Positions 1 to 64,000 of a DNA stretch of 64,000 bases are shown one piece after another (positions within the stretch are counted from its first letter, which is position 1; the number at the start of each line of letters is the position of its first letter). A program made the translations under genes and the position numbers. This DNA is from an uncultured Candidatus Saccharibacteria bacterium (lineage in GTDB: Bacteria > Patescibacteriota > Minisyncoccia > Portnoybacterales > UBA2143). The notes under the pieces were generated by a model. That model was not told the DNA's origin, did no database searches, and worked only from the letters and a program-made list of their open reading frames with translations. The stretch lies in assembly GCA_964596615.1 (NCBI GenBank), contig CAZQUN010000001.1, forward strand, positions 1,750-65,749, given 5' to 3'.

Positions 1-143
1 GCCCCTATTAATTTAAGAGTTGAGTTTTCTGAAACCGCGATATCAACCAGCCGTCCATAAAGATACGGAATAACCGCAGCGATAGCAGAGCTAACCAAGG
101 CAACAGAGGCAATGAAATAAACCTTGCCCTTGTACTTCCTCAA
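1..143 (-). CDS. Partial CDS, N-terminus of an ABC-exporter-like transmembrane domain; runs off the window start
   Basis: Reverse-strand translation from a TTG at 141-143 reads RKYKGKVYFIASVALVSSAIAAVIPYLYGRLVDIAVSE, a typical N-terminal TM helix of an ABC exporter. The frame is open to position 1. Confidence 0.35.
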   Translation of the reverse strand, partial: MRKYKGKVYFIASVALVSSAIAAVIPYLYGRLVDIAVSENSTLKLIG

Positions 144-168
144 ATAGCCCCAGATAATTTTTGAGTCC

Positions 169-1305
169 TTAAATATTTCCATTTCTAATATTCTTCTTAA
201 TTTCTTCCATAAACCGAGCCATAAACCAGAGATTATGATAAGTTGCCAGACGAGCACCAAGAATTTCCTTGGCTTTAAATAAATGATTTAAATAAGCTCG
301 GGAGTAATTCTGACAAACAGCACAAGAACAATTCTTCATAATCGGTTTTTTATCATTCTTGTATATTGATTTTAGAATATTTAACTCTCCCTGTGAAGTC
401 AGGAAAGTTCCATGCCGGGCTAATCTTGTCGGATAGACACAATCAAACAAATCTATTCCTCTCTTAACCGCCCCTTTAATATCATCCAAATAGCCAATGC
501 CCAATAAATGACGGGGTTTGTTTTCCGGTAAATAAGGAATAATCCAATCAAGGGTCTTATTCATTTCCTTTTTCCCAAAAGCGCCGCCAATGCCAAATCC
601 ATCAAAATCCAATTGACCAATATATTTCGCACTCTCAATTCTCAAATCCTTAAAAGTCCCACCCTGGACAATACCAAAAAGAAGCTGGTCTTTCCTCTTT
701 TTAGCTTTCAAACATCTTTCTGCCCATTGATGAGTTCTTTCTATTGCTTTTTTAGTGTAATTGTAATCATCTAAAGGCGAAGTACATTCATCAAAATTAA
801 AGATAATATCAGCCCCTAAATCCTCCTGGATTTTAATTGAAGTTTCCGGAGTAAAGCGATGTTTTGAACCATCCAAATAAGAAGTAAAGGTCACTCCATC
901 ATTGTCTATTTTAACCAATTTACCTCTTCTTGAATTCTTTCCTGAAACATCATTTTCTCCCTTAAATAGTTTTCCAACGCTCGAATCCAATCCAGCCCCT
1001 AAACTAAAAACTTGGAAGCCTCCGGAATCGGTTGTAATTGGACCAGACCAATTGATAAACTTATGAAGTCCGCCCATTTTTTTAATTAATTTATGACCGG
1101 GCTGTAAATACAAATGGTAGGTATTGGACAAGATTGCTTCAAAACCAATTTCTTTAATATCTTCCGGGGTTAAACTTTTAACCGTTGCTTTAGTTGCCAC
1201 AGGAAAAAAAGCCGGAGTTTGAATATTTCCGTGTTTTGTTTTAACCAGCCCTATTCGGGCTTTTGATTTTTTGCTTTTTTTTACAATCTTGAACATCGTA
1301 TCCAA
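169..1305 (-). CDS. tgt: Queuine tRNA-ribosyltransferase (tRNA-guanine transglycosylase)
   Basis: 378-aa ORF with the conserved TGT core (LVKTKHGNIQTPAFFPVAT, DSGGFQVFSLG) and a C-terminal CxCxxC zinc motif (CSCAVCQNYSRAYLNHL). Confidence 0.9.
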   Translation of the reverse strand: MDTMFKIVKKSKKSKARIGLVKTKHGNIQTPAFFPVATKATVKSLTPEDIKEIGFEAILSNTYHLYLQPGHKLIKKMGGLHKFINWSGPITTDSGGFQVFSLGAGLDSSVGKLFKGENDVSGKNSRRGKLVKIDNDGVTFTSYLDGSKHRFTPETSIKIQEDLGADIIFNFDECTSPLDDYNYTKKAIERTHQWAERCLKAKKRKDQLLFGIVQGGTFKDLRIESAKYIGQLDFDGFGIGGAFGKKEMNKTLDWIIPYLPENKPRHLLGIGYLDDIKGAVKRGIDLFDCVYPTRLARHGTFLTSQGELNILKSIYKNDKKPIMKNCSCAVCQNYSRAYLNHLFKAKEILGARLATYHNLWFMARFMEEIKKNIRNGNI

Positions 1306-1745
1306 TAACCAGTCGCTCCAAAAGCGACTGAAACATTTAATGATTCTTTTTTACCCGACATGGGCAAATGAATAATTTGATCAGCTTTTTTTAAAACACT
1401 CTTTGAAACTCCTTTAATTTCATTTCCAAGAACTAAAGCCAAAGGAAACTTTGGCTTGAATCGGGTATAGGGCAAACTATTTTTAGTTTGCTCTAGAACA
1501 ATGATATTAACTTTTTCTTTTTTAAGCTTATCAATTATTCGCCAAACTTGCCAGTGATGTTCCCAATCAACATTTTTTTCAGCGCCTAAAGCAGTTTTTG
1601 AAATTTTAGAATGAGGCGGTTGGCCGCAAATTCCAGTTAAAAAAACCTTGGTTACCCCCAAGGCATCAGCCGTTCGAAAGATTGAACCAATATTTTCCAA
1701 GCTGCGAATATTGTCGCAAATTACATAAAATCGTTGTTTTTTCAT
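1281..1745 (-). CDS. SpoU/TrmH-family RNA 2'-O-methyltransferase
   Basis: 154-aa ORF with SPOUT-class motifs (LENIGSIFRTADALGV; LVLGNEIKGVS; IHLPMSG). It overlaps the tgt start. Confidence 0.75.
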   Translation of the reverse strand: MKKQRFYVICDNIRSLENIGSIFRTADALGVTKVFLTGICGQPPHSKISKTALGAEKNVDWEHHWQVWRIIDKLKKEKVNIIVLEQTKNSLPYTRFKPKFPLALVLGNEIKGVSKSVLKKADQIIHLPMSGKKESLNVSVAFGATGYWIRCSRL

Positions 1746-1794
1746 TATTTAAAGTTTTGGGGCTACCGATTTTAATATTCGGTAGCCCACAGAT

Positions 1795-2127
1795 TCAATA
1801 GTCGTTTCCGAGGCGAACTTCGTGAAATCTCTGATGCCTGAAAGCATCAAGGGGAATGCTCTTTTCTTTCTCTGGTTCCTGCTCAAAATCAAGTTTTATA
1901 CCCAACTCATGAAGAATCTGTAAAAATTCAAACATCAAGTCATTATACCGGTCCATATTAAAACATTTTAGAATTTTTCCCGAATACCGGTCCCGAAACT
2001 TAATGTTCACCCTAATGAGAAATGTTCTAATATGTTCTTCGTTAAATTCCCCAGAATCAAGAAGCTCTTTTGTTATTCCCTTAAATAATTTTCTTTGATC
2101 AGGTAAGAAAAATTTTTTTCTTTTCAT
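1795..2127 (-). CDS. Hypothetical protein (110 aa)
   Basis: Intact ORF in the same orientation as its neighbours; no recognisable motif. Confidence 0.45.
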   Translation of the reverse strand: MKRKKFFLPDQRKLFKGITKELLDSGEFNEEHIRTFLIRVNIKFRDRYSGKILKCFNMDRYNDLMFEFLQILHELGIKLDFEQEPEKEKSIPLDAFRHQRFHEVRLGNDY

Positions 2128-2247
2128 TCCTGGCCTCTTCAGTTAAGTTAATGTGCATATACGCAATCACCACACCCTGCCTCCATCATAGGGTGCTTAT
2201 TGGCAATGTTATCAATACCATACCAAAAAGAACTTTAATTGTCAACC

Positions 2248-3264
2248 CTAAAATAATTTCTTGGCTTCTTGCCAAAAAGAATCATTACCATCTATTTTCC
2301 TCCGATACCACCATTCAACCCCCCAGAAATAGGCTTCGTCAAGGCCGGTCTTTTTAGTATATTGAATAATATTCTTGAAAGCAGCTAAATCCATTGACTT
2401 ATTCTGCTCTTCAACCGAGATTTCGTAAATCATTTTCTTACTCCAGGGTTCGCCCTGAAGTTCAACAATGAAAACTTTTTCTATTCCAGTCAGCCATTTA
2501 ACAAAATCTGCTCTTCTGCCGTAGAAAATTGAAGGAATTGGATATTTAAAATGGCCAAGCAAGTCATTCCAGATTGTCCGGTAAAGAGTTGTTCCTAAAA
2601 TATCGCCCTTAATGGCTGGCTGGGTCCAACTGCTTAATTCCCCACTGGCAGTCAAAAGAACCGGTCTTCCTTTTGGATCCAAGCTTTTGACAAGAGATAT
2701 TTCCTTATCAAGAAAATCTTTGTCCAAAGACGGACATTCGCCAAAACCTATTAAAAACGGCTCGTTTTCAACCTGCCAGATTTTAATTGAACTTTCATCC
2801 CGGTAATGCTTAACAACCTCCCCTATTACCCCTAATACCCTCTCCTGCTGTTCTGATTCGGGCATATCTCTCGCCCATCCGGGAATATGACATTCCGGCC
2901 AACGAGGAAGTTTCCTGCCAACCGCTAGGATAATCTCAACACCTCTTTTTCTGGCTTCCCTGATTTGCCAATCAAGATCATCAAAGAAAAAATTGTCTTT
3001 TTCCGGCTCAACATTCGGCCAATAAGCAATCAAACGCATTTTCCTGACCCCTAAATCATCAAGCATTTCGATATAGACCTCTTTCCACTCCAGGCCCATT
3101 TGCTCGGTAAACTGCTGACTGAATGTAACGCCAAAAGTAACCTCTCTTTCTGATTCGTCTCCGCCAAAGAAATAGAAAAAAGCAACAATACCAAGAACGA
3201 AAAACAAAAGAAGAAGTATTTTAATAATCCGCCAAGGACTTAAGATGTCTTTAAAAAACGCCAT
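2248..3264 (-). CDS. Membrane-anchored glycoside hydrolase, GH5/cellulase-like
   Basis: N-terminal TM anchor (IIKILLLLFFVLGIVAFFYFF); catalytic-acid-like motif WQVENEP; TIM-barrel glycosidase-like sequence. Confidence 0.55.
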   Translation of the reverse strand: MAFFKDILSPWRIIKILLLLFFVLGIVAFFYFFGGDESEREVTFGVTFSQQFTEQMGLEWKEVYIEMLDDLGVRKMRLIAYWPNVEPEKDNFFFDDLDWQIREARKRGVEIILAVGRKLPRWPECHIPGWARDMPESEQQERVLGVIGEVVKHYRDESSIKIWQVENEPFLIGFGECPSLDKDFLDKEISLVKSLDPKGRPVLLTASGELSSWTQPAIKGDILGTTLYRTIWNDLLGHFKYPIPSIFYGRRADFVKWLTGIEKVFIVELQGEPWSKKMIYEISVEEQNKSMDLAAFKNIIQYTKKTGLDEAYFWGVEWWYRRKIDGNDSFWQEAKKLF

Positions 3265-4171
3265 TTTGAAAAGCTAAAATTCCCAGACCAAGACCAATTA
3301 AGATAATGGCAATGGCTTTTTGAATAAGAGCTCCTTCGCTAATCTGTTCTTTAATGATCTGAGGAAATTTCCTGGAAAGAAAAATGCCAAGAACCAGAAG
3401 AAAAACATATTGAATCCCTTGAAGAGCATTAACCAGAGAAACGCTCCCCAAGAATATTGCGTAATTAAGCAGAATAAATCCTCCGGCTGAAAGGCCCTTG
3501 CTCAAAACAACCAAAATTCCAGTTCTGGCCTTTGTCCGACGACTTGAATCAAGGATGACCCGACGACTAGCCGGCAAGAGAAAAAGCAATCCAGCCCCTA
3601 AAATCCCTCCAGAGCGAATCCAAATAAAGCCGTTGATAAAGGGCTGATAAGAAAATATGTATTTAGTCAAAACAAATGACCCAGAGAAGAATAAAGCAGC
3701 TAACAGAGCAATCGGCAACCTCTTGATTAAAGGTTGTCGACCGGGAACCCTTTTGCCTTTTCTCGGCCAAAGCATAACCATTCCACCCAGGACGAACAAA
3801 GAAAAAGCAATTAATTGTTCGCTGCCCAATCTTTCAGATAGGAATAGATAGCTTAAAATTAGGGTAAAAATGGGAACAGCCCCGCCAATAATAGGAGTAA
3901 TTCTTGAAACCTCGCCTATTTGAATTGACTTGTAGAAAAACAAAACAGCCAGGACAAAGAAAGTGCCGGCTGAAAAACTAATAATTATCTGGCTAACCGG
4001 CAAAAGATTAAAACCAAAGGGAATTAAAACCAAGGCCAGAGCGCCAAAAATCCCGACATAAAAAGCATAAGCTGCCGGCCGGAGATGAGTCCGGGAAAGA
4101 ATATATTTATCAATAACAAAAACAACCGCTGAAATGGAATGAGCAAAAATAGCAATTAGAAGCCAGTTCAT
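3251..4171 (-). CDS. DMT/EamA-family integral membrane transporter
   Basis: 306 aa with ~10 predicted TM helices in two repeated halves. Start and stop overlap the flanking glycosidase genes. Confidence 0.65.
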   Translation of the reverse strand: MNWLLIAIFAHSISAVVFVIDKYILSRTHLRPAAYAFYVGIFGALALVLIPFGFNLLPVSQIIISFSAGTFFVLAVLFFYKSIQIGEVSRITPIIGGAVPIFTLILSYLFLSERLGSEQLIAFSLFVLGGMVMLWPRKGKRVPGRQPLIKRLPIALLAALFFSGSFVLTKYIFSYQPFINGFIWIRSGGILGAGLLFLLPASRRVILDSSRRTKARTGILVVLSKGLSAGGFILLNYAIFLGSVSLVNALQGIQYVFLLVLGIFLSRKFPQIIKEQISEGALIQKAIAIILIGLGLGILAFQNGVF

Positions 4172-5358
4172 AATTTATTCTCCTGACAAATTTTAGCGTA
4201 CTCAAACGCGCTTAGCCTAATCTTCCTTTCAAAGGATTGGTAATTAACTTCGATTAAACCAAATCTTGGCCAAAAACCCTTATCCCACTCAAAGTTATCA
4301 AGCAAAGACCAATAAAAATACCCTCCGACTTTAATTCCCTCTTCTATGGCTTTATGCGTCCAGCGCAGATGATCTCTAATGAAATCGATTCTTTTCTTAT
4401 CATCTCTATCAGCAATTCCGTTTTCAGTAATATAGATCGGCTTATTGTATTTTTTCAAACCTTTCAAAACATGGTAAATACCTTTTGGATAAATTTCCCA
4501 GCCCAGGTCATTAATAGATTCATTTTTATTACCAAAAAGACGTTGATGGAAATAGTAATTCAGACCAATAAAATCCATTTCTATCTTATTCAAAAAATAT
4601 TTATTCCAGAAATATCCAATCAAGGGAATATTTTCAAAAGCGATATTGTTTTTTGAAATTCCAATCTGGCAATCTAAATCAATCAGACAAAGAGAAGAAT
4701 AGGCCAACTGATGAGCTTTAGCCAGATTTTTAAGAACCTTAAAATATTTAAAAATACTTTTTTTCTGGGGAGGCCAAACACCCCGGTAATATGAATTGGA
4801 AGCATAGATATTCGGCTCATTAATCGTTATCCAGAACCTAACATCATTAAATAAATTCTCTCCGATAATCTTAACATAACGGTCAAAATAGTACGGCGCT
4901 TTCGGATTCAACCAGCCACCTTTTTCAGCTAGCCAATTGGGCAGAGTAAAATGCCAGAGAGTAACAAAAGGTTCAATCCCCCTTTCCCGCAGCGCTTTCA
5001 AAACCTGACGGTAGTGCTCGATTTCTTTTTGATCAATTTTTCCTTCTTTCGGCTCTGTTCTTGACCATTCAATTGAAAAACGATGAGCATTATGATTTAA
5101 TTCCTTAGCCAAATCAAAATCCTCCTTAAAATGATGGTAATGGTCGCAAGCCCGGCCGGAAATATATGTTTTCTCATTAAACATTTCTGGGAATTTCTCC
5201 CGTTGCCATTTCTGCCAATAGGTTTTCGACTCTTTAACCAATCTTTTAGCATTCTCCTTTTCCCATTCTGACCAATCATTAAGATTGCCCCCTTCAACCT
5301 GATGAGAGCTGGTCGCCGCGCCCCAATAAAAGTTGTCCGGAAACCTCATTTCTGGCAT
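4168..5358 (-). CDS. GH1-family beta-glucosidase / beta-galactosidase
   Basis: N-terminal GH1 signature FPDNFYWGAATSSHQVEGG and nucleophile motif YITENG; TLWHFTLP and INEPN motifs. Confidence 0.85.
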   Translation of the reverse strand: MPEMRFPDNFYWGAATSSHQVEGGNLNDWSEWEKENAKRLVKESKTYWQKWQREKFPEMFNEKTYISGRACDHYHHFKEDFDLAKELNHNAHRFSIEWSRTEPKEGKIDQKEIEHYRQVLKALRERGIEPFVTLWHFTLPNWLAEKGGWLNPKAPYYFDRYVKIIGENLFNDVRFWITINEPNIYASNSYYRGVWPPQKKSIFKYFKVLKNLAKAHQLAYSSLCLIDLDCQIGISKNNIAFENIPLIGYFWNKYFLNKIEMDFIGLNYYFHQRLFGNKNESINDLGWEIYPKGIYHVLKGLKKYNKPIYITENGIADRDDKKRIDFIRDHLRWTHKAIEEGIKVGGYFYWSLLDNFEWDKGFWPRFGLIEVNYQSFERKIRLSAFEYAKICQENKL

Positions 5359-6161
5359 TTAGGACAATAAAAAGTTGAACGAGTGTTCATCTTTATTCTC
5401 TTAATTTTACCTCCGCAAACAGGACAAGATTGTCCCTCCTTTTGATAAACTTTAGCAATTGACAAAAAATTACCTTTTTGACCCTGGGCATCTAGATAAT
5501 CATTAGCCGAACTGCCTTTCTTTTTAATCGCCAAATTAAGAATTCTTTTAACCGAAGAATAAATCTTTTTAATTTCTTCTTGTTTTAATGTTTCTACTTT
5601 TCGAATTGGCAGAACCTTAGCCAGAAAAAGAATTTCACTCGCATAAATATTGCCAATCCCGACAATAAAGGTCTGATCCATTAAAAGAGTCTTTATCTTG
5701 GATTTTTTTCTTTTTTCTAATAACTCCCTGAATAATTTAAGATTAAATTCTTTTGATAAGGGTTCTGGTCCGTATTTTTCTTTTTCAATTAAATCATTCA
5801 ATCCTTTTTTATCAACAATTTTAACATAGCCGAATTGTCTCAAATCATTATGAACCAAACGATTCTTGCCGGATAAATAATAGACCAAATGGCTGTGCTT
5901 CCCAACCTCCCCATTATAAATCACCTGCCCGCTTAATTTAAGGTGGATAATCAGAAAATGCTTGTTAGACAATTCAATAATGAGAAGTTTTCCCCTTCGG
6001 GAAAAATTAACAATCTTTTTTCCTTCAACCAGCTTTTTAAAATCCTTTAAAGGATGTTTAACTAGTTTAGCCAGATGAACATCAACTTTTTCTATCTTTT
6101 TCCCTTTAACTATTCCATTCAACTGGGATTTAATTGTTTCAACTTCAGGTAATTCCGGCAT
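5346..6161 (-). CDS. mutM: Formamidopyrimidine-DNA glycosylase
   Basis: N-terminal MPELPEVE catalytic-proline motif and a C-terminal zinc finger CPVCGGKIKRIKMNTRSTFYCPKCQ. Confidence 0.9.
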   Translation of the reverse strand: MPELPEVETIKSQLNGIVKGKKIEKVDVHLAKLVKHPLKDFKKLVEGKKIVNFSRRGKLLIIELSNKHFLIIHLKLSGQVIYNGEVGKHSHLVYYLSGKNRLVHNDLRQFGYVKIVDKKGLNDLIEKEKYGPEPLSKEFNLKLFRELLEKRKKSKIKTLLMDQTFIVGIGNIYASEILFLAKVLPIRKVETLKQEEIKKIYSSVKRILNLAIKKKGSSANDYLDAQGQKGNFLSIAKVYQKEGQSCPVCGGKIKRIKMNTRSTFYCPKCQK

Positions 6162-6164
6162 ATT

Positions 6165-7220
6165 TTACTCCCTGGGCGGTTCCTTGTATTGGCTAGTAAC
6201 CAGAACATCTTTTAGGGCATCAATATCTTCTAAAACCATGCCTGTTCCCCGGACAACCGCTGTTAAAGGATCTTCGACTAATTTAACCGGCATTTCAGTC
6301 TGTTCCTCGATTAATTCATTTAGGCCCCGTAAAAGACCGCCGCCGCCGACTAAATATATTCCTCTTTTCATAATATCAGCGACCAATTCCGGCGGAGTTT
6401 CTTCAATACTTGACTTAATTTCATTGACCAGGGTTTTAACCGACCGGGACAAGGCCTTTCTTATCTGGCTGTCGTCAATAGTAATTTCTTTTGGTAATCC
6501 GGTAACAATATCCCTTCCTCTCATACTGGTTTCCAGTCTTTCTTCCAAGTGATAGGCCGAACCAATTTCTAATTTAATATCTTCAGCAGTTTTTTCTCCC
6601 AATAAAAGATTAAATTCATCTCTGGCGTAGTTAATAATATCCTCATTTAATTTATCGCCGGCGGTTCGTAAACTCCGCGAAACAACAATTCCTCCCAAAG
6701 AAATGACGGCAACCTCAGTTGTTCCCCCGCCAATATCAACAATCATATTGCCGGCGGCTTCCTGAACTGGTAATCGGATTCCAATTGCTGCCGCCATTGG
6801 TTCTTCAATCAGATAAACCTCTCTCGCTCCGGCGCTCCGAGTCGCATCTTCAACTGCCTTTTTTTCAACTTCGGTTACTCCCGAAGGAATACCGACCGCT
6901 ATTCTTGGCCGGGGAAGAATGGAAAAACTTTCCCGATGGACTTTGTCAATAAAGAATTTGAGCATTTGTTCGGTAACTTCAAAATCAGAAACAACTCCGG
7001 CAACTAAAGGCCGGGAGGCAATAATGTGTCCCGGCGTCCGACCAACCATTTTCTTGGCTTCCTGGCCAATTGAAAGAATTTGGCCGGTTTTCTGATTAAC
7101 AGCCACGACCGAAGGCTCATTGATAACAATGCCCCGGCCTTTAACATAGACCAGGGTATTGGCAGTTCCTAAATCAATACCAATGTCTTTTGAAAAAAAT
7201 CCAAAGAGATTATTAAGCAT
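6165..7220 (-). CDS. mreB: Rod-shape-determining actin homolog MreB
   Basis: IGIDLGTANTLVYV, EPSVVA and DIGGGTTEVAVIS phosphate-binding motifs; 351 aa. Confidence 0.9.
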   Translation of the reverse strand: MLNNLFGFFSKDIGIDLGTANTLVYVKGRGIVINEPSVVAVNQKTGQILSIGQEAKKMVGRTPGHIIASRPLVAGVVSDFEVTEQMLKFFIDKVHRESFSILPRPRIAVGIPSGVTEVEKKAVEDATRSAGAREVYLIEEPMAAAIGIRLPVQEAAGNMIVDIGGGTTEVAVISLGGIVVSRSLRTAGDKLNEDIINYARDEFNLLLGEKTAEDIKLEIGSAYHLEERLETSMRGRDIVTGLPKEITIDDSQIRKALSRSVKTLVNEIKSSIEETPPELVADIMKRGIYLVGGGGLLRGLNELIEEQTEMPVKLVEDPLTAVVRGTGMVLEDIDALKDVLVTSQYKEPPRE

Positions 7221-7221
7221 A

Positions 7222-8457
7222 TTAACTTAAAACTTTAGCAACCTCCTCTATTCTAACCAATTCCGTCTTATCGCTTTCCCTCTTTTTTATTTCAACCGAA
7301 TCTTCTTTAATGGTCTTATCGCTAACAACCACCCGATAAGGAATACCAATCAAATCTGCATCAGCAAACTTCTCCCCGGCCGATTTATCCTCCCGGTCAT
7401 CATAGAGAACTTCAATCTCGTTTTTAATTAAATCCTGATAAAGTTTATCAGCCGTTTCTTTTATTCCCTCCAGGCCAATTAAATGAACCTTAAAAGGCGC
7501 GACAATCTCCGGCCAGATTATTCCCTTTTGATCATGGGACTTTTCAACCAGAACTCCCATTGCCCGGGTCGTCCCCCAGCCATAGCAGCCCATAAAAGGA
7601 TGTTTCTTTTTTCCTTTTTCATCAGTATAAGTCAGGTCAAAATCCTTACCATATTTCTGACCCAAATCAAAAACATTGCCAACTTCGGATGCCCGGGCTT
7701 TCTTGAGTTTGCCTTTTTTGCAGCCGGGACAATCATCGTTTTCCTTGTTTTTAGCAATTTCAAGATTAACGCAGAACTCGCAGGAAGGACAATACAGAAT
7801 ATTATCTTCGCCGGCATCAGTTAAAACCATGAATTCGTAGGAAACTTTTTCAGTAAAATCTCCCCCCGAAGCCTCGGTTACCTTGGCAACTAAACCCAAC
7901 CTTTTGTAGGATTCTAAATATGCTTTCTTAACAACTTCGTAAAATTCTTCAAAATCCTCCTGGCTTTCGTGAAAACTATACATATCTTTCATTTCAAACT
8001 CCCGACTTCTTAAAAGCCCCGATTTAGCTCTTAACTCATCCCTGAATTTCCAATGAATCTGATAGACAGATAAGGGTAAATCCTTGTAGCTCTGGATTGT
8101 TTCTTTAACTAAAGGAGTGACAATTTCTTCGTGGCTTTGGCCAAGGGCATAATCTTTATCAGTCCGGCTCTTGACTTTGAATAAAACATCAATATTATCC
8201 CAGCCACCGGTCTTTTTCCAGTTCTCGGCCGGATGAAGAGAAGGCATTAAAATCTCTTGTCCGCCAATTTTATCCATTTCTTCCCTGATAACATTTCTAA
8301 TCTTTTCTAGAACTAAAAGGCCAAGGGGTAGGTATGAATAAACCCCGGCCATGACTTTATAAACAAAACCGGCTCTAATTAAAAGCTGAGCATTAAGAGT
8401 TACCTTATCCTTAGGCGCTTGTTTAATTGTTTTGGTAAAAAGCTTTGATTGTCTCAT
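7222..8457 (-). CDS. proS: Prolyl-tRNA synthetase, short form with no INS editing domain
   Basis: Class II ProRS motifs (LLIRAGFV, YSYLPLGLLVLEKI, FRDE..RSREF, GWGTTRAMG) plus a C-terminal class IIa anticodon-binding domain. Only 411 aa; a Cys4 ribbon (CPSC...CPGC) sits where the bacterial INS domain normally is. Confidence 0.85.
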   Translation of the reverse strand: MRQSKLFTKTIKQAPKDKVTLNAQLLIRAGFVYKVMAGVYSYLPLGLLVLEKIRNVIREEMDKIGGQEILMPSLHPAENWKKTGGWDNIDVLFKVKSRTDKDYALGQSHEEIVTPLVKETIQSYKDLPLSVYQIHWKFRDELRAKSGLLRSREFEMKDMYSFHESQEDFEEFYEVVKKAYLESYKRLGLVAKVTEASGGDFTEKVSYEFMVLTDAGEDNILYCPSCEFCVNLEIAKNKENDDCPGCKKGKLKKARASEVGNVFDLGQKYGKDFDLTYTDEKGKKKHPFMGCYGWGTTRAMGVLVEKSHDQKGIIWPEIVAPFKVHLIGLEGIKETADKLYQDLIKNEIEVLYDDREDKSAGEKFADADLIGIPYRVVVSDKTIKEDSVEIKKRESDKTELVRIEEVAKVLS

Positions 8458-8458
8458 A

Positions 8459-9562
8459 TTAGAATAATCTTACCACATCTCGCCAAGTAATGGCGAGCAT
8501 TAAAAGAATCAAAACAACGAAACCAATTGTATGAGAAATTCCTTCAATCTTCTGACTAACCGGCGACCCCTTAATTTTCTCTATCGCCAGGAAGAGCAGA
8601 CGACCGCCATCAAGGGCCGGGAATGGCAGAATATTAATAATGGCCAGATTAATGCTTAAAATTGCGGTGAACTGGAGGATATAGATAAAGCCTAATTGGG
8701 CTGCCTGTCCGGTTAAAGAAAATATGTAAACCGGGCCGCCGCCATCAATCATAGCTCCCCCAGTAGTTAATAGCTGCCAGATTAAACTAGCCAAAGTTAC
8801 AACAATTACCCCAATTAAAGTCAAGGCGCTGACAAAGCCCATCCAGATCGCCTGATACCAGGGCAATGAAACAATGGCTGTTTCTGACAAACCGATTCCT
8901 AAAGGCCCGTCATTTTCAGAAAAACTCGTCCGGGCAAATATCCTTTCTTCAAAAACTTCCTGACCCCTTTCGAGAACAACTCTGATTTCCTGACCCTTAT
9001 GAGCGTTGATAAATGACTGGGCCTGTTCTGTTGTTGTGATTAATAGGGTTTCTTTTCCGAATGATAATTCTTTAATAGTATCGCCGATTCTTATCCTGGC
9101 TTCTTCAGCCGGAGAACCGGAAACAATCTGGGTAATTTGAACTTTAACATCTTTGAAATCATCCGTCTGGCCTTCGTTAATAATTGTCGGCAAACCAATA
9201 AAGTGGCCGATGCTTAATAAAAGGGCGGCTAAAAGAAAATTCATTATTACCCCGGATGATATAATCCAGATTCTTTTTCTGATTGATTGGTTGTAAAATG
9301 CTCTTTTCTCGTTTTCGGAACCAGCTTTTCCTTTTTTGCCGTCCTCACCAAAAATTTTAACAAAGCCGCCGATAGGCAAAAGGTTGAGAGAATAAATTGT
9401 TTCTCCTCTTTTAATGCCAAAAATCCTTGGTGGCAAGCCAAAGCCAAATTCCTCAATTTTAATTCCAGCCCGTTTAGCTGTAATAAAATGACCCAACTCA
9501 TGGACAAAGACCAAAAGCCCAAGAACCAGAATAAAAACAATAATTATTAGAAGTATTTCCAT
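8459..9562 (-). CDS. rseP: Site-2 zinc metalloprotease RseP/YluC family
   Basis: HELGH motif within TM1, a PDZ-like middle region, a C-terminal LDGG motif, and multiple TM helices. Confidence 0.85.
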   Translation of the reverse strand: MEILLIIIVFILVLGLLVFVHELGHFITAKRAGIKIEEFGFGLPPRIFGIKRGETIYSLNLLPIGGFVKIFGEDGKKGKAGSENEKRAFYNQSIRKRIWIISSGVIMNFLLAALLLSIGHFIGLPTIINEGQTDDFKDVKVQITQIVSGSPAEEARIRIGDTIKELSFGKETLLITTTEQAQSFINAHKGQEIRVVLERGQEVFEERIFARTSFSENDGPLGIGLSETAIVSLPWYQAIWMGFVSALTLIGVIVVTLASLIWQLLTTGGAMIDGGGPVYIFSLTGQAAQLGFIYILQFTAILSINLAIINILPFPALDGGRLLFLAIEKIKGSPVSQKIEGISHTIGFVVLILLMLAITWRDVVRLF

Positions 9563-9565
9563 ATA

Positions 9566-10123
9566 TTAAACTGTCATTATTTCCCCCTCTTTTTTCTTTT
9601 TCATCTCGTCAATCTTCTGATTATACTCATCAACGATTTTCTGAAGTTCATCTTTACCCCTAAATTTATCATCTTCCGTTATTTCCTTCCTCTGTTCTAA
9701 ATCCTGAATTTGCCGCCAGGCTTCTTCCCTTTGCCGACGAACGCTAACTCGGCATTCCTCTACTTTTTCATGAAGAATCTTGGTTAATTCCTTTCTCCTT
9801 TCCTCGCTTAAAGGAGGAATTTGTAAACGAATTGAATCATTGTCAACTACCGGACTTAATCCTAATTTTGACTGACCAATCGCTTTTTCAATTGTCGGAA
9901 TAATGTTCTTATCCCAGGGACGAACAATCATTAAACGGGGTTCCGGAGATTGAATAGCGGCTAATTGTTTTAAGGGCATTTTTTGGTCATAGACCTCAAC
10001 TTCCAGATTCTCTAAAAGACTCGGTGTTGCCCGGCCGGCCTGAAGACCAGCCATTTCTTCTTTGAGATAATTAATGGTTCTTTCAAGGCTGGGCTTAATT
10101 TTATCAATAATTTCCTTATACAT
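9566..10123 (-). CDS. frr: Ribosome recycling factor
   Basis: RRF-like sequence along its length. The start is placed at the ATG (MYKEII) preceded by GAGGA with 6-nt spacing, directly after the upstream stop. The ORF-track start at 10147 would overlap the upstream gene. Confidence 0.85.
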   Translation of the reverse strand: MYKEIIDKIKPSLERTINYLKEEMAGLQAGRATPSLLENLEVEVYDQKMPLKQLAAIQSPEPRLMIVRPWDKNIIPTIEKAIGQSKLGLSPVVDNDSIRLQIPPLSEERRKELTKILHEKVEECRVSVRRQREEAWRQIQDLEQRKEITEDDKFRGKDELQKIVDEYNQKIDEMKKKKEGEIMTV

Positions 10124-10124
10124 A

Positions 10125-11180
10125 TTATTCCTCATGCATACCGACATAAATCATTTTTGGATCATTAGGATCAATGGCGATAACCTTAATATTTCTCTGG
10201 CTGTTTAATCCATGGACAGTCCAGTTAATTCCCCGGTCAATACTCCGGTAAAGAACCGGACCGGCGCCATAATACAAATAGTCGGTATTATTATTTTCAA
10301 CAGTCAGACTTAAAACCGGCTTTGAATTAGGCGGCATAATAATATTGACTTCCTGCCAGGTATTCCCGCCATCTTTGGTCGTTAAAAGCCCGTATTCTGA
10401 CCCGGCATACAAGACACTAGGCCTTTTTGAATCAATAACCAGGTTTTCTACTCTTTCTGACTGGCGAAAGTCCTCTAACTTTTCCTCAAACGAAACCCAG
10501 TTTTTTCCTTTATCAAATGTTTTGTAAATACCTTTTTCAAAAGTGCTTAAATAAACAGTCCGGGTATCCTGAGGGTTAATGACAATGTCTGAAATAATAT
10601 CCTCAAACCATTTCATTGTTTCCCAGGATTTACCATAGTCAGTACTTTTAAGGAATCCGCCCTGGGCAGTACCGATATAGACTACGGCAGAGTCAAAGCT
10701 ATCAATCGCCACCGCAAAAACAGCAAATTTTTCTTTTGAGACAATATAGACTTCTTCCCATGATTCACCGCCGTCCTGACTTCTAAAAACTCGGCCTTTT
10801 TTATCCTGATAAACTCCGGCATAAATCCGGTCAGGATTTTTCGGGTCAATAGCAATATCGTGGACATTAGCCCGGGAAGAAAAAACTCCATTCTTATCTT
10901 CCAATCGATGCCAGTATTTCCCCTGGGAAAAACTTTTGTAAATTCCATTACCCCGGCTACCAAGATAAAGAATATCAGTATTATCCGGATTAATTGCTAT
11001 TGATAAAACATTCAAAGCAGTGATGGAAAGAGCATCATCTCTGATAGTTAAATGTTCCCAGCTTTCGCCTTGGTCAAGGGACTGATACAATCCGCCATCA
11101 GAAATTCTTTCCTGGCACTGAGTTGGTAAAAAAGCCAGAAAAGCAAAGACCGGAACAATAGCAAAAAGAGATTTTTTCAT
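10125..11180 (-). CDS. Secreted BNR/Asp-box repeat beta-propeller protein
   Basis: Signal peptide (MKKSLFAIVPVFAFLAF), then repeated S-x-D-x-G-x-(T/S)-W Asp-box motifs (DQGESW, DGGESW, DYGKSW, DGGNTW, DRGINW). Confidence 0.6.
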   Translation of the reverse strand: MKKSLFAIVPVFAFLAFLPTQCQERISDGGLYQSLDQGESWEHLTIRDDALSITALNVLSIAINPDNTDILYLGSRGNGIYKSFSQGKYWHRLEDKNGVFSSRANVHDIAIDPKNPDRIYAGVYQDKKGRVFRSQDGGESWEEVYIVSKEKFAVFAVAIDSFDSAVVYIGTAQGGFLKSTDYGKSWETMKWFEDIISDIVINPQDTRTVYLSTFEKGIYKTFDKGKNWVSFEEKLEDFRQSERVENLVIDSKRPSVLYAGSEYGLLTTKDGGNTWQEVNIIMPPNSKPVLSLTVENNNTDYLYYGAGPVLYRSIDRGINWTVHGLNSQRNIKVIAIDPNDPKMIYVGMHEE

Positions 11181-12094
11181 ATTTCCAACATTAGAACTTC
11201 CAAAGCTAATCGAGCATTAATGCTCGGATTAACCAAAAGCCAGTCCGTTTTTTTAATTGATTGAATAATTTGTTTAAGTTTTAGAGTTGAATACGATTTC
11301 TGGTATTTAACTGATTCAGGATAAAGAGCCAAATCAGAACAACCGGCGTTTAATAAGATTAAATCTCTGAACCAAAAAATCCAGGTATTAAGAATCCGAC
11401 GAGCCAAAGGAATATTCTTTGATATTTCTTCAGCATACTGATATCTTCCATTCAAATCTGATTTCAAAACCTTTTCTAATTGAGAGATTATCTTTCCTTC
11501 TCTTTTTAAAAGTTCCGGGTTTTCTAAATATTCAACGGCTAATCTTGGCCGACCATTGGCCAAACGAACAATTTGTTTAATATCTCCTTTCTGACCTGAA
11601 AGCCCTTGCTTTATCTTATCGCTTGAAACAGGCAAGAAATTAACCAACTGACAACGGGAAACAATTGTTGGTAAAAGCTTTTTAGGAGCAGAAGTGATTA
11701 AAATCAAAACTGCTTTTCCAGTTGGCTCTTCTAATGTTTTTAATAGAGAATTACTTGCATCAGGTGTCATCATTTCCGCCCGATCAACTAAAGCAATCTT
11801 ATAGGGAGCAGAGTAGGGATACAAACTCATCTGATGAGAGATTTTTCTTCCTTGGGGAATTCCAATTTCTAATTCCTTTCTAATTCCATTTTTTTCAACA
11901 ATTTCCGGCTGAATAATTAAAACATCCGGATTAATCTTATTAACCCCCTGGCCATTAAGCATTTTAATAAACTCTTCGGCGACTGCCCTTTTGCCCAGAT
12001 ATGAAGGACCGGAAAATAAATAGGCGTGAGCAATCCGCCCGTTTTTAACACTTTTCTTCAAGAAATCCAAAACACGCTCATGACCAATAATCAT
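11177..12094 (-). CDS. holB: DNA polymerase III delta-prime subunit
   Basis: N-terminal AAA+ clamp-loader fold (HAYLFSGPSYLGKRAVAEEF), an SRC-like TIVSRCQ motif, 305 aa. Confidence 0.8.
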   Translation of the reverse strand: MIIGHERVLDFLKKSVKNGRIAHAYLFSGPSYLGKRAVAEEFIKMLNGQGVNKINPDVLIIQPEIVEKNGIRKELEIGIPQGRKISHQMSLYPYSAPYKIALVDRAEMMTPDASNSLLKTLEEPTGKAVLILITSAPKKLLPTIVSRCQLVNFLPVSSDKIKQGLSGQKGDIKQIVRLANGRPRLAVEYLENPELLKREGKIISQLEKVLKSDLNGRYQYAEEISKNIPLARRILNTWIFWFRDLILLNAGCSDLALYPESVKYQKSYSTLKLKQIIQSIKKTDWLLVNPSINARLALEVLMLEI

Positions 12095-12136
12095 AGGGTT
12101 ATCTTATCATGTCCGAGGAAATATCACAACAAACCA

Positions 12137-12165
12137 TTGACAAGACCAGTGATAAGTGATATAAT
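12137..12165 (+). promoter_or_regulatory. Consensus sigma70-type promoter TTGACA-17-TATAAT
   Basis: TTGACA at 12137-12142, an exact 17-nt spacer, TATAAT at 12160-12165. It drives a ~70-nt leader ending in AAAGGAGG before the ATG at 12239. Confidence 0.55.
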
Positions 12166-12238
12166 ATAGGCAAGAAAATCGTACATTTACTTGAAAAGGT
12201 TTCGAAATACTAATCCAGACAAAGGAGGATATAATAAG

Positions 12239-12427
12239 ATGATAAAAAGACGATTGTTTGGGGCGTTTTTCGGGCTTTTAATAGCGTTGGGGATTAATCT
12301 TTTTACAGTCCCCGTTATAGATATGCCCGAATACGCCGTTTGGGAAGCAGAGGCCAAAATTGGAATGATTCTTTTCTACGCAGGAATTGCTCCAATTTGT
12401 TCAAAAATTTTTGAAAAAAATTACTAG
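12239..12427 (+). CDS. Small hydrophobic membrane protein (62 aa)
   Basis: ATG at 12239 is preceded by AAAGGAGG. Product MIKRRLFGAFFGLLIALGINLFTVPVIDMPEYAVWEAEAKIGMILFYAGIAPICSKIFEKNY has two hydrophobic helices. Confidence 0.5.
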   Translation: MIKRRLFGAFFGLLIALGINLFTVPVIDMPEYAVWEAEAKIGMILFYAGIAPICSKIFEKNY

Positions 12428-12438
12428 AGGAGAAAAAA

Positions 12439-12540
12439 ATGCAGACAAAAGCAGACAATATATTACACGGCATCATGTTCGCAGCTGTGACCTTGATGCT
12501 CGCGGCGGGGTTAGCCACAATACACTTTCCCGCCTGGTAA
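12439..12540 (+). CDS. Tiny hydrophobic peptide (33 aa), translationally coupled to the preceding small gene
   Basis: AGAGGAG at 12426-12432 sits 6 nt before the ATG at 12439 and overlaps the upstream stop. Product MQTKADNILHGIMFAAVTLMLAAGLATIHFPAW. A terminator follows immediately. Confidence 0.4.
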   Translation: MQTKADNILHGIMFAAVTLMLAAGLATIHFPAW

Positions 12541-12545
12541 AATTC

Positions 12546-12596
12546 GGCCCCTCTAGGACACCAAAGTTCTAAAGTCCTAACGGGGCCTTTTATTTT
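12546..12596 (+). terminator. Rho-independent terminator; its right arm overlaps the stop of the convergent GT gene
   Basis: GGCCCCTCTAGGAC...GTCCTAACGGGGCC stem-loop followed by TTTTATTTT. Confidence 0.6.
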
Positions 12597-13698
12597 CCTC
12601 AAGAATCCTTAAAACAAATTCCTTTATTTCCATCTCAAATCTTTCTGATGAAAATTTCTCAGCCCTTTTTCTAATTAGTATTGGGTTATAACTATTAACA
12701 TTGATTAATAATCGGCGAATTCCGTCAGCCAATGATTCCGTCGCCGGATCATCAAAAAACTCTCCAGTCACCCCCTCAATTATTGTTTCAATTGCCCCGC
12801 CTTTTCGATAAGCCAAAACTGGTTTGCCATAACTCATGGCTTCAACCGGAGCAATGCCAAAATCATCTTCACCGGGGAAAATAAAGGCCCGGCAATTTCT
12901 AAAATATTTCTTAGTAGTTTCATCTGATTGCCAGCCCAGAAACTTAATATTCTTCCTGGCCATTTTTTCCAGGTTTTTTCTTTCCGGTCCCTGCCCGATA
13001 ACGACTAAAGGCAATTCCAGCTTATTAAAAGCATCAACCGCTAAATCAATTCTTTTGTAAGGAGTTAATTGAGAGACGATTAGAAAGTAATCTTTGCCAG
13101 AAAGATTGTTATTCTCCAAAGCCTCTTCTCCTAAATCAACCGGTGGATAAATTACCTTTGACTTTTTGCCGTAATATTTTTTAATTCTTTGAGCGGTTGC
13201 TTTGGAGTTAGCGATAAAGTAATCGACCCGTTTGGCAGCTGACCGATCCCAAAGCCGGATATAGTGCATCATTAGACGAATGGCCAGATTAGTTAAAATC
13301 CCCTTTCTTTGTTGTTTAACATAATTAGCATAAGCATCCCAACCAAATCGCATTGGGCTATGGCAATAGCAAATATGGATAGATTTAGGCCGGGTAATAA
13401 CTCCTTTAATAAAACTACTTGAAGAAGAAATGACTAAATCAAAATCGCGTAAATCAATTGATTCTGGAGCAGTTGGCAGAAAAGGTAAAAGATATTTATG
13501 TCTTTTTCGCCAAAACCGGGGAAAGCCCTGAAGAAATGAAGTATTAACCCTATTGCCCGAAAAATATTTTCCCATTTTCTTCTTATCATAAAGCAGAGTA
13601 AAAGTCTCTGCCTGGGGAAAAATCTTTTTCAAACTTAAAAAGACCCTCTCGGCCCCTCCTAATCTGATTAAATAATCATGAACTAATGCAATTTTCAT
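12577..13698 (-). CDS. Glycosyltransferase family 1 (GT4-like)
   Basis: 373 aa; GT-B retaining-GT signature region (EDDFGIAPVEAMSYGKPVLA), N-terminal MKIALVHDYL..GGAERV. Confidence 0.8.
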   Translation of the reverse strand: MKIALVHDYLIRLGGAERVFLSLKKIFPQAETFTLLYDKKKMGKYFSGNRVNTSFLQGFPRFWRKRHKYLLPFLPTAPESIDLRDFDLVISSSSSFIKGVITRPKSIHICYCHSPMRFGWDAYANYVKQQRKGILTNLAIRLMMHYIRLWDRSAAKRVDYFIANSKATAQRIKKYYGKKSKVIYPPVDLGEEALENNNLSGKDYFLIVSQLTPYKRIDLAVDAFNKLELPLVVIGQGPERKNLEKMARKNIKFLGWQSDETTKKYFRNCRAFIFPGEDDFGIAPVEAMSYGKPVLAYRKGGAIETIIEGVTGEFFDDPATESLADGIRRLLINVNSYNPILIRKRAEKFSSERFEMEIKEFVLRILEENKRPR

Positions 13699-13763
13699 TT
13701 TACTTTACATAACTATGATAATATATTATCTTGTAACTAACAACTAAACAAAGGAGGTGTCTT

Positions 13764-14006
13764 GTGAATATAATAACCATTAAGCCTTTGTATGGGGATG
13801 AAATGAAAATAACAACCGATGGCGAACTCTGGGGATTCAGAGCAGGTGATAAAATTACGGATGAATCTCCGCACAACTCCTGGTACCAAAAAACAGTTAT
13901 CGTCAAAGGATTCAGTCTGAAAGGAAATGGTTTATGGGGACAAGCGAAAGGAGATCTGTTCTGTCTAATGGCTTTCCGACCCGACAATCTAGTTCGTTTA
14001 GAATAA
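13764..14006 (+). CDS. Hypothetical small protein (80 aa), GTG start
   Basis: AAAGGAGG lies 6 nt upstream of GTG 13764. A GGTCCG-gtaa-CGGACC hairpin (14024-14039) follows the stop. Confidence 0.45.
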   Translation: MNIITIKPLYGDEMKITTDGELWGFRAGDKITDESPHNSWYQKTVIVKGFSLKGNGLWGQAKGDLFCLMAFRPDNLVRLE

Positions 14007-14055
14007 CCTCAAAACAGATAATAGGTCCGGTAACGGACCCGTTATTTCATTCCTC

Positions 14056-14083
14056 TTGACAAATTTACATAATTAAGTAAAAT
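14056..14083 (+). promoter_or_regulatory. Sigma70-type promoter TTGACA-16-TAAAAT
   Basis: TTGACA at 14056-14061 and TAAAAT at 14078-14083. Confidence 0.5.
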
Positions 14084-14126
14084 GGTGATATTGTTCTTCT
14101 AACCACTAAATAAAAGGAGTTCTTTA

Positions 14127-14303
14127 TGATTGGTATCGGGCTAGTCTGTAGAAAGAGAAGGCCTCGGAGAGTCTTTTTGCCGAAAGACAAGAGTAGAGAG
14201 GAAAACACAAAAAATGGACAAGGTCTTCCATTTACCAAAATAAACACAACGCAGAAAAGGCTTCCAGCAAACCGACTTAAAACAGTAGAAAACGACTCCT
14301 AAC
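14127..14303 (+). CDS. Candidate small basic protein (58 aa), or the coding part of a small RNA
   Basis: AAGGAG at 14114-14119 lies 7 nt before the ATG. Product MIGIGLVCRKRRPRRVFLPKDKSREENTKNGQGLPFTKINTTQKRLPANRLKTVENDS. It is below the ORF-track size cutoff, and its 3' end overlaps the convergent GT gene by 5 nt. Confidence 0.3.
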
Positions 14304-15354
14304 TATTCGCTAGGACCCTAAGGGTTCCCTCAGCGCATTTTTGCCAGGAAAATCTCCTGGCATTTTTCTTTCCCTGACTGACTAATCTTTTCTTTAATTC
14401 CTTGTCATCAATAATCTTGTACATTGCCTGAGCAATTTGTTCAACATTATCCGGCTCCACCAGAATTGCTCCCTGACCGGCAACTTCCGGCATAGAGGAT
14501 ATATTGGAAGTTATGACCGGACAGCCAACCGCCTGGGCTTCTAAAATTGGGAATCCAAAACCCTCATAAAAGGATGGCAAAACAAAAGCATCGGCATTTT
14601 TTAAAAGATTCCATTTTTCATTTTCCTGAACATATCCTTTTTCAATAATATCACTTTCTTTTTTTTCTTGATACCCATAACCCTTTGACCCAACCAGAAC
14701 CAATTTATGCGACGCCTGATATTTCTTCTTAAACAAACTAAAGGCCTTAATTAATCCATTAATGTTTTTCTTGCTCTCCAGACGACCAATAAAGAGAAAA
14801 TATGGTTTTTCTGTTGATTGAGTCGGCATTAAATATTTTTCATCAGGAGCTTCAATTCCATGAGCAACAACTTCAATCTTATCTGGATTAATTTTATACA
14901 ATTCAACCAAATCCCTTTTAGTGCTTTCTGAAGGAGTAATAATCTTTCTGGCATTTCTTGAAGCATATTTAGTCGCCCATCTTAAATAGATTAAATGTTT
15001 TTTTGGATACAATTCGGGATAATATTCATATTCCAAACCCTGAATTGTAACAACCGAATTAGAAGGATGAATTAAAGGCAGAACATGAACAGGGATAAAT
15101 AAGATATCTGGTTTGTTAATTGCCATTTCTCCGGCTAACCTGATTTGAGTCCACATTGGCAAAGGCCATTTTAATCTTTTTAATTCAAAATTCTCCGGCA
15201 AGTCAATTTGGGAAGAACGATTGTTATACAAAAGAAAACGATGCTTTCTGGCTCCCTCCAGCATCGTTAGATGTTTAATTAATTGATGAGTATATTCCTC
15301 TACTCCTGTTCTCGGCTCTTTGAAAGCCGCAACAGCATTAATACCAATCTTCAT
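14299..15354 (-). CDS. Glycosyltransferase family 1 (GT4-like)
   Basis: 351 aa; GT-B C-terminal domain motif (LPSFYEGFGFPILEAQAVGCPVITS). Confidence 0.8.
   Translation of the reverse strand: MKIGINAVAAFKEPRTGVEEYTHQLIKHLTMLEGARKHRFLLYNNRSSQIDLPENFELKRLKWPLPMWTQIRLAGEMAINKPDILFIPVHVLPLIHPSNSVVTIQGLEYEYYPELYPKKHLIYLRWATKYASRNARKIITPSESTKRDLVELYKINPDKIEVVAHGIEAPDEKYLMPTQSTEKPYFLFIGRLESKKNINGLIKAFSLFKKKYQASHKLVLVGSKGYGYQEKKESDIIEKGYVQENEKWNLLKNADAFVLPSFYEGFGFPILEAQAVGCPVITSNISSMPEVAGQGAILVEPDNVEQIAQAMYKIIDDKELKKRLVSQGKKNARRFSWQKCAEGTLRVLANS
14342..14371 (+). terminator. Plus-strand intrinsic-terminator-like hairpin inside the 3' end of the convergent GT gene
   Basis: TGCCAGGA-aaatc-TCCTGGCA, a perfect 8-bp stem, followed by TTTTTCTTT. 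Confidence 0.4.
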
Positions 15355-15355
15355 A

Positions 15356-16363
15356 CTATTTCTTGCTCATTATGCTTTTTTTGTAAACTTCTAAATGTTC
15401 CAAAGCCAGACCGGCTCCTTTGGCAACACAAAGCATTGGCTCTTTGGCTATTCGACAGGAAACACTCGTCTTTTCCGAGATAAGACCATCCAGGTTTTTA
15501 AGCAATGCTCCGCCTCCGGATAAAATCATGCCTCGGTCCATAATATCAGCAACAAGTTCAGGCGGCGTATCCCTTAAAACTGATTTAACCGTTTCAATAA
15601 TTTCTCTTAACTGTTCACCGATTGCTTCTGTGATTTCATTGCTCCTGACTTCAACTGTTTTAGGCAATCCATTAACAAAATCTCTTCCCTGGATTGTCAT
15701 GGCTAATTCTTCTCCCTGTGGAAGGGCGCTACCCAGTTTTACCTTGATCTTTTCAGCGGTTCTGTCGCCAATGGCTAAATTATGTTTCTTTCTGATAAAT
15801 TCACTAATGGCCTGGTCGAGTTTATCTCCGCCAACCCGGACTGAATCACAAGCAACAATCCCGCCCAATGAAATGACGGCCATTTCTGAAGTTCCGCCGC
15901 CAATATCAATAATCATATGACCAGCCGGCTGATTAATATTCAAACCAGCCCCAATTGCCGCCAAGACCGGCTCTTTGACAACATAGGCATTCTTGGCTCC
16001 GGCTTTAACCGTTGCCTCAACAACCGCTCTTTTTTCTGTTGAAGTAATCCCAGCTGGAACAGAAACCATAATATCAGGACGAAAAACCCGCCAGCGGCCT
16101 AAAACTTTGCCGATAAAATATCGGAGCATGGCCTCTGTTATCCGGTAATCAGCAATAACACCATCTTTCATTGGTCGATAAACCGCAACAATATCAGGCG
16201 CCCGGCCAAGCATTTCTTTAGCCTGATTGCCAACTGCCAAAATCCGGTTGTCCTCAACTGAAACCGCCACAACCGTTGGTTCATTGACAATAACTCCCTT
16301 TTTAGGGAGATAAACTAAAGTATTGGCCGTACCTAAATCAACTCCTATTTTCTTAACTAACAT
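15356..16363 (-). CDS. mreB: Second MreB/Mbl-family actin homolog
   Basis: IGVDLGTANTLVYL, EPTVVAV and DIGGGTSEMAVIS; 335 aa; clearly a paralog of 6165-7220. Confidence 0.85.
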   Translation of the reverse strand: MLVKKIGVDLGTANTLVYLPKKGVIVNEPTVVAVSVEDNRILAVGNQAKEMLGRAPDIVAVYRPMKDGVIADYRITEAMLRYFIGKVLGRWRVFRPDIMVSVPAGITSTEKRAVVEATVKAGAKNAYVVKEPVLAAIGAGLNINQPAGHMIIDIGGGTSEMAVISLGGIVACDSVRVGGDKLDQAISEFIRKKHNLAIGDRTAEKIKVKLGSALPQGEELAMTIQGRDFVNGLPKTVEVRSNEITEAIGEQLREIIETVKSVLRDTPPELVADIMDRGMILSGGGALLKNLDGLISEKTSVSCRIAKEPMLCVAKGAGLALEHLEVYKKSIMSKK

Positions 16364-16367
16364 AAAT

Positions 16368-17627
16368 TTAACTAACTCTTTTAATATTCCCTCCTAATTC
16401 TTTAATTCGTTCCTCTATTTTTTCATAACCCCGGTCAATCTGATAAATATTGTCAATGGTTGATTCGCCTTTAGCCATTAACCCGGCAATAACCATGGCA
16501 ATCCCCGCCCTAATATCAGGACTGGTTAAATGTCGGCCAGACAATCCAGTCGGACCCTGGACAACAACCCGATGAGGATCGCAGATAATGATATTAGCGC
16601 CCATTTGATTTAGAATATCGGTATAGAAAAGACGGCCTTCAAAAATGGTCTCATGAACCAGAGACTGACCCCTGGCCTGAGTCATTAAAACAGTAAAAGG
16701 CGCCTGTAAATCAGTTGGAAATCCGGGATACTCATGAGTTCTAATATTAACCGCCTTTAATTCTTTAACTGGTTTTATCTTAACAAAATTTCTGCCAATT
16801 TCAAAATTAACTCCGGCTTTTTCAAAAAGAAACCAAAGAACTTCTAAGTGCTCCGGATTAAGGCCAACAACTTTAATCGGACTATTAGTCGCCGCGCCTA
16901 AAATAGCGAAACTGCCGGCTTCAATCCTATCAGGAATAATCCGGCATCGGCCGCCTTTCAAATACTTAACTCCTTCAATTTCAATATATGGAGTGCCGGC
17001 TCCTTTAATTTTCGCTCCGGATTGATTAAGATAATCAGCCAAAGCAACCACTTCCGGCTCACAGGCTGCATTAAAAAGATTTGTCTTTCCTTTGGCTAGG
17101 ACCCCGGCCAGCATCATTGTTTCGGTTGCCGTAACACTAACCAAAGGAAAAACAAATTTAGTTCCTTTTAATTTACTGGCTAAAAGAAAATATTCGTCTT
17201 TTTTCTCTTTAATTTTAGCGCCAAAAGACTTAAATCCATCAAGGAAGATATCTCTGGGGCGCTGGCCAATGACACAGCCGCCCGGCCTGGGAAAACTAGC
17301 CTGTCCGAACCGAGCTAGCAAGGGCCCAGTCATTAAAACAGAGCCTTTTAGTTTTCTGGCAATTTCTGGTTCTAAAGATGTCTTGTTAATTCCTTTGGCC
17401 GTAAGACGATAAATCCCTTTTGACTTTTTCTTGATTTCTACGCCAATGTCTTCTAATAGTTCTAATAAACGAAAAATGTCCTCAATTTGAGGAACATTGG
17501 AAATATGACATTCTTCATCTGTTAAAAGAGTTGCCGCTAAAATTTTCAAAGCGGCGTTCTTGGCTCCATTAACTTTAATTTCTCCTTTGAGCCGTTTCCC
17601 CCCTTTGATAACAAATCTCTCTGCCAT
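16368..17627 (-). CDS. murA: UDP-N-acetylglucosamine 1-carboxyvinyltransferase
   Basis: 419 aa EPSP-synthase-fold enzyme with MurA motifs (KNAALKILAATLL, catalytic Cys in GGCVIGQRPRD). Confidence 0.9.
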   Translation of the reverse strand: MAERFVIKGGKRLKGEIKVNGAKNAALKILAATLLTDEECHISNVPQIEDIFRLLELLEDIGVEIKKKSKGIYRLTAKGINKTSLEPEIARKLKGSVLMTGPLLARFGQASFPRPGGCVIGQRPRDIFLDGFKSFGAKIKEKKDEYFLLASKLKGTKFVFPLVSVTATETMMLAGVLAKGKTNLFNAACEPEVVALADYLNQSGAKIKGAGTPYIEIEGVKYLKGGRCRIIPDRIEAGSFAILGAATNSPIKVVGLNPEHLEVLWFLFEKAGVNFEIGRNFVKIKPVKELKAVNIRTHEYPGFPTDLQAPFTVLMTQARGQSLVHETIFEGRLFYTDILNQMGANIIICDPHRVVVQGPTGLSGRHLTSPDIRAGIAMVIAGLMAKGESTIDNIYQIDRGYEKIEERIKELGGNIKRVS

Positions 17628-17664
17628 AGTATCTTTATCCTACCCCAGCCAACCATTTCTGACA

Positions 17665-17707
17665 AGAAAAAAGAGTCCCGAGAGTTCATTTTGAACCCTC
17701 GGGACTC
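17665..17707 (-). terminator. Rho-independent terminator, minus strand
   Basis: GAGTCCCGAGGG-loop-CTCTCGGGACTC hairpin followed on the minus strand by TTTTTTCTTGTC, ~130 nt downstream of the stop of 17835-18638. Confidence 0.5.
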
Positions 17708-17834
17708 TGGATTTCGGATTAGGTTAAGCTCCGATTTCCTTTTCTTTCTTCTCTAGGCGAAGGATAACATCGGAAACAATCTCCTTCAACGCTTTTAGGC
17801 TTTCGTCACCACCCTCTGTTCGGCGCCGCTCTAC

Positions 17835-18638
17835 TCATTGAATTACGTATTCCGGGCCGTGGAATCCTTCCAAAGAAACCGCCGGCATTGGCACCTTATT
17901 TCCCTCAACAAGGTTCAACAAGTTCCTGACTATTTCCTTTTCTGTCTTCCGAGCTAAATCATATCGCAACTTCGCCTCTAAAATTTTCTGTTGCTCCCCA
18001 AAGTACTCCTTGCCGGCCTCTGAGTCAATGACTTTATCCTTTCCCTTAGGCCATTTCTGATTAAATTGTTCGGCCAGTTCGTCATAAATTGATTCCGCCT
18101 TTGCTGTTTCTTCCTCGGCCCCGATTAAAGAGGCATTGATCTTGATAAGCGTCTCTTTAGCTTCTTGATTAAGAGCAAAAGATAGATAATGATAGAATTT
18201 CAGCGCCTCTTTACGACAAGAAAGAAGCATTTTCCCGAAACTTTCCTCTGAGATACCGCCATTAGAAGCAACAGTATGCATTTCTGAAATAAATTTTTCC
18301 ACATTTCGCTCATAAAAACTCAAAAGAACTTCGGGCTTGATTATTTCAGCAAGAACCGCTTCCCTCAATAGGTCTCTGATGTCAGTAGTATAAATACTGA
18401 CCTTGGGATTCTGCTTTTCATATTCGCTATAAGCGACATCTCTAGCATCGTAGTTCAAATAATTAAAGTAGGGTTTGCCGTCATCGTCATAGGAATAGTT
18501 GGATACTACACTAGCCGCCATTTTATAAACAACGGTCTTGGTAATATAGTAATCCAATAAACTCAATGCCAAAGGCCCGCCGCTGAAAAACAAAAAAACT
18601 ACCAAAATTGTTCCGATAATCAAACTTTTCTTTTTCAT
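17835..18638 (-). CDS. Hypothetical secreted or membrane-anchored protein (267 aa)
   Basis: N-terminal signal/anchor (MKKKSLIIGTILVVFLFFSGG); no known motif recognised. Confidence 0.5.
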   Translation of the reverse strand: MKKKSLIIGTILVVFLFFSGGPLALSLLDYYITKTVVYKMAASVVSNYSYDDDGKPYFNYLNYDARDVAYSEYEKQNPKVSIYTTDIRDLLREAVLAEIIKPEVLLSFYERNVEKFISEMHTVASNGGISEESFGKMLLSCRKEALKFYHYLSFALNQEAKETLIKINASLIGAEEETAKAESIYDELAEQFNQKWPKGKDKVIDSEAGKEYFGEQQKILEAKLRYDLARKTEKEIVRNLLNLVEGNKVPMPAVSLEGFHGPEYVIQ

Positions 18639-18757
18639 AATTCTCTTTCCTTTTCTGTTTTTGGGTTAAAATAAAATTGTTAAGGATGCCTTATACTAAC
18701 ACAATAAATAAAATAAGTCAAGGTTGACGGCGCTCGTCTATATTGTATTCTTAAAGT

Positions 18758-19741
18758 ATGACTAATAAGACCCGTCGGATTATTCTCTATCTGGCATTTA
18801 TCTTTTTTGTTCTGGTTGTTCCGCCAGTGCTTTTTTATGCCTGGGGATATAGCTTTGATTGGGAAAGTAAAAAGCCGGTTCTAACCGGCGGTCTTTACCT
18901 TAGATCAATTCCTAAAGATGCCCAGATTTTTCTTAATGACAAATCCAGAAAAGAAACTCCAACCTTTATTAAACGCCTTTCGCCCAAAGATTACCAAATC
19001 AGAATTGAAAAAGAAGGATTCCATTCCTGGCAAAAAAAATTAAAGATTGAATCAAAATTAGTTACCGAGGCAAAAAACATTCTTTTGATTCCAAATGAGA
19101 TTAAAATAGAGGAAATTGACCAGAAATTTCCAAATGTTTTTTCTCTGGATAATTATCTTAATCCTGAAGGACTTGATGAAGCCTTTTTTATCCAAAAACA
19201 AACTCAGATTCTTTACCAAACTGATTTAGACGGAACAACAGAACAAATTAGTTTAACTCCCCTGCCAAAAGGAAATTACCAGGTTTTTGTTTCGAATAAC
19301 AAAAGAGTGGCTGTATTGAATAATGCCAAAGAACTTTATTTATACAATCCAGAAACCAGAGCTTTTGAACTAATCAGCCGAGATGTTTCAGGATTAAAAT
19401 TTTCCAGCGATAATCAAAAACTTCTCTTTTATACCCCGAGTGAAATCTGGGTCTATTATCTAGAAGACATTTTTGAACAGCCTAATAAAAAAGCGGATGA
19501 AAAAGAATTAATCACCCGACTGAGCCAGAAAATATCAGAGGTTATTTGGTATAAAAACGACCACATTATTTTCTCAACTGGCCAGGATATTAAAATTACT
19601 GAACTGGACGGCCGTGACCAAAGAAATACCTTTGATTTAATCAAACTGAATTTTGAACAGATTGGGTATAATCCGGAAGATAAAGGTATCTATTTTTTCA
19701 AACAAGGCAAGTTGTCTAGATTTTTATTAGAAGAAGAATAA
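18758..19741 (+). CDS. Membrane-anchored PEGA-domain protein with a C-terminal beta-rich domain
   Basis: N-terminal TM (IILYLAFIFFVLVVPPVLF), then a PEGA-like motif (LSPKDYQIRIEKEGFHSWQKKLKIE). Confidence 0.5.
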   Translation: MTNKTRRIILYLAFIFFVLVVPPVLFYAWGYSFDWESKKPVLTGGLYLRSIPKDAQIFLNDKSRKETPTFIKRLSPKDYQIRIEKEGFHSWQKKLKIESKLVTEAKNILLIPNEIKIEEIDQKFPNVFSLDNYLNPEGLDEAFFIQKQTQILYQTDLDGTTEQISLTPLPKGNYQVFVSNNKRVAVLNNAKELYLYNPETRAFELISRDVSGLKFSSDNQKLLFYTPSEIWVYYLEDIFEQPNKKADEKELITRLSQKISEVIWYKNDHIIFSTGQDIKITELDGRDQRNTFDLIKLNFEQIGYNPEDKGIYFFKQGKLSRFLLEEE

Positions 19742-19746
19742 AAAAA

Positions 19747-19766
19747 GGCAGGATCTTGTCCTGCCC
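19747..19766 (-). terminator. Hairpin flanked by an A-run and a T-run (minus-strand terminator, possibly bidirectional)
   Basis: AAAAAAGGCAGGAtcttgTCCTGCC; the T-run reads on the minus strand. Confidence 0.4.
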
Positions 19767-19793
19767 GATACTAGAGAGAACAGTATTATTCTC

Positions 19794-20114
19794 TTAAAAG
19801 AACGGTAATAGAGAATCTGCTCTGCGTAGATTCTCTTCAGCTAGTTCTATTTTTTCTATTAATTTCCGTTCCTCTCTCTGGTAATGTTCTTGAGGTGTAA
19901 GTTTTCTAAGTCCTTGTAATTCTATTTCCATTTTCGCTAATATAGATCTGTTCTTCCATTTCGCAAGAAGTAGAGCTCCTGTGAATATAACGGAAAGGAC
20001 TAGAATAATAACCAGAAGAAATTTCAAAAAAATCTTACTAGAAGACATTATCCTCTTTCCTATAATATGATAAGAAGTTTCCAAAACACACCCCCTCAAA
20101 AAGTTATTAAACAA
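19794..20114 (-). CDS. Small bitopic membrane protein with a coiled-coil tail
   Basis: TM helix (IFLKFLLVIILVLSVIFTGALLL), then a charged helical region. The start is probably at an internal Met (MSSSKIF). Confidence 0.4.
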   Translation of the reverse strand: MFNNFLRGCVLETSYHIIGKRIMSSSKIFLKFLLVIILVLSVIFTGALLLAKWKNRSILAKMEIELQGLRKLTPQEHYQREERKLIEKIELAEENLRRADSLLPFF

Positions 20115-20126
20115 CTTATATAATCC

Positions 20127-20645
20127 TTACCTTTTTCTCCACTGGGGAGCTCGCCTGGCTTTTTTCAAGCCCGGCTTTTTTCTTTCTTTTTCCCTTGGAT
20201 CACGAGTCAGAAAACCTCCTCTTTTTAGTTTTTTTGAAAAATCAGGGTTAAATTTGACTAAAGTTCTGGCCAGGCCATGGGAAATGGCCTCAGCCTGTCC
20301 TTTAATTCCGCCACCCTTAACTTTAGCCGTAACTTCAAACCTATTCAAAGACTTCATCTTTATTAAAGGATTAATAGCAGTTTGCTGAAGTTCAAAGGTT
20401 GGAAAGAATTCAGTATAGGCTTTATCATTAACCTTGACCTTTCCTTTTTTATCTTCAAAAGGCTGACAGGTAAAAAGTCGGACCCGGGCAACTGCCCTTT
20501 TCCGACGACCAACCGCTTCATAATATTTTTTCGTTACTTTCTCTGTTTTTTTCGGAGCTTTCTTCTTGGTTGCTTTCTTGACCGGAGTTTTTTTAACCTT
20601 TTTAACCGAAGCGGTTTTTTTAGTTGTTTTTTTCTTTTCCGGCAT
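20127..20645 (-). CDS. rpsI: 30S ribosomal protein S9 with a Lys-rich N-terminal extension
   Basis: S9 core (GGGIKGQAEAISHGLARTL...RRAPQWRKR), preceded by ~40 aa of K/T/A-rich sequence. Confidence 0.9.
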   Translation of the reverse strand: MPEKKKTTKKTASVKKVKKTPVKKATKKKAPKKTEKVTKKYYEAVGRRKRAVARVRLFTCQPFEDKKGKVKVNDKAYTEFFPTFELQQTAINPLIKMKSLNRFEVTAKVKGGGIKGQAEAISHGLARTLVKFNPDFSKKLKRGGFLTRDPREKERKKPGLKKARRAPQWRKR

Positions 20646-20999
20646 TTATTTCATTTCTCCTTTATGAAGTTCTAATTTTGTAATTATCCTATTCCTCAAC
20701 TTATTCTTCGGCAACATGCCATAGACCGCTTTCCTTAAAACTTCCCGGGAATCTTTTTTCATGGCTTCCTCTAATCTGGTTTCCTTTATTCCGCCCGGAT
20801 AGCCGGAATGATGGTAATAGATTTTATCTTTCATTTTCTGGCCGGTCACTCTGATTTTATCAGTGTTTTTGACAATAACTTGGTCGCCTTTGTCTAAATA
20901 AGGAACAAAGTCCGGTTTTCCTTTGCCGCGCAATAAGTTAGCGATTTCAACCGCTAATCTTCCCAGTATTTTATCTGTCGCGTCAATAGTGTGTTTCAT
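20646..20999 (-). CDS. rplM: 50S ribosomal protein L13
   Basis: 117 aa; L13-like sequence (DATDKILGRLA..., YHHSGYPGG). Confidence 0.9.
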   Translation of the reverse strand: MKHTIDATDKILGRLAVEIANLLRGKGKPDFVPYLDKGDQVIVKNTDKIRVTGQKMKDKIYYHHSGYPGGIKETRLEEAMKKDSREVLRKAVYGMLPKNKLRNRIITKLELHKGEMK

Positions 21000-21350
21000 T
21001 TATTTAACTAACTCAATTATTGCCATTTCCGCTCCATCTTTTTTCCTTGGAATGGTTTTAATAATTCTGGTATAACCCCCTTTTCTTTCTTGGTAGCGGG
21101 GACCAATTTCTATCCTGATTTTCTTTCTGGCTTTTTCCGACAGGTATCTGGCCAGGTATCTGGTTGAAGCCAATTTATTCTCTCTGCTCTTGGTAATTAA
21201 TTTCTCGACAAAAGGACGGAGTTCTTTGGCTTTAGCCTGAGTGGTAGTAATTCTTTCTTTCAAAATTAAACTGGCAGCTAAACTTTTTAAAAGCGCTTTG
21301 CGTTCATCTTTTTTTCTGCCAAGTTTTCTGCCCTTTTTTAAATGTTTCAT
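21000..21350 (-). CDS. rplQ: 50S ribosomal protein L17
   Basis: 116 aa; L17 signature (HLKKGRKLGR...GGYTRIIK). Confidence 0.9.
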   Translation of the reverse strand: MKHLKKGRKLGRKKDERKALLKSLAASLILKERITTTQAKAKELRPFVEKLITKSRENKLASTRYLARYLSEKARKKIRIEIGPRYQERKGGYTRIIKTIPRKKDGAEMAIIELVK

Positions 21351-22312
21351 TACTTTGATTTCAGGGTCAATCCTAATTTACCTAAAGCCCTCTTTATTTC
21401 AACAATTCCTTTGCTACCAAGCCCTTCAATTTTTTCTAAATCAGATTCGCTTTTTCTGATTAGTCCGGCAACGGTTTTAAGCCCAACAGAATCCAGAACA
21501 CTAATATTCCGGGTAGAAATCTTTAACTCGGATGTCTTTTTCTTAGTGACATCTTCTTTAACTTCTCTAACCTTTTCTTCTTTTTTCTCTTTCTTTTTCT
21601 TCTTCTTGATTGGTTTTTTCTTTTTATCTTTCTCCCCTACCAATGAAAAAACCTGGAAGTGGTCAACTAAAATCTGGCTGGCTTTAAGAAAGGCCTCTTC
21701 AGGAGTAATTGAACCATCAGTTTCAATATTAATTTTCAAACGGCCATAATCAGTCCTTTCTCCAACCCGCATATTCTCAGTCGAATGAGTTACTTTTTTA
21801 ACCGGGCTAAAAATGGCATCAACCGCGATTTTACCAATCTCAAGTTTCCTCTTTTTTCTTTCTTCAAAGGGAGAATAACCTAATCCCGGCTCAATTTCAA
21901 TCTCCATATCCAAATCTGACTTTTTGTCAGTCAGAGTGGCGATATAGGCATCTTTGCTAACAATCTCTACTTCCGGTCCAATTTTAATATCGCCGGCCTT
22001 AACTTCCTTTTGGCCCTTAATTTTCAAAGTTGCTTTGACTGGTTGGTCGGTGTGAAGTTTAAATCTGACCTGTTTGAGGTTAAGAATAATCTGGACAACA
22101 TCTTCCTTAATATTAGGGATAGCAGAGAATTCATGCTGAACTCCTTTAATTTTAATGCCGGTGATAGCCGCTCCCGGCAAAGAAGAAAGAAGAACCCGGC
22201 GAAAAGCATTTCCCAAAGTGGTTCCATAACCCGGATAACAGGCTTCAATTTCGAAAACTGCCCGGTTTTCCTCTTTTTCAACTATTTTTGGCTTTTTTGG
22301 TAAAGTGATCAT
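21350..22312 (-). CDS. rpoA: DNA-directed RNA polymerase alpha subunit with a Lys-rich linker
   Basis: Alpha-NTD (EIEACYPGYGTTLGNAFRRVLLSSLPGAAI) and alpha-CTD (NISVLDSVGLKTVAGLIRKSESDL), joined by KDKKKKPIKKKKKKEKKEEK. Confidence 0.9.
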   Translation of the reverse strand: MITLPKKPKIVEKEENRAVFEIEACYPGYGTTLGNAFRRVLLSSLPGAAITGIKIKGVQHEFSAIPNIKEDVVQIILNLKQVRFKLHTDQPVKATLKIKGQKEVKAGDIKIGPEVEIVSKDAYIATLTDKKSDLDMEIEIEPGLGYSPFEERKKRKLEIGKIAVDAIFSPVKKVTHSTENMRVGERTDYGRLKINIETDGSITPEEAFLKASQILVDHFQVFSLVGEKDKKKKPIKKKKKKEKKEEKVREVKEDVTKKKTSELKISTRNISVLDSVGLKTVAGLIRKSESDLEKIEGLGSKGIVEIKRALGKLGLTLKSK

Positions 22313-22336
22313 AATAAATATTTTTAATTTAATTTT

Positions 22337-22960
22337 TTAACGACTATAGTACTCAATAATCATATTAATTTGACCAATTCTATCCAAATTCTCCAACTTG
22401 GGCTCATCTTTTACTCTGGCCTCAAATTTTTCTTTCTCTGATACCAGCCAGGTTGGAACCTGGTGTTTTTTCAAAGTCATTTTTAAATCCTTGAAAAGAT
22501 TTGATTTCTGGCTTTTTTCTTTTAGGGTAATCAGATCATCTTTTCTGACATGGTAGGAGGGAATATCAAGTTTTCTGCCGTTGATCAGGACATGTCCGTG
22601 ATTGACCAGCTGCCTGGACAAATTTCTTGATTTGGCCCAACCCAGACGGAAAACAACATTATCAAGACGCTTCTCCAGTTTCTGGGCTAAAAGCTCTTCC
22701 TTATTCCCCTTTTGGTTGGCAATTTCCTTAAAATATTTTTTAAACTGTTCTTCAGAAATGCCATAGGCATATCTAACTTTTTGCTTTTCTGCTAATTGCT
22801 GGCCATATTCAGAAAGACGGGACCTTCTTGATTTCCCATGAACTCCAGGAGGATAAGGTCTCCTGACCATAGCGCATTTCTGACTAAAACATTTATCTCC
22901 TTTTAAAAAGAGTTTTTCTCCTGCTCTTCTGCATTTTTTACATTTTGAATTAATTATCAT
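22337..22960 (-). CDS. rpsD: 30S ribosomal protein S4
   Basis: N-terminal Zn ribbon (CKKCRR...CFSQKC) and an S4 domain. The start is set at Met13, directly after the rpsK stop. Confidence 0.9.
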   Translation of the reverse strand: MIINSKCKKCRRAGEKLFLKGDKCFSQKCAMVRRPYPPGVHGKSRRSRLSEYGQQLAEKQKVRYAYGISEEQFKKYFKEIANQKGNKEELLAQKLEKRLDNVVFRLGWAKSRNLSRQLVNHGHVLINGRKLDIPSYHVRKDDLITLKEKSQKSNLFKDLKMTLKKHQVPTWLVSEKEKFEARVKDEPKLENLDRIGQINMIIEYYSR

Positions 22961-22961
22961 A

Positions 22962-23426
22962 CTAGACTCTCCTTGGTTTTTTTGGCCGACAGCCATTATG
23001 CGGAATAGGGGTCATATCTTTAATTGAACTAATTTCAAGCCCGTAATTAACCAGGGCTCTAATAGCCGCATCCCGACCGCTGCCAACTCCCCTGACGAAA
23101 ATAGAGACTTCTCTTAAATCCAGCCCCCTGGCCTTTTCAATTAAAGTTTCAACCACTTTTGAAGCGGCAAAGGGCGTTGCTTTTTTCGGACCCTTAAAGC
23201 CAACCGAGCCGGCGCTTGACCAGGCAACAATATTGCCCTCCAAATCAGTTAAAGTAATCATGGTATTATTGTAGGTTGACTGGATATAGACATTGGCACG
23301 ATTAAGACGACCGAGTTTCTTTTTCTTGCCTTTTTTAGGAGTAGCTTTAACTTCTTTTTTCTCAGCCCCCTCTGTCTCTTTTAAGAGTTCTTCTTCAGTT
23401 TTTTTAATAATTCGTTTCTTGCCCAT
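22962..23426 (-). CDS. rpsK: 30S ribosomal protein S11 with a Lys-rich N-terminal extension
   Basis: S11 core (ANVYIQSTYNNTMITLTD...GSGRDAAIRAL), preceded by ~35 aa of K/E-rich sequence. Confidence 0.9.
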   Translation of the reverse strand: MGKKRIIKKTEEELLKETEGAEKKEVKATPKKGKKKKLGRLNRANVYIQSTYNNTMITLTDLEGNIVAWSSAGSVGFKGPKKATPFAASKVVETLIEKARGLDLREVSIFVRGVGSGRDAAIRALVNYGLEISSIKDMTPIPHNGCRPKKPRRV

Positions 23427-23428
23427 GA

Positions 23429-23818
23429 TTATGTCTTTTCAGCGGCTTTCTTTCTTCCGCTGCCCATTGTTTTTCGAACATTACCCCTGACTGTCCGGGT
23501 ATTGGTTTTGGTCTGTTGGCCTCTGACCGGCAGGCCTTTGCTGTGACGGCTTCCCCGGTAAGAACCGGTATCTTTTAGGCGTTTGATGTTAAGCATTTTT
23601 TCCCGTCTTAACTCACCTTCAACCCGGTGCTCCTTTTCAACTATCTCTCTTAAACGATTGGCTTCCTGACTGGATAATTGCTTCGACCGGGTATCAGGAT
23701 TTATCTTGGCTTCAGCCAGAATCTTGTTACTTAAAGAACGACCTATGCCGTAGATATAGGTCAGAGCAATTTCTATTCTTTTGTTCTCCGGAATATTTAC
23801 TCCGGCAATTCTTATCAT
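23429..23818 (-). CDS. rpsM: 30S ribosomal protein S13
   Basis: Start set at [10 protein letters not shown], the canonical S13 N-terminus; ORF-track residues upstream of it are probably not translated. Confidence 0.85.
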
Positions 23819-23831
23819 AGTATTAAAAAAA

Positions 23832-23945
23832 TTAGCCCTGTCTTTGCTTGTGCTTGGGGTTTTTACAAATAACATAAACCCGACCTTTACGTCGGACAAT
23901 TTTACACTGGACACACATTTTTTTAACCGAGGCTCTTACTTTCAT
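23832..23945 (-). CDS. rpmJ: 50S ribosomal protein L36
   Basis: [37 protein letters not shown], the Zn-ribbon L36. Confidence 0.85.
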
Positions 23946-23946
23946 A

Positions 23947-24171
23947 TTATTTCTCCCGATAAACAATTCTTCCTCTTGTTTCATCATAGGGGCTGACTTC
24001 AATTCTAACCCTATCACCAACAAGGACCCGAATACGATTAAGCCGCATCCGGCCGGAAAGAGTAACTAAAACCTCTTTGTCGCTTTCGTTTAGCTTAACC
24101 CGAAAAGTGGTTCCAGGCAGGGCTTCAATAACAATTCCTTCTTTTGTGTTTATTTCCTTATCTTGTCGCAC
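23947..24171 (-). CDS. infA: Translation initiation factor IF-1 (GTG start)
   Basis: S1-like OB fold ([33 protein letters not shown]). The start codon is GTG. Confidence 0.85.
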
Positions 24172-24176
24172 TTTTG

Positions 24177-24206
24177 TATATTAGACAATATTTTGAAAAT
24201 AGTCAA
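24177..24206 (-). promoter_or_regulatory. Candidate promoter for the infA-led ribosomal operon (TTGACT-18-TAATAT), ~7 nt from the GTG start
   Basis: Minus-strand TTGACT (24201-24206) and TAATAT (24177-24182). There is no SD between the -10 and the GTG, so the mRNA may be leaderless. Confidence 0.35.
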
Positions 24207-24266
24207 CACAAGACCTCCCACCATTAAGGAGGACTCATATGATAAAAAAACCTGTTTTAATTAAAA

Positions 24267-26150
24267 TTATTCAACTGTAATTTTAATCTTCTTCTCTTGT
24301 TTTGGTATCCTATTAGCCCAAAACGGCCAAAAAGTGACCTTGGCCTTTTCAATCTCCGGCTGGCTGGTCAGATATTTCCTAACTTCAACTTCTTCTTTTC
24401 CGACTAAATTACTTTTAAGTTTATCCGTATCAATCTTAAAAGCCAAATCTTCCTCTATCTCAAGAGAAAAACTTACTTCGCCTTTTTCCCAGTCAATAAT
24501 TGGTTCCTGCCATTTAATCTTTTGGGTATCAGACAAAGGCCTTTTTTCTTCAGTAATCTGGGCAATTAAATTAAGGTCTATCAAATCTTTCAAATCCTCT
24601 TCCCTGTAAAGCAGAGCCCGGATAACCATATCAATTCCTAAATTAAATTTATCGGCCTGGTCATCTTCTTTGGCGGTAGAAGTAATATCGGCAATCTCTT
24701 CTTTTAGTCCGCCTTCCAATATCTTCAAATCACTTGGAATCTGTTCTTCCAGGGCCTGGCTAACTTCGCCCTTTAACTGTTCGATTAAAATCTTTTCAGC
24801 CTGTTCCAAATCTTCAGCTAGAACAACCTTAACCTTTTCAATTGAACCGCCGGACATTGATTCTTTCGATTTGCCGTAGAAACTGGCGAATTTGGGACCG
24901 CCTTTAAATCCAGGGATGGTGAAATCAGCCGGACCAATATTGTAATCATCTCCTGGCTGGTCAGCGATAACTTCAACATCAATACTGCTGGCAATTATTC
25001 TTCCTTCTTCAATTTTTGCTCCTGGAACGGTAATGGTTTTAGGTATTCTGAAAATCTTGCCATCAGGTGATTCAAAACGGGTGGTTGCGACTAAGGTCTG
25101 ATCACTCGAGCTGTACTCATTATAGACCGTGATGGTTCCTTTTGCTTTTTCATCTAATTGTTTTTCTCCTGTTGCCAGGAATTCTTGACTATTTGATTTG
25201 ACTACCTTGACCTCTTGAAGAGGAAGACGATTCAGAATTTCATCAATCCTTGAAATACTGACTGTTCCGATTAAAGATAAGTCAAAACTCTTTTTTTCAA
25301 CCTTAGGGGTAATGGTAATTTCAGTGCTGGGCAGGACCAGGTAAGTAACCGTTCCTGAAATAACAACGGCCAGGATAATGAAAAGAATAAAAATCTTTGA
25401 CCATTTTAATCTTCTTCCTTCGTGTTCAACTCTGACTGGTTCCATTCTTGGGGGAATAATATCTTCCTGCCTTGGCTGAGGTTCAATTCTTTCTTGGGGA
25501 ATCTTCTTCTTGGAAAGAAACTTTTCGCCTAAAATTCGGCGTCTGAAGAAATTAACTTTAACATCTTCCGGGTCAACAATATCCATTGATTTTTTCTTTG
25601 GCTTTTTCAGAGAAAAAACATCAATACTTTTGTTTTTCAGAGGAACAAATCTGTCTAAGCCAGAAGGAGATTTCTTCTGAACTAATTGAGTAACAACTTC
25701 ATCTTCTTCTTTATTCAACGAAGAATTAATCTTGTCTTTTTCCTTATCTGATTCCATTTCTTCAACCAAAAGACCAATCATATTTTCCTTATTCTTGCCT
25801 AGTCTTTCCTTTGGCGAAGTCAATGTTTTTACTTTTATTGCCTTGGGTTCTCTTTTTTTCTCTGTTGGTTTGGCCTGAGCCAGTTCAATTGGAAAATCAT
25901 TTTCTCTCCTAACCTTAAAACCAACATTCTCAGCCGCTTCTTTTTCCAAACTATCCGTAACAATCAAAGTTACGTCCTTGCCTAAAATATCTGCTTCTCG
26001 CTTGAGCAATTTCAAATTAATCGAACTCTGCCAGACCTGGGCCCCCCGGGGAATAACTAAACCAATCTCCTTTCCCTTATCCTGAGCGAGTCGGTCGATA
26101 ATGGAGACGATTTCCTCATTTGGTTCAATAAAAATGTTTTTTTGTTCCAT
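24267..26150 (-). CDS. Hypothetical bitopic membrane protein (627 aa) downstream of ftsA
   Basis: ~240-aa cytoplasmic N-region, a single TM (IFILFIILAVVISGTVTYLVL), and a ~360-aa extracytoplasmic C-region. No FtsZ motif (GGGTGTG absent). Confidence 0.5.
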   Translation of the reverse strand: MEQKNIFIEPNEEIVSIIDRLAQDKGKEIGLVIPRGAQVWQSSINLKLLKREADILGKDVTLIVTDSLEKEAAENVGFKVRRENDFPIELAQAKPTEKKREPKAIKVKTLTSPKERLGKNKENMIGLLVEEMESDKEKDKINSSLNKEEDEVVTQLVQKKSPSGLDRFVPLKNKSIDVFSLKKPKKKSMDIVDPEDVKVNFFRRRILGEKFLSKKKIPQERIEPQPRQEDIIPPRMEPVRVEHEGRRLKWSKIFILFIILAVVISGTVTYLVLPSTEITITPKVEKKSFDLSLIGTVSISRIDEILNRLPLQEVKVVKSNSQEFLATGEKQLDEKAKGTITVYNEYSSSDQTLVATTRFESPDGKIFRIPKTITVPGAKIEEGRIIASSIDVEVIADQPGDDYNIGPADFTIPGFKGGPKFASFYGKSKESMSGGSIEKVKVVLAEDLEQAEKILIEQLKGEVSQALEEQIPSDLKILEGGLKEEIADITSTAKEDDQADKFNLGIDMVIRALLYREEDLKDLIDLNLIAQITEEKRPLSDTQKIKWQEPIIDWEKGEVSFSLEIEEDLAFKIDTDKLKSNLVGKEEVEVRKYLTSQPEIEKAKVTFWPFWANRIPKQEKKIKITVE

Positions 26151-26152
26151 AA

Positions 26153-27424
26153 CTACTTATGCATTATTCTGACCATTCGCCGTAGAATCGGCGGCAGGAC
26201 CTTATCTTCTTCTGTAGCAATTTCTAAGGTTAAACTTGCCAAAGCCAGAGGAGTAACATCCTCTGGTCCATTCAAACTATTAGTTCGGTCAATAATATTC
26301 TCGATATGCCCCGGTTGGATAAAGCCAACCTGAGGGGACTGGGAAAAAGGAAACTTCTCCCACCATTGCCGAAGAACAGCTTCTTTTTTTAAAATATTCT
26401 TGACTCCGGGCAACAAACTTCCTCCCCCGCATAAAAGAATTGAAGAAGGAAAATATTCAGCCTGCTTAAAATCCTCTAAGATTAATTCTATTCCGTCAAA
26501 CCAGATTTCCATATCTCTTTTTAAAATTTCATTGATTTTTCTTCTGACACTCTGACTTAACTGGCGATAACCATAGCGAACCTTTATTTCCTCGGCCTCA
26601 TTCATGCCTAAACCAAGATTCTGACAAAGCCGTTTGGTAAATGTTTGTCCGGCTAAAGCAAAGCTCTTTATTCCATCAACCCTGTTCTGACGAACCAGGG
26701 CAACATCAGTTGTTCCTCCGCCAATATCAATGAAAATGGCGCCGGCGGTTGGATTAAATCCAGAACTCTTAGTTAAGGCATAAGGGTCAGCAACAACCGA
26801 GAGCAGATCCAAATTTAGTTTTGAGGCAATACTTTCCAATGCCTTCAAATGAACCAAAGGCGCGTAAACGCTAAAGGTATTTAAAAATATTTCTCCTCCT
26901 TCAAAACCCAGAGGATTAGTTACCGGATAGCCGTCAATCCTGATATCAGTTACCAAAGCATTAACCAATCTAATCTCAATTTCTGACTGACAGGTTTCGC
27001 AGGCCAAAACTTTCCGGGCTTTATCATAGGCCTTCCATTGGGCTTTTTGGATAATATTCTGGAGCTCAGATAAATCAATCTTTTTTTCCGGCTCTTCTCT
27101 TTGAGAGGAAAAGGTTGTTGTTGAGCCTTTAACGAATTCACCTGCTACTCCAATGACTGCCCGAGATGGCCTGATTCTGGCCATTTTCCCGGCTTCGTCA
27201 ATTGCCTTCTGGCAGGTCAAAGATACTCCGTCAATATTAGCAACTGCTCCAGCCAGCATATCGCCTGGCTGTTGCCTTGTCCGGGAAAATCCAACAACAA
27301 CACCTTTTTTCTTTTTCTCGTCGCCTAAAATATCTTCTTCTATTTTAAAAATTAAAACCTTAACAAACTCTGTTCCGATATCCAAAGCCAAGAGATAATC
27401 CTTTTTTGATTTTAATCTCCCCAT
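26153..27424 (-). CDS. ftsA: Cell-division actin-like ATPase FtsA
   Basis: LALDIGTEFVKV and IDIGGGTTDVALV phosphate motifs; strong collinearity with the FtsA 1C/2 subdomains. Confidence 0.75.
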   Translation of the reverse strand: MGRLKSKKDYLLALDIGTEFVKVLIFKIEEDILGDEKKKKGVVVGFSRTRQQPGDMLAGAVANIDGVSLTCQKAIDEAGKMARIRPSRAVIGVAGEFVKGSTTTFSSQREEPEKKIDLSELQNIIQKAQWKAYDKARKVLACETCQSEIEIRLVNALVTDIRIDGYPVTNPLGFEGGEIFLNTFSVYAPLVHLKALESIASKLNLDLLSVVADPYALTKSSGFNPTAGAIFIDIGGGTTDVALVRQNRVDGIKSFALAGQTFTKRLCQNLGLGMNEAEEIKVRYGYRQLSQSVRRKINEILKRDMEIWFDGIELILEDFKQAEYFPSSILLCGGGSLLPGVKNILKKEAVLRQWWEKFPFSQSPQVGFIQPGHIENIIDRTNSLNGPEDVTPLALASLTLEIATEEDKVLPPILRRMVRIMHK

Positions 27425-27451
27425 TTATATATTTTACAATAAAACCTAGAT

Positions 27452-29200
27452 TTATTCCAGTACAGCTTTGATGCGACGGATACCAGCGCTGGAAGATTGT
27501 TCCTTGGTAATTTTAAAATGACCTAATTCTCCTGTTTTTTCAACATGGGGACCGCCGCAGATTTCCTTTGAAAAATCTTTAATATCGTAAACTTTAACTT
27601 TTTCTCCGTACTTTGATTCAAAGACTCCGGTTGCTTTTTGTTTTTTAGCATCTTCCAAGGACATTTCATCGCAAATAACTGGGAGGTCTTTTTCAATAAC
27701 TTCATTAACTATTTTTTCAACTTCTTTAATTTGTTCATCGGTCATTTTCTCCGGATGAGAAAAATCAAACCTTAATCTTTCAGCAGTAATATTGCTCCCT
27801 TTTTGAATCACGTGGTCGCCAAGAACTTTTTTCAAAGCCGCTAAAAGCAAATGGGCGACAGTATGAAGTTTTTTGGTTTCCTCACCAGCATCAGCCAAGC
27901 CACCTTTGAACTTTCCGGCCGAAGCAGTTCTTGATAATTCCTGATGTTTTTCTAATTCTTTTTCAAATTCTTTTTTATCGACTTTAATCCCTTTTTCCTC
28001 CGCCAATTCTTCAATCATTTCAATTGGAAAGCCGTAGGTTTGATAAAGATTAAATGCATTTTTGCCGTTAATCTCTTTTAGTTTGTTAAATTCTTTCAAT
28101 CCTTTTTCCAGGGTTTGCCTAAACTTTTCTTCTTCTTTTTCTAATTCATTCAGAATAAAATCCCTATTCTTCTCAAGTTCTGGATAAATGTCTTTATGAG
28201 TATCAATACAAACCTGAGCTATTTCTTTCGTAAAATCAGAATTAATGCCAAGAATTTTTGCCTGTCGGATAGATCTCCTGATTAAACGACGTATTGTATA
28301 GCCCTGGTCTACATTTGAAGGTGGAATACCTCTGTCATCGCCCATTATGAATGTTGCCGACCGAAGATGGTCGGCGATAATACGAAAAACCCTCAGATTA
28401 TCTTTGTATTTCTTGCCGGAAATATCTTCAATCTTTCCTATAATCGGCTGAAAAAGATCTATTTTATAGTCATCCTCCTTATTCTCACCCATAACAGCTG
28501 TTATCCGTTCCAGACCGAGACCAGTATCAATATTTTTCTGGACTAATTCCTTAAAAGAACCATCTGGTTCCCTGTTATACTGCATAAAAACAATATTTCC
28601 TAATTCTGTATATTTTCCGCATTGGCAAGAAGGATTACAATCTTCATTGCATTTATCAATACCGAAATCATAAAATATTTCGCTATCAGGTCCGCATGGT
28701 CCTGTTTCTCCAACCGGACCCCACCAATTCTCCTTCTTTGGAAGATAAAAAATTCTTTCATCAGGAATACCTAATTTCTTCCAAATCTTTACCGCTTCGT
28801 CATCACGCGGAGCATCTTTATCGCCTTCAAAAACAGTTACATTTATCTTTTTAACAGGAATTCCTAATTCCGAGGTAAAAAATTCAAGATTCCATTTAAT
28901 GGCATCTTCTTTGAAATAGTCGCCTAGAGACCAGTGGCCGAGCATTTCAAAAAAAGTATGATGGAAACCATTTCCGACTTCGTCTATGTCATCCGTCCTG
29001 ACACATTTCTGTATATTAACTAAACGCTTACCTTCGGGATGTTTTTCTCCTATTAAATATGGGACTAAAGGATGCATCCCGGCTGTGGTGAATAAGACCG
29101 ACGGATCATTTTCCGGAATTAAAGAAGCGCTTGGAATAAAAGCGTGGTTTTTTGACTTAAAAAAATCAATATATTTCTGTCGTAGTTCTTTTGATGTCAT
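27452..29200 (-). CDS. alaS: Alanyl-tRNA synthetase, short form lacking the C-Ala domain
   Basis: AlaRS catalytic core (FTTAGMHP, WGPVGETGPCGPDSEIFYD), tRNA-recognition and editing domains with HxxxH...CGGPHV zinc motifs. Only 582 aa. Confidence 0.85.
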   Translation of the reverse strand: MTSKELRQKYIDFFKSKNHAFIPSASLIPENDPSVLFTTAGMHPLVPYLIGEKHPEGKRLVNIQKCVRTDDIDEVGNGFHHTFFEMLGHWSLGDYFKEDAIKWNLEFFTSELGIPVKKINVTVFEGDKDAPRDDEAVKIWKKLGIPDERIFYLPKKENWWGPVGETGPCGPDSEIFYDFGIDKCNEDCNPSCQCGKYTELGNIVFMQYNREPDGSFKELVQKNIDTGLGLERITAVMGENKEDDYKIDLFQPIIGKIEDISGKKYKDNLRVFRIIADHLRSATFIMGDDRGIPPSNVDQGYTIRRLIRRSIRQAKILGINSDFTKEIAQVCIDTHKDIYPELEKNRDFILNELEKEEEKFRQTLEKGLKEFNKLKEINGKNAFNLYQTYGFPIEMIEELAEEKGIKVDKKEFEKELEKHQELSRTASAGKFKGGLADAGEETKKLHTVAHLLLAALKKVLGDHVIQKGSNITAERLRFDFSHPEKMTDEQIKEVEKIVNEVIEKDLPVICDEMSLEDAKKQKATGVFESKYGEKVKVYDIKDFSKEICGGPHVEKTGELGHFKITKEQSSSAGIRRIKAVLE

Positions 29201-29253
29201 AAAACATCTTCCCTGATCTAATCAGGTCAAATTATTAAAATTATACTACCCTA

Positions 29254-29511
29254 CTATTCTGATTTAATAAACCTATTATAAAGCCAGGCAAAAATCCATC
29301 CGCCAATAAAGCCATAGATAAAGCCCCAAACCAGACCAATAAAAGCGCCCATATAACTGATTGAGTAACCAAAATAGAATTGTTCTATGAGGGCTAATGT
29401 ATTGCCGCCATCCTTTAACATTACCCAGATAGTCATTATTAAAACTATCAACCCCCAAGTAATTCCAGAAGCCAGGGCAAAGGCCTTTTTGTCTAATTTC
29501 ATTTTTCTCAC
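29254..29511 (-). CDS. Small two-helix membrane protein
   Basis: 85 aa with two long hydrophobic segments. Confidence 0.45.
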   Translation of the reverse strand: MRKMKLDKKAFALASGITWGLIVLIMTIWVMLKDGGNTLALIEQFYFGYSISYMGAFIGLVWGFIYGFIGGWIFAWLYNRFIKSE

Positions 29512-29523
29512 CCCCCTTCTTTT

Positions 29524-31179
29524 TTAAGATTTTTCTTCTTTTGATTCCTGATCTGGTCCGATAACTTCCTTTAATTCCTCTCTTAATTCCCCGAGATTAA
29601 CTTCTTTTCTTTCTTTTTTAGGATGAAATGACTGAGCTTCTTGTTTTATTGCTTCTCCTAAAGAAATTTTTTCTTCTGGAGATTGAGCGGTTTTTGGTTC
29701 TTTGGTAATAATAGAAGAGTCTTTGTCTTCTTTTTCTTGTCTAACTTTTTCTAAACACTCCGGACAATAGACCGGTCTAACATTATCTGGTTCAAATTTA
29801 ACTTTTGTTTTTTTACTACACTCAGAACAGACCGCATCATGCAAGGGTTGCCTGGTTTGACTGGCTTTTTTTTCTGTTTCAATTACCTTGCTAACACCGC
29901 TCCATTTAGTAATCTTTTCTTCAACTTCTCTCTGTGAATTGGCATATCTCTCCCTTGAAACATTTACTATTTTCTCCCTCTGGTCAGTAGAGCCAATATC
30001 TATTGGCGGCAGGGTTTTGGCAGAGAAAGGCCGACGATTAACACCATCAATCATTAATCGCAGATAGACACAATAGTTTTCCAGATTAACCAGGTCCTGG
30101 ATATTGAATTCCGGAGAAAATTCTTTCTCCAAGAATTCAGCGTCAGCGGCGCCAACCCGAAACGAAATTAAAGTGCCAACATTGCCAAAAACCGCATCCC
30201 TAACCTTGGTTGTTTGTTCATCTACCAGTTGGCCAATATATTGATGGGCAATAACCAGATTAAGACGATATTTCCTGGCTTCGGATAGAACTCCGGCAAA
30301 AGAATCAGTAGCAAAATTCTGAAACTCGTCAACATACAAATAGAAATCCTTTCTTTGATCTTCCGGAATACGAACTCTTTCCATGGCGGCTAATTGAATT
30401 TTTGTAATGAGCATTGCTCCTAAAAGAGCAGAATTATCTTCTCCGACTCTTCCCTTGGAAACATTGACCAAAAGAATTTTCTTGTCGTCCATAATTTCAG
30501 GAATCCTGATTGTGCTCTTTGACTGGCCAACAATATTACGAATCAGTCCGGTTGAGAGGAATTGCCCAACTTTGTTCTGAATTGGAGCAATGGCTTCATT
30601 CCTGAATTGGTCCCGCCAACTGGCATATTCATTAATCCAAAAGGCCCGGACAACCGGATCTTTAACATTATCAATAATTTTCTGGCGGTAATCCTTGTCA
30701 ACCAGGATCCTTAAAATCCCCAAAAGAGTTGTTCCCTCGGTGTCCAAAAGAGCCAAGACACAGTTATTTAAAATATATTCCATTCGGGCTGACCAGACAT
30801 TAGCCCACATTTTAGTAAAAATACCCATTAGATCAGAAGCGACCAGGTGTTTGTATTTCGGGTCAACAACTTCCAAAACATTAAAGCCAATTGGATATTC
30901 AGTGTCAGCCGGGTTGAAATAGACGACGTCGTTGACCCGATGAGAAGGAATTTTATCAACAACTTCTTCAACAAATTCTCCGTGCGGGTCAACAATACAA
31001 ACCCCATGGCCGTTCTGAATATCCTGAAGGGCCATATTTTTAAGAAGAACGGTTTTACCAACACCGGTCTTACCAATAATATACATGTGCTGGCGTCGGT
31101 CATTCTTCTTAATGCCAAAAGTCTTATCTTCTCCTCGAAAATTAGTCTTGGCAAAAAATGTAATATTATTCTCTTCCAT
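29524..31179 (-). CDS. FtsK/HerA/TraD(VirD4)-superfamily P-loop ATPase with a C-terminal Zn ribbon
   Basis: Walker A IIGKTGVGKT, Walker B LYVDEFQNF, and a VIAHQ sensor-like motif. Has no TM helices of its own. C-terminal CSEC...CPEC ribbon and a charged low-complexity tail. Confidence 0.6.
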   Translation of the reverse strand: MEENNITFFAKTNFRGEDKTFGIKKNDRRQHMYIIGKTGVGKTVLLKNMALQDIQNGHGVCIVDPHGEFVEEVVDKIPSHRVNDVVYFNPADTEYPIGFNVLEVVDPKYKHLVASDLMGIFTKMWANVWSARMEYILNNCVLALLDTEGTTLLGILRILVDKDYRQKIIDNVKDPVVRAFWINEYASWRDQFRNEAIAPIQNKVGQFLSTGLIRNIVGQSKSTIRIPEIMDDKKILLVNVSKGRVGEDNSALLGAMLITKIQLAAMERVRIPEDQRKDFYLYVDEFQNFATDSFAGVLSEARKYRLNLVIAHQYIGQLVDEQTTKVRDAVFGNVGTLISFRVGAADAEFLEKEFSPEFNIQDLVNLENYCVYLRLMIDGVNRRPFSAKTLPPIDIGSTDQREKIVNVSRERYANSQREVEEKITKWSGVSKVIETEKKASQTRQPLHDAVCSECSKKTKVKFEPDNVRPVYCPECLEKVRQEKEDKDSSIITKEPKTAQSPEEKISLGEAIKQEAQSFHPKKERKEVNLGELREELKEVIGPDQESKEEKS

Positions 31180-31180
31180 A

Positions 31181-32560
31181 TTATTCTACAGGTAAATCAA
31201 TTGGCGCTTCACGCTTTCTAGCTTCAACTTTGGGCGCTAACGGCGCTTTAACTGTTTCAATTGGGAAATGATAAATTGTTGCTAATTCTTCAACATTAAA
31301 TGTAAAGGGTTTACTTCTCATAAAAATCCATTTTAGAATCGGCAAACGCTCAAAAAGATGGGGTCTTAGATAAGGGATATTATCCGAATGTTGGACAAAG
31401 TCCCTTTTTTTGTAATCAGCAAAAACTCTTCTGGCCCGATAACTTTCCCTTGGTCCTTTTATTTGAAGCCGGTAATCAATAAAATCGGTTGAGATTTTTG
31501 CGCTGGGCTTAAATCCATTAAGACCCTGGATAGTGAATTGCTTAAAAGAACCAATAACCGTATTGACATTAGGTCTTTGATAGACATCCCTGTCAGCCAG
31601 GTAAATAAATCGGATAATTGTATCAAAGCCAAGTTTAGAAATATTTCTTTCTATGGCGCTAATAGTCTCTTGTTCTCCTTTGGTTGTTGTCCACAAAAAT
31701 GGGGTATCCGTCTTTCCATCCTCCCCGGCTGGAGATTCAAGCGGTTTGCCGGTAACCAATTGATGACCAACCGACTTGGAAGCGTCTTTCCAGGCGACGG
31801 CCTCTTTTTTTACCTCGCCCTGATTTTTTTCTACCTTACGGCCAACTAGTTTATCCCTTAATTCTTCCCCTTTCTTTTGCCAAGTATCGTCAACCGGCCG
31901 GACTAATGTTTGAATCCAAATTTGTTCCCTTGGTCCCATTTTAGACATAATCTCCATTAAAGAAGCGATTGGGTCAATCCGTTGCTCTTCTGAACTAGCT
32001 TCCTTTTCAAATTCAAAGTAGGTTCTAATCGGATAGGCATCTTCTTTGAGTAAAATAAATTCCGTTCCCCAAAGAGTGCGATTTTCATCTGGAAGATCAT
32101 CCGGAACAGAATCAACGTAATCTGCTACCTGGCTAATTTCTGCTTCGGGATACTGGGCGTAAATATTGGACTCAATTAAATTACGAAGTCCAGAGACAGT
32201 TCTGATATAGAAATGGATTTCTCCGCCCAAACTGACCATTTCCATACTAAACCACCTTTGAACTTCTCCTAAAATATTCCTTTCCCACCAGTTTTTCCCG
32301 CCCTGAGCGCCATGTAAGGAACAAAAAAACTGCTCCATAGCCTGAGCGGTCTTTTTAATGTCTTGGGGCGGGATGACTTCTAAAAGAATCCAATCCATTT
32401 CATTGATATAGAGATTTCTTTTCCATCTCAGCCAAAAACCTTTGGTTAAATAAAATAGAAGCAAAGGAAGCCAAATCCACCAAAAGGATAACAAAAACCC
32501 TCCAATAAACAACAGGACACTAATAAGAAGTGAAAAAATTTGAATCAAAAAAGATAGCAT
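31181..32560 (-). CDS. Membrane protein partner of the TraD-like ATPase
   Basis: Two N-terminal TM helices (IFSLLISVLLFIGGFLLSFWWIWLPLLLFYL) and a ~400-aa soluble domain. The stop sits 1 nt before the ATPase start. Confidence 0.5.
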   Translation of the reverse strand: MLSFLIQIFSLLISVLLFIGGFLLSFWWIWLPLLLFYLTKGFWLRWKRNLYINEMDWILLEVIPPQDIKKTAQAMEQFFCSLHGAQGGKNWWERNILGEVQRWFSMEMVSLGGEIHFYIRTVSGLRNLIESNIYAQYPEAEISQVADYVDSVPDDLPDENRTLWGTEFILLKEDAYPIRTYFEFEKEASSEEQRIDPIASLMEIMSKMGPREQIWIQTLVRPVDDTWQKKGEELRDKLVGRKVEKNQGEVKKEAVAWKDASKSVGHQLVTGKPLESPAGEDGKTDTPFLWTTTKGEQETISAIERNISKLGFDTIIRFIYLADRDVYQRPNVNTVIGSFKQFTIQGLNGFKPSAKISTDFIDYRLQIKGPRESYRARRVFADYKKRDFVQHSDNIPYLRPHLFERLPILKWIFMRSKPFTFNVEELATIYHFPIETVKAPLAPKVEARKREAPIDLPVE

Positions 32561-32634
32561 TGATAATTTAATATTACCAAAATTAGAGAATAAGCGCCAG
32601 TAACTAATTTTTAAAAAACAGGTTTAAGTTTACC

Positions 32635-33693
32635 CTATTTTCCAATTAAAACATATTTGCCATCTGAACTCTTGGCAAAATATTTCTTGTTCTGAAGATT
32701 AATTAAAACAGTATTGGTTTTAGCCATTCGGGATTCCAAAACTTTTCCAAGAATTTCTTCCTTGGCCATTGGACCATTTTCTTTTAGGGTCTGGATAATG
32801 ACATCCTTGATTGTCCCGGGCTGATAACCCCATTCTTTAAGAGCGTAAGTCCCCCGGCCAACCAGAATAAAGCGGGGATCTTTAATTAACTCATTATGAA
32901 CGGTCTGGGATTGAGCCAGATTAGAACCAAGATTAGCAACATTAATTAAATCAGAAACTTCTCTGAAATGCAGAGGGCGACCCTGTTCTTTAAGAACGAT
33001 GTAGGCTTTGTCTTTAGCGCCTCGAGGATTAATTTCTGGCCACTTGGAAAGGCCGAAGTAGCCAAAATTATTCTGGCTGATTTGTTTGGTCGCATCAAGA
33101 TAGGAATCCAAAGTCCTCTTATTAATCTTCTTATTCAATTCTTTGGAATAATCCAGAATCTGACTTGAAGAAATTACCTTTTCTCCGTTCTCAATCTTTT
33201 TAACCAAAAAATTAACTAATTTATCAGCCTGATTCAAGGCATCTTTTGAATTAGCCCAAAGAGGATAAAATTTATCTGACTCAACAAAGCGCTGGTAGGG
33301 CTGGCCCAGAGTCAAAGCAAAGTAGACCGCTCCTCTGGCCGGATGAGAAGAATCAGTTCCTGTTAAAGAGGAAAGTAATCTTTCTTCCCTGGCAACTCCG
33401 CCTTCCTGGTTTAAGAAATTATCAACAAAAGAAAAACTTGGCTTTAAAGCATTAATTGATTCTGATCTTTTCAAATCCGAAAAAGCGACTTCTTCTATTT
33501 GACGAACCCGCTCTCTGGTAATGCCATATTTTTGCCCAATCTCTTCTAAGGTCTTTCTTTGTCCGTCTTTAAGACCAAAGCGAAGGGAAATAATATCGCG
33601 TGTTCTTTGGTTTGAAACATTTTTAAGCGCTTCAGAAACCATTTTTTCGTAACTTGTCAGAGTTGTTTTACTCATCACAAAAAAGTTTAACAC
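32635..33693 (-). CDS. Sigma-70 region-4-like HTH protein with an uncharacterised C-terminal domain
   Basis: N-terminal TLEEIGQKYGITRERVRQIEEVAF matches the sigma70 region 4.2 HTH. The remaining ~250 aa has no region 2 or region 3 motifs. Confidence 0.55.
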   Translation of the reverse strand: MLNFFVMSKTTLTSYEKMVSEALKNVSNQRTRDIISLRFGLKDGQRKTLEEIGQKYGITRERVRQIEEVAFSDLKRSESINALKPSFSFVDNFLNQEGGVAREERLLSSLTGTDSSHPARGAVYFALTLGQPYQRFVESDKFYPLWANSKDALNQADKLVNFLVKKIENGEKVISSSQILDYSKELNKKINKRTLDSYLDATKQISQNNFGYFGLSKWPEINPRGAKDKAYIVLKEQGRPLHFREVSDLINVANLGSNLAQSQTVHNELIKDPRFILVGRGTYALKEWGYQPGTIKDVIIQTLKENGPMAKEEILGKVLESRMAKTNTVLINLQNKKYFAKSSDGKYVLIGK

Positions 33694-33715
33694 AATATTT
33701 TTTTCTAGTCAACCC

Positions 33716-34600
33716 CTATTCCCTGTATCTTCTTCCCTGCCATAAAACAATCAAAGGGCTGGTAATGAAGATTGAGGAGTAGGTACCAATAATTATTCCG
33801 ATAATTAGAGCAAGAGAAAAGTATTTAATCGTTTCTCCGCCTAAAAGGAATATCGCCAAGAGAACGAAAAGGGTTGTCAGGGCGGTATTAAGACATCGGC
33901 TAATGCTCTGGTTAATGCTTAAATTAATCGTCTCAGTAAAATCTTTCCAATCGGTCTTTAAAAGGTTCTCTCTCGCCCGGTCAAAGATAACAATACTGTT
34001 ATTAACAGAATAACCCAAAATAGTCAAGAAGGCGGCGACCAAAGGCAGTCCAATTTCAATTTGTTTGATTTCTCCCAGAATTGAGAAAAAGCCGAGGGTA
34101 ATGAAAACATCATGGAATAAAGCAGCAATGGCGACCAGGCCGTACTGCCAGGAAGCAACCGGCTTGGAAACTTTTCTAAAGGCCCAGGCAATATAGATAA
34201 TGATGGCCAAAAGAGCCAAGCCAATTGCCCAAAGAGCTTTTCTTTTCAATTCAGAACCAATAACCGGACCAATTGATTCAAATCTTTCTTCTTCAACCGG
34301 ATTAATCTTTGAAAGAATTTCCTGATGAGTTGCCTCGTCAAGATTTTTTAATCTTAAAATTAATCCATTTTCTCCGGTTGGCTGTAAATTAATTTGTCCT
34401 AAATCCAAATCGTTTAGCTTTTCCTTAATCTGATCATTGGACGGCCTTCCTTCCATAAATTCAACTTCAATTAGACTGCCGCCGGTAAAATCAATTCCTA
34501 ATCTTAATCCAAAAAATATTAAACTCAATAGGCTTCCCAAGATTAAAAGGAGCGAAAATGAAAGATATATTTTTCTGCGTTTAATAATTTCTATTGCCAT
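33716..34600 (-). CDS. secF: Protein translocase subunit SecF
   Basis: 294 aa, six TM helices, SecF periplasmic domain and DFTGGS motif. Confidence 0.85.
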   Translation of the reverse strand: MAIEIIKRRKIYLSFSLLLILGSLLSLIFFGLRLGIDFTGGSLIEVEFMEGRPSNDQIKEKLNDLDLGQINLQPTGENGLILRLKNLDEATHQEILSKINPVEEERFESIGPVIGSELKRKALWAIGLALLAIIIYIAWAFRKVSKPVASWQYGLVAIAALFHDVFITLGFFSILGEIKQIEIGLPLVAAFLTILGYSVNNSIVIFDRARENLLKTDWKDFTETINLSINQSISRCLNTALTTLFVLLAIFLLGGETIKYFSLALIIGIIIGTYSSIFITSPLIVLWQGRRYRE

Positions 34601-36033
34601 ATTTTTCTAACTTCTTCAAATTTAGTCCCAACAAAAACCTTTAAAAAATTCTTAGTGATAACAATAGCAGAGAACATACTCAAAAGAACACCGATTCCCA
34701 GAGTTAGGGCAAATCCTTTAACCAGCCCGGTAGCAAAGATGTAGAGGATCAAGCTGGTAATAATAGTTGAGATGTTGCCGTCGCGAATTGCCGGCCAGGC
34801 CCTTAAAAACCCTTCGTCAATACTACCAGCTAAACTTTTGCCCGATCGAAATTCTTCTTTGAATCTTTCAAAAATTAAAATATTGGCGTCAACCGCCATA
34901 CCAATTGAAAGAATAAAACCGGCAATCCCAGCCAGGGTTAATGTTACCGGAATCAATTTAAAAATAGCCAGAATTAAAACAACATAAACAATTAAAGCCA
35001 AGCTAGCCATTAAACCAGGCAAGCGGTAATAGACAATCATAAAAAGCAGAACAGCGATAAATCCCCAGAGAGCAGCCTGAAGGGATTTGTCCAAAGAAAT
35101 TCTTCCCAAACTAGCTCCGATTGTCTGCTGATTAATCAGATTAATTGGAACAGGCAAAGCGCCGGCATTAAGACGCTGGGCCAGTTCTTTGGCCTCGGCT
35201 AAATTAAAACTGCCTGTAATTTCAGCTTTGCCGCCGGAGATTGCTTCCTGGACAACCGGAACACTAATTGGTGCTCCGTCTAAATAGATTGCTATTCGTT
35301 TGCCAATATTATCTCCGGTTAATTCTTCAAAGATTTTGCCGCCCTCATCATCAAATTCCAGACCAACATGAGCCTGGCCGGTTGTCTGATCAAACTGAAG
35401 CTGAGACCCTTTTAAGAATCTTCCGGTTAATTGAGTTGTTTCAAAAAATGGATCTTGGAGTAAAATTCCTTCTTCTTTTAAGTTTATTTCTTCGCCTCTT
35501 TCCATTTTTTCTCTAATCTCTGTTTGTTTATTTAAAATACCCTCTGCTTCTTCCTGGGATTTCTCTGTTCTGAAATCCAGAGAAGGCGTCTGGCCAATCA
35601 TTTCAATTGCCTGAGAAACATCCTTTATTCCAGCCAATTCAACAATTAAACGATAACTTTCCCCAACCTTATTAACCTGAACAACCGGTTCTGAAACGCC
35701 AAAAAGATTAACCCGCCTTTCAATCACATCCCTGACTCCTTGCATTGAAGCAGAATAATCTTCTGAAGGAATACTGGATAAATCGGCCTCGTAAATTAAA
35801 TGTGTCCCGCCCTGTAAATCAAGGCCCAATTTAAAGGGTCGGTTAAAGAAATTAGGCAGTATCTTTGTTCCGACATATTTATTAACCCAATTAGCTGGTT
35901 TATCCCATAAAGCCGGGGCATCAAAAAAAGCCGCTAAAAGAGCGACGAGGAGGATAAGAAAAATAGCCCCAAGGACTTTTCTGTTTCTTTTGCCTCTTAT
36001 CGGCTTATCTGTCTTTTTTCTAAAAATTCCCAT
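34591..36033 (-). CDS. secD: Protein translocase subunit SecD
   Basis: 480 aa, LGLDLQGG motif, RND-like TM bundle. Overlaps secF by 10 nt. Confidence 0.85.
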   Translation of the reverse strand: MGIFRKKTDKPIRGKRNRKVLGAIFLILLVALLAAFFDAPALWDKPANWVNKYVGTKILPNFFNRPFKLGLDLQGGTHLIYEADLSSIPSEDYSASMQGVRDVIERRVNLFGVSEPVVQVNKVGESYRLIVELAGIKDVSQAIEMIGQTPSLDFRTEKSQEEAEGILNKQTEIREKMERGEEINLKEEGILLQDPFFETTQLTGRFLKGSQLQFDQTTGQAHVGLEFDDEGGKIFEELTGDNIGKRIAIYLDGAPISVPVVQEAISGGKAEITGSFNLAEAKELAQRLNAGALPVPINLINQQTIGASLGRISLDKSLQAALWGFIAVLLFMIVYYRLPGLMASLALIVYVVLILAIFKLIPVTLTLAGIAGFILSIGMAVDANILIFERFKEEFRSGKSLAGSIDEGFLRAWPAIRDGNISTIITSLILYIFATGLVKGFALTLGIGVLLSMFSAIVITKNFLKVFVGTKFEEVRKIWQ

Positions 36034-36054
36034 AATCTTAAACTAACTCATTTA

Positions 36055-36117
36055 TTCATTTTTGTCAAAGAATCTGCTTTCTTTCTTGACAAATTATGTT
36101 CTGTATGATATAATTAT
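36055..36117 (+). repeat. Direct repeat copy 1 (63 nt): promoter and operator region of the secreted-protein cassette
   Basis: Identical 63-nt string TTCATTTTTGTCAAAGAATCTGCTTTCTTTCTTGACAAATTATGTTCTGTATGATATAATTAT recurs at 36641-36703. Confidence 0.9.
36086..36114 (+). promoter_or_regulatory. Consensus promoter TTGACA-17-TATAAT (cassette 1) with a flanking 8-bp inverted repeat
   Basis: TTGACA at 36086-36091, TATAAT at 36109-36114. TTTGTCAA (36061-36068) is the exact reverse complement of TTGACAAA (36086-36093). Confidence 0.6.
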
Positions 36118-36177
36118 GGTATACTATTTCAATGTTCTTAACTTTTTAACCCTAAAATCAGAAAGAGGAGGATTGAA

Positions 36178-36567
36178 ATGAAAAAAGTTCTTTTTATCAG
36201 TTTGGGTATCGCCCTGGTTCTGACCGTTGTTTCCGTTGCTGTAACAGAGGAAGAGGAAACAGCTTCTTCTTTAATTTTTATTATTGAGGGTGCTGAGCTC
36301 TCAGGAGTAGATAAACAGAACACCGTTGATTGGATAACGTCCGGACATAACATATACCCAAAACTTATTAAATTGGTCCGGATCCAGGTTGACTACCTGG
36401 TCCGCGTAAAAATCGTGGACCATGACGGCAAAGAATACTCCGTCCGGCAAATCTGGTCAAGTAGTGTCCCGGTGGCAAACGCAACCCTTTCAGCTGTCGT
36501 CGACACTTTGGTGAAACGAAATGAGGAGTTGAGCCAGATCGTCACCGGAAGTGGCGGAATGCACTAA
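36178..36567 (+). CDS. Small secreted protein A (129 aa, signal peptide)
   Basis: AGAGGAGG lies 6 nt before the ATG. Signal peptide MKKVLFISLGIALVLTVVSVAV, then an acidic stretch EEEE. Confidence 0.6.
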   Translation: MKKVLFISLGIALVLTVVSVAVTEEEETASSLIFIIEGAELSGVDKQNTVDWITSGHNIYPKLIKLVRIQVDYLVRVKIVDHDGKEYSVRQIWSSSVPVANATLSAVVDTLVKRNEELSQIVTGSGGMH

Positions 36568-36587
36568 TGCACCCGCTCCAAAACAAC

Positions 36588-36627
36588 AAGGCCTGTTCAA
36601 AAAGCCGACAGGTCTTGTTTTTTTATA
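36588..36627 (+). terminator. Rho-independent terminator of cassette 1
   Basis: AAGGCCTGT-loop-ACAGGTCTT (9 bp with one G-U), then GTTTTTTTAT. Confidence 0.6.
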
Positions 36628-36640
36628 AAAATAATTTCTT

Positions 36641-36703
36641 TTCATTTTTGTCAAAGAATCTGCTTTCTTTCTTGACAAATTATGTTCTGTATGATATAAT
36701 TAT
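36641..36703 (+). repeat. Direct repeat copy 2 (63 nt, identical to copy 1)
   Basis: See copy 1. The similarity continues with divergence through the 5' UTR (TTTTAACCCTAAAA...AAGGAGGATGAAATG). Confidence 0.9.
36672..36700 (+). promoter_or_regulatory. Consensus promoter TTGACA-17-TATAAT (cassette 2)
   Basis: TTGACA at 36672-36677, TATAAT at 36695-36700, same inverted-repeat context as cassette 1. Confidence 0.6.
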
Positions 36704-36755
36704 AGCAAGTTATTTTAACAATTTTAACCCTAAAACAAGCAAGAAGGAGGATGAA

Positions 36756-37454
36756 ATGAGAACAAAAGGATTAGTTTTAGTCGTAGTCGCCCTGGTTGTT
36801 GTTGGATGTGTGTCTAACAAGCAGATCCGGACCGAGCCCGAGTTGGTGGCTCGGATTGATGTTAATAACAAGTGGCAGAATGTCATAGGGTTTGGGCCAG
36901 TTGGTGTCCATTACAAGCAAAAGTTCCTAGGAATTGCCTCTTGGAAGAACGGAAAGATAAATGTACAAAGAACTAAGGGCATTGTACGTTCGACCCTTAG
37001 TAAAAATATTGTGTATTTATCACTCCCGGAAGACGACCCGGAAATAGGGCGATTGCGGATCAGAGTTGAATACAAGCAGGGAAATCTTTGGTTCCGACTT
37101 GGCCCATATCATATTTTTCTCGAAAGCTGGGAAAGAGAAGTCCGTAATGGTTCGGCTGTAGAGCTGATCGTCGGTGAGACTTATTTTCTACCGGGTCTGG
37201 GCTACAAAATCCGGAGAACAAACAAGATCTTCTACGACAAAGAAGGAGCTTATGACAAGGACATAGAAATACACGACGGCTTTTCTTGGAGGCCTATCCC
37301 TGACTATATCGGTAAATACGGCGCTTACTTCATCGGCCATTACACGTGGACACTGGGGATCGCGGGCATGGATCTGAACAAGGATAAGAAAGAGGATGTT
37401 GCCAGGGTTTTCCTCTTTAGAGCAGATCCATCCCTGGAACAAAAATTACGGTAG
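36756..37454 (+). CDS. Secreted lipoprotein B (233 aa)
   Basis: AAGGAGG lies 5 nt before ATG 36756. Signal peptide with an LVVVGC lipobox (MRTKGLVLVVVALVVVGCVSN). The ORF-track start at 36567 is upstream of the promoter and unlikely. Confidence 0.6.
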   Translation: MRTKGLVLVVVALVVVGCVSNKQIRTEPELVARIDVNNKWQNVIGFGPVGVHYKQKFLGIASWKNGKINVQRTKGIVRSTLSKNIVYLSLPEDDPEIGRLRIRVEYKQGNLWFRLGPYHIFLESWEREVRNGSAVELIVGETYFLPGLGYKIRRTNKIFYDKEGAYDKDIEIHDGFSWRPIPDYIGKYGAYFIGHYTWTLGIAGMDLNKDKKEDVARVFLFRADPSLEQKLR

Positions 37455-37475
37455 TCAAACAAGAAGCAAAACAAC

Positions 37476-37506
37476 AAGGCCCGTTCAACACGAACGGGTC
37501 TTTTCT
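37476..37506 (+). terminator. Rho-independent terminator of cassette 2, a paralog of the cassette-1 terminator
   Basis: AAGGCCCGTTC-aacac-GAACGGGTCTT followed by TTTTCT. It is preceded by the same CAAAACAACAAGGCC lead-in as cassette 1. Confidence 0.55.
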
Positions 37507-37843
37507 ATTCCGTAAAAACTTTCTCTTTTTTTAGTTCTTCTAAAATATCTTCCGGAATAGGGATTTCCTGGCCAATTGGACTAATTCCCGGGTAGCGCCA
37601 GGCAGAAATCATTTTCTTTTTTTTATTTACCTGTTGATACATCAACCAAATTTCACTTGGTTTTTTTGTTCCGGCAGGCTGCATCAAAGCAATTGTTTCC
37701 GGAGCAATTCCCTCTTCCTTTCTTTTGAAACTTTTCAAAACCCGGCGAAGCCGTCCTTCACCCAAACCATAATAGCGCATCTTTCTTTTAATATGATTAG
37801 TCCAGTAAAATTCTTTTGTATTCTCGGGCTCTTTGTAAAACAT
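37505..37843 (-). CDS. Hypothetical protein (112 aa)
   Basis: Intact ORF with no recognised motif; its stop abuts the cassette-2 terminator. Confidence 0.4.
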   Translation of the reverse strand: MFYKEPENTKEFYWTNHIKRKMRYYGLGEGRLRRVLKSFKRKEEGIAPETIALMQPAGTKKPSEIWLMYQQVNKKKKMISAWRYPGISPIGQEIPIPEDILEELKKEKVFTE

Positions 37844-37846
37844 AGG

Positions 37847-38425
37847 TTAATTCCGTAAGGTCTTTTTGATACATCTTCTTATCGACAATAATCTCTTTTT
37901 TTCGAAATCGGGATGGTCTTTAAACCACTTTATATTGACCGGCGAGGGATGAGGTAAGACAAATGTTCGCGTTTTATTTAATTCCTGGTCAGCAAAAATT
38001 AGGTCTGTAAATGCCTGTTTGGGAAAGAAAAATTCTGCAGCAATCCTTCCAACCACAAGGTATAACCGAGGGTTTAAATAAGATATCTCTCGCCTGAGCC
38101 AACGGTTTGCCAAATGAAATGACGGTTTTTTATCTCCGCCCTTTTTGTCTTTGCCGGGAAAATACATACCGACTGCCGTAAAATAGAAATTATCAGGATT
38201 ATAGAATGCTTCATCAGAAACTCTATACCACTCGCTCCTTAATCTCTTGCCGCTTTTATCTGAAAAAGGTTTTTGATTCTTGATTGCAGACATTGAAGGA
38301 GCTTGGCTTATTGAAACAATCTTGGCTTCTTGGTTGCCCCAAAAAGAACCAGCCAATTGCCCGAATTCTTTTTTAAAAGACAATCTCATTTTATTTCTAA
38401 ATTTAACAAATTCCCTATTTCCCAT
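37847..38425 (-). CDS. Uracil-DNA glycosylase superfamily protein (divergent)
   Basis: C-terminal LPHPSPVN matches the HPSP motif-B of UDG families 4-6. The N-terminal motif A is GNQEA instead of GEGPG. Confidence 0.55.
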   Translation of the reverse strand: MGNREFVKFRNKMRLSFKKEFGQLAGSFWGNQEAKIVSISQAPSMSAIKNQKPFSDKSGKRLRSEWYRVSDEAFYNPDNFYFTAVGMYFPGKDKKGGDKKPSFHLANRWLRREISYLNPRLYLVVGRIAAEFFFPKQAFTDLIFADQELNKTRTFVLPHPSPVNIKWFKDHPDFEKKRLLSIRRCIKKTLRN

Positions 38426-38456
38426 GGTATTTTTGACATTTTTTATCTAAACCACA

Positions 38457-38855
38457 TTAATGACCCACGTATGCCAAACACTTTTCTACTTTTCTTTCTT
38501 TAAACACGTGGTATCGAGCGTATCCATCGAAAATCAGTAAATCAGAACCTCGAAGTATTAAAGGAGGAATTGGTTTGTCTTGAGAGTTTAATTTTTGCTG
38601 CTCTTTGATTCTTGGCAAAAGGTCTTTCTGAAATTTTTCCGTTTTAAGCATTTCGTAATTCGGTTTAATTTTCCTCACCTCAATTACCTCTAAACTCCAT
38701 TCGGATTTATATAAATCATCTCCATATTTCAAAAAATCGTCTCCGCTCCATTCCTTGTTAGCAATCTCTACCACATAATCTTTTATTTTATCCTCGCTTA
38801 CTAAGCAATATCTAATTCCGTTCAATTTTTTTTCTTTTTTAAAAGATATTTTCAT
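38457..38855 (-). CDS. Hypothetical protein (132 aa)
   Basis: Start set at the internal Met (MKISFKK), 4 nt after the secA stop. The longer ORF-track version would overlap secA coding sequence. Confidence 0.4.
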   Translation of the reverse strand: MKISFKKEKKLNGIRYCLVSEDKIKDYVVEIANKEWSGDDFLKYGDDLYKSEWSLEVIEVRKIKPNYEMLKTEKFQKDLLPRIKEQQKLNSQDKPIPPLILRGSDLLIFDGYARYHVFKERKVEKCLAYVGH

Positions 38856-38859
38856 ATGT

Positions 38860-41247
38860 TTATTTATTCCCACAACACCTTTTATACTTCTTCCCCGAGC
38901 CACATGGACAGGGAGAATTTCGACCAACCTTGTTCTTGTCTTGAACTTTTGGGCTATGCTGATGATGCTCATGGTGATGTTGCCCGGCCGGAGCCAATCC
39001 GACCTGATAAATCATTTTAACTGCTGTTGCCTCAATCGAACCAAGTAATTGCTGGAATAATCTCATTCCTTCATTTTTGTATTCAATCAAAGGGTCTTTC
39101 TGGCCATAGGCCCGCAAACGAACGCTATCCCTTAAATGATCCATATTATCCAAATGGTCCATCCATAAGATATCAACACTTCGAAGCAGAACAAACTTTT
39201 CTGCCTGTCGCATATTTTCTTTTCCCAATTCCTCTTCTTTTTTTTGATAAGTTTCAAGCATTTCTTTTTCTTTTCCTTTTGCCTGTTCTTCGATCATTTC
39301 TATTATTTCTTTTTTAAGGTCTTCTTTTTCTAGAATCTCTCTTCGTCTTTTGTAAATTGTTTCTCTTTGTTTATTCAAAACATCATCATATTCCAAAACA
39401 TGTTTTCTCATATCAAAATGGTGGCCTTCAATTTTTGACTGAGCTGATTCAATTGCTTTTGAAACTAATTTGTTTTCTATGGGCTGGTCATCAGGAACCC
39501 TTAATGTTTCCATTAATGATTTAACCCGGTCACCGCCAAAAATTCGCATCAAATCATCTTCCAATGAAACAAAGAACTGACTTGAACCAGGATCGCCCTG
39601 CCTGCCGGAACGACCGCGCAACTGGTTATCAATCCTTCTGGCTTCATGACGCTCTGTTCCGATAACATGAAGGCCGCCTAATTGAACGACTCCTTCGCCC
39701 AAAACAATATCAACTCCCCGACCAGCCATATTAGTCGCAACTGTGACTGCGCCTTTTTGCCCGGCCCGAGAAATGATTTTGGCTTCTTGTTCATGATTCT
39801 TGGCATTTAGAATCTGGTGAGTAATTCCTTCTTTTTGAAGATATTTGGAAAGAAGTTCATTTTTTTCAATTGAAACTGTTCCGACTAAAACCGGCTGTCC
39901 TTTTTGATATCTTTGTTTAATCTCTTTAACCAATGCCTCGATTTTACCTTTTTCATTTTTGTAAATACTGTCGGGCAAATCTTTCCTCACCATCTCCTTG
40001 TTGGTCGGAATGACAATAACATCCAAGTTATAGACCTTATGGAATTCTTCGGCTGAAGTCAAGGCTGTTCCGGTCATACCAGCCAATTTGGGATACATTC
40101 TGAAATAGTTCTGGAAAGTGATTGAAGCCAAGGTCCGGCTTTCATGCTGGACATTAACTTTTTCTTTGGCTTCCAGGGCCTGATGAAGCCCGTCAGAATA
40201 TCTTCGACCCGGCATTAACCGACCGGTAAATTCATCGACAATTATGACCTGGCCGTCTTTAACAACATAATCCTTGTCTTTTTTGAAAACAATTTCTGCT
40301 CTTAGGGCCTGTTCCAAATGATGGACATAGCGAATTCCCTGCTGGTAAATATTATCCATGCCTAATATTTTTTCTACCTTGTTAATCCCTTCTTCGGTCA
40401 AAGTAACGGCCTTGGCTTTTTCATCTAGATTGTAATCAGCGCTTTCTTTTAGCTTGGGAACAATCGCAGAAAACTGCTGATACATTTTGGTTGATTCAAC
40501 ATCGGGCATGGAGATTATTAAAGGAGTCCTGGCTTCATCAATTAAAATACTATCAACTTCGTCAATGATGGCGAAATGGGGTTTTCTTTGGACCATTACT
40601 TCCAAAGAAGGAGCCATATTATCTCTCAAATAGTCAAAGCCGAATTCATTATTGGTTCCGTACAAAATATCGGCAGCATAAGCTTCTTTTCTTGAAACTT
40701 CTTTCAGGTTTTCCATTTCAACGCTGACTTCTTCTCCGTCCGGTTTTGTTTCGGGAGAAAACAAATATGATTTTTCATGATTAAGGCAGGCGCAAGTCAG
40801 TCCGAGCAAATGATAAATTGGACCCATCCAATTGGCATCTCTTCGGGATAAATAGTCATTAACGGTGATAATATGAACACCATTGCCTGATAGGGCGTTT
40901 AAATAAACTGAAAGAGTCGCGGCTAAAGTTTTTCCTTCGCCGGTTTTCATTTCAGCAATTTTTCCTTGATGAAGAGTGATTCCGCCGATTAATTGAGAAT
41001 CAAAATGCCGCTGGCCAATGGTTCGTTTAGCCGCTTCTCTGATTAAAGCAAAAGCCTCGGGCAGAATATCATCTAAAGTTTTTCCATTTTTTAATTCCTC
41101 TTTGAAACTCTTGGTTTTTTCTTTCAATTTTTCACTAGAAAAAGACTCGAACTGGGGTTCGAGTTGATTTACCTTTTCAACCAATGACTCCATCTTTTTT
41201 AGTTCCTTCTCATTAGCATTACCAAGGAATTTATTTAATATGGACAT
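38860..41247 (-). CDS. secA: Preprotein translocase ATPase SecA
   Basis: 795 aa; DEAD-like motor motifs ([29 protein letters not shown]), C-terminal zinc tail [14 protein letters not shown]. Confidence 0.9.
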
Positions 41248-41290
41248 GGTAATATTCTAGGATAAAACAAAGAAAAAATCAACCAACAAC

Positions 41291-41313
41291 AAAAAGCAGC
41301 AATGCTGCTTTTT
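41291..41313 (-). terminator. Bidirectional-looking terminator hairpin (A5-GCAGCA...TGCTGC-T5)
   Basis: AAAAAGCAGCAATGCTGCTTTTT lies between the secA start region and hpf. Confidence 0.5.
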
Positions 41314-41349
41314 ATACTAGCAAGTGAAATTGGAATCTATTATCAAAAA

Positions 41350-41475
41350 CTATTTCTTCTTCTTTCTCCGAACGACTCTTTTCTTGGTTGTTTTTTTTCT
41401 CTTAGCAACTTTTCTCTTTTTTGGAACAGCTTTCTTTACTTTTTTAGCTATTTTCTTCCTAAGTTTTTTTAACAT
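41350..41475 (-). CDS. Candidate 41-aa extremely Lys/Arg-rich small protein between hpf and its terminator
   Basis: The minus-strand ORF encodes MLKKLRKKIAKKVKKAVPKKRKVAKRKKTTKKRVVRRKKKK. No SD is evident. It is flanked by the hpf stop and the terminator at 41291-41313. Confidence 0.25.
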   Translation of the reverse strand: MLKKLRKKIAKKVKKAVPKKRKVAKRKKTTKKRVVRRKKKK

Positions 41476-41526
41476 TTTTTTGTATTTATTAATATATGGA
41501 CAAACCGACCTCCCATTTATCCATCA

Positions 41527-41940
41527 CTATTTCCTCCTAAGAATTTTATTAACCTTCGAACCGCGGAAACGCGCCAGAGGGCTAACCTGCCAGAATTTTT
41601 TCCAGGAACGAGCTCCTCTAATATATTTAGTCGCTTCCTTTTCTTTGTAATGCTTTATTTCTCTGGCTAATTCATCCCTGACTAAGTCAATTGCCGCGTT
41701 TAAGGACTCTTCTGTTTTTTCAGCCCGGATCATATGTCCGTTCAAACCTAAATTAACTTCGGTTAAATAAATATCTCCTTTCCTTTGTCCGCGAGTAACC
41801 ATTCCAACCTCAACCCTGGCCTCAACTAAATTAGGATCAAATTTTCTTAAAAACTTCTCCAAGCCGCCAATCTTTTCCTCGATGTATTGTTTAATGCTTG
41901 GAGATAATTGAATATTGGTTGCTTTAATGACTATCTTCAT
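41527..41940 (-). CDS. hpf: Ribosome hibernation promoting factor / RaiA (S30AE family)
   Basis: 137 aa; S30AE pattern (MKIVIKATNIQLSPSIKQYIEEKIGGLEKF...VEARVEV...). Confidence 0.8.
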   Translation of the reverse strand: MKIVIKATNIQLSPSIKQYIEEKIGGLEKFLRKFDPNLVEARVEVGMVTRGQRKGDIYLTEVNLGLNGHMIRAEKTEESLNAAIDLVRDELAREIKHYKEKEATKYIRGARSWKKFWQVSPLARFRGSKVNKILRRK

Positions 41941-41962
41941 ATTTCTATTCTAGCATAGAAAA

Positions 41963-42817
41963 TTAAAATCCCAAATACTCAATTTCTTCTTCTAATTCTA
42001 TTTGATATTTTTCTTTGATTGTTTCCTTGATTAAATCAATCAATTTAATTACATCTTTGGCCTTGGCGTTGTTAGAGTTGATAATGAAATTAGCGTGTTT
42101 CTGAGATACAACTGCTCCGCCAATCTTTTTACCTTTCAGGCCAGCTTGATCAATGAGGCGGCCAGCTGGAACTGTGTTGTCCCAACAAACAATATCTCTA
42201 GGAATTAACTTCTCTGCTTTTGCTTCGGATTCCGCAATTTTTGTATTTTTGAAAATACACCCCGGGCAAAATTCCCCAATCGGCTGAGTCTGTTTTCTTT
42301 TTTTAATAATTTCCTTAATTAATTTTCTGCTTTCTTTTTGCTTTCCTTTTTCTAATTCTAATTCAACTGAGAGAATAATATTATCTTTTTTTTCTGTCTT
42401 TTTAACTAAATTCTTCATTTCTCCGCCAAAGCAAGAAGCATTAACTTTAACCGCCCCGCCGATTGTTCCCGGAATGCCAATTGCCCATTCCAATCCGGCC
42501 AAACTATTCTCAACTGAAAAATTAACTAAATCACTTAATCTTGCTCCGGCTTCTGATATAATCCTATTGCCCTTAATTGAGTAATTTCTGTTTTCGGTTT
42601 TAATGACTAATCCATTAAATCCCTTATCGCTGATTAAAAGATTACTCCCGCCGCCGAGAATAAAAAAAGGCAGGTTTTCTTTTTTAGCAAAATCAACTGC
42701 CTTAATCAAATCCTGACTGTTTTTAATAACAAAGAAATATTTAGCTGGCCCGCCAATCCTAAAAGTCGTATAGGGCGCTAGCAAAACATTCTTTTGGAAA
42801 TTATTGATACATAACAT
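41963..42817 (-). CDS. murB: UDP-N-acetylenolpyruvoylglucosamine reductase
   Basis: FAD-binding-4 N-domain (APYTTFRIGGPA...ILGGGSNLL) and MurB C-domain. The start is set at MLCINNF; the ORF-track start would overlap the upstream gene by ~60 nt. Confidence 0.85.
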   Translation of the reverse strand: MLCINNFQKNVLLAPYTTFRIGGPAKYFFVIKNSQDLIKAVDFAKKENLPFFILGGGSNLLISDKGFNGLVIKTENRNYSIKGNRIISEAGARLSDLVNFSVENSLAGLEWAIGIPGTIGGAVKVNASCFGGEMKNLVKKTEKKDNIILSVELELEKGKQKESRKLIKEIIKKRKQTQPIGEFCPGCIFKNTKIAESEAKAEKLIPRDIVCWDNTVPAGRLIDQAGLKGKKIGGAVVSQKHANFIINSNNAKAKDVIKLIDLIKETIKEKYQIELEEEIEYLGF

Positions 42818-44585
42818 CGGCGCCAGTGGTGTAATAGCCAACTTCCCAATCATTGACAACATAGACCATATCCCATTTATGGCCAGTCAGAGCAAATTCT
42901 TCAGCAGTCATATTAAGCCAATGCTTTGTTCCATCAGCGTTTAATTCGTAGACCTTAGTACCACTTACTCCTCTAATCATCCATGATTCCGTATATTGAT
43001 TCAAAACAGACTGGTCAATATCAATAATATCTTCCCATTTCAAATGGCCGTAGCGATTGAAAAGTTCGGCCGTTTGTATCCATCTTTTGTAATTGCCTTT
43101 GACAATATAGACCTTGTAGCCGCCTTTGGCTCTGATTAGACTGCCGTCTGGGTAAATAACCGAAGGATTGTTTTCGGAAGAACCTTCTTCTGGAGAATCT
43201 GATTCTTCCGGAACCAAATCATTTGAAATACTTGAGGCGGTAAAAGAGAAAAGAGTAAAAGGATCACTGCTCTTAAAATCACTTTCTTTGAACTGGTTAA
43301 TTGGAATAAGAGTAACGGTTTTGTCTGAGCTGGTGAAGTTGGGGATATAGGCTATTCCCTTTTTATCTTCCAAGGAAAGAGTTTTAACCGTCGTGTTACT
43401 ATACTGGTCAGTAATAATATATGGAACGCTGAAATTACTCCGGTACTGGTCAGCCGAAGCATCAAATTCCAGTTTCAAGGCATCGTTTTCAGTTGGAACA
43501 GTTCCATTCTGCCTGAACCGATACCAGCGAGGCGACCAATCTTTAACCGAACTGCTCCGAGAAACAATCAGACCGGGAAAGCCGCTGTAACTGGCAGAAT
43601 AGTTAACTTTCAATCTTTGAGGGGTCAGGTTTTTATTTAGATAGCAATACTGGCCGCTGTCAATTTGGCAATTATTCAGATAATTAGCTATTGCCCAGTC
43701 AGTAAAAACATCAGAAAATGTTTTTGAATAACCCAAGCTCGACAGGGCAAAATTAATGCTTTCTATCCCAGTCTTGCCGCTCAAAATCGTTCGGGTTAAA
43801 ACTTCTTGGCCGTAATGGTCAACTAGATAGTGTACAAACAGGTTAATTGCTCCGTAATCAGGAACATTGTTTTTCCATTCAGCCAAGGGCTCTGTTGGAT
43901 AATCTAGAAAAGTGTCAACCCGGTCAGCCAAATAACTGTTGTTATAACTCTCACTATACCCACAGACTGTTGGCGCATATTCAGACCGGGCTTCATTCAG
44001 CCAAATATCATCTTCAATACCATGAACAATTGTTTTCTGATAAAAACTGATTAAGTGTTGGAATTCATGGGCAATAAGGGCTTTGTTTTTTGAGCTAAAA
44101 ACATTAACAGCATTGAAATAGATCATTTCCCTTTCATTGGAACTGGCAATTTCCGAACGAGAATACTCATCATAGGTGTTAAAATAGCCACCAGCGTCAC
44201 TAACTAATTCAGTCGCCAAAATGGTGATCCGACTGTCATCATCAATGCCCGGATTCCACTCTGAACCATAGACCGCCCTCAATTTAGGGTAAATAATATT
44301 GTCGAATTCATCAGCCAGAATTTCAAGTTCTTCCCTGATAGCATTTTTGTATGTTCCATTTAATTTCTGGTAATAGTCGTCTTCTAAATAAAAGTAGGCG
44401 TGTTCGCCGATAGCCTTCATGGTCGCCGTAATCTGGGCTCGACCGGAAACATCATAGGTCGAATCAACAAAAAAAGTTTTCTGATCATTAAGATTATCAG
44501 CCAGAGCCAGAGAAGGAAAAACAAAAAATCCTCCTAGAATAAAGAGACCGAAAACTCCAAATTTTAAGTTAATTCTGTAACTCAT
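42801..44585 (-). CDS. Secreted HEXXH zinc-metallopeptidase-like protein with a C-terminal beta-rich domain
   Basis: Signal peptide (FGVFGLFILGGFFVFPSLALA), HEXXH motif (LIAHEFQHLIS), 594 aa. Confidence 0.5.
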   Translation of the reverse strand: MSYRINLKFGVFGLFILGGFFVFPSLALADNLNDQKTFFVDSTYDVSGRAQITATMKAIGEHAYFYLEDDYYQKLNGTYKNAIREELEILADEFDNIIYPKLRAVYGSEWNPGIDDDSRITILATELVSDAGGYFNTYDEYSRSEIASSNEREMIYFNAVNVFSSKNKALIAHEFQHLISFYQKTIVHGIEDDIWLNEARSEYAPTVCGYSESYNNSYLADRVDTFLDYPTEPLAEWKNNVPDYGAINLFVHYLVDHYGQEVLTRTILSGKTGIESINFALSSLGYSKTFSDVFTDWAIANYLNNCQIDSGQYCYLNKNLTPQRLKVNYSASYSGFPGLIVSRSSSVKDWSPRWYRFRQNGTVPTENDALKLEFDASADQYRSNFSVPYIITDQYSNTTVKTLSLEDKKGIAYIPNFTSSDKTVTLIPINQFKESDFKSSDPFTLFSFTASSISNDLVPEESDSPEEGSSENNPSVIYPDGSLIRAKGGYKVYIVKGNYKRWIQTAELFNRYGHLKWEDIIDIDQSVLNQYTESWMIRGVSGTKVYELNADGTKHWLNMTAEEFALTGHKWDMVYVVNDWEVGYYTTGADVMYQ

Positions 44586-44612
44586 AAGTATCTATTTATT
44601 TTAATTGATTTA

Positions 44613-44661
44613 CCTTGATTTATCAAGTCAAGGTGATAGAATGAAAGAACTTGTATATAAT
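44613..44661 (+). promoter_or_regulatory. Divergent promoter region upstream of the glycan island: palindrome plus candidate -35/-10 elements
   Basis: Palindrome CCTTGATTTATCAAGTCAAGG (44613-44633). TTGATT-16-TAGAAT at 44615-44642. TTGTATATAAT (44652-44661) is an extended-minus-10-like element 11 nt before ATG 44673. Confidence 0.4.
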
Positions 44662-44672
44662 AATTTTTTAAT

Positions 44673-46031
44673 ATGCCTAATCTGAAAAAAATCACCCTAT
44701 TCTTCGGTGATGTTATAATCCTTTATTCTTCCCTCTGGCTAATGCTCTTTATCCGCTACGGGGGCAGTTTTGATATGGGGAGATTTGAACAACACTTCTG
44801 GCCTTTCACTATTATCTACTTTTTTTGGTTAATCATCTTTTACATTATCGGTCTCTATGATTTAACCCTAGCTAGAAACAACATTAATTTCTATTCAACC
44901 CTGTTTAAGACATTGGCTATTAATGCTGGTTTGGCAATCTCCTTCTTCTACTTCATTCCATATTTCGGCATCACTCCAAAAACAAATCTTTTTCTTAATC
45001 TTGTCATTGTCGCTTTTCTAATCTCTTTCTGGAGACAAGCCTATAATCGTCTCCTTAAATCCCAGGCTCTAATCAATAATGTCCTCATTATCGGCAAAAG
45101 CGATAAAAACAAGGAAACCAGGCAGATAATGAAATTGGTTAAAAGTAATCCTCAGCTGGGCTATCGGGTAATAAAGACAATTAAGCCAAGCGAGATAAGG
45201 ACCGCCTTTGACCTATTAGAAATGGCTACCCAGAGAAACATTAAAACTATCATTACTGCCATTGATCCCCATTATGATTCTAAATTAGTCCAGAGCTTGT
45301 ATCAATGCCTTCCCCTCAAAATCCATTTCAGCGACCTGCCTTCCTTTTATGAAAAAACATTAGGCAAAGTTCCAATTTCTTCCATTGGTGAAATCTGGTT
45401 TCTGGAAAATCTAACCGAAAGCCAGAAAAACTTCTACGAAGCGGCTAAAAGAATTATTGACATGATTGGGGCTTTGGTTTTCGGATTAGTTAGTCTAATC
45501 TTGTACCCTTTTGTTACTTTAGCCGTTAAGATAGACAGTCCTGGGCCAATTTTTATCAAACAAAGAAGGATTGGTCACGACGGACAGATTTTTACTTTGT
45601 ATAAATTTAGAACTATGTATGCCACCACCAAAGACGGTAGTAGTGAGCCAGGAGGGAAACCTATTTACGCTCAGGTCAATGATCCTCGCATTACTAAATC
45701 AGGCAAATTCTTAAGAAAGAGCCGGTTAGATGAATTGCCCCAGTTATTTAATATTTTATTCGGTCAAATGAGCTTTATTGGTCCCCGACCAGAAAGAATT
45801 GAATTTGTCCAGCAATGTGAAAAAGAAACCCCTTACTATCAAATTCGTCATATTGTTAAACCCGGTTTAACCGGCTGGGCGCAGGTCAATTTCAGATACG
45901 GCGCTTCAGTCAAAGACAGCATTGAAAAACTTCAATACGAACTCTACTATATCAAACACCGCTCTCCAATTTTAGACTTGAGCATTCTTTTAAAAACAAT
46001 CACCATTGTTTTGAAAGGAGGAGGCCGATAA
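44673..46031 (+). CDS. Polyprenyl-phosphate sugar-1-phosphate transferase (WbaP/WcaJ bacterial sugar transferase family)
   Basis: N-terminal TM bundle and a C-terminal catalytic domain with KFRTM, PRITKSGKFLRKSRLDELPQLFNIL and GPRPE motifs. Confidence 0.85.
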   Translation: MPNLKKITLFFGDVIILYSSLWLMLFIRYGGSFDMGRFEQHFWPFTIIYFFWLIIFYIIGLYDLTLARNNINFYSTLFKTLAINAGLAISFFYFIPYFGITPKTNLFLNLVIVAFLISFWRQAYNRLLKSQALINNVLIIGKSDKNKETRQIMKLVKSNPQLGYRVIKTIKPSEIRTAFDLLEMATQRNIKTIITAIDPHYDSKLVQSLYQCLPLKIHFSDLPSFYEKTLGKVPISSIGEIWFLENLTESQKNFYEAAKRIIDMIGALVFGLVSLILYPFVTLAVKIDSPGPIFIKQRRIGHDGQIFTLYKFRTMYATTKDGSSEPGGKPIYAQVNDPRITKSGKFLRKSRLDELPQLFNILFGQMSFIGPRPERIEFVQQCEKETPYYQIRHIVKPGLTGWAQVNFRYGASVKDSIEKLQYELYYIKHRSPILDLSILLKTITIVLKGGGR

Positions 46032-46891
46032 TGAAATTCTCTATCATCATCCCAACCTATAACGAAGAAGAATCTATTGGGCAAACCTTAGAAGAATTAA
46101 AGGAATATTTGAGTGGTAAAAAATATCAGGCTGAAATTATTGTCATTAACGACGGCTCCAAAGATCAGACCCAAAAAATACTTGAAAACATCAAAGGGAT
46201 TAAGGTGATTAATAGTCCATACAACAAGGGATATGGAGCCTCAATTAAAAGCGGGGTAAGTCAAGCCCAGTATAGCTGGATTTTGCTCTATGACGGCGAT
46301 GGACAGCACCGGCCGGAATATATTGAAAAATTAGTCAGAGAAAGAAAAGATTTTGATATGATTATTGGAGCCAGAACCGGATACAAAGGGCCGATTTCCC
46401 GACAGCCGGGGAAAAAACTTCTAACCTGGATAGCTAACTATTTAGTCCAGCAGAAAATCCCTGATTTAAATTCCGGTTTCCGTTTAGTCAAAAAGAATCT
46501 ATTTTTGAAATTCTCACATATTTTTCCAAGCGGGTTCTCTCTAACAACAACCATTACTCTGGCTTTTTTCAAAGAAGGCCTTAATGTTAGATATATTCCA
46601 ATTAGAATAAACAAGAGGAAAGGAAAAAGCACTGTTGGGACAAAAGACGGCTTTGAAGCCATAATGACTGTTTTCAGAACTGTGACTCTTTTTTCTCCTC
46701 TAAGAATATTTTTCCCAGCCAGTTTTCTGCTTTTCTGTCTTTCTATTGTCATTTCAATTATCCAGTCTATTCCCTTAAAAGAATTTAATATAAGTGATGC
46801 GACAATTTTAATTTTTGTCTCATCCTTATTCCTATTCTTCTTCGGTCTTTTAGCTGACCAAGTTTCAGCTATCCGAAGAGAAAAAAAATAG
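46031..46891 (+). CDS. GT2 glycosyltransferase, polyprenyl-phosphate sugar synthase type (ArnC/GtrB/DPM1-like) with C-terminal TM helices
   Basis: FSIIIPTYNEEESI, VINDGSKD, DGDGQH (DxD) and two C-terminal TM helices. ATGA overlap with the upstream gene. Confidence 0.8.
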   Translation: MKFSIIIPTYNEEESIGQTLEELKEYLSGKKYQAEIIVINDGSKDQTQKILENIKGIKVINSPYNKGYGASIKSGVSQAQYSWILLYDGDGQHRPEYIEKLVRERKDFDMIIGARTGYKGPISRQPGKKLLTWIANYLVQQKIPDLNSGFRLVKKNLFLKFSHIFPSGFSLTTTITLAFFKEGLNVRYIPIRINKRKGKSTVGTKDGFEAIMTVFRTVTLFSPLRIFFPASFLLFCLSIVISIIQSIPLKEFNISDATILIFVSSLFLFFFGLLADQVSAIRREKK

Positions 46892-46894
46892 CTT

Positions 46895-47551
46895 ATGGAT
46901 TTTTTTAACCTAATTAAAACCAGGAGAAGCGTTAGGATTTTCCAGGACAAAGAAGTCGACCAAGAATCGATTAAAAAGATTATCGAGATGGCGACTTATG
47001 CTCCTTCAGCCTGCAACATCCAGGGCTGGAGATTCATTATCATCACCGATCAGAAGAAAAAAGAAGAAATTGTTAATTTGGGCGGCTCAGTCATTATCAA
47101 AAGCGCTCCGGTTGGCATTTTAGTCCTCTATGATAACCAAACTAAAAACACTCAATACTCCGACGATGTTCAAAGCGCTTCCGCCGCTATCCAGAATCTA
47201 CTTTTATCAGCCCATTCTTTAGGACTGGGCGCCTGCTGGATTTGTCATCTTCCTCCTAAAAATCAGTTAAGAAAACTATTTCAAATTCCAAATTCTCTAT
47301 CGCCGGTTGCGTATGTTATCCTTGGCCATAAGAAAAATGAACCAGGCCAGGTACCAAGGAAATACAACCTCAGCCAGCTTATCAGTTACAATGCTTTTTC
47401 TTCAAATGTTCCTCTGAAAAATATCAATTTTCTGAAAGTTTTCATCCTGAGAGCCCTAATGAAAACGTATTTCCTTATCCCAAAACTCATCAGGAAAAAA
47501 TGGCTGAATAAATTCGCTGATAAAAGATTTGTTAAAAAGTTCGAGAATTAA
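46895..47551 (+). CDS. Nitroreductase-family flavoprotein
   Basis: IKTRRSVRIFQDKEV...ATYAPSACNIQGWRFIII, the nitroreductase fold signature; 218 aa. Confidence 0.8.
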   Translation: MDFFNLIKTRRSVRIFQDKEVDQESIKKIIEMATYAPSACNIQGWRFIIITDQKKKEEIVNLGGSVIIKSAPVGILVLYDNQTKNTQYSDDVQSASAAIQNLLLSAHSLGLGACWICHLPPKNQLRKLFQIPNSLSPVAYVILGHKKNEPGQVPRKYNLSQLISYNAFSSNVPLKNINFLKVFILRALMKTYFLIPKLIRKKWLNKFADKRFVKKFEN

Positions 47552-47552
47552 A

Positions 47553-48278
47553 ATGAAGAATAAATTTACCATTGAACAAGTTCGAGAATTTTGGAATGAG
47601 ACCGCCCCTATTTACGAAGATTGCAACAAAAAAGTAGAAGATACCCATCATCAAAGATTTAAGGAAGCAGTCAAACACTTGAAATTAGAGTCCGGACAAA
47701 AAGTTTTAAATATCTGGGCAAGAACCGGCTTAGCTATTCCTTATCTCCGCCGAGAATGCCCTGAGATTGAAATATTTAACCTAGAGGTTTCGCCTGAGTT
47801 TATTAAAATCGCTCAAAAGAAATTCCCTAATGAAAAATTCCAGCAAACCGATTTAGACTATCTGCCTTTCGAAGACAACTATTTTGACCAAATCCTTTCT
47901 CTTGAAACCCTTGAGCACACTCCTAATCCTTCCCTTTTTCTAAAAGAACTTTTCCGAACTTTAAAGCCAGGGAAAACATTGGTAATGAGTTGTCCGCCAG
48001 CCATAACCGATATTCCTTTTAAAATCTATGGAATTATTTTCAACGACCATGGCGAGGGACCTCATAAATTCCCTTCCTCTCGAAGAGTAAAAAAACTTTT
48101 GAAAGAAACTGGTTTCAGGCTCATTCTTCACAAAGGAACCCTTCTAATTAATCTTGGTCCTCAGTGGCTAAAGGATTTTGGGGAAAGAATTATAAACAAA
48201 TTCCAAAAAACACCAATTAGTGAATTAGGCTTTAGACAATTCTATGTTGCCAAAAAAGAAAATAATTCTAACATTTGA
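47553..48278 (+). CDS. Class I SAM-dependent methyltransferase-like protein with a degenerate motif I
   Basis: Methyltransf_11-like core (DLDYLPFEDNYFDQILSLETLEH...LKPGKTLVM). Motif I reads VLNIWARTG instead of a GxGxG loop. Start set at MKNKF (47553). Confidence 0.65.
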   Translation: MKNKFTIEQVREFWNETAPIYEDCNKKVEDTHHQRFKEAVKHLKLESGQKVLNIWARTGLAIPYLRRECPEIEIFNLEVSPEFIKIAQKKFPNEKFQQTDLDYLPFEDNYFDQILSLETLEHTPNPSLFLKELFRTLKPGKTLVMSCPPAITDIPFKIYGIIFNDHGEGPHKFPSSRRVKKLLKETGFRLILHKGTLLINLGPQWLKDFGERIINKFQKTPISELGFRQFYVAKKENNSNI

Positions 48279-49014
48279 TTTAGAATTTTGGTATAACAGC
48301 AAATTCTTAAAAAAATATTTATCTCAAAATGAAGACCCACCCAACGACTATGTCAGAGAATCTGTTGAGCCAATTCTTAATCTTTTGAAACAACACAATC
48401 AAAAAGTGACTTTTTTTGTTTTGGGACAAATTGCAGAAAGACACCCGGAATTAATTAAAAAGATATTTCAATCAGGACATGAGATTGCTTCTCATGGATA
48501 TTCTCATACAATTCTATCCCAATTAGGAAAAGATGGCTTTGAAAGAGAAATTGAAAAAACCAATCAGATAATCGAACAAATCATTGGCCAAAAACCGACT
48601 GGATTCCGGGCACCCAATTTTTCTCTTAACAATAAAACTAAATGGGCTTTTGATATCCTAAAAAAGCATGGCTTTAAATACGACTCAAGCATTCATCCTT
48701 TTTCGTTTAAAAAGAATTTCCAATATTCCCTAAAAGAACTACCTCCTTCTTTGGGAGGAATATATTTCCGGGCTTTCCCCTTTTGGTTTTATCTTATTCT
48801 AGTCAGAATATTCTCTAAAACCGATTCCCCAGTTATCTACTTACATCCCCATGAATTATTCGATTCAGCCCCAAGAATAGAATCAGCCCCTCGGTTTCTA
48901 AAAAAAATCAAATACTGGGGAACCAAAAGCGCTTTAGATAAATTTGAGAAACTATTAAAAAAATTCAAGTGTATTTCAATAAAGGAACACCTTAATGAAA
49001 GTACTCCTAATTAG
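48244..49014 (+). CDS. Polysaccharide deacetylase (NodB-homology, CE4)
   Basis: TFDLEFW, HEIASHGYSH and FRAPNF motifs. Confidence 0.8.
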   Translation: MLPKKKIILTFDLEFWYNSKFLKKYLSQNEDPPNDYVRESVEPILNLLKQHNQKVTFFVLGQIAERHPELIKKIFQSGHEIASHGYSHTILSQLGKDGFEREIEKTNQIIEQIIGQKPTGFRAPNFSLNNKTKWAFDILKKHGFKYDSSIHPFSFKKNFQYSLKELPPSLGGIYFRAFPFWFYLILVRIFSKTDSPVIYLHPHELFDSAPRIESAPRFLKKIKYWGTKSALDKFEKLLKKFKCISIKEHLNESTPN

Positions 49015-50407
49015 TCCGCCTAATCTTAATACAATTTCCAGTTGCATGCCTAAGGTTCTTGAAGAAGACCTTGATTTTTTGCCGCCTCTTGGGTTAATGT
49101 ATTTGGCTGGATATTTAACCGAAAAGACATCTCATCAAGCAAGTATTCTTGATTGCCAGGTAGAACAATTAAACTACCAGGATTTAAAGGAAAGAATATC
49201 TCAGGAAAATCCAGATGTTATTGGTATCACCGCCATGACTTTTACCCTAATTGACGTGATTAAAACCGCTCAATTAGCCAAAGAAACTAATCCGGAAATC
49301 AAGATTGTTTTAGGTGGTCCCCATGTTAATATTTATCCCAAAGAAACTTTGGCAATCAATGGAATTGATTTCCTCGTTCTTGGAGAAGGAGAAGAGCCAC
49401 TTGAAAAACTACTAGATAATATTAATCAAATCGAAGAACTTCGCCAAACAAAAGGGATTGTCTTTAAAGATGGGGACGAAATCATTAATACTGGCCATCA
49501 AGAGTTAATCAGAGATTTGGATTCTATCCCTTTCCCCAAAAGAGACCTTCTTCCTTATCAGAAGTATTTTTCAATTGTTTCTTCAAAAGCGCCAGTAACA
49601 ACAATGTTTACCAGCCGGGGCTGTCCTTTTCAGTGTCTTTTCTGCGACCGGCCCCATCTGGGAAAAATCTTCCGGGCCCGTTCAGCTAAAAATGTTGTCG
49701 ATGAAATGAAGGAATGCCAAGATATGGGCATTAAAGAAATTATCATCTACGACGATACTTTTGGAGTTAACCGGCAAAGAGTTCTAGATATTTGTTCTGA
49801 AATAAGGGAAAGGAGATTAACCATTGCTTGGGATGTCAGAACCAGAGTTGATACTGTTGACGAAGAAGTTTTAAAGGCGATGAAAAGTGCCAATTGCCAG
49901 AGAATTCACTACGGGGTAGAAGCTGGAACAGAAAAAATCCTTAAAATCCTTAAAAAAGGCATCAACTTGAAACAAATTAAAAATGCCTTTAAAATGACTA
50001 AGAAGATTGGCATTGAAACGATTGGGTATTTCATGATTGGCTCTCCTCGAGAAACAAAAGAAGATATTTTGGAAACAATTAAATTAACTAAAAAATTGAA
50101 TCCTGATTTTATTCATGTCTCTATAACGACTCCTTTCCCCGCGACCGGCCTCTACTTTCTCGGTCTAGAAAATAAAATTCTTCCCTACGATTACTGGAAA
50201 GAATTTGCTCAAAACCCTAAATCTGATTTTACTCCTCTTCCCTGGGAAGAAAATCTAAAAAAAGAAGAATTATTCCACCTTTTAAAACGGACTTACCGGT
50301 CCTTTTATTTCCGACCGAGATATATTATTAAAAGATTATCAAAACTTACCTCTTGGCAAGAGTTAAAAAATAAAATTAAAGCTGCCCTAAAATTATTAAG
50401 GGTTTAA
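48995..50407 (+). CDS. Cobalamin-binding radical SAM enzyme (class B) paralog 1
   Basis: N-terminal B12-binding Rossmann domain (KVLLISPP...VIGITAM...KIVLGGPHV), then a radical-SAM domain with CPFQCLFC (CxxxCxxC); 470 aa. Confidence 0.85.
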   Translation: MKVLLISPPNLNTISSCMPKVLEEDLDFLPPLGLMYLAGYLTEKTSHQASILDCQVEQLNYQDLKERISQENPDVIGITAMTFTLIDVIKTAQLAKETNPEIKIVLGGPHVNIYPKETLAINGIDFLVLGEGEEPLEKLLDNINQIEELRQTKGIVFKDGDEIINTGHQELIRDLDSIPFPKRDLLPYQKYFSIVSSKAPVTTMFTSRGCPFQCLFCDRPHLGKIFRARSAKNVVDEMKECQDMGIKEIIIYDDTFGVNRQRVLDICSEIRERRLTIAWDVRTRVDTVDEEVLKAMKSANCQRIHYGVEAGTEKILKILKKGINLKQIKNAFKMTKKIGIETIGYFMIGSPRETKEDILETIKLTKKLNPDFIHVSITTPFPATGLYFLGLENKILPYDYWKEFAQNPKSDFTPLPWEENLKKEELFHLLKRTYRSFYFRPRYIIKRLSKLTSWQELKNKIKAALKLLRV

Positions 50408-50413
50408 CTATCT

Positions 50414-51082
50414 ATGAACAAAACTACTAAAATACATCAAAAAGAGTATTGGGAAAGAAAAGAATTGGCCAAAAGAAGATCTCCCAAGCATCCTGTTATA
50501 GCAGCTTATATTCTCCCAAAAATCAATGTGATCAGGCGCCATATTAATATAAACAAGCAAACCCGTCTTTTAGATGTTGGCTGTGGCAATGGCTTCTTCA
50601 CCTTTTATTTTGATAAAATCTGCGATGCTCACGGCGTAGATTATTCTGAAAAAATGCTGCAAATGAATCCTGTCAAAAAAAAATCCCTGATGGATGCCAA
50701 CAATCTGGAGTTTGAAGATAATTCCTTTGATGTGGTTTTTTGTCATTTCCTTCTGCACCATACCGATAATCCTGATAAAATAATTCAAGAAATGCGAAGG
50801 GTCTCTAAAAAATATGTTGTTATTCTTGAGCCAAATAGAAACAATCCTCCAGAATTTCTGTTTTCACTTATTGTCAAAGAGGAAAGAGGAGCCCTAAAAT
50901 TCTCGTTGGCCTATTTGAAAAAAATAGTCGCTAGAAATAAACTGCGAATCATAAGTTCGTTTTCGTATGGCATGATAGTTCCTAATAAAACTCCGACTTG
51001 GTTAATACCATTAACCAAGCTTTTCAACTTCAAACAACCATTCGGCATAACAAGCTTTGTTATAGCTGAAAAAAACAAATAG
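50414..51082 (+). CDS. Class I SAM-dependent methyltransferase
   Basis: Canonical motif I LLDVGCGNGFF and the post-I acidic loop; EFEDNSFDVVFCHFLLHH. Confidence 0.8.
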   Translation: MNKTTKIHQKEYWERKELAKRRSPKHPVIAAYILPKINVIRRHININKQTRLLDVGCGNGFFTFYFDKICDAHGVDYSEKMLQMNPVKKKSLMDANNLEFEDNSFDVVFCHFLLHHTDNPDKIIQEMRRVSKKYVVILEPNRNNPPEFLFSLIVKEERGALKFSLAYLKKIVARNKLRIISSFSYGMIVPNKTPTWLIPLTKLFNFKQPFGITSFVIAEKNK

Positions 51083-51084
51083 AA

Positions 51085-52533
51085 ATGAAAGTCCTATTAA
51101 TCAACCCACCATACATCAACTTTGAAGGAATGAAGGATTCTGGCGGGCATGCTATTCCTTTTAACCTGGCTTATCTAGCCGGCTATTTAAGAGATAAGAT
51201 TGACTGCCAAATTAAAATCCTCGATACAGAAGTCATGGCCCTGGACTATGACGGCATAAGAAAAGCAATTAAAAAAGAGGGGCAACAGGATGTTATTGGC
51301 TTTACCTGCCCTTCTCCGACTGTTAAACACGTCTTCAAGATATCAGAAATGATTAAAGAAGACCTAGGTTTTAATCCGGTTATTGTGGTCGGCGGAACTC
51401 ACCCGACTATCCTACCCAAAGAAATGCTTAAAAATCCCCATATTGATATTGCAGCTATCGGTGAAGGTGAGATTACTTTTTACGAAATAGTCAATGCCGT
51501 CAAAGAAAAGCGAGATGATTTTGAAAATATTAATGGGATTTACTACAAAAAGGGTGGTCAAATATTAAAGACCCCACCTCGAGATCTTATCCCTGACCTA
51601 GATGATATTCCTTTTCCAGCTCGCGATCTCTTTAATCTTAAGATGCATTACTCAGCTCCGACTAAAGTTGTTAGCTCCGAATTATCTTCGCCAATATTCA
51701 CTTCTCGAGGATGCGCCTTTGACTGCATCCATTGCGTTTCAAAAAGTGTCTGGAAGAGAAAAGTCAGGTATCGAAGCGCCAGAAATATTATCGCTGAAAT
51801 TGAAGAATGTATTAACAAACACAACATTAAAGAATTTAATATTCTTGATGAAAACTTTACCCTAAATAAGTCCAGATGCCTCGAAGTTTGCCAAGAGATC
51901 ATCAATAAAAAGCTACCAATTTACTGGGTTTGTTTTTCCAGAGCTGACACTATTGACGATGAAGTTGCTTCTATTATGGCTAAGGCCGGCTGCAGAAAGA
52001 TATCTTTCGGGCTTGAATCAGGTTCACAGAAAATATTGGATTTAATGAGAAAACAAAACACTGTTGAGCAAGGACGAAAGGCTATTGCCACAGCCAGAAA
52101 ATACGGCATCCAGCCTCACGCCAGTTTTATGTTCGGCAACATCGGCGAAACCAAAGAAACCATTAGGGAAACGATTGATTATGCTAAAAGCTTAGATCTT
52201 GATATTTCAACGTTTTTTATCACTTGTCCTGTCCCCGGTTCCGATCTCTACTATTACGCCAAGGACAATGGCTTTATCCCCGAAGGCACCCCTTGGGAAA
52301 TGTTTGCTCCTTTGACTGATAGAGAACCAATCCCGGTCCAAAGAAATCTTAGCCAGGAAGAACTAGTTTATTGGCAAAAAAAAGCTTTTCGAGAATTTTA
52401 TCTTCGCCCAAAATATGTTATCCAGCGACTAAAACAGCTTAAATCCAAAAACGCTCTTAAGATTACTTTGGCTGGCTTTAAGGTTTTGCTAAGAATCTTT
52501 TTTAAGCCAAAACCAAAAAATGATCAAAGATAA
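51085..52533 (+). CDS. Cobalamin-binding radical SAM enzyme (class B) paralog 2
   Basis: B12-binding domain (KVLLINPP...VIGFTC...VIVVGGTHPT), then CAFDCIHC; 482 aa. Confidence 0.85.
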   Translation: MKVLLINPPYINFEGMKDSGGHAIPFNLAYLAGYLRDKIDCQIKILDTEVMALDYDGIRKAIKKEGQQDVIGFTCPSPTVKHVFKISEMIKEDLGFNPVIVVGGTHPTILPKEMLKNPHIDIAAIGEGEITFYEIVNAVKEKRDDFENINGIYYKKGGQILKTPPRDLIPDLDDIPFPARDLFNLKMHYSAPTKVVSSELSSPIFTSRGCAFDCIHCVSKSVWKRKVRYRSARNIIAEIEECINKHNIKEFNILDENFTLNKSRCLEVCQEIINKKLPIYWVCFSRADTIDDEVASIMAKAGCRKISFGLESGSQKILDLMRKQNTVEQGRKAIATARKYGIQPHASFMFGNIGETKETIRETIDYAKSLDLDISTFFITCPVPGSDLYYYAKDNGFIPEGTPWEMFAPLTDREPIPVQRNLSQEELVYWQKKAFREFYLRPKYVIQRLKQLKSKNALKITLAGFKVLLRIFFKPKPKNDQR

Positions 52534-53530
52534 ATTAATTTCATCAATATTTAAAAGGTCTAATTTTGGCAAGCTTTCTGACCTAATTGAAAAGAGCTTC
52601 TTTTTAAAAATCCCGTACAAGCTGATTAGCCAAAAAATGATCTCGTATGATTTTCCTGTTCATCTTTTTATCGAAACAACCAACGCCTGTAATCTCAAAT
52701 GCCAGTTTTGTGCCCGAACCGATAAAAAGTTCGAAATTGGCAGCATGGATTTTAATCTGTTCAAAAAGATAATTAACGAGGCCAAAGAATATGGACCAAG
52801 AACCTTTTCTCTTCATCTTTTCGGAGAACCGCTTTTAACCAAGAATATCTTTGAAATGATTGAATATATTAAGAAAGCTAATCAGAGCAATACTGTTTTT
52901 CTGACAACTAACGGAACCTTGCTTAACAAAGAAAACGCCAAGTCAATAATCAAAACTTCTGTTGACCGCCTTTCAATTAGCTTTCCCAGTGTTAAAAAAG
53001 AAAGCTATCAAAGAATTGCCGGTTTTGACCAATTAGAAAAAGTGGAAGAAAATATTAATGGTCTGATTGAATTAAAAAAAGAAAAAAAAGTCAATCACCC
53101 CCTTATTTATCTCCGAATGGTTTTAAACAAGGATAACTTTGACGAAAAGAAAATTTTTGAAAAGAAATGGAAGAATAAGCCTGTTATTTCAGAAATCAGA
53201 GACGCTCATAATTTCGGTGGTTATTCTAAAGAATTCTCCCTTAGGAAAGGGCAAACTAAAAAAATCAAAAGATATCCCTGTTATCATCTTTGGTTTTCAC
53301 CGGCTATTCATTTCAACGGTGACTTTTCCATCTGTTGTGATGACTGGGGCAAAAAAACTGTTTTAGGAAACGTCAAAAACCAAACCATTAATCAAATTTG
53401 GAATTCAAAAAAAATTAACCAATACCGCCAGGCTCACATGAGAGGCAAATATGATAAGGTCCCTCTTTGTCAAGGATGCGATGTTTGGACAATGTATCAA
53501 GACATTTTCTTTGACTGGCAAAAAAAATGA
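52520..53530 (+). CDS. Radical SAM protein with a C-terminal SPASM/twitch-type auxiliary cluster domain
   Basis: CNLKCQFC near the N-terminus; C-terminal Cys-rich region (CYHLW...ICCDDWG...CQGCDVW); 336 aa. Confidence 0.8.
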   Translation: MIKDKLISSIFKRSNFGKLSDLIEKSFFLKIPYKLISQKMISYDFPVHLFIETTNACNLKCQFCARTDKKFEIGSMDFNLFKKIINEAKEYGPRTFSLHLFGEPLLTKNIFEMIEYIKKANQSNTVFLTTNGTLLNKENAKSIIKTSVDRLSISFPSVKKESYQRIAGFDQLEKVEENINGLIELKKEKKVNHPLIYLRMVLNKDNFDEKKIFEKKWKNKPVISEIRDAHNFGGYSKEFSLRKGQTKKIKRYPCYHLWFSPAIHFNGDFSICCDDWGKKTVLGNVKNQTINQIWNSKKINQYRQAHMRGKYDKVPLCQGCDVWTMYQDIFFDWQKK

Positions 53531-54192
53531 AACTATTAACCCAAGAAGATTTAAAACCATTAGTTCAGGCCGACCCAAATCAGATGATATATTCCATCGA
53601 TAGCTATTTCAAGCCAATCAGAAAAATTCTTTTTCGGAAAAGATTAAAAATGGTTTTAAAATTAATGGGAAACAAAGAATATCAGAACTTCTTGGATATT
53701 GGCCTTGGTAGCGGCATATTTCTTCCGGAATTATCCAGTCGAACCAAAAAACTAACTGCCACTGATACTCACAAAAACATTGAAGTCGTTAAAAATATTA
53801 TTAACTCAAAAAATATTTCGGCCAATCTGTTGAAAGCCGATGTTCGTCAAATGCCTTTTGAAGATAATAGTTTTGATGGTATTCTCTGTTTAAGTGTCTT
53901 AGAATTTGTTTCAGATATTAATCAGGCCATTAAGGAAATTAAAAGGGTTGCCAGGCCAAAAGCCAAAATTATCATTGGCATCCCAGTTTTTAACCCAATC
54001 ACCGACCTTTGTTACAAAATGATTGGATACAAGAAATATGCCGACTCTTTTCATAAATCAAATCACCAGATAATTATCAAAGCGATTAAAGAAAACCTCT
54101 CGATTAAAAAAATCAAAACTTATCCCTTTTTTTTGCCAGTTAATTTATCTCTCTTTGTTGCCCTGGAAGCAACTAAAGTTGATTTTAATTAG
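53527..54192 (+). CDS. Class I SAM-dependent methyltransferase
   Basis: Motif I FLDIGLGSG; PFEDNSFDGILCLSVLEF. Confidence 0.75.
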   Translation: MKLLTQEDLKPLVQADPNQMIYSIDSYFKPIRKILFRKRLKMVLKLMGNKEYQNFLDIGLGSGIFLPELSSRTKKLTATDTHKNIEVVKNIINSKNISANLLKADVRQMPFEDNSFDGILCLSVLEFVSDINQAIKEIKRVARPKAKIIIGIPVFNPITDLCYKMIGYKKYADSFHKSNHQIIIKAIKENLSIKKIKTYPFFLPVNLSLFVALEATKVDFN

Positions 54193-54213
54193 AAATCATT
54201 GTATAAATAAATT

Positions 54214-55083
54214 ATGGAAAAAAAGTTTTCAATCATTATCCCCCTATACAACGAGGGAGAATCTATCGAGCAAGTAATTGCTGATATCAGGAAACACTTG
54301 CCAGAAAATAGCTACGATTATGAAATTGTGGTTGTTAATGATGGTTCAACTGATAATAGCCAGGAGGTATTGAATAAAATAGATAACATTAAAATTATTA
54401 AATCCCCGGAAAACAAAGGTTATGGCGCATCAATTAAAAAAGGTATTAGTCAATCCGAAAGAGAATATATTGCCATCATAGATGCTGATGGAACCTATCC
54501 AGTCAAGGCCATGCCAGAATTAATCAAATACGCTAAGGATTATGATATGGTTTCTGGCCTTAGACGAGGTAAAAACCTAGACCAACGCTGGCTCTATTCC
54601 CAAAGAATAGGAAAGATGATCTTAAAGAAATTGGCTGGCTATGTAACTAAGACCGAAATCCCGGATATAAACTGCGGCTTAAGAATTTTTAGAAAAGATA
54701 TTGCTCAGCAGTTCTGGGGTCTTTATCCGGATGGATTCTCTTTTACGACAACTTCGCTAGTTGCTTTTATTTCCAACGGCTATCAGATTAAATTCATCCC
54801 GATTGAGTACCACAAGCGAATTGGCAAATCTACTCTTAAGCCGATGCGGAGCTTTACCGCCTTTGTTAATTTAATCTTAAAAATCAGTCTATTCTTTAAG
54901 CCAATCCGAGTTTTTCTACCAGCCAGTTTAATAATTCTTTTCTTTGCTGTTGGAATTACCGTCTATGGTATTTATTCTAAAGATGTTTTTTATGACACAA
55001 CCTTAATTCTTCTCTCGGCCATAGCTCTTCAAACATTTTTCTTTGGTCTTTTGGCAGAAATAATTGTTCATAATCGAAAATAA
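54214..55083 (+). CDS. GT2 glycosyltransferase, polyprenyl-phosphate sugar synthase type (paralog of 46031-46891)
   Basis: FSIIIPLYNEGESI, VVNDGSTD, DADGTY, C-terminal TM helices. Collinear with the first GT2. Confidence 0.8.
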   Translation: MEKKFSIIIPLYNEGESIEQVIADIRKHLPENSYDYEIVVVNDGSTDNSQEVLNKIDNIKIIKSPENKGYGASIKKGISQSEREYIAIIDADGTYPVKAMPELIKYAKDYDMVSGLRRGKNLDQRWLYSQRIGKMILKKLAGYVTKTEIPDINCGLRIFRKDIAQQFWGLYPDGFSFTTTSLVAFISNGYQIKFIPIEYHKRIGKSTLKPMRSFTAFVNLILKISLFFKPIRVFLPASLIILFFAVGITVYGIYSKDVFYDTTLILLSAIALQTFFFGLLAEIIVHNRK

Positions 55084-56501
55084 TGAGAATTCTTCTTATT
55101 AACCCCAGTTTGCATCAAGTTGCGACTGGACAATATGAAAAAGATGTTGAAAAAGAAAGGGGCGTTTATCCGCCTCTTGGTTTGTTATACATCGCTTCTA
55201 TTTTAGAAAAGCATAATCACCAAGTTGTTTTAATTGATATTGATATTGAAGGAAAAGAAGCAGAAAACAGGATTAAAAGTGCCTACCAGGAACTCAATCC
55301 TGAAATGGTTGGCTTTTACGCAACAACCTGGGGCTATGCCCAAGCCAAAGATTTAGCCGAAAGGTTCAAACAGCTTAATCCTGAAATCATTACCGTCATT
55401 GGCGGACCAAATGTAACTTCCCTTCCCCGGGAATCACTCCAGCTAGGAAACTTTGACTTCGGAGTCATGAGCGAAGGAGAGGAAACAATTATTGAGCTAA
55501 TTGAGAAATTAGAAGGAAAAAAGAATTTAGAATTTGAACAAATCCTTGGTCTGGTCTTTAAAAAAGACGATCAGATTGTTATCAATCCTCCCCGACCTTT
55601 AATTGAGGATATGGACTCAATTCCTTTCCCAGCCCGACACCTTATTCCAGCCAAAAAATATTTTGATGTTTTTTCAAGAAACAAGCACTTTATTACAATT
55701 ATGGCAACAAGAGGATGTCCTTTTAATTGTCTTTTCTGTGACAGGAAAAACCGATTGGGCAGAAAATGGCGGGTCCGTTCTCCGGAAAATATCGCCCGGG
55801 AAATTAGACAAGTTATCAACGATTACGGCATCAGAGAATTCATGTTTTTTGACGACGACTTTATTGTCGACAAAAATTGGGGAACGAAGGTCTGTCAGGA
55901 ATTAAAACCTTTAAATATCATTTGGGAATGTCGTAACAGGGTTGATATGCTTGATGAAGAAATGCTTAAAGCCATGAAAGAAGCTGGCTGTTACCGAGTT
56001 CGCCTTGGATTTGAATCAGGCGATAACCATGTTTTAAGGGTCTTAAAAAAAGGCATTACTGCTGAACAATCCCTGGCCTGCGCTAAGCTCTGCCAGAAAA
56101 TTGGCATTGAGGTTTTCGGTTACTTCATGATGGGCCTGCCTGAAGAAACTCCTCAGGCAATTAAAAGAACAATTGATTTAGCTTTAAAAATTGACCCGAG
56201 CTTTGCCATTTTTAGTAAAACCAGGATTCCTCCTGCTAGCGATCTTTTTGACTATGCTGTCAGAACCAATCAAATCAAAAAAGACCACTGGCAAAAATAT
56301 TTAGCTGAAGAAGAATCAAACGGAGCCCCAGCCCTTTCAACCAAAGAATTATCAGAAGAGATGGTTAATCAGTATCTTAAAAAGGCCATCAGAAAATTTT
56401 ACTTTCGCCCGGGATATATTATTAAAAGAATTTTATCGGTTAAAAGTTTTCGTCATTTAATCAGCCAAGCCAGGATTGGCTTCGCTCTTCTATTCAAATG
56501 A
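55083..56501 (+). CDS. Cobalamin-binding radical SAM enzyme (class B) paralog 3
   Basis: B12-binding domain (RILLINPS...MVGFYATT...VIGGPNVT), then CPFNCLFC; 472 aa. Confidence 0.85.
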   Translation: MRILLINPSLHQVATGQYEKDVEKERGVYPPLGLLYIASILEKHNHQVVLIDIDIEGKEAENRIKSAYQELNPEMVGFYATTWGYAQAKDLAERFKQLNPEIITVIGGPNVTSLPRESLQLGNFDFGVMSEGEETIIELIEKLEGKKNLEFEQILGLVFKKDDQIVINPPRPLIEDMDSIPFPARHLIPAKKYFDVFSRNKHFITIMATRGCPFNCLFCDRKNRLGRKWRVRSPENIAREIRQVINDYGIREFMFFDDDFIVDKNWGTKVCQELKPLNIIWECRNRVDMLDEEMLKAMKEAGCYRVRLGFESGDNHVLRVLKKGITAEQSLACAKLCQKIGIEVFGYFMMGLPEETPQAIKRTIDLALKIDPSFAIFSKTRIPPASDLFDYAVRTNQIKKDHWQKYLAEEESNGAPALSTKELSEEMVNQYLKKAIRKFYFRPGYIIKRILSVKSFRHLISQARIGFALLFK

Positions 56502-57451
56502 AAATCCTAAAAGAATTTTCTCGGCACTGGTATATCATTATCGGCATTCTAATCTTTCTCTATATTGTTTTCTACAAGATAAATTTAAGGGAAGTTTTTA
56601 GCATACTCGCTCAGGCCAATCCATATTCCATCCTCTTGGCTGCCTTTTTTACGATTTTAATGATTACCCTTCAGCCAATTAGGTGGAATTACTTAAAAAG
56701 AATTCAGGATATTAAGTATTCTCATAAGGATTCTTTTTTAATTTATAACGCTGGATTTTTCTTTTCATCAATTACTCCTGGAAGAGTTGGTGACTTTATT
56801 AAAGTTTTTTATTTGAAAAAAGATGGTCATTCAATCGGAAAGTCAATGGTTAGTATTACGATCGATAGAGTGGCTGATGTTCTTTTTCTTTTTCTCCTCG
56901 GATATTTTAGTCTCCTTTTCTTCTTTCCCTCTTTTCGAAAAGAAATTATTCTTCTAACCTTTCTTTCTCTAATTATCTTGGGAATCTTTGTCTTTTTCAG
57001 AAAAAACGGGCTTTTAAAAATCCTTTTTAACAGGGTTTCCAAGATAATAATTCCATCTAAATATCAAAAATCCTGGCATTTGAATTACCAGGATTTCATT
57101 AATGGCCTAAAGGAGTATCGATTCAAAAATTATTTTATCCTTCTTCTTTTCACCATTCTTAACTGGTTTTTCTATTATACCTCGATGTATTTTCTGGCTA
57201 AAAGCATTAATTTGGACAATATTCCTCTTTTTTACTTCGTCGGCTCGGTTGCCTTAGCTGCTTTAGCAGTCCTGATTCCAATTTCAATTTTTGGACTAGG
57301 AACCAGAGATGCAACTCTTCTGTTTTTCTTTTCTGCTGTTGGCATCAGTCCGGAGAAAACAATTGGCTTTTCAACTCTCTTTCTTTTGATTCTCCTGATG
57401 GCAACCCTAATTGGTTTTCTGGCCTGGTTGAAAAAACCATTAAAGTTTTAA
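56498..57451 (+). CDS. Polytopic membrane protein, flippase-like (UPF0104 / lysyl-PG-synthase TM-region family)
   Basis: 317 aa, ~8 TM helices, PGRVGDF motif. This family is usually found next to GT2 genes. Confidence 0.5.
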   Translation: MKILKEFSRHWYIIIGILIFLYIVFYKINLREVFSILAQANPYSILLAAFFTILMITLQPIRWNYLKRIQDIKYSHKDSFLIYNAGFFFSSITPGRVGDFIKVFYLKKDGHSIGKSMVSITIDRVADVLFLFLLGYFSLLFFFPSFRKEIILLTFLSLIILGIFVFFRKNGLLKILFNRVSKIIIPSKYQKSWHLNYQDFINGLKEYRFKNYFILLLFTILNWFFYYTSMYFLAKSINLDNIPLFYFVGSVALAALAVLIPISIFGLGTRDATLLFFFSAVGISPEKTIGFSTLFLLILLMATLIGFLAWLKKPLKF

Positions 57452-58504
57452 GAAATTCTTTATCAAAATCGGCCAATTAGAAGGATTGTTGACTAAACTG
57501 CTTTGAATTGCGTTCTCAAAAGTACAAGCGCATTTCTTATCCTTAATATATTTTAAAGTTTTCCTAGCCCTTTCGGTTGAAAGGACTTTTTTAATATCAT
57601 AATTAAAATCTTTTAAATTGCCGAAATCAGCATCGAGAATTTCACAAGGCCTGACCAGGCCATCTTCTGAAATGACGACCATTTCCTTTCCAGCCGAACA
57701 AACGTGTTTTCTTTTTCCTGTTCTAAGAAATCCTTCAATAATTTCCCTGGTTGCCATCTTATTCGCCGCCATAAGCCGGGAAAAAGCAAAGCCAGAACTA
57801 AAATTTTCTTTTTCCTTATTAACCATATCAGCAATCTGATGATAATCTTTATCAGAAAGATTACTAGTCCCGACCTCTCTAACACTTCCTCTTGCCCAGG
57901 AAAAATTAAAATCAGCCAAAGGCATTTCATTTCTGACAAAATTCATTACTTCCTTAACTTTGGTGTAGTTTTTGGTTGAAACCGTCATGTTAATCAGTAT
58001 TTCAAAGTCCTTAACGTTCTTTTTTAATTCAACCAGATTTCTGTAATTAACAACTACTTTTTCAAAACAGCCTTCCACTCTTCTGATCTTATTATGATCT
58101 TTGCCCAGGCCATCAAGAGAGAGACAAAGCTTTAAATATGGGTGCTTGGTTGTTTTAAGGATTTCTTCAACCATATCCTTTACCTTATCGACTAAAATAG
58201 AGTTAGTTGGAATGCTGATAAATTGAACTTTATTATTTCTGTCAAAAATTCGGGCGATTTCGGGCAAATCATTTCTTAAGGTCGGCTCGCCGCCAGTTAA
58301 AGTAACATATTCCAATTGGCCGAAAGATTTGGAAATCCTTTCAATTTCATCCAAAGATAATTCCTTATTAATAGCGGCCTGATCAATTTCTTTCCAATAA
58401 AAGCACATTGCGCAACGAGCATTGCACCGGGCAGTGGTAAAGAAAATGATGTAGGTTGGTGTTTTAGAGAATAAGTTTCTAAAACCCTTTAAGTATTTAT
58501 TCAT
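57440..58504 (-). CDS. Radical SAM protein with a C-terminal SPASM/twitch-type domain (second copy, opposite strand)
   Basis: CNARCAMC near the N-terminus; C-terminal CSAGKEMVVISEDGLVRPC...CACTFENA Cys cluster; 354 aa. Its 3' end overlaps the convergent gene by 12 nt. Confidence 0.8.
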   Translation of the reverse strand: MNKYLKGFRNLFSKTPTYIIFFTTARCNARCAMCFYWKEIDQAAINKELSLDEIERISKSFGQLEYVTLTGGEPTLRNDLPEIARIFDRNNKVQFISIPTNSILVDKVKDMVEEILKTTKHPYLKLCLSLDGLGKDHNKIRRVEGCFEKVVVNYRNLVELKKNVKDFEILINMTVSTKNYTKVKEVMNFVRNEMPLADFNFSWARGSVREVGTSNLSDKDYHQIADMVNKEKENFSSGFAFSRLMAANKMATREIIEGFLRTGKRKHVCSAGKEMVVISEDGLVRPCEILDADFGNLKDFNYDIKKVLSTERARKTLKYIKDKKCACTFENAIQSSLVNNPSNWPILIKNFLKL

Positions 58505-59468
58505 CTTTTTTGAAAGGATAGAAGATTAATGAAAATCCTGCTCCCAAGGCAGTCAAAAAGCAAAAATATAAATCGAGAATAAAGAAAGGGAAAATTAAGT
58601 GAATTCTTCTTTCCTTAATTAGAAACCAATAAAATCCGTAGTTATACAAAAGATAAACAAGAAAAAATGAAAGAAGAAGATAGAAAAAAGAAGGAAGAAA
58701 AACCAAAACAAGGATTAAAGGAAAAATCATTGCCCCGATTAAAGTTTTAATCCCTCTTTCTTTGGTTGAATAAACCGGATCAAATTTCTTTCTTTTGATA
58801 AAAAGACGGATCCATTGCCAGCTTCTTTTTAGTGTTTTCTTTGTCAATTGTCTGAAGGTCTCAAAATGATGACCGACCAAAATATTCCTGGCGATATATA
58901 TTTTAATATTTTCCTTGGCCAAACGATAGCCAAATTCAAAATCCTCAACATCAGCCCCTTTGTATTTTTGATCAAAATATCCGAATCTATCAAAGATATT
59001 TCTTTTAACGGCTGAACGCTCGGTAGTAAAAGATGTCTGGTATTCTCCTGGCTGACTCCAAAGATAATATTTGTAATAGGCGATATACAATGGAGTTAAT
59101 CCTTTGTTCAGAGGAGTCTTATCTTTGACCATAATAATTCCATCGATTTCCGGTTTTTCCAAGAAAATTTCATTTAATTCCGAAAGGGCATTATTCTCTT
59201 TAAAAGTGACATCCGAGTCAACAAAGACAACGATTTCTCCTTGGGCTTTTTTAATGCCGACGTTTCTGGCTCCGGCTGGACCCAAATTCTTTTCCAAAAC
59301 AATCTGTTTAGCATTGTATTGATTAATAATTTCTTCGGTTTTATCAGTTGAAGCATCGTTGATTAGAATAACCTCAAAATCAGAAAAGTTCTGCCTCTTC
59401 ACAGAATCTAAACACTTTCCTATTGTTTTTTCAGCATTGTAAGCCGGGATAACAATTGAGAATTTCAT
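58497..59468 (-). CDS. GT2 glycosyltransferase with a C-terminal TM anchor
   Basis: FSIVIPAYNAEKTI, ILINDASTD, FVDSDV (DxD) and a C-terminal hydrophobic domain. Confidence 0.75.
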   Translation of the reverse strand: MKFSIVIPAYNAEKTIGKCLDSVKRQNFSDFEVILINDASTDKTEEIINQYNAKQIVLEKNLGPAGARNVGIKKAQGEIVVFVDSDVTFKENNALSELNEIFLEKPEIDGIIMVKDKTPLNKGLTPLYIAYYKYYLWSQPGEYQTSFTTERSAVKRNIFDRFGYFDQKYKGADVEDFEFGYRLAKENIKIYIARNILVGHHFETFRQLTKKTLKRSWQWIRLFIKRKKFDPVYSTKERGIKTLIGAMIFPLILVLVFLPSFFYLLLSFFLVYLLYNYGFYWFLIKERRIHLIFPFFILDLYFCFLTALGAGFSLIFYPFKKDE

Positions 59469-59469
59469 A

Positions 59470-61188
59470 TTACCTGATTAGATTTAAAAACCAGCTTTTA
59501 GTTTGAGAGGTTTCCGGCAAGGAGACCTCAATATTATCGGAAGCAATATTTTCAACCCGAGAATTATTTAAAATCTCTTTGGTTAATTCAGGAGAGTAGC
59601 CAAGAACATATTTAACATTGAACTTATCAAAAGCAGGCTGAAGATTTTTCTGCTCAATTAGCTTTTCTATTGTTTTGGGCGCGAAAATGACAATTGATTT
59701 TTCAGTCTGGTAAGCTATTTTCTCCCACTGAGTCCCTGGTATACCAGGGCTGCTTAAGGCAATAATTTCTTCATCTTTAATCTTAAATTTCTTTATTTCC
59801 CTAACATGGGTATCAGCAGCCAAATATTCTTCGTTGTCATAGATTCTCCCCCACAAGACATGATTACTTAGAACCAGATTGTACAAAACCAACAGAATCA
59901 ACAGGGCTCCCATTATTCTCTTTCCATTATCTCCCATTCGAAAATACTGGGATAGAATATTGATCAAGAATAATAAGCCGAGAGCAATGACCAAAGCAAT
60001 CCCCCAACTAAAATCCATCAAATGATTGCGGGTTCCCATGTAGACATAGGAAGCAAAAAACAGAAAGAAGACGATCCAAAAAACAAAAAACCAATATAAA
60101 TAACTGTGTTCTCTTTTCAAAAATAAAAATCCAAAGATAAAAAGCAGAAAAATAAATGGTCCGCCAATATCCTCAATGGCAAAGAAACGAAAACTATGCC
60201 TTAAGAAATTAACTGTTCCAACCTTTAATCTTCCCACCAACCCCGGACTTTTAAAAGCCTGGGTGGCAGATACTTTGATTGCTTCTATCTCTTCGAACAT
60301 TCCCAAGTCAGGAGAAACGACACTTAGCCTTAGATCGTTTAGAAAGTTCTCTCGGTCAAAATGATAGGTATAAGGGTCTGGGAAAATATGATGATAGAGA
60401 AAAAAATCGAAAAAATCAGTTCTTTCTTCAATATCGGCCTTAAGAGGTTGCGCATAATAATCTTTGCCAGAAAATATCTCTGGCAGCCAGAAAAGAGAAA
60501 CAATGATAATAAATGGAATAAAAGTATAAATTAGGCACTTTTTTTCTTTTCTGAACAACAGATAAAGAAAAAAGGCAGGGGCAGCTGTGAACATTGCCTC
60601 CTTGGCTATGCCAGTTAGAGCTAAAAAAATACCTGATAGAAAGATTAAAAAATATCTGTATTTAAATTCTGATTTCAGTCCGATAAAGAATAATAGTGAG
60701 AATAAAGAAAAGAAAAGAAGGCAAATTTCATAAGTTCCGAAATTATAAACAATATAATACCAATTAAAAGGCAAAAGAACATAGACAAGAGAAAAAAGAG
60801 CGGCTATTTTAAAATCAAAAAGATAATAAACTACAATAGTGAAAATAATTAAAGTCAAAACCAGAATAGCTATTGAAACAAAAATCAAATTATTGTATTC
60901 GGGTAAACCAGTAATCCTAAAAATCTGAGCCAGGACAACAGAAGTCAGCTTATTACCAACAATAGAATTCTGCGCCTGTTCTTTGACTAAAGAGGGCGCC
61001 AGAATAATATTAAGACTATTTTCTGTTCCATAGATGCCTTCTTGAAAGTAATTCCGAGCCAATAATAAAGAACCGCGCGAAACCGTAGCTGAATAACCCT
61101 TGAACATTGTTGGGGCATACCAGACCGAAACAGCAAAAACAGCAACCCCAGCCAAAAGAATAATGAATTTTAATTTTTCTTTAGACAT
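59470..61188 (-). CDS. Large polytopic membrane protein, GT-C-fold glycosyltransferase-like (ArnT/PMT/oligosaccharyltransferase-like); tentative
   Basis: 572 aa, at least 11 predicted TM helices and a C-terminal soluble domain. Sits beside polyprenyl-P-sugar synthases. No diagnostic motif confirmed. Confidence 0.4.
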   Translation of the reverse strand: MSKEKLKFIILLAGVAVFAVSVWYAPTMFKGYSATVSRGSLLLARNYFQEGIYGTENSLNIILAPSLVKEQAQNSIVGNKLTSVVLAQIFRITGLPEYNNLIFVSIAILVLTLIIFTIVVYYLFDFKIAALFSLVYVLLPFNWYYIVYNFGTYEICLLFFSLFSLLFFIGLKSEFKYRYFLIFLSGIFLALTGIAKEAMFTAAPAFFLYLLFRKEKKCLIYTFIPFIIIVSLFWLPEIFSGKDYYAQPLKADIEERTDFFDFFLYHHIFPDPYTYHFDRENFLNDLRLSVVSPDLGMFEEIEAIKVSATQAFKSPGLVGRLKVGTVNFLRHSFRFFAIEDIGGPFIFLLFIFGFLFLKREHSYLYWFFVFWIVFFLFFASYVYMGTRNHLMDFSWGIALVIALGLLFLINILSQYFRMGDNGKRIMGALLILLVLYNLVLSNHVLWGRIYDNEEYLAADTHVREIKKFKIKDEEIIALSSPGIPGTQWEKIAYQTEKSIVIFAPKTIEKLIEQKNLQPAFDKFNVKYVLGYSPELTKEILNNSRVENIASDNIEVSLPETSQTKSWFLNLIR

Positions 61189-62614
61189 TTTTTTTCTTTT
61201 TTCTTAAACTAACCTGATTACTAAAGAGCCAATAACTGAAAGCATCTTTAATTGAAGGTCGATAAAACCAAAAGGTCTGCCAGGCAAAAAACGAAGAATG
61301 AACAGTTTCAAAAAATATATTTCTTTTAAGCTTTATCAGCCGTCTAACAATTGGTTCTAGAAAATATATCTTTGAAAGGAGAGGAATAAAGAAAAGTAAA
61401 TTTTCCAATTCCTCTTTATTCTCTAGGTTAAAAGGAGAATAATATTGGCTATTTAAATCCATCTGATTTGGATCATAATCTTCATCCAGATATCCCTTTT
61501 CCTTAGCGTAATCTAAAAGATGAGTTCCTGGAAAGGGCTGGGCAAATCCAATCGCAACAAGATCTGCCTTAATCTTACTATTAATCTGAGCAGTCTTAAA
61601 TCCATCATCAATTGACTCTCCCGGCAAGCACATCATATTAAAGGTTTTTAATTTCAATCCCTTGCTTTTAATAATCTTGGAGGCTCTGATAATATCATCA
61701 TCCGAAACATTTTTTTTCAAAATCTCATTTCGCAAACGCTCGTTGCCGGTTTCAATACCCATAGTTACCCCCCTGCAACCAGCGCTTTTTAAAAGATCAA
61801 CAGTGCTCTCATCAATTAAATCAGCTCTTACCTGGGCAATAAACTCTAGATTAATTTTCTCTTTGTACTTCCGAGAGAATTCTTTTAGCCAATCTTTCTT
61901 CAGAATAAAGGTATCATCTGAGAAATATATTCTCTTCAGACCATAATTATCTCTAACCATTGATATTTCCTCTATCAAACTATCAACGCTTCGTAATCTG
62001 GTGTATTTGCCTTTTCCAGCATAAAGATTCTTGTAAGCCTGGTTAACACAGAAAATGCAATCAAAAGGGCATCCCCGGCCGGCAATAAAATTCTTAACAA
62101 TGCTTTTTCTAAGATAATCATACTTTTTGTAATAGAGATCCCTATCAGGCAAAGGCAAGGCATTCAAATCTTCAATTAATGGCCTTAATGGATTTTTAAT
62201 AATTCTATCTCCTTCTTTTATCCAAATGTTTTCTATTCTTTTAATATCTTCTTTTCTTTCCATTTTTTCCACTAATTCCAAGAGAGCCTCTTCTCCTTCA
62301 CCGATACAAATCATATCAATTCCGTCCTGATTTAAAACATTAGGAGAAAAAGTCGGATGAGGGCCACCCATAATAATTGGGATATCAAATCTTTTTTTAA
62401 TTATTCTGGCCTTTTCCAAGGCCCAGTTATGAATTGTTGTTGTACAGGAAAATCCTATCAAATCGGGCTTAATCTGCCCTATTTCTTCAATCAAATCTTG
62501 ATTGTTTGAAGGAACAATAAGGGAGGCCTCGAAGCCAGCCTTTTTCAAAACACTTGAAAGATGCATTAGCCCAAAAGAGACAAACCCCGAATAACTGACA
62601 AAGAGAATTTTCAT
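61181..62614 (-). CDS. Cobalamin-binding radical SAM enzyme (class B) paralog 4
   Basis: B12-binding domain (KILFVSYSG...LIGFSC...IIMGGPHPT), then CPFDCIFC. Start set at MKILFV (62614). Confidence 0.8.
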   Translation of the reverse strand: MKILFVSYSGFVSFGLMHLSSVLKKAGFEASLIVPSNNQDLIEEIGQIKPDLIGFSCTTTIHNWALEKARIIKKRFDIPIIMGGPHPTFSPNVLNQDGIDMICIGEGEEALLELVEKMERKEDIKRIENIWIKEGDRIIKNPLRPLIEDLNALPLPDRDLYYKKYDYLRKSIVKNFIAGRGCPFDCIFCVNQAYKNLYAGKGKYTRLRSVDSLIEEISMVRDNYGLKRIYFSDDTFILKKDWLKEFSRKYKEKINLEFIAQVRADLIDESTVDLLKSAGCRGVTMGIETGNERLRNEILKKNVSDDDIIRASKIIKSKGLKLKTFNMMCLPGESIDDGFKTAQINSKIKADLVAIGFAQPFPGTHLLDYAKEKGYLDEDYDPNQMDLNSQYYSPFNLENKEELENLLFFIPLLSKIYFLEPIVRRLIKLKRNIFFETVHSSFFAWQTFWFYRPSIKDAFSYWLFSNQVSLRKKKKNV

Positions 62615-64000
62615 TTGAGTATGTTGCATAGGACTAAAAGACCTCTCAGATAGCGCCTCCATTCCATTGGTCTAGAAATTTTTCTAATTATATACCCAGG
62701 CCTTAAATAGAACCGACGGTATGCCCTTGAGACAACCCTTTTTAATTCATCCTTGTTCTTGTATCCCTTGGGTAAAAATGGATGACCTGAAATATCAAAG
62801 GATTTATCATCAATTGATGATACCTCTCCCCATTTTTTTCCTTCTTTATCAAGAGCGGTAAAAGGAAAGGCAATCGTTGAATGGAACTGGACAAAATCAG
62901 GCTCCAACTTAATTAAATCATCAACAGTTTTCTCCGCTATTTCCGGGGTCTCGCCCGGCAAGCCCAGCATCATAGACATCCGGGTCTCTATTCCAGCTGC
63001 CTTGGTCAATTTAACCGCCTGGTAATTAAACTTCAATTCCATCTTCTTATTAATATTATCCAATAACTCCTGGGAAAAACTTTCGACTCCGTAAAGAATT
63101 GAAACACAACCTGCTTTTTTCATTAATTCAAGTATTTCTTTATCAACTAAATCAGTTCTAGTCTGACAAGACCAAATTATCCCTAGATTTTCTTTAATTA
63201 ACAACTGACACAAATTCTTAACCCAATTCCTATTAACCGTAAAATTCAAAGAACCAAAATTAATCTGTTTTGCCCCGTAATCCTTTTTAACCAGCTTTAT
63301 CTCTTCAATAATCTTTTCGGGAGAACGAACCCGATAATTTCTTCCACCAACAATATTTAAAAGACAAAAAGTGCAGTCATATGGACAACCCCGCGAAGTT
63401 AAAACATCAAGACAAGGTTCTTTAACTACAGTATGGGGTAATTTCCGGTAATATTCCATCTTAAGCAACTCTCTGCTGGCCATAGGCAAATCATCAAGAT
63501 TTATCGGTGGCCGGACTTCATTCTCAATAATTTCTTTTCCTTTTCTAAAAATCAGCCCCTTTATTAATTCTTTCTCTCTTCCATCAACAAGTTCTTTAAT
63601 TGTTTCTTCCGGATCGCCATAGGCGCTGGCATCTATCCTTGGATTATTCCTCATGACTGACCTGATTAATTCTTTGCTGTAACTTCCAAAAAGAACGACT
63701 TGGCTGTTTTTAAGAGTGTTAGCAATGCTAATCGCGCCTTCCAAGCCCCAGCGACATCTATCAAAAGGGGCAAAGAGAACAAAATCCGGAGAAAAATTAT
63801 CAACATCTTTCAGAATGCTTTCCAAATGCCTATCTTCAACCAGACAATCAAGGATTTTTACCTGGTGGCCGCTATTAATCAAAACCGGAGCAAGAGTAAC
63901 AGCCTCCAATGGAAAAAGAGTCGTTCTAAAATTCCTTTTGAAGGAATTCTTTTCTTTGGGCTCCTTTCTTTTTTCTGGAGCAATATTGGGCGGGGAAATG
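62611..64000 (-). CDS. Cobalamin-binding radical SAM enzyme (class B) paralog 5; the 5' end runs beyond the window
   Basis: CPYDCTFC radical-SAM motif and a B12-domain-like N-region. The reading frame stays open upstream to position 64000, and the aligned N-terminus of the paralogs is missing, so the true start is outside the window. Confidence 0.75.
   Translation of the reverse strand, partial: ISPPNIAPEKRKEPKEKNSFKRNFRTTLFPLEAVTLAPVLINSGHQVKILDCLVEDRHLESILKDVDNFSPDFVLFAPFDRCRWGLEGAISIANTLKNSQVVLFGSYSKELIRSVMRNNPRIDASAYGDPEETIKELVDGREKELIKGLIFRKGKEIIENEVRPPINLDDLPMASRELLKMEYYRKLPHTVVKEPCLDVLTSRGCPYDCTFCLLNIVGGRNYRVRSPEKIIEEIKLVKKDYGAKQINFGSLNFTVNRNWVKNLCQLLIKENLGIIWSCQTRTDLVDKEILELMKKAGCVSILYGVESFSQELLDNINKKMELKFNYQAVKLTKAAGIETRMSMMLGLPGETPEIAEKTVDDLIKLEPDFVQFHSTIAFPFTALDKEGKKWGEVSSIDDKSFDISGHPFLPKGYKNKDELKRVVSRAYRRFYLRPGYIIRKISRPMEWRRYLRGLLVLCNILK

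Follow-up and report, generated by a model that had tools for sequence, protein, structure and literature searches.

Patescibacteria genomes hold many relatives of the VirD4-type type IV coupling proteins (T4CPs), and the locus studied here raises the question of what such a motor does when it is encoded among housekeeping genes, lacks a membrane anchor and adjoins a gene for a membrane protein. According to a recent survey (Quinonero-Coronel et al. 2025, PMC12102498), 2,918 Patescibacteria genomes together contain 5,713 VirD4-type T4CP homologues, most of which are encoded at a distance from virB4 (only 148 of the 5,713 are near it), while VirB4 was found in 2,417 of 3,035 genomes and a chromosomal type IV secretion system (T4SS) is usually carried. 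The same source states that epibiotic growth of cultivated Saccharibacteria is reported to need T4SS genes and that in Southlakia epibionticum the T4CP homologue is non-essential, with other T4SS genes being essential; its authors raise possible exaptation.

The two genes lie on the minus strand of the window, the whole 64-kb (64,000-nt) stretch of DNA that was analysed: a 551-aa ATPase ORF at 29524..31179 and, upstream, a 459-aa partner ORF at 31181..32560. The original prediction had described these ORFs, Walker motifs and a C-terminal Cys4 motif in the ATPase and the lack of a transmembrane (TM) helix there, all of which we confirmed. It also proposed translational coupling; the junction TAA-T-ATG (31177..31183), with its 1-nt spacer, fits this idea but does not by itself prove it. 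The split is no frameshift artefact: 56 further species-level genomes show it too, their tblastn matches being separated by apparent gaps of 3-320 nt. Flanking genes are of housekeeping type (FtsA, AlaRS, SecA/D/F, UDG, MurA-like, ribosomal proteins, glycosyltransferases, and radical-SAM enzymes). As had been predicted, no T4SS or mobile-element genes were found within the 64-kb window and no relaxase gene near the ATPase gene; a phmmer search of the window for another T4SS-type ATPase paralogue came back empty. A promoter/terminator scan was uninformative, its counts failing to exceed those from shuffled sequence.

Profile matches place the ATPase with the VirD4/TrwB/TraD-type motors rather than with KAP NTPases or another AAA family. 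It passed the Pfam cut-offs for PF10412 (65.0 bits, cut-off 20.5), PF02534 (32.0, cut-off 20.1), PF12696 (28.3, cut-off 22), and PF01935 (35.8), and TrwB (1e9r) and DotL (6sz9) were its best PDB sequence matches. The match to PF10412 (TrwB_AAD_bind) is unbroken over residues 23-344 (30148..31113; profile positions 9-312 of 387), and includes Walker A (GKTGVGKT, residues 36-43, 31051-31074) and Walker B (LYVDEFQNF, residues 281-289, 30313-30339), which are about 240 aa apart. T4CPs carry an inserted all-alpha domain between these two motifs, and it is a putative feature of this ATPase. T4CP profiles together cover residues 23-347, whereas VirB4, FtsK and HerA_C profiles reach the P-loop region only and stay below their cut-offs. 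The scores were 20.8 for AAA_10 (cut-off 27.5), 15.5 for TIGR00929 (cut-off 643; P-loop only), 13.2 for PF01580 (FtsK/SpoIIIE; cut-off 24; residues 15-49 only), and 30.6 bits for CedD NF053655 (cut-off 600; residues 19-92 only). FtsK is present in Saccharibacteria TM7x.

Like the classical T4CPs TrwB (R388), VirD4 and TraD, the window ATPase has a motor of this P-loop family, matched by PF10412 over its full length; those proteins form membrane-anchored cytoplasmic rings, a likeness that would extend to the pair by homology. Unlike them, it falls far below the NCBIfam equivalog and subfamily cut-offs (SXT_TraD 54.3 versus 366; conju_CD1115 44.9 versus 250; TraD_Ftype 33.7 versus 521) and has no relaxase or T4SS genes nearby. 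The short N-terminal TM domain that classical T4CPs carry in the same polypeptide is absent: Walker A begins at residue 36, and a Kyte-Doolittle scan of the ATPase found no hydrophobic segment. We read the anchor as being supplied in trans by the partner, which has a gene of its own and brings a further domain of about 400 aa. At its other end, the ATPase carries a CxxC-x17-CxxC treble-clef zinc finger (residues 451-475, 29755..29829; PF23477 / TIGR04272), whose exact 17-residue spacing is kept in 118 of 118 full-length orthologues, followed by a variable and highly charged 72-residue tail with 15 K/R and 19 D/E (29527..29742). Conservation of the ATPase is unusually high, the best 120 matches showing 60-78% identity.

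The partner is assigned to DUF8128 (PF26449) through its annotated homologues: this domain is precomputed in 119 of 120 listed homologues (42-84% identity) and in the gene called in L001, although our local Pfam copy gave no direct match for the partner itself. A profile search with the partner family returned 3252 cluster representatives, and we found no mention of DUF8128 or PF26449 among searchable papers. The two N-terminal TM helices and large soluble domain that had been predicted for this protein agree with hydropathy and with an AlphaFold model. Residues 1-39 form a long hydrophobic stretch (Kyte-Doolittle), which the model resolves into helices 2-25 and 27-54; this hairpin (residues 2-54, 32399..32557) is followed by the basic stretch KGFWLRWKRNLY, from which the positive-inside rule predicts an N-in/C-in topology.

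The remainder of the partner (residues 55-459, 31184..32398) is predicted to be a cytoplasmic alpha/beta domain with a fold that may be akin to VirB4's N-terminal domain. The AF2 model, built from 150 sequences, has a pLDDT of 92.8 and a pTM of 0.88 and replaces an earlier 18-sequence model (pLDDT 63). In a Foldseek search of the PDB, the source of this resemblance, the top 13 matches were all TrwK/VirB4 (E 7e-5 to 3e-3; probability 0.96-1.00), as were all matches at E<0.01; they are local, with TM-scores of 0.26-0.34 and an rmsd of about 12 A. Matches in BFVD were Bacillus phage G gp156 (3.8e-18) and the VirB4-like gp155 (1.7e-5). At the sequence level, no such resemblance showed: with hhalign the DUF8128 profile matched neither pSK41 TrsD and TrsE nor a Patescibacteria TraC-like protein and VirB4, negatives that weigh little against the VirB4 idea because the templates were single sequences. 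No PDB sequence was matched by DUF8128 at E<=10. Just before its C-terminal tail the partner bears the motif EELATIYHFP (31262..31291). Of 264 family members, 240 have this motif, and across 150 sequences its H431 and P433 never vary.

Fused orthologues tie the two proteins together. At least 78 listed proteins, from Berkelbacteria, Falkowbacteria, Gottesmanbacteria and other groups, combine PF26449 with PF10412, and fused forms are found in other Patescibacteria classes (725-1142 aa), in Bacillus phages, and on an actinobacterial conjugative plasmid. Domain order is colinear and the fusion point coincides exactly with the gene boundary of the split pair; the fused protein P0419 has the counterpart of partner residues 16-459 at positions 7-382 and that of ATPase residues 1-445 at positions 381-824. 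Since such colinear fusions exist, we regard the two genes as one functional unit. An EELAxxxHxP-type motif lies 40-70 residues before the P-loop in fused orthologues, and the partner motif aligns to gp156 (phrog_5156, matched by both window proteins; hhalign probability 98.4) and to the 812-aa T4CP of an Embleya plasmid (E 7.9e-5, including the motif ELAALAHLP). Fused proteins are closer to the window ATPase than to its paralogue. They differ from the pair in being single polypeptides and in lacking the zinc finger (missing from 13 of 13 checked), and the 728-aa forms and gp156 also lack the N-terminal TM hairpin.

Some of the fused proteins are encoded inside T4SS loci. Three divergently adjoin PrgI, TraC-like and VirB4 genes beside dnaA-dnaN, which is a Patescibacteria chromosomal T4SS locus; an M23 peptidase is present in two of the three and T4SS_pilin arrays in two. 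The Embleya T4CP lies in a cluster of PrgI, VirB4-like, Replic_Relax and NlpC-P60 genes and has the layout of the pair, namely a TM segment, a DUF8128-like domain, and a T4CP motor.

The two split genes are also strongly linked across genomes. Among 71 species-level Patescibacteria genomes with enough sequence downstream of DUF8128, the ATPase follows within 1 kb in 58. Upstream, a DNA-binding protein with Sigma70_r4 and HARE-HTH domains (sigHARE; 32635..33693 on the minus strand here) directly precedes DUF8128 in 73 of 75 loci across both synteny types, which makes it a possible third component or regulator. The resulting order, SecD-SecF-sigHARE-DUF8128-ATPase, is a deeply conserved housekeeping block, and at least 577 species genomes carry the family in vertically conserved synteny.

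Taken together, the linkage, the colinear fusions and the fused orthologues in a T4SS locus indicate that the pair is most likely a coupling protein of the DUF8128 type that has been split into two genes, relocated and equipped with a zinc finger. The original prediction of an anchor split off a T4CP therefore holds as to the split, but what was split off is the whole N-terminal domain, that is, DUF8128 with its cytoplasmic part of about 400 aa. The observation is real, yet it concerns a split variant of a known machine, the T4SS coupling motor, and not a new device. The further suggestion that the pair works on its own, to take up DNA or to interact with a host, found no support, given the fused orthologues inside T4SS loci and the chromosomal T4SS that Patescibacteria usually carry elsewhere (PMC12102498); a T4SS-independent role is the less probable alternative.

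In our assessment, the pair probably represents the two halves of one DUF8128-type T4CP, presumed to be the motor of a chromosomal Patescibacteria-type T4SS. The upstream protein would contribute the two-helix membrane hairpin and the VirB4-N-terminal-domain-like cytoplasmic part, and the downstream protein the VirD4/TrwB-type P-loop motor, presumably a hexamer by homology, with its lineage-specific C-terminal zinc finger and charged tail. In this model DUF8128 would bind the N-terminus of the ATPase through its conserved C-terminal region; this would restore the form of the fused protein and keep the motor ring membrane-bound. So assembled, the pair would act as substrate receptor and motor, for DNA or protein, of a T4SS encoded elsewhere in the genome; by analogy with the C-terminal extensions of other T4CPs, the zinc finger and tail may serve as a receptor for substrate or adaptor. 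Several observations run against a T4CP serving a T4SS: the setting in the SecD-SecF-sigHARE-DUF8128-ATPase block with no T4SS gene in the 64-kb window, the unusually high conservation of the ATPase, the loci (13 of 71) in which DUF8128 has no adjacent ATPase, and, from the published survey, the small number of homologues near virB4 and the reportedly non-essential one of Southlakia epibionticum. The gain of a zinc finger and the invariant HTH neighbour in the split lineage could mark a changed role.

In the strongest competing explanation, an exapted, T4SS-independent translocase, built as a membrane-anchored ring with a zinc finger and a sigHARE neighbour, pumps or tethers DNA alone or with another channel, possibly in DNA uptake, export or segregation as CedB/CedD or FtsK do. 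The housekeeping context without nearby T4SS genes would suit it, as would the zinc finger, invariant in the split lineage, and the presence of sigHARE upstream of DUF8128 even where both flanks differ; exaptation of Patescibacteria T4CPs has been raised before (PMC12102498). Crenarchaeal CedB/CedD offer a precedent, in that a similar architecture is used for chromosomal DNA import: like the pair, they combine a TM segment and an FtsK/HerA-superfamily ATPase, encoded by chromosomal genes, with a VirB4-N-terminal-domain-like domain, which in the pair is a predicted one. The Ced ATPases, however, are HerA/VirB4-like, no CedA-like channel gene lies near the pair, and the FtsK and CedD profiles scored far below their cut-offs. 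DNA binding is putative, and T4SS loci contain fused orthologues. Moreover, sigHARE is absent beside fused orthologues at their examined loci, so its adjacency may reflect lineage synteny or simple regulation. On balance we consider a T4SS-independent translocase fairly unlikely.

A broader proposal is slightly more doubtful. DUF8128 plus a VirD4-type motor might constitute a separate and ancient lineage among T4SS ATPases, with a VirB4-type N-terminal domain on a coupling-protein motor as an architectural link between VirB4 and VirD4; Patescibacteria, Bacillus phages and actinobacterial conjugative elements would share it. In Paceibacteria-type lineages it might have been split, joined by the zinc finger and a dedicated sigHARE partner and, no longer tied to the T4SS, have come to work as a core chromosomal DNA translocase. 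If so, it could, for example, import host DNA in nucleotide-auxotrophic episymbionts.

We think it improbable that the pair is instead a functional analogue of VirB4, an assembly or pilus-biogenesis ATPase rather than a substrate receptor. The idea comes from the partner's resemblance to a VirB3-type hairpin joined to a VirB4 N-terminal domain: every Foldseek match at E<0.01 was a VirB4 chain, gp155 was matched as well, and in the R388 structure VirB3, with two TM helices, wraps the VirB4 N-terminal domain (PMC9259494). In both the pair and VirB3 plus VirB4 (TrwM/TrwK of R388), a two-helix membrane element and an N-terminal domain some 400 aa long precede an FtsK/HerA-superfamily ATPase. That likeness is structural only and comes with low TM-scores, whereas the motor is T4CP-type, as the AAA_10 and TIGR00929 scores indicate, and the loci of fused orthologues already hold a separate VirB4 and a TraC-like gene. 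Weakest of all is derivation from a phage or an anti-phage defence module (a MADS mad8-like system or prophage remnant), which we reject: although the ATPase matches PADLOC mad8 (4.7e-15), both proteins match phrog_5156, a holin_4-like gene lies directly downstream of the pair, and temperate phage D6E encodes a fused homologue between lysin and integrase genes, the neighbours are housekeeping genes with no other defence or phage genes nearby, conservation is vertical and syntenic, IMG/VR gave one weak partial match only and phage GenBank records none for the partner, PADLOC found no MADS match for the partner, sigHARE or holin-like proteins, and neither an island-like distribution with mad genes nor prophage boundaries were observed. 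The holin_4-like gene was also rejected as a component, being present in only the two closest loci.

Reading the pair as a split coupling protein bears on the abundant Patescibacteria T4CP homologues, so far unexplained and possibly exapted orphans (PMC12102498). The window ATPase is almost certainly among those counted there: it bears the same NCBI name, 'type IV secretion system DNA-binding domain-containing protein', and is likewise chromosomal, widespread, and distant from virB4. The DUF8128 module, its fusion to or separation from the motor, the zinc finger and the conserved neighbours go undescribed in the accessible part of that survey, and our analysis gives these proteins an anatomy. 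In some classes a DUF8128 N-terminal module of VirB4-like predicted fold is fused to the motor, in places inside a T4SS locus, and in others it is split from the motor and a zinc finger added. A role is thereby proposed for a Pfam domain of unknown function, and the pair suggests how a TM-less motor may be held at the membrane. It also offers a concrete pair of proteins for asking whether a coupling protein still serves a T4SS or has turned to T4SS-independent DNA handling, and bears on the relation between the VirB4 and VirD4 ATPases.

Two minor observations concern other DUF8128 contexts. Large proteins beside the paralogous ATPase in L001 were considered as DUF8128 paralogues and rejected. 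Where DUF8128 is not followed by the ATPase, its next neighbour was YceG/MltG in all 8 such loci scanned.

Two adjacent minus-strand genes of the window (~38% G+C) encode a 459-aa protein, here called the partner (31181-32560), and a 551-aa ATPase (29524-31179), exactly where the original prediction had placed them, with a single base between the two (TAA-T-ATG). The ATPase carries Walker A (GKTGVGKT, residues 36-43) and Walker B (LYVDEFQNF, residues 281-289) motifs and a CxxC-x17-CxxC zinc finger (residues 451-475) followed by a charged 72-residue tail, and a search for a hydrophobic segment found none; the motifs, the C-terminal cysteines and the lack of a transmembrane (TM) anchor described earlier all agree with the sequence. 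Its proposed TraD/VirD4-like identity was borne out by profile searches, in which four Pfam gathering cut-offs were passed: TrwB_AAD_bind (65 bits, cut-off 20.5, residues 23-344), T4SS-DNA_transf (32.0 bits, cut-off 20.1), TraG-D_C (28.3 bits, cut-off 22) and DUF87 (35.8 bits, cut-off 23.2). The VirB4, FtsK, HerA_C and CedD profiles touched the P-loop alone and scored below their cut-offs. Because type IV coupling protein (T4CP) profiles cover the whole motor and the closest solved structures by sequence are TrwB (1e9r) and DotL, the ATPase does not belong to an unrelated AAA family. The treble-clef finger PF23477, the counterpart of TIGR04272, is matched as well. Orthologues are numerous (the best 120, not counting the identical entry, share 61-78% identity with it) and are named by NCBI [quoted passage not shown]; all 118 full-length ones have the finger with the exact 17-residue spacing. 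One orthologue, P0382 (765 aa), has two CxxC-x17-CxxC fingers, and another, P0385 (788 aa), is fused at its C-terminus to a prepilin-type N_methyl pilin-like domain or reflects a missed stop codon.

The partner begins with a long hydrophobic stretch for which AlphaFold gives two helices (2-25 and 27-54), in line with the two N-terminal TM helices first proposed. The basic stretch KGFWLRWKRNLY follows, and by the positive-inside rule both termini and the large domain would be cytoplasmic. No match was found in local copies of Pfam, NCBIfam and PADLOC; the partner's homologues bear precomputed PF26449 (DUF8128), a large family (3252 cluster representatives in a profile search) that is not mentioned in the literature searched. 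Relatives occur in at least 577 species-level genomes, nearly all labelled Patescibacteria. With 18 sequences the predicted model reached a pLDDT of just 63, and the model used here came from a 150-sequence alignment (pLDDT 92.8, pTM 0.88). Its top 13 Foldseek matches in the PDB were all TrwK/VirB4 chains of the R388 type IV secretion system (T4SS), with E-values of 7e-5 to 3e-3 and probabilities of 0.96-1.00; the next match had an E-value of 0.05. TM-scores to TrwK/VirB4 were low (0.26-0.34), so the likeness is local rather than a rigid-body match. We read the matched region as probably the VirB4 N-terminal domain, since no other RecA-type ATPase appeared among the matches, the N-terminal domain of TrwK (residues 15-400; PMC9259494) is similar in size, and the model also matches the VirB4-like gp155 of phage G (BFVD), which has its P-loop near residue 345. 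Sequence-level tests of the partner/VirB4 relationship were all negative.

The suggestion that a membrane anchor had been split off from the motor was examined through linkage and fusion. Among the 71 related loci that had 1.5 kb or more of downstream sequence, the ATPase gene was no more than 400 nt from DUF8128 in 56 and no more than 1 kb away in another 2 (58/71 in total), so the two do co-occur elsewhere; in 13 it was not adjacent. Partner identity across linked loci falls as low as 33%. Partner and ATPase match separate halves of a single phage family profile, phrog_5156, and phage G gp156 (825 aa) matches the DUF8128 profile (probability 98.4) with a C-terminal half that aligns to the ATPase. 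A gp156-seeded database search yielded many fusion proteins 725-1142 aa long, of which at least 78 combine PF26449 with PF10412. Their sources are other groups of Patescibacteria, with Berkelbacteria, Falkowbacteria, Gottesmanbacteria and "Saccharibacteria" among them. These are colinear with the pair (in the fused protein P0419, partner 16-459 aligns to 7-382 and ATPase 1-445 to 381-824) and resemble the ATPase more than its paralogue. Linkage supports a single unit and fusion supports it more strongly; taken together, they indicate that the split is real, falls exactly at the domain boundary and is lineage-specific. In Bacillus phage G (L084 1196-5338), VirB4-like gp155 adjoins the fused DUF8128-T4CP gp156, and the fused homologue of temperate phage D6E (ORF23, L087 3804-6062) sits between lysin and integrase genes; both phage proteins are mis-annotated as MsbA-like.

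Three of the fused orthologues, 728 aa long and lacking the TM hairpin, are encoded next to the Patescibacteria T4SS locus, in divergent orientation, beside dnaA-dnaN. This locus holds PrgI, TraC-like and VirB4 genes, with an M23 peptidase in 2/3 loci and T4SS_pilin arrays in two. An Embleya (Actinomycetota) plasmid likewise encodes an 812-aa T4CP with the layout of the pair, namely TM segment, DUF8128-like domain (hhalign E 7.9e-5, ELAALAHLP motif included) and T4CP motor, clustered with PrgI, VirB4-like, Replic_Relax and NlpC/P60 genes. The context of the fused orthologues fits published work, which derives the Patescibacteria T4SS from the monoderm MPF-FATA class and reports VirB4 in 2,417/3,035 genomes and 5,713 VirD4-type T4CP homologues in 2,918 genomes, only 148 of them near virB4 (PMC12102498). 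The pair in the window is best read as a DUF8128-type coupling protein whose gene has been split and relocated. DUF8128 would anchor the motor at the membrane and may, via its VirB4-like domain, attach it to the inner-membrane platform of the T4SS, while a receptor function may fall to the zinc finger and tail; we infer the partner-ATPase interaction, stoichiometry, substrate and T4SS use in this organism. Both the DUF8128 family and the existence of orphan T4CP homologues in Patescibacteria were already known. The literature searched contained no record of a link between them, of the predicted VirB4-like fold of DUF8128, of split and fused forms with T4SS context, or of the zinc-finger and sigHARE additions.

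A T4SS-independent DNA-handling role for the pair is a serious rival to this T4SS coupling role. In S. epibionticum the T4SS genes are reported to be essential and the T4CP homologue non-essential, for which reason the authors raise exaptation (PMC12102498). The pair also lies within a deeply conserved housekeeping block, SecD-SecF-sigHARE-DUF8128-ATPase. Its flanks in the window are housekeeping genes for ribosomal proteins, FtsA, AlaRS, SecA/SecD/SecF, UDG, a MurA-like enzyme, glycosyltransferases and radical-SAM enzymes, and across the 64 kb phmmer detected no further T4SS-type ATPase. The product of the sigHARE gene (32635-33693, minus strand) is 352 aa long and combines Sigma70 region 4 (residues 28-75) with a HARE-HTH domain (227-288). 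This gene is directly upstream of DUF8128 in 73/75 related loci of both synteny types, even where the ATPase is not adjacent, and was not found linked to DUF8128-T4CP genes at the fused loci examined; the zinc finger, too, is restricted to the split lineage. These distributions, with the housekeeping block and the exaptation proposal, keep the rival serious, and CedB/CedD offer a precedent of TM segment, VirB4-NTD-like domain and ATPase in chromosomal DNA import. The sigHARE protein may act as a DNA-binding partner or regulate the operon, or its gene may simply be a syntenic neighbour. In the second synteny type, LeuRS-sigHARE-DUF8128-YceG/MltG (L062, L064, L068, L070, L074, L077, L079, L083), no ATPase occurs within 6 kb. 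LeuRS has a DUF559 (endonuclease-like) insert in L064 (1450-4095) and a NUDIX domain after the editing domain in L070 (1399-4329) and L077 (1398-4232).

A prophage or defence origin of the pair is unlikely on phage, plasmid and neighbourhood evidence: the partner had no match in phage GenBank records, one weak partial match in IMG/VR and one marginal match in a plasmid collection, and no other defence genes were found near the pair. An 85-aa membrane protein (29254-29511, minus strand) passes the NCBIfam "bacteriophage holin" model holin_4 (77.5 vs 70 bits); its gene starts 12 nt past the ATPase stop with a strong Shine-Dalgarno sequence, in housekeeping context, and recurs in no related loci other than the closest two (L008, L012). 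The pair is also unlikely to play a VirB4-like part in assembly, because the motor is T4CP-type and the fused-orthologue loci already hold their own, separate VirB4.

In many relatives the zinc-finger ATPase is followed by further genes (L001 13650-20140; L090 8665-13725; L089 8899-12158; L088 4490-6947). These encode one to three paralogous Cys-rich soluble proteins (~490-590 aa) that carry CxxC...CxxC fingers at each end, as well as another T4CP-like ATPase, 468-486 aa long and without the zinc finger (42-46% identity to the first ATPase, 68-84% among lineages); both are absent from the window. At 24267-27424 of the window (minus strand), FtsA is followed by a membrane protein of 627 aa that spans the membrane once and weakly matches the GlxA beta-barrel, and the same FtsA/GlxA-like pair comes after the ATPase cluster in L090. 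A 594-aa protein without Pfam match (42801-44585, minus strand), conserved in L001, is 38% identical to a 570-aa Gribaldobacteria protein (L089 5287-6999) that has an N-terminal hydrophobic segment and is encoded directly upstream of the ATPase there. A gene cluster at 57440-63909 (minus strand) encodes three radical-SAM proteins, of which one has a B12-binding domain and another a SPASM domain, together with a family-2 glycosyltransferase and a protein of 572 aa for which Pfam gave no match.

Follow-up and report, generated by a model that had tools for sequence, protein, structure and literature searches.

How do two adjacent genes come to have the same promoter, leader, signal-peptide patch and terminator when the mature proteins that they encode have nothing in common? 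The question is raised by a pair of plus-strand open reading frames, ORF1 and ORF2, in a 64,000-nt stretch of contig CAZQUN010000001.1 (the window) from an uncultivated, ultra-small Candidatus Portnoybacteria bacterium. The answer that we favour, with confidence only a little above even, is that the pair forms an accessory exported-protein locus with recombination-driven exchange of its cargo, situated in a lineage-wide hotspot of Portnoybacteria that has a conserved 112-aa gene on one side and the secD promoter on the other. Rather than anything fundamentally new, this seems to be a small hotspot at which surface or secreted proteins are swapped by recombination. The setting is chromosomal, among housekeeping genes (secA, secDF, alaS, murB), and apart from the pair no plus-strand coding sequence lies between about 21.7 and 44.6 kb, so that the embedding in a minus-strand housekeeping stretch given in the preliminary description, which had been made from the letters of the DNA, is correct. 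On the left lies the divergent secD (34591–36033, minus strand), whose product is 79–81% identical to Portnoybacteria SecD and, through the identical protein P0004, is assigned the SecD domains of Pfam; its promoter overlaps the first of the repeats described below. On the right, the 112-aa gene (37505–37843, minus strand), to which no function is assigned, marks the edge of the insertion site. Orthologues of it are found in the related loci L020, L101 and L105 and in most metagenome loci, and where a relative has no cassette, the gene and the secD promoter are directly adjacent.

The likeness between the two units is greatest in a block of 63 nt, which was described earlier as identical and is so at 63 of 63 positions between 36055–36117 (copy 1) and 36641–36703 (copy 2), both read on the plus strand; it occurs only twice in the window, where no such repeat is expected by chance. 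Copy 1 holds the −35 element of secD on the minus strand and the whole predicted promoter of ORF1 (36086–36114, plus strand: TTGACA, a 17-nt spacer and the extended −10 TGaTATAAT), and it stops about 4 nt upstream of the predicted transcription start of ORF1 at ~36121. Copy 2 carries the predicted promoter of ORF2 on the same strand, with the −35 at 36672–36677 and TGaTATAAT at 36692–36700. Each matches the consensus at 12 of 12 positions and has all the elements of a sigma-70 extended −10 promoter (TTGACA, spacer of 17±1 nt, TATAAT, upstream TG); the perfect TTGACA-17-TATAAT reported inside the block is thus present, with a preceding TG in addition. Only three sites in the window reach 12/12, the two block copies among them, and the third, at 12137, has an unrelated spacer, implying that the identity of the block spacers is not forced by promoter function. 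The promoter core had no match in a scan of viral sequences. Both promoters are probably active, and the consensus motifs suggest that both units may be strongly expressed.

Rightward of the block the homology continues at a lower level, to give 81.5% identity over 130 nt in total (36055–36184 and 36641–36762). The 5'UTRs (36118–36177 and 36704–36755, plus strand) are identical at 42 of 61 positions (69%); TTTTAACCCTAAAA is present in both, at 36144–36157 and 36722–36735, and so is the Shine-Dalgarno sequence AGGAGG (36166–36171 and 36745–36750), located 5–6 nt upstream of the ATG. No significant fold was found in the 5'UTR RNA (z −0.8 for that of ORF1), and scans of the window with Rfam and for tRNAs gave no matches. 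Inside the open reading frames a signal-peptide patch, (A/G)TCGCCCTGGTT, is identical at 11 of 12 positions and lies at offset +30 to +41, in the same frame (codons 11–14), in both. Similarity resumes after the stop codons, where the lead-in CAAAACAACAAGGCC has two exact occurrences, extending to 21/22, and the terminators are 74% identical over 65 nt. Terminator 1 (36579–36625), found by the terminator scan on both strands, consists of the A-tract CAAAACAACAAGG, a hairpin at 36588–36616 and a T7 tract, with a fold of −18.5 kcal/mol (z −3.2 on the plus and −2.2 on the minus strand). Terminator 2 (37467–37510) has the same A-tract and an 11-bp hairpin at 37476–37502 (z −5.1 on the plus and −3.4 on the minus strand), lies 3 nt past the stop codon (37505–37507) of the convergent 112-aa gene and is common to it. 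Both sites have the form of a bidirectional intrinsic terminator, with minus-strand tails TTGTTGTTTT.

The similarity through 5'UTR, Shine-Dalgarno sequence and signal peptides, and the matching lead-in and hairpin after each stop, are therefore as first described; the special role given to the lead-in is not, as CAAAACAACAAGG appears to be simply the A-tract that makes a predicted terminator bidirectional. The homology of the scaffold is confined to these two ends, 130 nt on the 5' side and 65 nt on the 3' side, nothing between them being similar in any frame, and the scaffold ends are the sole repeats within 35500–38000. The comparison supports a scaffold that the two units share by descent, around cargoes that appear unrelated. 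A possible third copy of the scaffold, 63–65% identical over about 100 nt (E about 1e-3 to 6e-3), is seen upstream of the gene at 17835–18638; it is a lead and is not counted as a member.

Both copies of the block also contain a perfect inverted repeat with 8-nt arms, TTTGTCAA-N17-TTGACAAA, which overlaps the −35 and was first described as an operator. It is better read as two back-to-back −35 hexamers, of which the left one would belong to the secD promoter. The left arm is the TTGACA at 36063–36068 (minus strand), and the predicted secD −10, TAGTTT at 36040–36045 (minus strand), lies 6 nt before the secD ATG and outside the duplicated block. A TTGACA placed 17 nt upstream of the −10 position is kept in 23 of 25 relatives and a TAnnnT −10 in 22 of 25, cassette-free relatives included, and most of them have TTGACA-N17-TA(G/A)ATT, then 6–9 nt, then the ATG of secD. 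No Shine-Dalgarno sequence is present upstream of that ATG, implying a leaderless mRNA; the secD promoter is probably divergent, leaderless and strongly conserved in the lineage. Copy 2 has retained, at 36649–36654 on the minus strand, an orphan secD-type −35, read from the sequence, which has no usable −10 (TTTTTA). That the repeat is an operator at which a dimeric regulator controls both cassettes together with secD is very unlikely. The perfection of its arms in both copies, their overlap with the −35 and the same arrangement with 17-nt spacing in L019 would suit such a site, but the TTGACA-N17-TAnATT just before the secD ATG is present in relatives that have neither a divergent gene nor a right arm, the spacing of the arms varies among cassette-bearing relatives (9, 17, 17, 19 and 20 nt) and no regulator gene is adjacent. 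A scan of a genome collection for TTTGTCAA-N17-TTGACAAA-N12-TGATATAAT returned 17 loci, none of them from relatives and most from Clostridia MAGs or isolates, in which the same pattern clearly consists of back-to-back consensus promoters. The locus is thus a case of apparent 'operator' and 'lead-in' motifs that come as passengers with a bidirectional promoter region and bidirectional terminators.

The proteins between these ends are orphans. ORF1 (36178–36567, plus strand) encodes 129 aa with a predicted N-terminal signal peptide or anchor, MKKVLFISLGIALVLTVVSVA followed by V; by a rule-based reading the N-terminus consists of MKK, a hydrophobic stretch of 17 residues and a type I-like site with SVA before V. 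ORF2 (36756–37454 including the stop codon, plus strand) encodes a predicted lipoprotein, MRTKGLVLVVVALVVVG followed by C, in which MRTK and a hydrophobic stretch lead, by the same kind of reading, to the lipobox VVGC with VVG before the C. Both have the basic n-region, the hydrophobic h-region and either the AXA-type site or the [LVI][ASTVI][GAS]C lipobox of Sec substrates, and export of both products may be expected from these features. The first description of an acidic secreted protein of 129 aa and a lipoprotein of 233 aa holds for the length and signal peptide-like N-terminus of ORF1 and for the predicted lipoprotein nature of ORF2; ORF2 has 232 aa, and mature ORF1 is only mildly acidic (pI 5.1), whereas mature ORF2 is basic (pI 9.4). 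NCBI calls ORF2 as a protein of 295 aa from 36567 (P0001), through terminator 1 and promoter 2, and a corrected start for this protein is a by-product of the analysis.

That the mature proteins differ completely, as had been claimed, was confirmed at the DNA level, in six frames and as protein. In a word-seeded search of 5.8 billion proteins ORF1 and ORF2 each matched nothing but themselves, and a full HMMER search of ORF2 against 1.8 billion representatives returned itself and P0003. The latter was rejected as a homologue: it is a cadherin/Big_9 repeat protein of 2659 aa whose score sums 12 weak matches of 34 aa, and it was therefore treated as repeat inflation. No homologue of either cargo was found in Pfam, PHROGs, NCBIfam, PDB sequences, tblastn searches of phages and plasmids, or IMG/VR, and exact-protein look-ups of ORF1, ORF2 and P0001 gave no contig on record. 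Single-sequence AlphaFold2 models of the two are of low confidence (pLDDT 37 and 40), and the proteins could still have a fold in common. The composition of the pair is atypical, with GC3 of 0.50 in both cargo ORFs against 0.34–0.37 in the neighbouring genes and 0.29–0.41 across 35 long genes of the window; for ORF1 the coding frame is the preferred one.

Since the source is a metagenome-assembled contig, a false duplication or a chimeric join at a short repeat has to be considered. Three Logan contigs (L018 and L107 from SRR24302413, L108 from SRR8146440) are 100% identical to the window and end exactly 30 nt inside the outer edges of the repeat, at 36084 in copy 1 and at 36674 in copy 2. A break k−1 = 30 nt inside the repeat edges is the signature that a genuine branch leaves in a de Bruijn graph with k=31, and the repeat is therefore no artefact of the NCBI assembly. 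The units also differ outside the block, which argues against a simple duplicated contig end. The internal segment of ORF1 was not recovered from the other assemblies, and the order of the units therefore rests on the NCBI contig. With independent assemblies from two runs matching the window on both sides, an assembly artefact, which the preliminary description itself had named as its possible undoing, is highly improbable.

Comparison with related loci places the cassette at a fixed site with variable contents. The closest cassette-bearing relatives, L101 and L102 (SecD 79%), have one cassette at the same position, in which promoter and UTR are 72% identical over 159 nt and the terminator tail is similar; the first nine residues of its cargo, MKKVLFISL, are identical and the mature protein is unrelated and K/R-rich. 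At the same site L019 (SecD 80%) has an unrelated signal-peptide protein of 100 aa, and L048 an unrelated one of 178 aa with a promoter identical at 27 of 32 positions. Cassettes are absent from L020 (SecD 81%), L105 and at least ten metagenome loci. Cargo GC3 is raised in L101 (0.26 against 0.17) and in L048 (0.42 against 0.34) and is not shifted in L019. The L019 protein gives a co-linear alignment with ORF1 of 25% over 88 aa (E 0.014 in a database of five sequences), and some cargoes may thus be very diverged homologues rather than replacements. The hotspot reading is based on these relatives, which have the same frame in the same spot with different proteins.

According to the reading that we favour, the unit would be a self-contained monocistronic frame: a sigma-70 extended −10 promoter, a leader of about 55 nt with AGGAGG, a Sec signal and a bidirectional terminator. 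The locus as it stands has two such autonomous units in the same orientation, each with its consensus promoter, strong Shine-Dalgarno sequence, predicted export signal and own terminator. The ancestral state may have been a single cassette, its promoter divergent from that of secD and its terminator convergent with the 112-aa gene. Tandem duplication of the frame would then have created the internal terminator-promoter junction, which has two passengers, the orphaned secD −35 and an A-tract that serves no convergent gene. The coding cores could subsequently have been replaced by non-homologous sequence through recombination anchored in the conserved ends, the left anchor being the promoter, UTR and signal-peptide region and the right one the terminator and downstream gene. 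The step in identity from 100% in the block to 69% in the UTR and then to background is best accounted for by a crossover where the block ends on the right, or else by a recent gene-conversion tract. The products would be strain-specific exported or surface proteins. The term exchange 'system' has a thin basis: this locus has a pair of units, and the cassette-bearing relatives have one apiece. Protein, phage, plasmid and IMG/VR searches gave no donor for either cargo, and replacement is deduced from the absence of similarity rather than observed.

The pair may instead have arisen when a gene was duplicated in tandem and the mature proteins then underwent runaway divergence, under diversifying selection or relaxed constraint, while purifying selection preserved the regulatory DNA and signal peptide. 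The tandem same-orientation layout with shared ends, the signal-peptide patch at an identical codon offset, the GC3 of 0.50 common to both cargoes and the weak co-linear alignment with the L019 protein are all compatible with such a history. Divergence that erased the coding similarity should, however, have erased the flanks too, and the terminator tail and UTR, although largely unconstrained, are still 69–74% identical next to cores of 390 nt and 696 nt, two-fold different in length, that have no similarity at the DNA level or in any frame. The perfect block beside a 69% UTR would require a second event in any case. Runaway divergence therefore seems rather unlikely. The preliminary description had left open whether cargo was swapped or diversified rapidly; swapping is now favoured, given near-neutral flanks at 69–74% against cores at background and orthologous scaffolds in L101/L102, L019 and L048 that hold other proteins, and diversification less so.

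Another history dispenses with duplication and exchange in situ, the pair or its second unit having been acquired in finished form, by horizontal transfer, from a related Portnoybacterium that has this locus beside its own secD. This would account for the atypical GC3 common to both cargoes and for the patchy presence of the cassette, which L020 lacks at a SecD identity of 81% and L101 and L019 have at 79% and 80%; the orphan secD −35 in copy 2 also implies that the block originated beside a secD gene. Yet no donor and no second two-unit array were found among about 100 related loci, and the two blocks are 100% identical to each other against about 72% to the block of the closest relative, which argues for a recent origin, inside this genome, of the promoter copy at the least. 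Import of a finished unit is considered improbable.

Cargo exchange under conserved ends would have several counterparts among known systems. [quoted passage not shown] The locus described here resembles M. bovis vsp and M. agalactiae vpma in this conservation of 5'UTR and signal peptide next to unrelated mature regions, and those genes likewise specify surface lipoproteins exported by a small-genome, host-dependent bacterium. They differ in that a single promoter is moved by Xer-type site-specific inversion, while here each unit has its own promoter in the same orientation and no recombinase or transposase was found within about 12 kb. The present locus has neither internal tandem repeats (none by TRF in 35900–37700) nor a homopolymer suited to slippage, the longest being A6 and T7, of which the T7 runs are terminator tails; the lipobox is present in ORF2 only, there are two members only, and sequence homology is lacking. 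A phase-variable switch was accordingly rejected.

In the Erp genes of Borrelia burgdorferi, paralogues have upstream promoter DNA in common (the 'upstream homology box'), recombination among them has been invoked, and operator-binding proteins are defined. The paralogues are grouped by a common leader peptide and their mature lipoproteins fall into OspE-related, OspF-related and Elp subfamilies, as given in PMC12242104, which cites Akins et al. 1999 (PMC96492), and the genes reside on cp32 prophage plasmids (PMC12018966). The architecture is analogous, with common upstream DNA and leader peptide before non-homologous mature proteins, whereas the locus here is chromosomal, next to secD, without phage or plasmid matches, and its operator reading was rejected; no sequence relationship of ORF1 or ORF2 to Erp proteins was found with Pfam or NCBIfam. 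In the tandem lipoprotein-like cluster lpl of Staphylococcus aureus, homologous recombination shuffles the variable parts (Tsuru and Kobayashi 2008, PMC2568036). The internal terminator-promoter-signal-peptide junction at 36579–36800 is the same kind of unit, but lpl is made up of true paralogues, every ORF having in its centre a conserved region for recombination, whereas the ORF cores here share nothing and the putative anchors are regulatory DNA. Integron cassettes likewise follow one another in the same orientation at a single genomic site and carry unrelated cargo, much of it orphan. They are promoterless, bounded by attC and mobilised by IntI. The integron reading was rejected here, as each unit has its own consensus promoter and terminator and no integrase is nearby; no attC-like imperfect palindromes were found at the locus besides the terminators. 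A diversity-generating retroelement was also rejected, the repeats in 35500–38000 being scaffold ends only and no reverse transcriptase being present among the neighbours scanned, as was a MITE or IS, no transposase lying in the same 12 kb.

Should the pair be no more than duplicated orphan genes, the interest of the locus is local. A smaller by-product is the probable leaderless, strongly conserved secD promoter of the lineage. CPR bacteria (Patescibacteria) are thought to live attached to other microbes, and the proteins that mediate contact are mostly orphans. A conserved and readily recognisable frame for expression and export at a fixed landmark upstream of secD would allow strain-variable exported proteins to be retrieved cheaply from thousands of MAGs and would let recombination-driven exchange be tested against divergence. 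That the products act in host interaction is speculation. A broader possibility, which we regard as doubtful, is a recombinase-free 'expression socket' by secD in Portnoybacteria, and perhaps in other CPR, whose short conserved ends serve as homologous-recombination anchors to capture, duplicate and exchange unrelated, possibly newborn or foreign, open reading frames. Were it true, a captured frame would at once be highly transcribed, translated and exported, which would give ultra-small episymbionts a simple route to a fast-changing repertoire of surface and secreted proteins.

ORF1 (36178-36567, 129 aa) and ORF2 (36756-37454, 232 aa) are the sole plus-strand coding within a long minus-strand run. 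They lie beside secD (34591-36033, minus strand), whose product shares 79-81% identity with SecD from MAGs carrying the label Candidatus Portnoybacteria or Patescibacteria. The neighbours on one side are secF, genes for a sigma70_r4/HARE-HTH protein and a TrwB/DUF87 ATPase, and alaS; on the other side are a conserved hypothetical gene of 112 aa, a UDG-family gene, a hypothetical gene of 171 aa, secA, a ribosome hibernation factor gene and murB. No recombinase, transposase or integrase is found within ~12 kb of the pair, and scans of the window return no Rfam families or tRNAs. The sigma70_r4/HARE-HTH protein, a DUF8128 protein and the TrwB/DUF87/TraG-like ATPase with a treble-clef zinc finger are encoded consistently downstream of secDF, and this gene string (window 29524-33693) is conserved in Portnoybacteria and syntenic in the related loci L019, L020, L103 and L105.

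A reading of 35700-37900 and a repeat search show that the two units begin with a direct repeat (36055-36142 and 36641-36728) in which the initial 63 nt do not differ at all. In the 64 kb this block is located exactly twice by pattern search (36055-36117 and 36641-36703), and in shuffled sequences not once. As the preliminary description had stated, the block contains a perfect promoter, TTGACA and TATAAT separated by 17 nt, matching at 12/12 positions in both copies and with TG before the -10 hexamer. These are two of three such sites in the window; the third, at 12137, has a different spacer, so a promoter does not need this particular spacer to function. Beyond the right edge of the block the 5'UTRs still align (42/61 columns identical) and have in common the 14-mer TTTTAACCCTAAAA, with an AGGAGG Shine-Dalgarno sequence 5-6 nt upstream of each ATG; the 5' homology amounts overall to 81.5% identity across 130 nt. 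The 12-mer (A/G)TCGCCCTGGTT occurs in both signal peptides in the same frame and at the same offset (+30 to +41), past which the coding sequences do not align, and ORF1 and ORF2 have no similarity detectable by BLASTP, blastn or tblastx. Downstream of each stop codon CAAAACAACAAGGCC(T/C)GTTCAA is repeated with 21/22 identity, and the full terminators are 74% identical across 65 nt. The repeat search, the UTR and terminator alignments and the null protein and nucleotide comparisons thus confirm tandem cassettes with shared ends and unrelated mature proteins.

Both products are orphans, and AlphaFold2 without an alignment gave no usable models. Both ORFs read as coding in the annotated frame, with low codon-usage scores and a GC3 of 0.50, whereas neighbouring genes have 0.34-0.37 and 35 long genes from across the window 0.29-0.41. 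Elevated cargo GC3 relative to housekeeping neighbours (0.50 versus 0.35 for window 36178-37451) is also seen in the relatives L101 (0.26 versus 0.17) and L048 (0.42 versus 0.34); the cargo of L019 has no such rise over its neighbours. The NCBI version of ORF2 (P0001, 295 aa) starts at ATG 36567, overlapping the ORF1 stop, and crosses terminator 1 and promoter 2; a start at ATG 36756, behind AGGAGG, is far more plausible. Trivial corrections to the first description are that ORF2 is 232 rather than 233 aa, the acidity ascribed to ORF1 is only mild, and mature ORF2 is basic.

The block also holds TTTGTCAA-N17-TTGACAAA, a perfect 8-nt inverted repeat that had been taken for an operator. In secD upstream regions fetched from 25 Portnoybacteria-like relatives (within L019-L055 and L101-L105), TTGACA is present on the secD strand in 23/25, a TA(G/A)ATT-type hexamer follows exactly 17 nt later in 22, and in most the secD ATG lies 6-9 nt past the -10 hexamer. 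The window reads TTGACA-17-TAGTTT-6-ATG (36031-36068, minus strand), and no Shine-Dalgarno sequence precedes secD in the window or the relatives. The secD promoter is probably leaderless, which suggests leaderless secDF mRNA across the lineage. Since this promoter is kept in genomes with no divergent gene and with the 112-aa gene abutting (for example L020, L105, L022, L023, L025 and L031-L040), the left arm of the inverted repeat is the -35 of the conserved secD promoter. The two -35 hexamers are 17 (L019), 20 (L101), 19 (L029) and 9 nt (L048) apart in cassette-bearing relatives, a variation that a fixed-geometry operator would not tolerate. An operator is thus very improbable, and the arms are better described as back-to-back -35 hexamers. 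The pattern TTTGTCAA-N17-TTGACAAA-N12-TGATATAAT also occurs in 17 GTDB representative loci, mostly from MAGs and isolates of Ruminococcus, Oscillospiraceae and other Clostridia; in many of them ATTATA lies ~17 nt upstream, giving consensus promoters set back to back, their -35 hexamers separated by 17 nt, and the pairs precede tRNAs, riboswitch-like leaders and various genes.

The duplicated block begins between the secD -35 and -10. As a result, copy 2 carries an orphan -35 with TTTTTA in the -10 place, a polarity which shows that copy 2 derives from a secD-adjacent copy. Both terminators fold into stable hairpins on both strands, and the terminator scan also calls both on the minus strand with TTGTTGTTTT tails; CAAAACAACAAGG, once credited with a special lead-in role, is therefore the A-tract that lets the terminator work in both directions. 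The end of terminator 2 lies 3 nt past the point (37505) where the convergent 112-aa gene stops, a place at which bidirectionality is useful; terminator 1 faces no convergent gene, which makes its A-tract a passenger, as is the orphan -35. The pair of passengers identifies the internal junction (36579-36703) as a result of the duplication of one ancestral cassette, with the proposed arrangement secD, two divergent promoters, a single cargo gene and a terminator shared with the convergent 112-aa gene.

The same site is occupied differently in relatives. In L101/L102 (SecD 79%), secA and a 112-aa orthologue (114 aa) are followed by one opposite-strand gene of 113 aa and then secD. Across 159 nt the promoter and UTR of this gene share 72% identity with those of unit 1, its first 21 coding nt are identical to ORF1 with the first nine residues (MKKVLFISL) matching, and its terminator has the same form of A-tract, hairpin and T-tract-ATAAA, while the mature protein is unrelated and K/R/E-rich. 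L019 (SecD 80%) has a 100-aa signal-peptide protein behind TTGACA-17-TGcTTTAAT, L048 a 178-aa protein with a ...LAC motif whose promoter matches that of the window at 27/32 positions, and L029 a truncated remnant of 24 codons; L020 (81%), L105/L106 (74%) and many metagenome loci have no cassette. The site is a hotspot, with a scaffold that is homologous from lineage to lineage and cargo that is not. In L021, L024, L027, L030 and L055 the same point, in the interval from the secD -35 to the upstream gene, is taken by GC-rich palindromic or hairpin inserts that are unrelated; they either reinforce an insertion hotspot or mark a site where terminators merely accumulate.

Two further small plus-strand islands lie within the minus-strand stretch. 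One (12137-12590) has TTGACA-17-TGaTATAAT at 12137, tiny membrane-peptide ORFs of ~63 aa (from ATG 12240) and 33 aa (12439-12540), and a terminator; the other (13764-14302) has an 80-aa ORF (13764-14006), a terminator, a TTGACA-16-TAAAAT promoter at 14056 and a basic 58-aa ORF. An orphan signal-peptide protein of 267 aa (17835-18740, minus strand) has the leader TTAACAATTTTATTTTAACCCAAAAAC ~19 nt before its ATG, which resembles the leader of unit 2; TTTTAACCC(T/A)AAAA occurs three times in the window versus 0.2 expected. This leader could be an older relative of the scaffold or a motif common to genes of exported proteins.

That the repeat is an assembly artefact, the explanation by which the preliminary description proposed to judge it, has next to no probability left. 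The exact ORF1 and ORF2 proteins are on record from one NCBI contig only (163,635 nt), and the neighbouring genes are also found on Logan assemblies of public runs. Contigs L018 and L107 (SRR24302413) and L108 (SRR8146440) equal window 31766-36084, 36674-43644 and 36674-39245, respectively, with zero mismatches. They end exactly 30 nt inside the outer edges of block copies 1 and 2, the k-1 length of a k=31 graph, so that a branch exactly at the repeat is seen in independent data and a simple mis-join is unlikely; the ORF1 segment was not recovered from Logan, and the unit order thus still rests on the NCBI assembly.

The largely unconstrained flanks are 69-74% identical, while the coding cores show only background similarity and one is twice as long as the other. 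Gradual divergence after a single duplication cannot explain this, and non-homologous core replacement is needed, not only from one unit to the other but also among the orthologous scaffolds that different lineages carry. Of the two main rivals, pure divergence is unlikely, and arrival of the complete pair by import is slightly less likely still. We favour, with moderate confidence, a cargo-exchange locus, driven by recombination, that encodes exported accessory proteins, so that the original proposal of secreted-protein cassettes with cargo swapping holds, with swapping preferred to divergence and two motifs reinterpreted. The step from 63/63 to 69% identity requires a crossover where the block ends on the right or, failing that, a conversion tract of recent date. 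A crossover could have come, for example, from allelic replacement of unit 2 by a diverged relative, anchored by the promoter on one side and by the terminator and the 112-aa gene on the other.

The closest analogy is with the vsp/vpma genes of Mycoplasma, in which conservation covers the 5'UTR and signal peptide and the remainder is unrelated (PMC2268961), although the present locus has no recombinase or invertible promoter. In Borrelia, Erp/Elp paralogues are grouped by a common OspE/F-like leader peptide (PMC12242104, citing PMC96492). Unlike known analogues, the locus is without repeats or slippage tracts, a prophage-plasmid context or a central conserved region, and the resemblance is one of architecture only. 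The literature searched contained no description of such a locus in Patescibacteria. With its predicted exported products, the locus is a modest new variation on an evolutionary pattern already known, in a phylum that has been little studied.

What the first reader, a model, noticed from the sequence alone, without database searches (positions are those of the whole stretch)
44673..64000. Large cell-envelope glycoconjugate island with seven radical SAM enzymes
At least nineteen tightly packed genes, often overlapping, combine a complete polyprenyl-phosphate glycan pathway with seven radical SAM enzymes and three class I methyltransferases. The glycan genes are a WbaP-like initiating transferase, two ArnC/GtrB-like GT2 polyprenyl-P-sugar synthases, a third GT2, a flippase-like protein, a GT-C-like polytopic protein and a CE4 deacetylase. 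The radical SAM set is five B12-binding class B enzymes plus two SPASM-type enzymes. Class B radical SAM enzymes usually methylate or rearrange unactivated carbons. Five of them inside a glycan operon suggests a heavily C-alkylated or rearranged lipid-linked glycan or glycolipid, which is not a described pathway. The island takes up about a third of the window, runs off its end, and is striking for a reduced genome.
Basis: partly seen in the sequence, partly recalled or inferred. Interest (0 to 1): 0.85.

Follow-up and report, generated by a model that had tools for sequence, protein, structure and literature searches.

The report
Radical-SAM-rich surface glycan island in CPR
A tiny-genome (Patescibacteria/CPR) bacterium devotes at least 36 kb to a cell-surface sugar pathway built from lipid-carrier glycosylation enzymes interleaved with nine or more radical SAM enzymes, an arrangement that recurs in related genomes, has no described counterpart, and predicts a new kind of radical tailoring of lipid-linked sugars.

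Summary
An identical public contig extends the island by 16.5 kb, giving at least 36 kb, nine rSAMs, three GT-C enzymes and a Wzx. The organism is Portnoybacteria-like.

Comparative evidence:
- The cassette dehydratase-like SDR, C4-aminotransferase, polyprenyl-P-sugar GT2, orthologue of the central B12-rSAM recurs in 15 loci across CPR, Omnitrophota and a Planctomycetales-labelled MAG.
- In CPR it is usually followed by the flippase-like gene and a convergent GT-C.
- GT2c and the SPASM rSAM are fused in three loci.

Best reading (about 0.5): several Arn/Gtr-like three-component glycosylation systems in which cytoplasmic rSAMs tailor carrier-linked, mostly amino, sugars before flipping. The chemistry is unresolved: C-methylation, HpnJ-like ring contraction, or deoxygenation. 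No member of HpnJ or any curated equivalog was found, and no paper describes this. It is a new variant of a known kind.

The parts
44633..44661 (+). Promoter-like site (GTGATA-17-TATAAT) in the 87-nt divergent intergenic region, 12 nt upstream of the first island gene
   Evidence: consensus match only
44673..46031 (+). g01: polyprenyl-phosphate phosphoglycosyl transferase (WbaP/WcaJ-like initiating enzyme), 452 aa, 4 TM-like segments
   Evidence: PF02397 204 bits. TIGR03025 355 bits, above the 295.6 cutoff. Orthologues upstream of the cassette in L001, L007, L010, L020.
46031..46891 (+). g02 GT2a: polyprenyl-P-sugar synthase-type GT2, 286 aa, 2 C-terminal TM helices, DGD motif
   Evidence: PF00535. 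Best solved relatives are GtrB 9e-17, DPMS and ArnC. TM prediction. 39% identical to GT2b.
46895..47551 (+). g03: nitroreductase-family flavoprotein, 218 aa (weakly BluB-like).
   Evidence: PF00881 111 bits. BluB TIGR02476 82 bits, below the 150 cutoff. The NTR+MT+B12-rSAM adjacency is also seen in a Chlamydiota MAG, L021.
47529..48278 (+). g04 MTa: class I SAM methyltransferase, 249 aa
   Evidence: PF08241 66 bits
48244..49014 (+). g05: cytoplasmic CE4 (NodB-fold) deacetylase with DUF3473, 256 aa. Motifs TFD, HGYSH, RAP and LHPHE are present. No TM helix or signal peptide.
   Evidence: PF01522 103 bits and PF11959. TIGR03006 187 bits, below the 276 cutoff. Motifs read from the sequence. Solved relatives are PG/chitin deacetylases.
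48995..50407 (+). g06 B12a: B12-binding-domain radical SAM enzyme, 470 aa, CPFQCLFC
   Evidence: PF02310 98 bits and PF04055 95 bits. HpnJ 238 and BchE 228 bits, both below cutoff.
50414..51082 (+). g07 MTb: class I SAM methyltransferase, 222 aa
   Evidence: PF08241 75 bits
51085..52533 (+). g08 B12b: B12-binding-domain radical SAM enzyme, 482 aa
   Evidence: PF04055 91 bits and PF02310 65 bits. 62% identical orthologue in L005.
52520..53530 (+). g09 SPASMa: radical SAM/SPASM enzyme, 336 aa, BtrN-like
   Evidence: PF04055 68 bits and PF13186 52 bits. Best solved relative is BtrN, 1.7e-16.
53527..54192 (+). g10 MTc: class I SAM methyltransferase, 221 aa
   Evidence: PF08241 72 bits
54214..55083 (+). 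g11 GT2b: polyprenyl-P-sugar synthase-type GT2, 289 aa, 2 C-terminal TM helices, DAD motif. Overlaps the next gene by 1 nt.
   Evidence: PF00535 116 bits. Best solved relatives are ArnC 7e-18, GtrB and DPMS, aligned over residues 3-244. TM prediction.
55083..56501 (+). g12 B12c: the conserved core B12-binding-domain radical SAM enzyme, 472 aa
   Evidence: PF04055 102 bits and PF02310 78 bits. HpnJ 246 bits, below the 578 cutoff. Solved relatives are AprD4 4e-27, QCMT and OxsB. Orthologues (44-85% identity) follow a GT2 in 15 or more loci.
56498..57451 (+). g13: flippase-like polytopic membrane protein (MprF-TM/AglD/HpnL family), 317 aa. Overlaps B12c by 4 nt.
   Evidence: PF03706 158 bits. TIGR00374 89 bits, above the 43 cutoff. 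HpnL 27 bits, below the 196 cutoff. Follows B12c in CPR loci.
57440..58504 (-). g14 SPASMb: radical SAM enzyme with a C-terminal SPASM/twitch-like domain, 354 aa
   Evidence: PF04055 65 bits. PF13186 20.9 bits, just below the 21.5 gathering score. 73% orthologue in L005. Fused to GT2c in L007, L019 and L011.
58497..59468 (-). g15 GT2c: membrane-anchored GT2 of the ordinary glycan-extending type, 323 aa, 2 C-terminal TM helices
   Evidence: PF00535 116 bits. Solved relatives are chondroitin synthase, GalT1 and TagF. 75% orthologue in L005.
59470..61188 (-). g16: GT-C fold glycosyltransferase, 572 aa, about 12 TM helices plus a C-terminal extracytoplasmic alpha/beta domain. No Pfam or NCBIfam match.
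   Evidence: AF2 pLDDT 89.3, pTM 0.90. The top 33 Foldseek PDB hits are all polytopic ER/envelope membrane enzymes: 32 are GT-C enzymes (STT3/AglB/PglB, ALG9/12, Pmt4, AftA, PimE, Emb; TMq about 0.5 for the OSTs) and one, at rank 24, is a GPI-transamidase subunit. 99-bit homology to a PF13231 protein of L003. Rare family: 199 representatives among 1.84 billion.
61181..62614 (-). g17 B12d: B12-binding-domain radical SAM enzyme. 477 aa from the ATG at 62614; the longest ORF reaches 62662.
   Evidence: PF04055 84 bits and PF02310 71 bits. Gene call on the identical contig.
62611..64000 (-). g18 B12e: radical SAM enzyme with a degenerate B12-like N-terminal domain. The true start is at 64014, outside the window (467 aa).
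   Evidence: PF04055 101 bits. PF02310 21.8 bits, below the 32.1 gathering score, even full length. Coordinates from the identical contig L027.

Best explanation
The island is a cell-envelope glycoconjugate locus of a Portnoybacteria-like CPR bacterium. It runs several Arn/Gtr/CsbB-YfhO-style 'three-component' glycosylation systems alongside a phosphoglycosyl-transferase-initiated glycan.

**Proposed sequence of events**
1. At the cytoplasmic face, GtrB/ArnC-like GT2s (GT2a, GT2b) load a sugar from a nucleotide donor onto polyprenyl phosphate.
2. The carrier-linked sugar is then tailored in the cytoplasm. The CE4 enzyme N-deacetylates it, playing the role of ArnD or HpnK. The radical SAM enzymes do chemistry at unactivated carbons: four to five HpnJ/BchE-like B12-domain enzymes, one BtrN-like SPASM enzyme, and one SPASM enzyme that is physically coupled to GT2c in relatives. 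Class I methyltransferases N- or O-methylate it.
3. The MprF/AglD/HpnL-type flippase-like protein moves the product across the membrane.
4. GT-C enzymes (572 aa here, two more just beyond the window) transfer it onto an extracytoplasmic acceptor. The acceptor could be the PGT/GT2c/Wzx-made glycan, a wall polymer, or a surface protein.

**Shown**: the family or fold of every component, their operon coupling, the conserved gene order and the fusions.

**Inferred**: the order of steps, that the rSAM substrates are carrier-linked sugars, the flipping, and the acceptor.

**Chemistry**: my ranking is C-methylation of an (amino)sugar, then HpnJ/Cds/PtmC-type ring contraction to a cyclitol, then AprD4/BtrN-type deoxygenation or oxidation. 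Different paralogues probably do different things.
For: **Families and folds**
- Pfam and NCBIfam assignments.
- GT2a and GT2b have the two-TM C-terminal hairpin. Their best solved relatives are GtrB, DPMS and ArnC.
- The 572-aa and 577-aa proteins are GT-C by AF2 plus Foldseek.
- The rSAMs, methyltransferases and CE4 have no TM helices or signal peptides, so they work in the cytoplasm.

**Coupling and conservation**
- Gene overlaps of 1-35 nt across each operon.
- SDR(4,6-dehydratase-like)-DegT(PseC/ArnB-like)-GT2(AglJ/PpgS/ArnC-like)-B12c orthologue occurs in 15 distinct loci of CPR, Omnitrophota and a Planctomycetales-labelled MAG. A methyltransferase and/or a second B12-rSAM usually follows. 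In most CPR loci the flippase-like gene and a convergent GT-C follow too.
- This window and its 85%-identical relative L032 lack SDR-DegT but keep GT2-B12c-flippase. The constant partner of B12c is therefore the carrier-loading GT2, not the nucleotide-sugar enzymes.
- GT2c-SPASMb are single fused proteins of 682-685 aa in L007 and L019, and partially in L011. The rSAM follows the GT2's membrane hairpin.

**Precedents and nearest characterised relatives**
- The nearest characterised relatives all act on (amino)sugars or cyclitols: AprD4 (4e-27) and BtrN (1.7e-16) by solved structure, HpnJ by profile.
- GT + N-deacetylase + rSAM acting on a lipid- or aglycone-linked GlcN is known genetically in HpnI/K/J, in PtmJ/G/C and, without the deacetylase, in Cds (PMC13459092 section 3.2; PMC9092360 section 4.2).
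- Island GC is lower than the flanking housekeeping genes (0.36 and 0.34 vs 0.385). From my own knowledge, variable surface-glycan loci often show this.
Against: - No biochemical data exist for any protein of these families.
- No rSAM here passes a curated equivalog cutoff, so the chemistry is a guess.
- Gene order does not fix reaction order. The rSAMs could act on nucleotide sugars. One 891-aa B12-rSAM-SDR fused ORF in L019 and the DesI/DesII precedent point that way.
- A carbocyclic product of HpnJ-type ring contraction would no longer be a glycosyl donor for a GT-C. This argues against that chemistry for the flipped-and-transferred sugar.
- The PF03706 family has no demonstrated flippase activity for polyprenyl-P-sugars, and HpnL's function is unknown (PMC12324291).
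- In the Omnitrophota and Planctomycetales-labelled loci, no flippase-like or GT-C gene was detected next to the cassette.
- Cobalamin binding is untested. One paralogue has a degenerate B12 domain, and the closest solved relative (AprD4) binds no B12.
- From general knowledge, CPR bacteria do not make cobalamin.
Confidence: 0.5

Rival explanations
1. This is the same glycan locus, but the radical SAM enzymes tailor nucleotide-activated sugars before any transfer. The model is DesII acting on the DesI product TDP-4-amino-4,6-dideoxyglucose, or the aminoglycoside enzymes acting on soluble intermediates. The GT2s then load the finished sugar onto the carrier.
For: - In relatives, B12c sits in one operon with a 4,6-dehydratase-like SDR and a DegT/DesI-family aminotransferase.
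- L019 has a single 891-aa ORF joining a B12-rSAM paralogue to that SDR.
- The closest solved relatives, AprD4 and BtrN, use soluble substrates.
Against: - The window and L032 keep GT2-B12c-flippase while lacking SDR and DegT altogether.
- B12c always lies after the GT2 and, in CPR, before the flippase-like gene, with overlapping stop and start codons.
- SPASMb is fused behind the membrane hairpin of GT2c in three loci.
- The B12-SDR fusion is a single case. In L007 the two genes merely overlap, so it could be an assembly frameshift.
Confidence: 0.2
2. The radical SAM enzymes remodel lipid moieties rather than sugars. Targets would be scavenged membrane lipids or the polyprenyl carrier, by analogy with HpnP/HpnR, GDGT-MAS, Tes or the ladderane B12-rSAM. 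The product would be an unusual glycolipid whose tail, not head group, is alkylated or cross-linked.
For: - Sub-threshold profile matches to the 'lipid biosynthesis B12-binding/radical SAM protein' (106-146 bits), HpnR, and Tes/GDGT-MAS.
- Several Hpn-like neighbours are present: HpnL-like, and in the extension an HpnA-like SDR.
- From general knowledge, CPR bacteria lack de novo lipid synthesis and must adapt host lipids.
Against: - The matches to HpnJ, BchE, PhpK and ApyD are as strong or stronger. This means generic class B similarity.
- No lipid-synthesis or acyl-handling genes occur in the island or in the related loci.
- The invariant partners are sugar enzymes: SDR, DegT, GT2, CE4 and GT-C.
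Confidence: 0.08
3. Part of the cluster is a RiPP or protein-maturation system. B12-rSAM C-methylases such as PoyB/C, and SPASM maturases, normally modify peptides. Here they would merely be neighbours of glycan genes.
For: - SPASM domains are typical of peptide maturases.
- Sub-threshold matches to ApyD (120-187 bits) and to 'RiPP maturation radical SAM C-methyltransferase' (71-123 bits).
Against: - The region is 99.8% coding with no intergenic gap above 21 nt, so there is no room for a precursor-peptide gene.
- There is no leader peptidase, RiPP recognition element protein or ABC exporter.
- The rSAM genes are interleaved and translationally coupled with GT genes.
- SPASMb is fused to a GT2 in relatives.
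- SPASMa's best solved relative is the sugar dehydrogenase BtrN, not a peptide maturase.
Confidence: 0.03

Closest known systems
Arn pathway of Gram-negative bacteria (ArnA/B/C/D/E-F/T: lipid A modification with 4-amino-4-deoxy-L-arabinose)
   Same: - The logic and most of the families match. In relatives the order is SDR, DegT/ArnB-like aminotransferase, ArnC-like GT2 loading an aminosugar on undecaprenyl phosphate, a cytoplasmic CE4-family de-N-acylase acting on the carrier-linked sugar (ArnD), a flippase, then a GT-C transferase (ArnT).
- ArnC is the best solved relative of GT2b.
- ArnT is among the fold matches of the 577-aa GT-C.
   Different: - No Arn equivalog cutoff is met (ArnC 74 vs 529 bits; ArnB 270-302 vs 631 bits in relatives).
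- The flippase belongs to a different family: PF03706, not the SMR-like ArnE/F.
- The window itself has no aminotransferase.
- Most importantly, one to several radical SAM enzymes and class I methyltransferases sit between loading and flipping. Arn has none.
- From general knowledge, CPR bacteria lack lipid A, so the acceptor must differ.
Three-component extracytoplasmic glycosylation systems (GtrA/B/C, CsbB-GtcA-YfhO, GacI/J/K/L, archaeal AglJ/AglD-AglR-AglS)
   Same: - A GT2 polyprenyl-P-monosaccharide synthase with a C-terminal TM hairpin, a small flippase, and a GT-C enzyme.
- AglJ is the top NCBIfam match of GT2a and GT2b.
- AglD carries the same PF03706-type domain (InterPro IPR022791, as quoted in PMC12324291).
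- YfhO replaces the CPR GT-C in locus L031.
   Different: - There are no GtrA-family flippases.
- Several synthases and several GT-Cs share one island.
- The known systems have no radical SAM tailoring step.
Hopanoid side-chain module hpnI-hpnJ-hpnK-hpnL (BHT to BHT-GlcNAc to BHT-GlcN to BHT cyclitol ether)
   Same: - The same four families sit side by side: a membrane GT2, an HpnJ-like B12-domain rSAM (the best NCBIfam match for four of the five in-window paralogues), an N-deacetylase step, and an HpnL-like PF03706 membrane protein.
- The rSAM is thought to act on a lipid-linked aminosugar. Related cases are Cds (calditol) and PtmC (pactamycin).
   Different: - HpnJ scores 138-246 bits against a 578 cutoff, and HpnL 27-52 bits against 196.
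- From my own knowledge, HpnK belongs to a different deacetylase family from the CE4 enzyme here.
- No squalene-hopene cyclase or HpnH was found in the window or the loci. True HpnJ occurs only in SHC+HpnH genomes (PMC12324291).
- The lipid here is most likely polyprenyl phosphate.
- HpnJ's own chemistry is only inferred from a knockout.
Aminoglycoside/aminocyclitol tailoring radical SAM enzymes (AprD4, BtrN, GenK/GenD1/Fms7)
   Same: - They are the closest solved relatives of B12c (AprD4, 4e-27) and of SPASMa (BtrN, 1.7e-16).
- They show that class B and twitch/SPASM rSAMs deoxygenate, oxidise and C-methylate aminosugars.
   Different: - They act on soluble secondary-metabolite intermediates in actinomycete or Bacillus antibiotic clusters, not on carrier-linked envelope sugars.
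- Sequence identity is low and no family cutoff is met (AprD4 family 72-139 vs 500 bits).
Uncharacterised rSAM-containing glycan loci in cultured bacteria (Lawsonia intracellularis plasmid 1; Solidesulfovibrio carbinolicus pDCAR1)
   Same: B12c homologues (27-32% identity, full length) are embedded among GT2s, epimerases, further rSAMs and, in Lawsonia only, multiple class I methyltransferases and polytopic membrane proteins such as DUF2142.
   Different: - The sugar-activation genes differ (heptose-type SIS, GHMP kinase and HAD in Lawsonia).
- There is no PF03706 gene.
- All are annotated only as 'radical SAM protein', so they give no functional information.

Membership tests
Radical SAM superfamily | PF04055 core above the gathering score, with a CX3CX2C cluster motif | tested here: met
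   All seven in-window proteins score 65-102 bits against a 29.5 cutoff, and each has one CX3CX2C motif.
Class B (B12-binding-domain) radical SAM enzymes | N-terminal PF02310 Rossmann-like B12-binding domain above the gathering score, preceding the rSAM core | tested here: met
   Met for B12a-d (98, 65, 78 and 71 bits vs 32.1) and for the sixth paralogue outside the window (55 bits). Not met for B12e (21.8 bits full length), which is homologous but degenerate.
Class B (B12-binding-domain) radical SAM enzymes | Actual cobalamin binding and use | not testable with these tools
   There is no sequence motif that decides this. The closest solved relative, AprD4, has the domain but is listed as unrelated to B12 use (PMC12931638).
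HpnJ (TIGR03471, hopanoid cyclitol-ether rSAM) | Score at or above the equivalog cutoff of 577.6 bits | tested here: not met
   138-246 bits.
HpnJ (TIGR03471, hopanoid cyclitol-ether rSAM) | Genomic co-occurrence with squalene-hopene cyclase and HpnH | tested here: not met
   Neither was found in the 64-kb window, the 16.5-kb extension or the related loci. The rest of the genome was not available.
Polyprenyl-phosphate sugar synthases (GtrB/ArnC/DPMS-type GT2) | GT-A catalytic domain with a DxD motif, plus interface helices and a C-terminal TM hairpin. The closest relatives should be the solved members. | tested here: met
   GT2a and GT2b: PF00535, DGD/DAD motifs, 2 C-terminal TM segments. The top PDB hits are GtrB, DPMS and ArnC, aligned to residue 218-244. 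No equivalog cutoff is met. Activity was not tested.
GT-C glycosyltransferases | Polytopic GT-C fold with a long first extracytoplasmic loop carrying conserved acidic residues | tested here: met
   AF2 models have pLDDT 89 and 83. The top Foldseek hits are almost exclusively GT-C enzymes. E56 is nearly invariant in loop 1. Sequence homology to a PF13231 protein. No Pfam hit for the proteins themselves.
Arn pathway | ArnB aminotransferase, ArnC, ArnD, ArnE/F and ArnT equivalogs all present | tested here: not met
   The window has no aminotransferase (tblastn). ArnC scores 74 vs 529 bits. No ArnD, ArnE/F or ArnT models were hit. The resemblance is of logic and families only.
Wzx/Wzy-dependent polysaccharide pathway | PGT, Wzx flippase, Wzy polymerase and a chain-length regulator | tested here: inconclusive
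   PGT is present. A PF01943 Wzx is present only outside the window, in the extension. No Wzy or Wzz was recognised. Unannotated membrane proteins (432 aa) remain.
MprF/AglD/HpnL flippase-like domain family (PF03706, TIGR00374) | Score above the family cutoffs. Lipid-linked substrate translocation. | tested here: met
   PF03706 158 vs 33 bits and TIGR00374 89 vs 43 bits. Translocation activity is not testable here, and there is no solved relative by sequence.
RiPP biosynthetic cluster | A precursor peptide gene next to the maturases | tested here: not met
   No intergenic gap exceeds 21 nt and the region is 99.8% coding.

The most novel reading that the evidence does not exclude
Class B and SPASM radical SAM enzymes use polyprenyl-phosphate-linked aminosugars as substrates, which would be a substrate class not yet described for them. 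They would build C-methylated, deoxygenated or carbocyclic sugar units on the carrier. A PF03706-type flippase then exports these units, and a CPR-specific GT-C family installs them on the cell surface. One small-genome episymbiont stacks several such modules (at least nine rSAMs). Its surface chemistry would therefore depend on cobalamin it cannot make itself.
Probability: 0.35. Interest if true: 0.85.

Novelty: new variant of a known kind. Interest (0 to 1): 0.7.

Why it matters
**For CPR biology.** From general knowledge, the cell surface is what CPR/Patescibacteria use to attach to and live off host cells, and almost nothing is known about its chemistry. This locus occupies a large share of a small genome. 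It predicts surface sugars carrying radical-installed modifications and a dependence on scavenged cobalamin.

**For enzymology.** It offers a conserved, compact, testable cassette: SDR, aminotransferase, carrier-loading GT2, then B12-rSAM. This could assign a first function to a large uncharacterised branch of the more than 220,000-member B12-rSAM family (PMC12931638). It could also give indirect access to the still unproven chemistry of HpnJ, Cds and PtmC.

**For glycobiology.** It would add a tailoring stage at the carrier-linked monosaccharide level to the Arn/Gtr paradigm. It might also explain carbocyclic or branched sugars of unknown origin in bacterial polysaccharides, such as caryose (PMC9092360).

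Tried and rejected
- **Exact look-up of the 493-aa B12d ORF** found nothing. The public gene call starts 16 codons later. The source contig was reached instead through the GT-C protein.
- **tRNA and Rfam scans** of the window found nothing.
Taxonomy rests on the best hits (Portnoybacteria and 'Patescibacteria group').
- **Literature.** Six full-text searches combined CPR/Patescibacteria, radical SAM, cobalamin, glycosyltransferase, polyprenyl phosphate, O-antigen, glycosylation, cell envelope, S-layer and pili. They returned nothing relevant.
- **HpnJ membership** was considered and rejected: scores are far below the cutoff and there is no SHC context.
- **RiPP reading** was rejected: there is no room for a precursor gene.
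- **Recent horizontal transfer.** Island GC is only 0.025-0.05 below the flanks, and the genes' best hits are all CPR. I do not claim foreign origin.
- **Profile-profile comparison of the two GT-C families** was weak (probability 30%). The fold search settled it instead.
- **The flippase-like protein** has no solved relative by sequence.
- **Reference phylogeny.** NCBIfam bit-score profiles and PDB hits were used as a proxy. They do not place the paralogues in any characterised clade.

Full report
**What is there**

Window 44673-64000 holds 18 genes with essentially no non-coding DNA: 99.8% coding, and no gap above 21 nt. Thirteen genes on the + strand run from a promoter-like site at 44633-44661 to 57451. 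Five genes on the - strand run inward from beyond the window's end to 57440. The two sets overlap by 12 nt.

Pfam and NCBIfam give the following genes, in order along the + strand:
- a WbaP/WcaJ-type phosphoglycosyl transferase (TIGR03025, above cutoff)
- GT2a
- a class I methyltransferase
- a CE4 deacetylase with DUF3473
- B12-rSAM a
- a methyltransferase
- B12-rSAM b
- a radical SAM/SPASM enzyme
- a methyltransferase
- GT2b
- B12-rSAM c
- a PF03706/TIGR00374 flippase-like protein

On the - strand, in window order from 57440 outward (the reverse of the direction of transcription), are a second rSAM with a marginal SPASM domain, GT2c, a 572-aa polytopic protein with no family match, B12-rSAM d and B12-rSAM e.

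Further details:
- All seven rSAMs have CX3CX2C. The five B12-type proteins are old paralogues, 28-38% identical.
- GT2a and GT2b (39% identical) each end in two TM helices. Their best solved relatives are GtrB, DPMS and ArnC, so they are polyprenyl-phosphate sugar synthases by every test available here.
- GT2c resembles ordinary glycan-extending GT2s.
- The CE4 enzyme has its metal and catalytic motifs and no export signal.
- The 572-aa protein folds with pLDDT 89 into a GT-C enzyme. Of its top 33 Foldseek hits in the PDB, 32 are GT-C glycosyltransferases and one (rank 24) is a GPI-transamidase subunit.

Corrections to the observation:
- There are 18 genes, not 19 or more.
- B12e starts at 64014, outside the window. 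Its B12 domain stays below Pfam's threshold even full length.
- The second SPASM domain is just under threshold.
- The pathway is not 'complete' within the window.

**Source and true extent**

The best relatives of the proteins are from Candidatus Portnoybacteria and other Patescibacteria, at 72% or less for most. The rest of the window is housekeeping: TGT, two MreB, RRF, MurA, ribosomal proteins, RpoA, AlaRS, SecDF, SecA and MurB.

A Logan contig is identical to the window over 13,559 bp and carries the locus 16.5 kb further. Going outward it encodes:
- a 54%-identical GT-C paralogue
- a methyltransferase
- a Wzx
- a GT9
- a 577-aa protein that is also GT-C by structure
- a sixth B12-rSAM
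- a 432-aa unknown
- a PF01663 phosphodiesterase-family protein
- a methyltransferase
- an HpnA-like SDR
- a third SPASM/twitch rSAM
- a second flippase-like protein
- two more GT2s

The contig then ends. The island is therefore at least 36 kb, with about 32 genes, at least nine rSAMs and at least three GT-Cs. Its GC content (0.36 and 0.34) is somewhat below the flank (0.385).

**Comparative evidence**

I fetched 22 genome loci with a profile of B12c and several contigs by exact protein look-up. I then mapped all island proteins onto them. Four results matter.

(i) *A conserved cassette.* Every locus whose B12c homologue is at least 44% identical, and that extends far enough upstream, has the cassette SDR, DegT aminotransferase, GT2, B12c. 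That is 15 distinct loci from Portnoy-, Buchanan-, Zambryski- and 'Saccharibacteria'-labelled CPR genomes, Omnitrophota and a Planctomycetales-labelled MAG.
- The SDR is 4,6-dehydratase-like.
- The aminotransferase is PseC/ArnB/WecE-like.
- The GT2 is AglJ/PpgS/ArnC-like.
- B12c is usually followed by a second B12-rSAM and/or a class I methyltransferase.
- In most CPR loci it is then followed by the flippase-like gene and a convergent GT-C. That GT-C is annotated PMT_2 in the Zambryskibacteria locus and is homologous to the 572-aa protein.

(ii) *The window is a variant.* It has no aminotransferase anywhere. In place of SDR-DegT-GT2 it carries BtrN-like rSAM, methyltransferase, GT2b. An 85%-identical relative, L032, shares this layout. 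B12c therefore travels with the carrier-loading GT2 and the flippase-like gene, not strictly with the nucleotide-sugar enzymes.

(iii) *Gene fusions.* GT2c and the SPASM rSAM are one polypeptide of 682-685 aa in L007 and L019, and partially in L011. The rSAM follows the GT2's membrane hairpin. One ORF in L019 fuses a B12-rSAM paralogue to the SDR. That is a single case, and the genes merely overlap in L007.

(iv) *A mosaic locus.* With the closest long relative (L005) the window shares B12b, B12c, the flippase, SPASMb, GT2c and the GT-C at 43-75% identity, but not B12a, d or e. L033 has the B12d-B12e pair. An unrelated uncultured bacterium (L031) has at least eight B12-rSAMs around GT2s, a CE4 and the GT-C YfhO.

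Looser analogues sit on plasmids of cultured Lawsonia intracellularis and Solidesulfovibrio carbinolicus. All are annotated only as 'radical SAM protein'. The GT-C family itself is rare: 199 representatives at E of 1e-3 or better among 1.84 billion proteins. It is sometimes fused to what look, from their sequence motifs, like GT4 domains.

**How it most likely works**

Family and fold assignments, operon coupling, conserved order and fusions are shown. The rest is inference.

The architecture is that of the Arn, Gtr, CsbB-YfhO and archaeal AglJ/AglD-AglS systems. A GT2 puts one sugar on polyprenyl phosphate at the cytoplasmic face. The lipid-linked sugar may be edited, as ArnD de-formylates in the Arn pathway. 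It is then flipped, and a GT-C enzyme transfers it to an extracytoplasmic acceptor.

Here the editing stage is greatly expanded. It comprises a CE4 deacetylase, four or five HpnJ/BchE-like B12-domain rSAMs, two SPASM rSAMs and three methyltransferases. All are soluble cytoplasmic proteins encoded between the loading GT2s and the flippase-like gene.

The PGT, GT2c, Wzx and GT9 presumably build a carrier-PP-linked glycan that may be the acceptor. The OST-like fold matches of the GT-Cs leave surface-protein glycosylation equally possible.

The nearest characterised relatives of the rSAMs all handle (amino)sugars or cyclitols:
- AprD4 and BtrN by solved structure.
- HpnJ by profile.

The genetic triad 'glycosyltransferase + N-deacetylase + rSAM acting on the attached glucosamine' is known from HpnI/K/J and PtmJ/G/C, and Cds acts on a lipid-linked hexose. 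None of these is biochemically proven (PMC13459092; PMC9092360).

The chemistry cannot be read from sequence:
- QCMT (a C-methylase) and OxsB (ring contraction) are also among the solved relatives (PMC12931638).
- No curated equivalog cutoff is met by any paralogue.
- I rank C-methylation first, because the sugar must remain a glycosyl donor for the GT-C and because methyltransferase-rich contexts fit a heavily methylated aminosugar.
- Ring contraction comes second, and deoxygenation or oxidation third.

The nitroreductase-family protein may be a flavin-dependent reductant for the clusters or cobalamin. It could also be a BluB-like lower-ligand enzyme (82 bits vs a 150 cutoff). This is speculation.

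**Rivals**

- *Tailoring at the nucleotide-sugar stage* (about 0.2). This fits the SDR-DegT linkage and the DesI/DesII precedent. It fits poorly with the window and L032 variant and with the membrane-tethered SPASM fusion.
- *Lipid-tail remodelling* (about 0.08). This has only generic class B similarity behind it and no lipid genes.
- *A RiPP system* (about 0.03). This is excluded in practice by the absence of any space for a precursor gene.

**Comparison with the known, and novelty**

The locus works like Arn/Gtr-type three-component systems and resembles the hpnIJKL module in family composition. It is a member of neither. Arn, HpnJ and HpnL cutoffs are missed by wide margins, no SHC or HpnH is nearby, and the flippase family differs from ArnE/F and GtrA. 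HpnL's own function is unknown, and true HpnJ is confined to hopanoid producers (PMC12324291).

I found no paper that describes radical SAM tailoring within a polyprenyl-phosphate glycosylation system, or these CPR loci. The searchable library is incomplete, so this is absence of evidence.

I rate it a new variant of a known kind. The parts and the overall carrier logic are known. The new elements are a conserved rSAM tailoring stage and its extreme multiplication in a reduced genome.

Interest is 0.7. The finding is real, conserved and experimentally tractable, and it touches both CPR surface biology and the large unexplored B12-rSAM space. The key mechanistic claim remains inference.

Noticed in passing
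window 64000 onward; L027/L028 (Logan SRR8146440_1850), window-equivalent 64001-80526: An identical contig shows the island continuing for 16.5 kb. It adds two more GT-C proteins (567 and 577 aa), a Wzx, a GT9, a sixth B12-rSAM, a third SPASM/twitch rSAM, a second PF03706 protein, an HpnA-like SDR, a PF01663 phosphodiesterase-family protein, a 432-aa unknown, two methyltransferases and two GT2s. The contig ends inside the locus.
   Followed up: yes
L007:16086-18134(-), L019:12955-15012(-), L011:5669-7063(-): In these loci (L007 and L019 Buchananbacteria-labelled; L011 from a MAG labelled Gammaproteobacteria), GT2c and the SPASM radical SAM enzyme are one fused protein of 682-685 aa. The order is GT2, TM hairpin, rSAM. 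The window has them as overlapping separate genes.
   Followed up: yes
L019:3-2678(+): A single 891-aa ORF joins a B12-rSAM paralogue to the 4,6-dehydratase-like SDR. In L007 the two genes only overlap, so this may be a true fusion or an assembly frameshift.
   Followed up: partly
L031 / L013 (CAYWRA010000004.1, uncultured bacterium): An unrelated genome has an even denser cluster. It holds at least eight B12-type rSAMs plus one plain rSAM, GT2s, a CE4 deacetylase, an asparagine-synthase-like protein and the GT-C YfhO.
   Followed up: partly
L035 (Lawsonia intracellularis plasmid 1, NC_008012) and L034 (Solidesulfovibrio carbinolicus pDCAR1): Cultured bacteria carry plasmid-borne glycan loci with B12c homologues (27-32% identity). 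The Lawsonia locus has further rSAMs, five class I methyltransferases, GT2s, heptose-type activation genes and DUF2142. All are annotated only as 'radical SAM protein'. These are possible tractable models.
   Followed up: partly
window 42801-44585 (-): A 594-aa protein is transcribed divergently from the island. It has an N-terminal signal/TM segment and an HEFQH motif, so it may be a secreted zinc metalloprotease. It has no Pfam hit. A 620-bit homologue lies near the PGT gene in locus L010.
   Followed up: partly
window 46895-47551 (+); L021:1947-3621: The nitroreductase-family gene's best NCBIfam match is BluB, the cobalamin lower-ligand synthase (82 bits, below cutoff). The nitroreductase-methyltransferase pair also precedes a B12c-like rSAM in a Chlamydiota MAG.
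   Followed up: partly
window 59470-61188 (-) and homologues P0191, P0205, P0268: The 572-aa GT-C belongs to a rare family with no Pfam model. It has 199 representatives at E of 1e-3 or better among 1.84 billion proteins. Some members carry an N-terminal domain of about 400 aa that looks GT4-like from its sequence motifs.
   Followed up: partly
window 6165-7220 (-), 15356-16363 (-), 26153-27424 (-): There are two full MreB paralogues and an FtsA/MreB-like actin-fold protein in one 64-kb stretch. The second MreB sits between MurA and two GT4 glycosyltransferases.
   Followed up: no
window 24267-26150, 29524-32560 (-): A TrwB/VirD4/HerA-like coupling ATPase with a treble-clef zinc finger (551 aa) sits beside unannotated proteins of 459 and 627 aa. 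This may be a DNA-uptake or secretion module.
   Followed up: no
window 32635-33693 (-): A 352-aa protein combines sigma-70 region 4 with a HARE-HTH domain. This is an unusual regulator architecture.
   Followed up: no
window 4168-5358 (-), 10125-11180 (-): A GH1 family glycoside hydrolase matched in two stretches (396 aa, shorter than the 453-position model), and a BNR/Sortilin-Vps10 repeat protein, lie among housekeeping genes.
   Followed up: no
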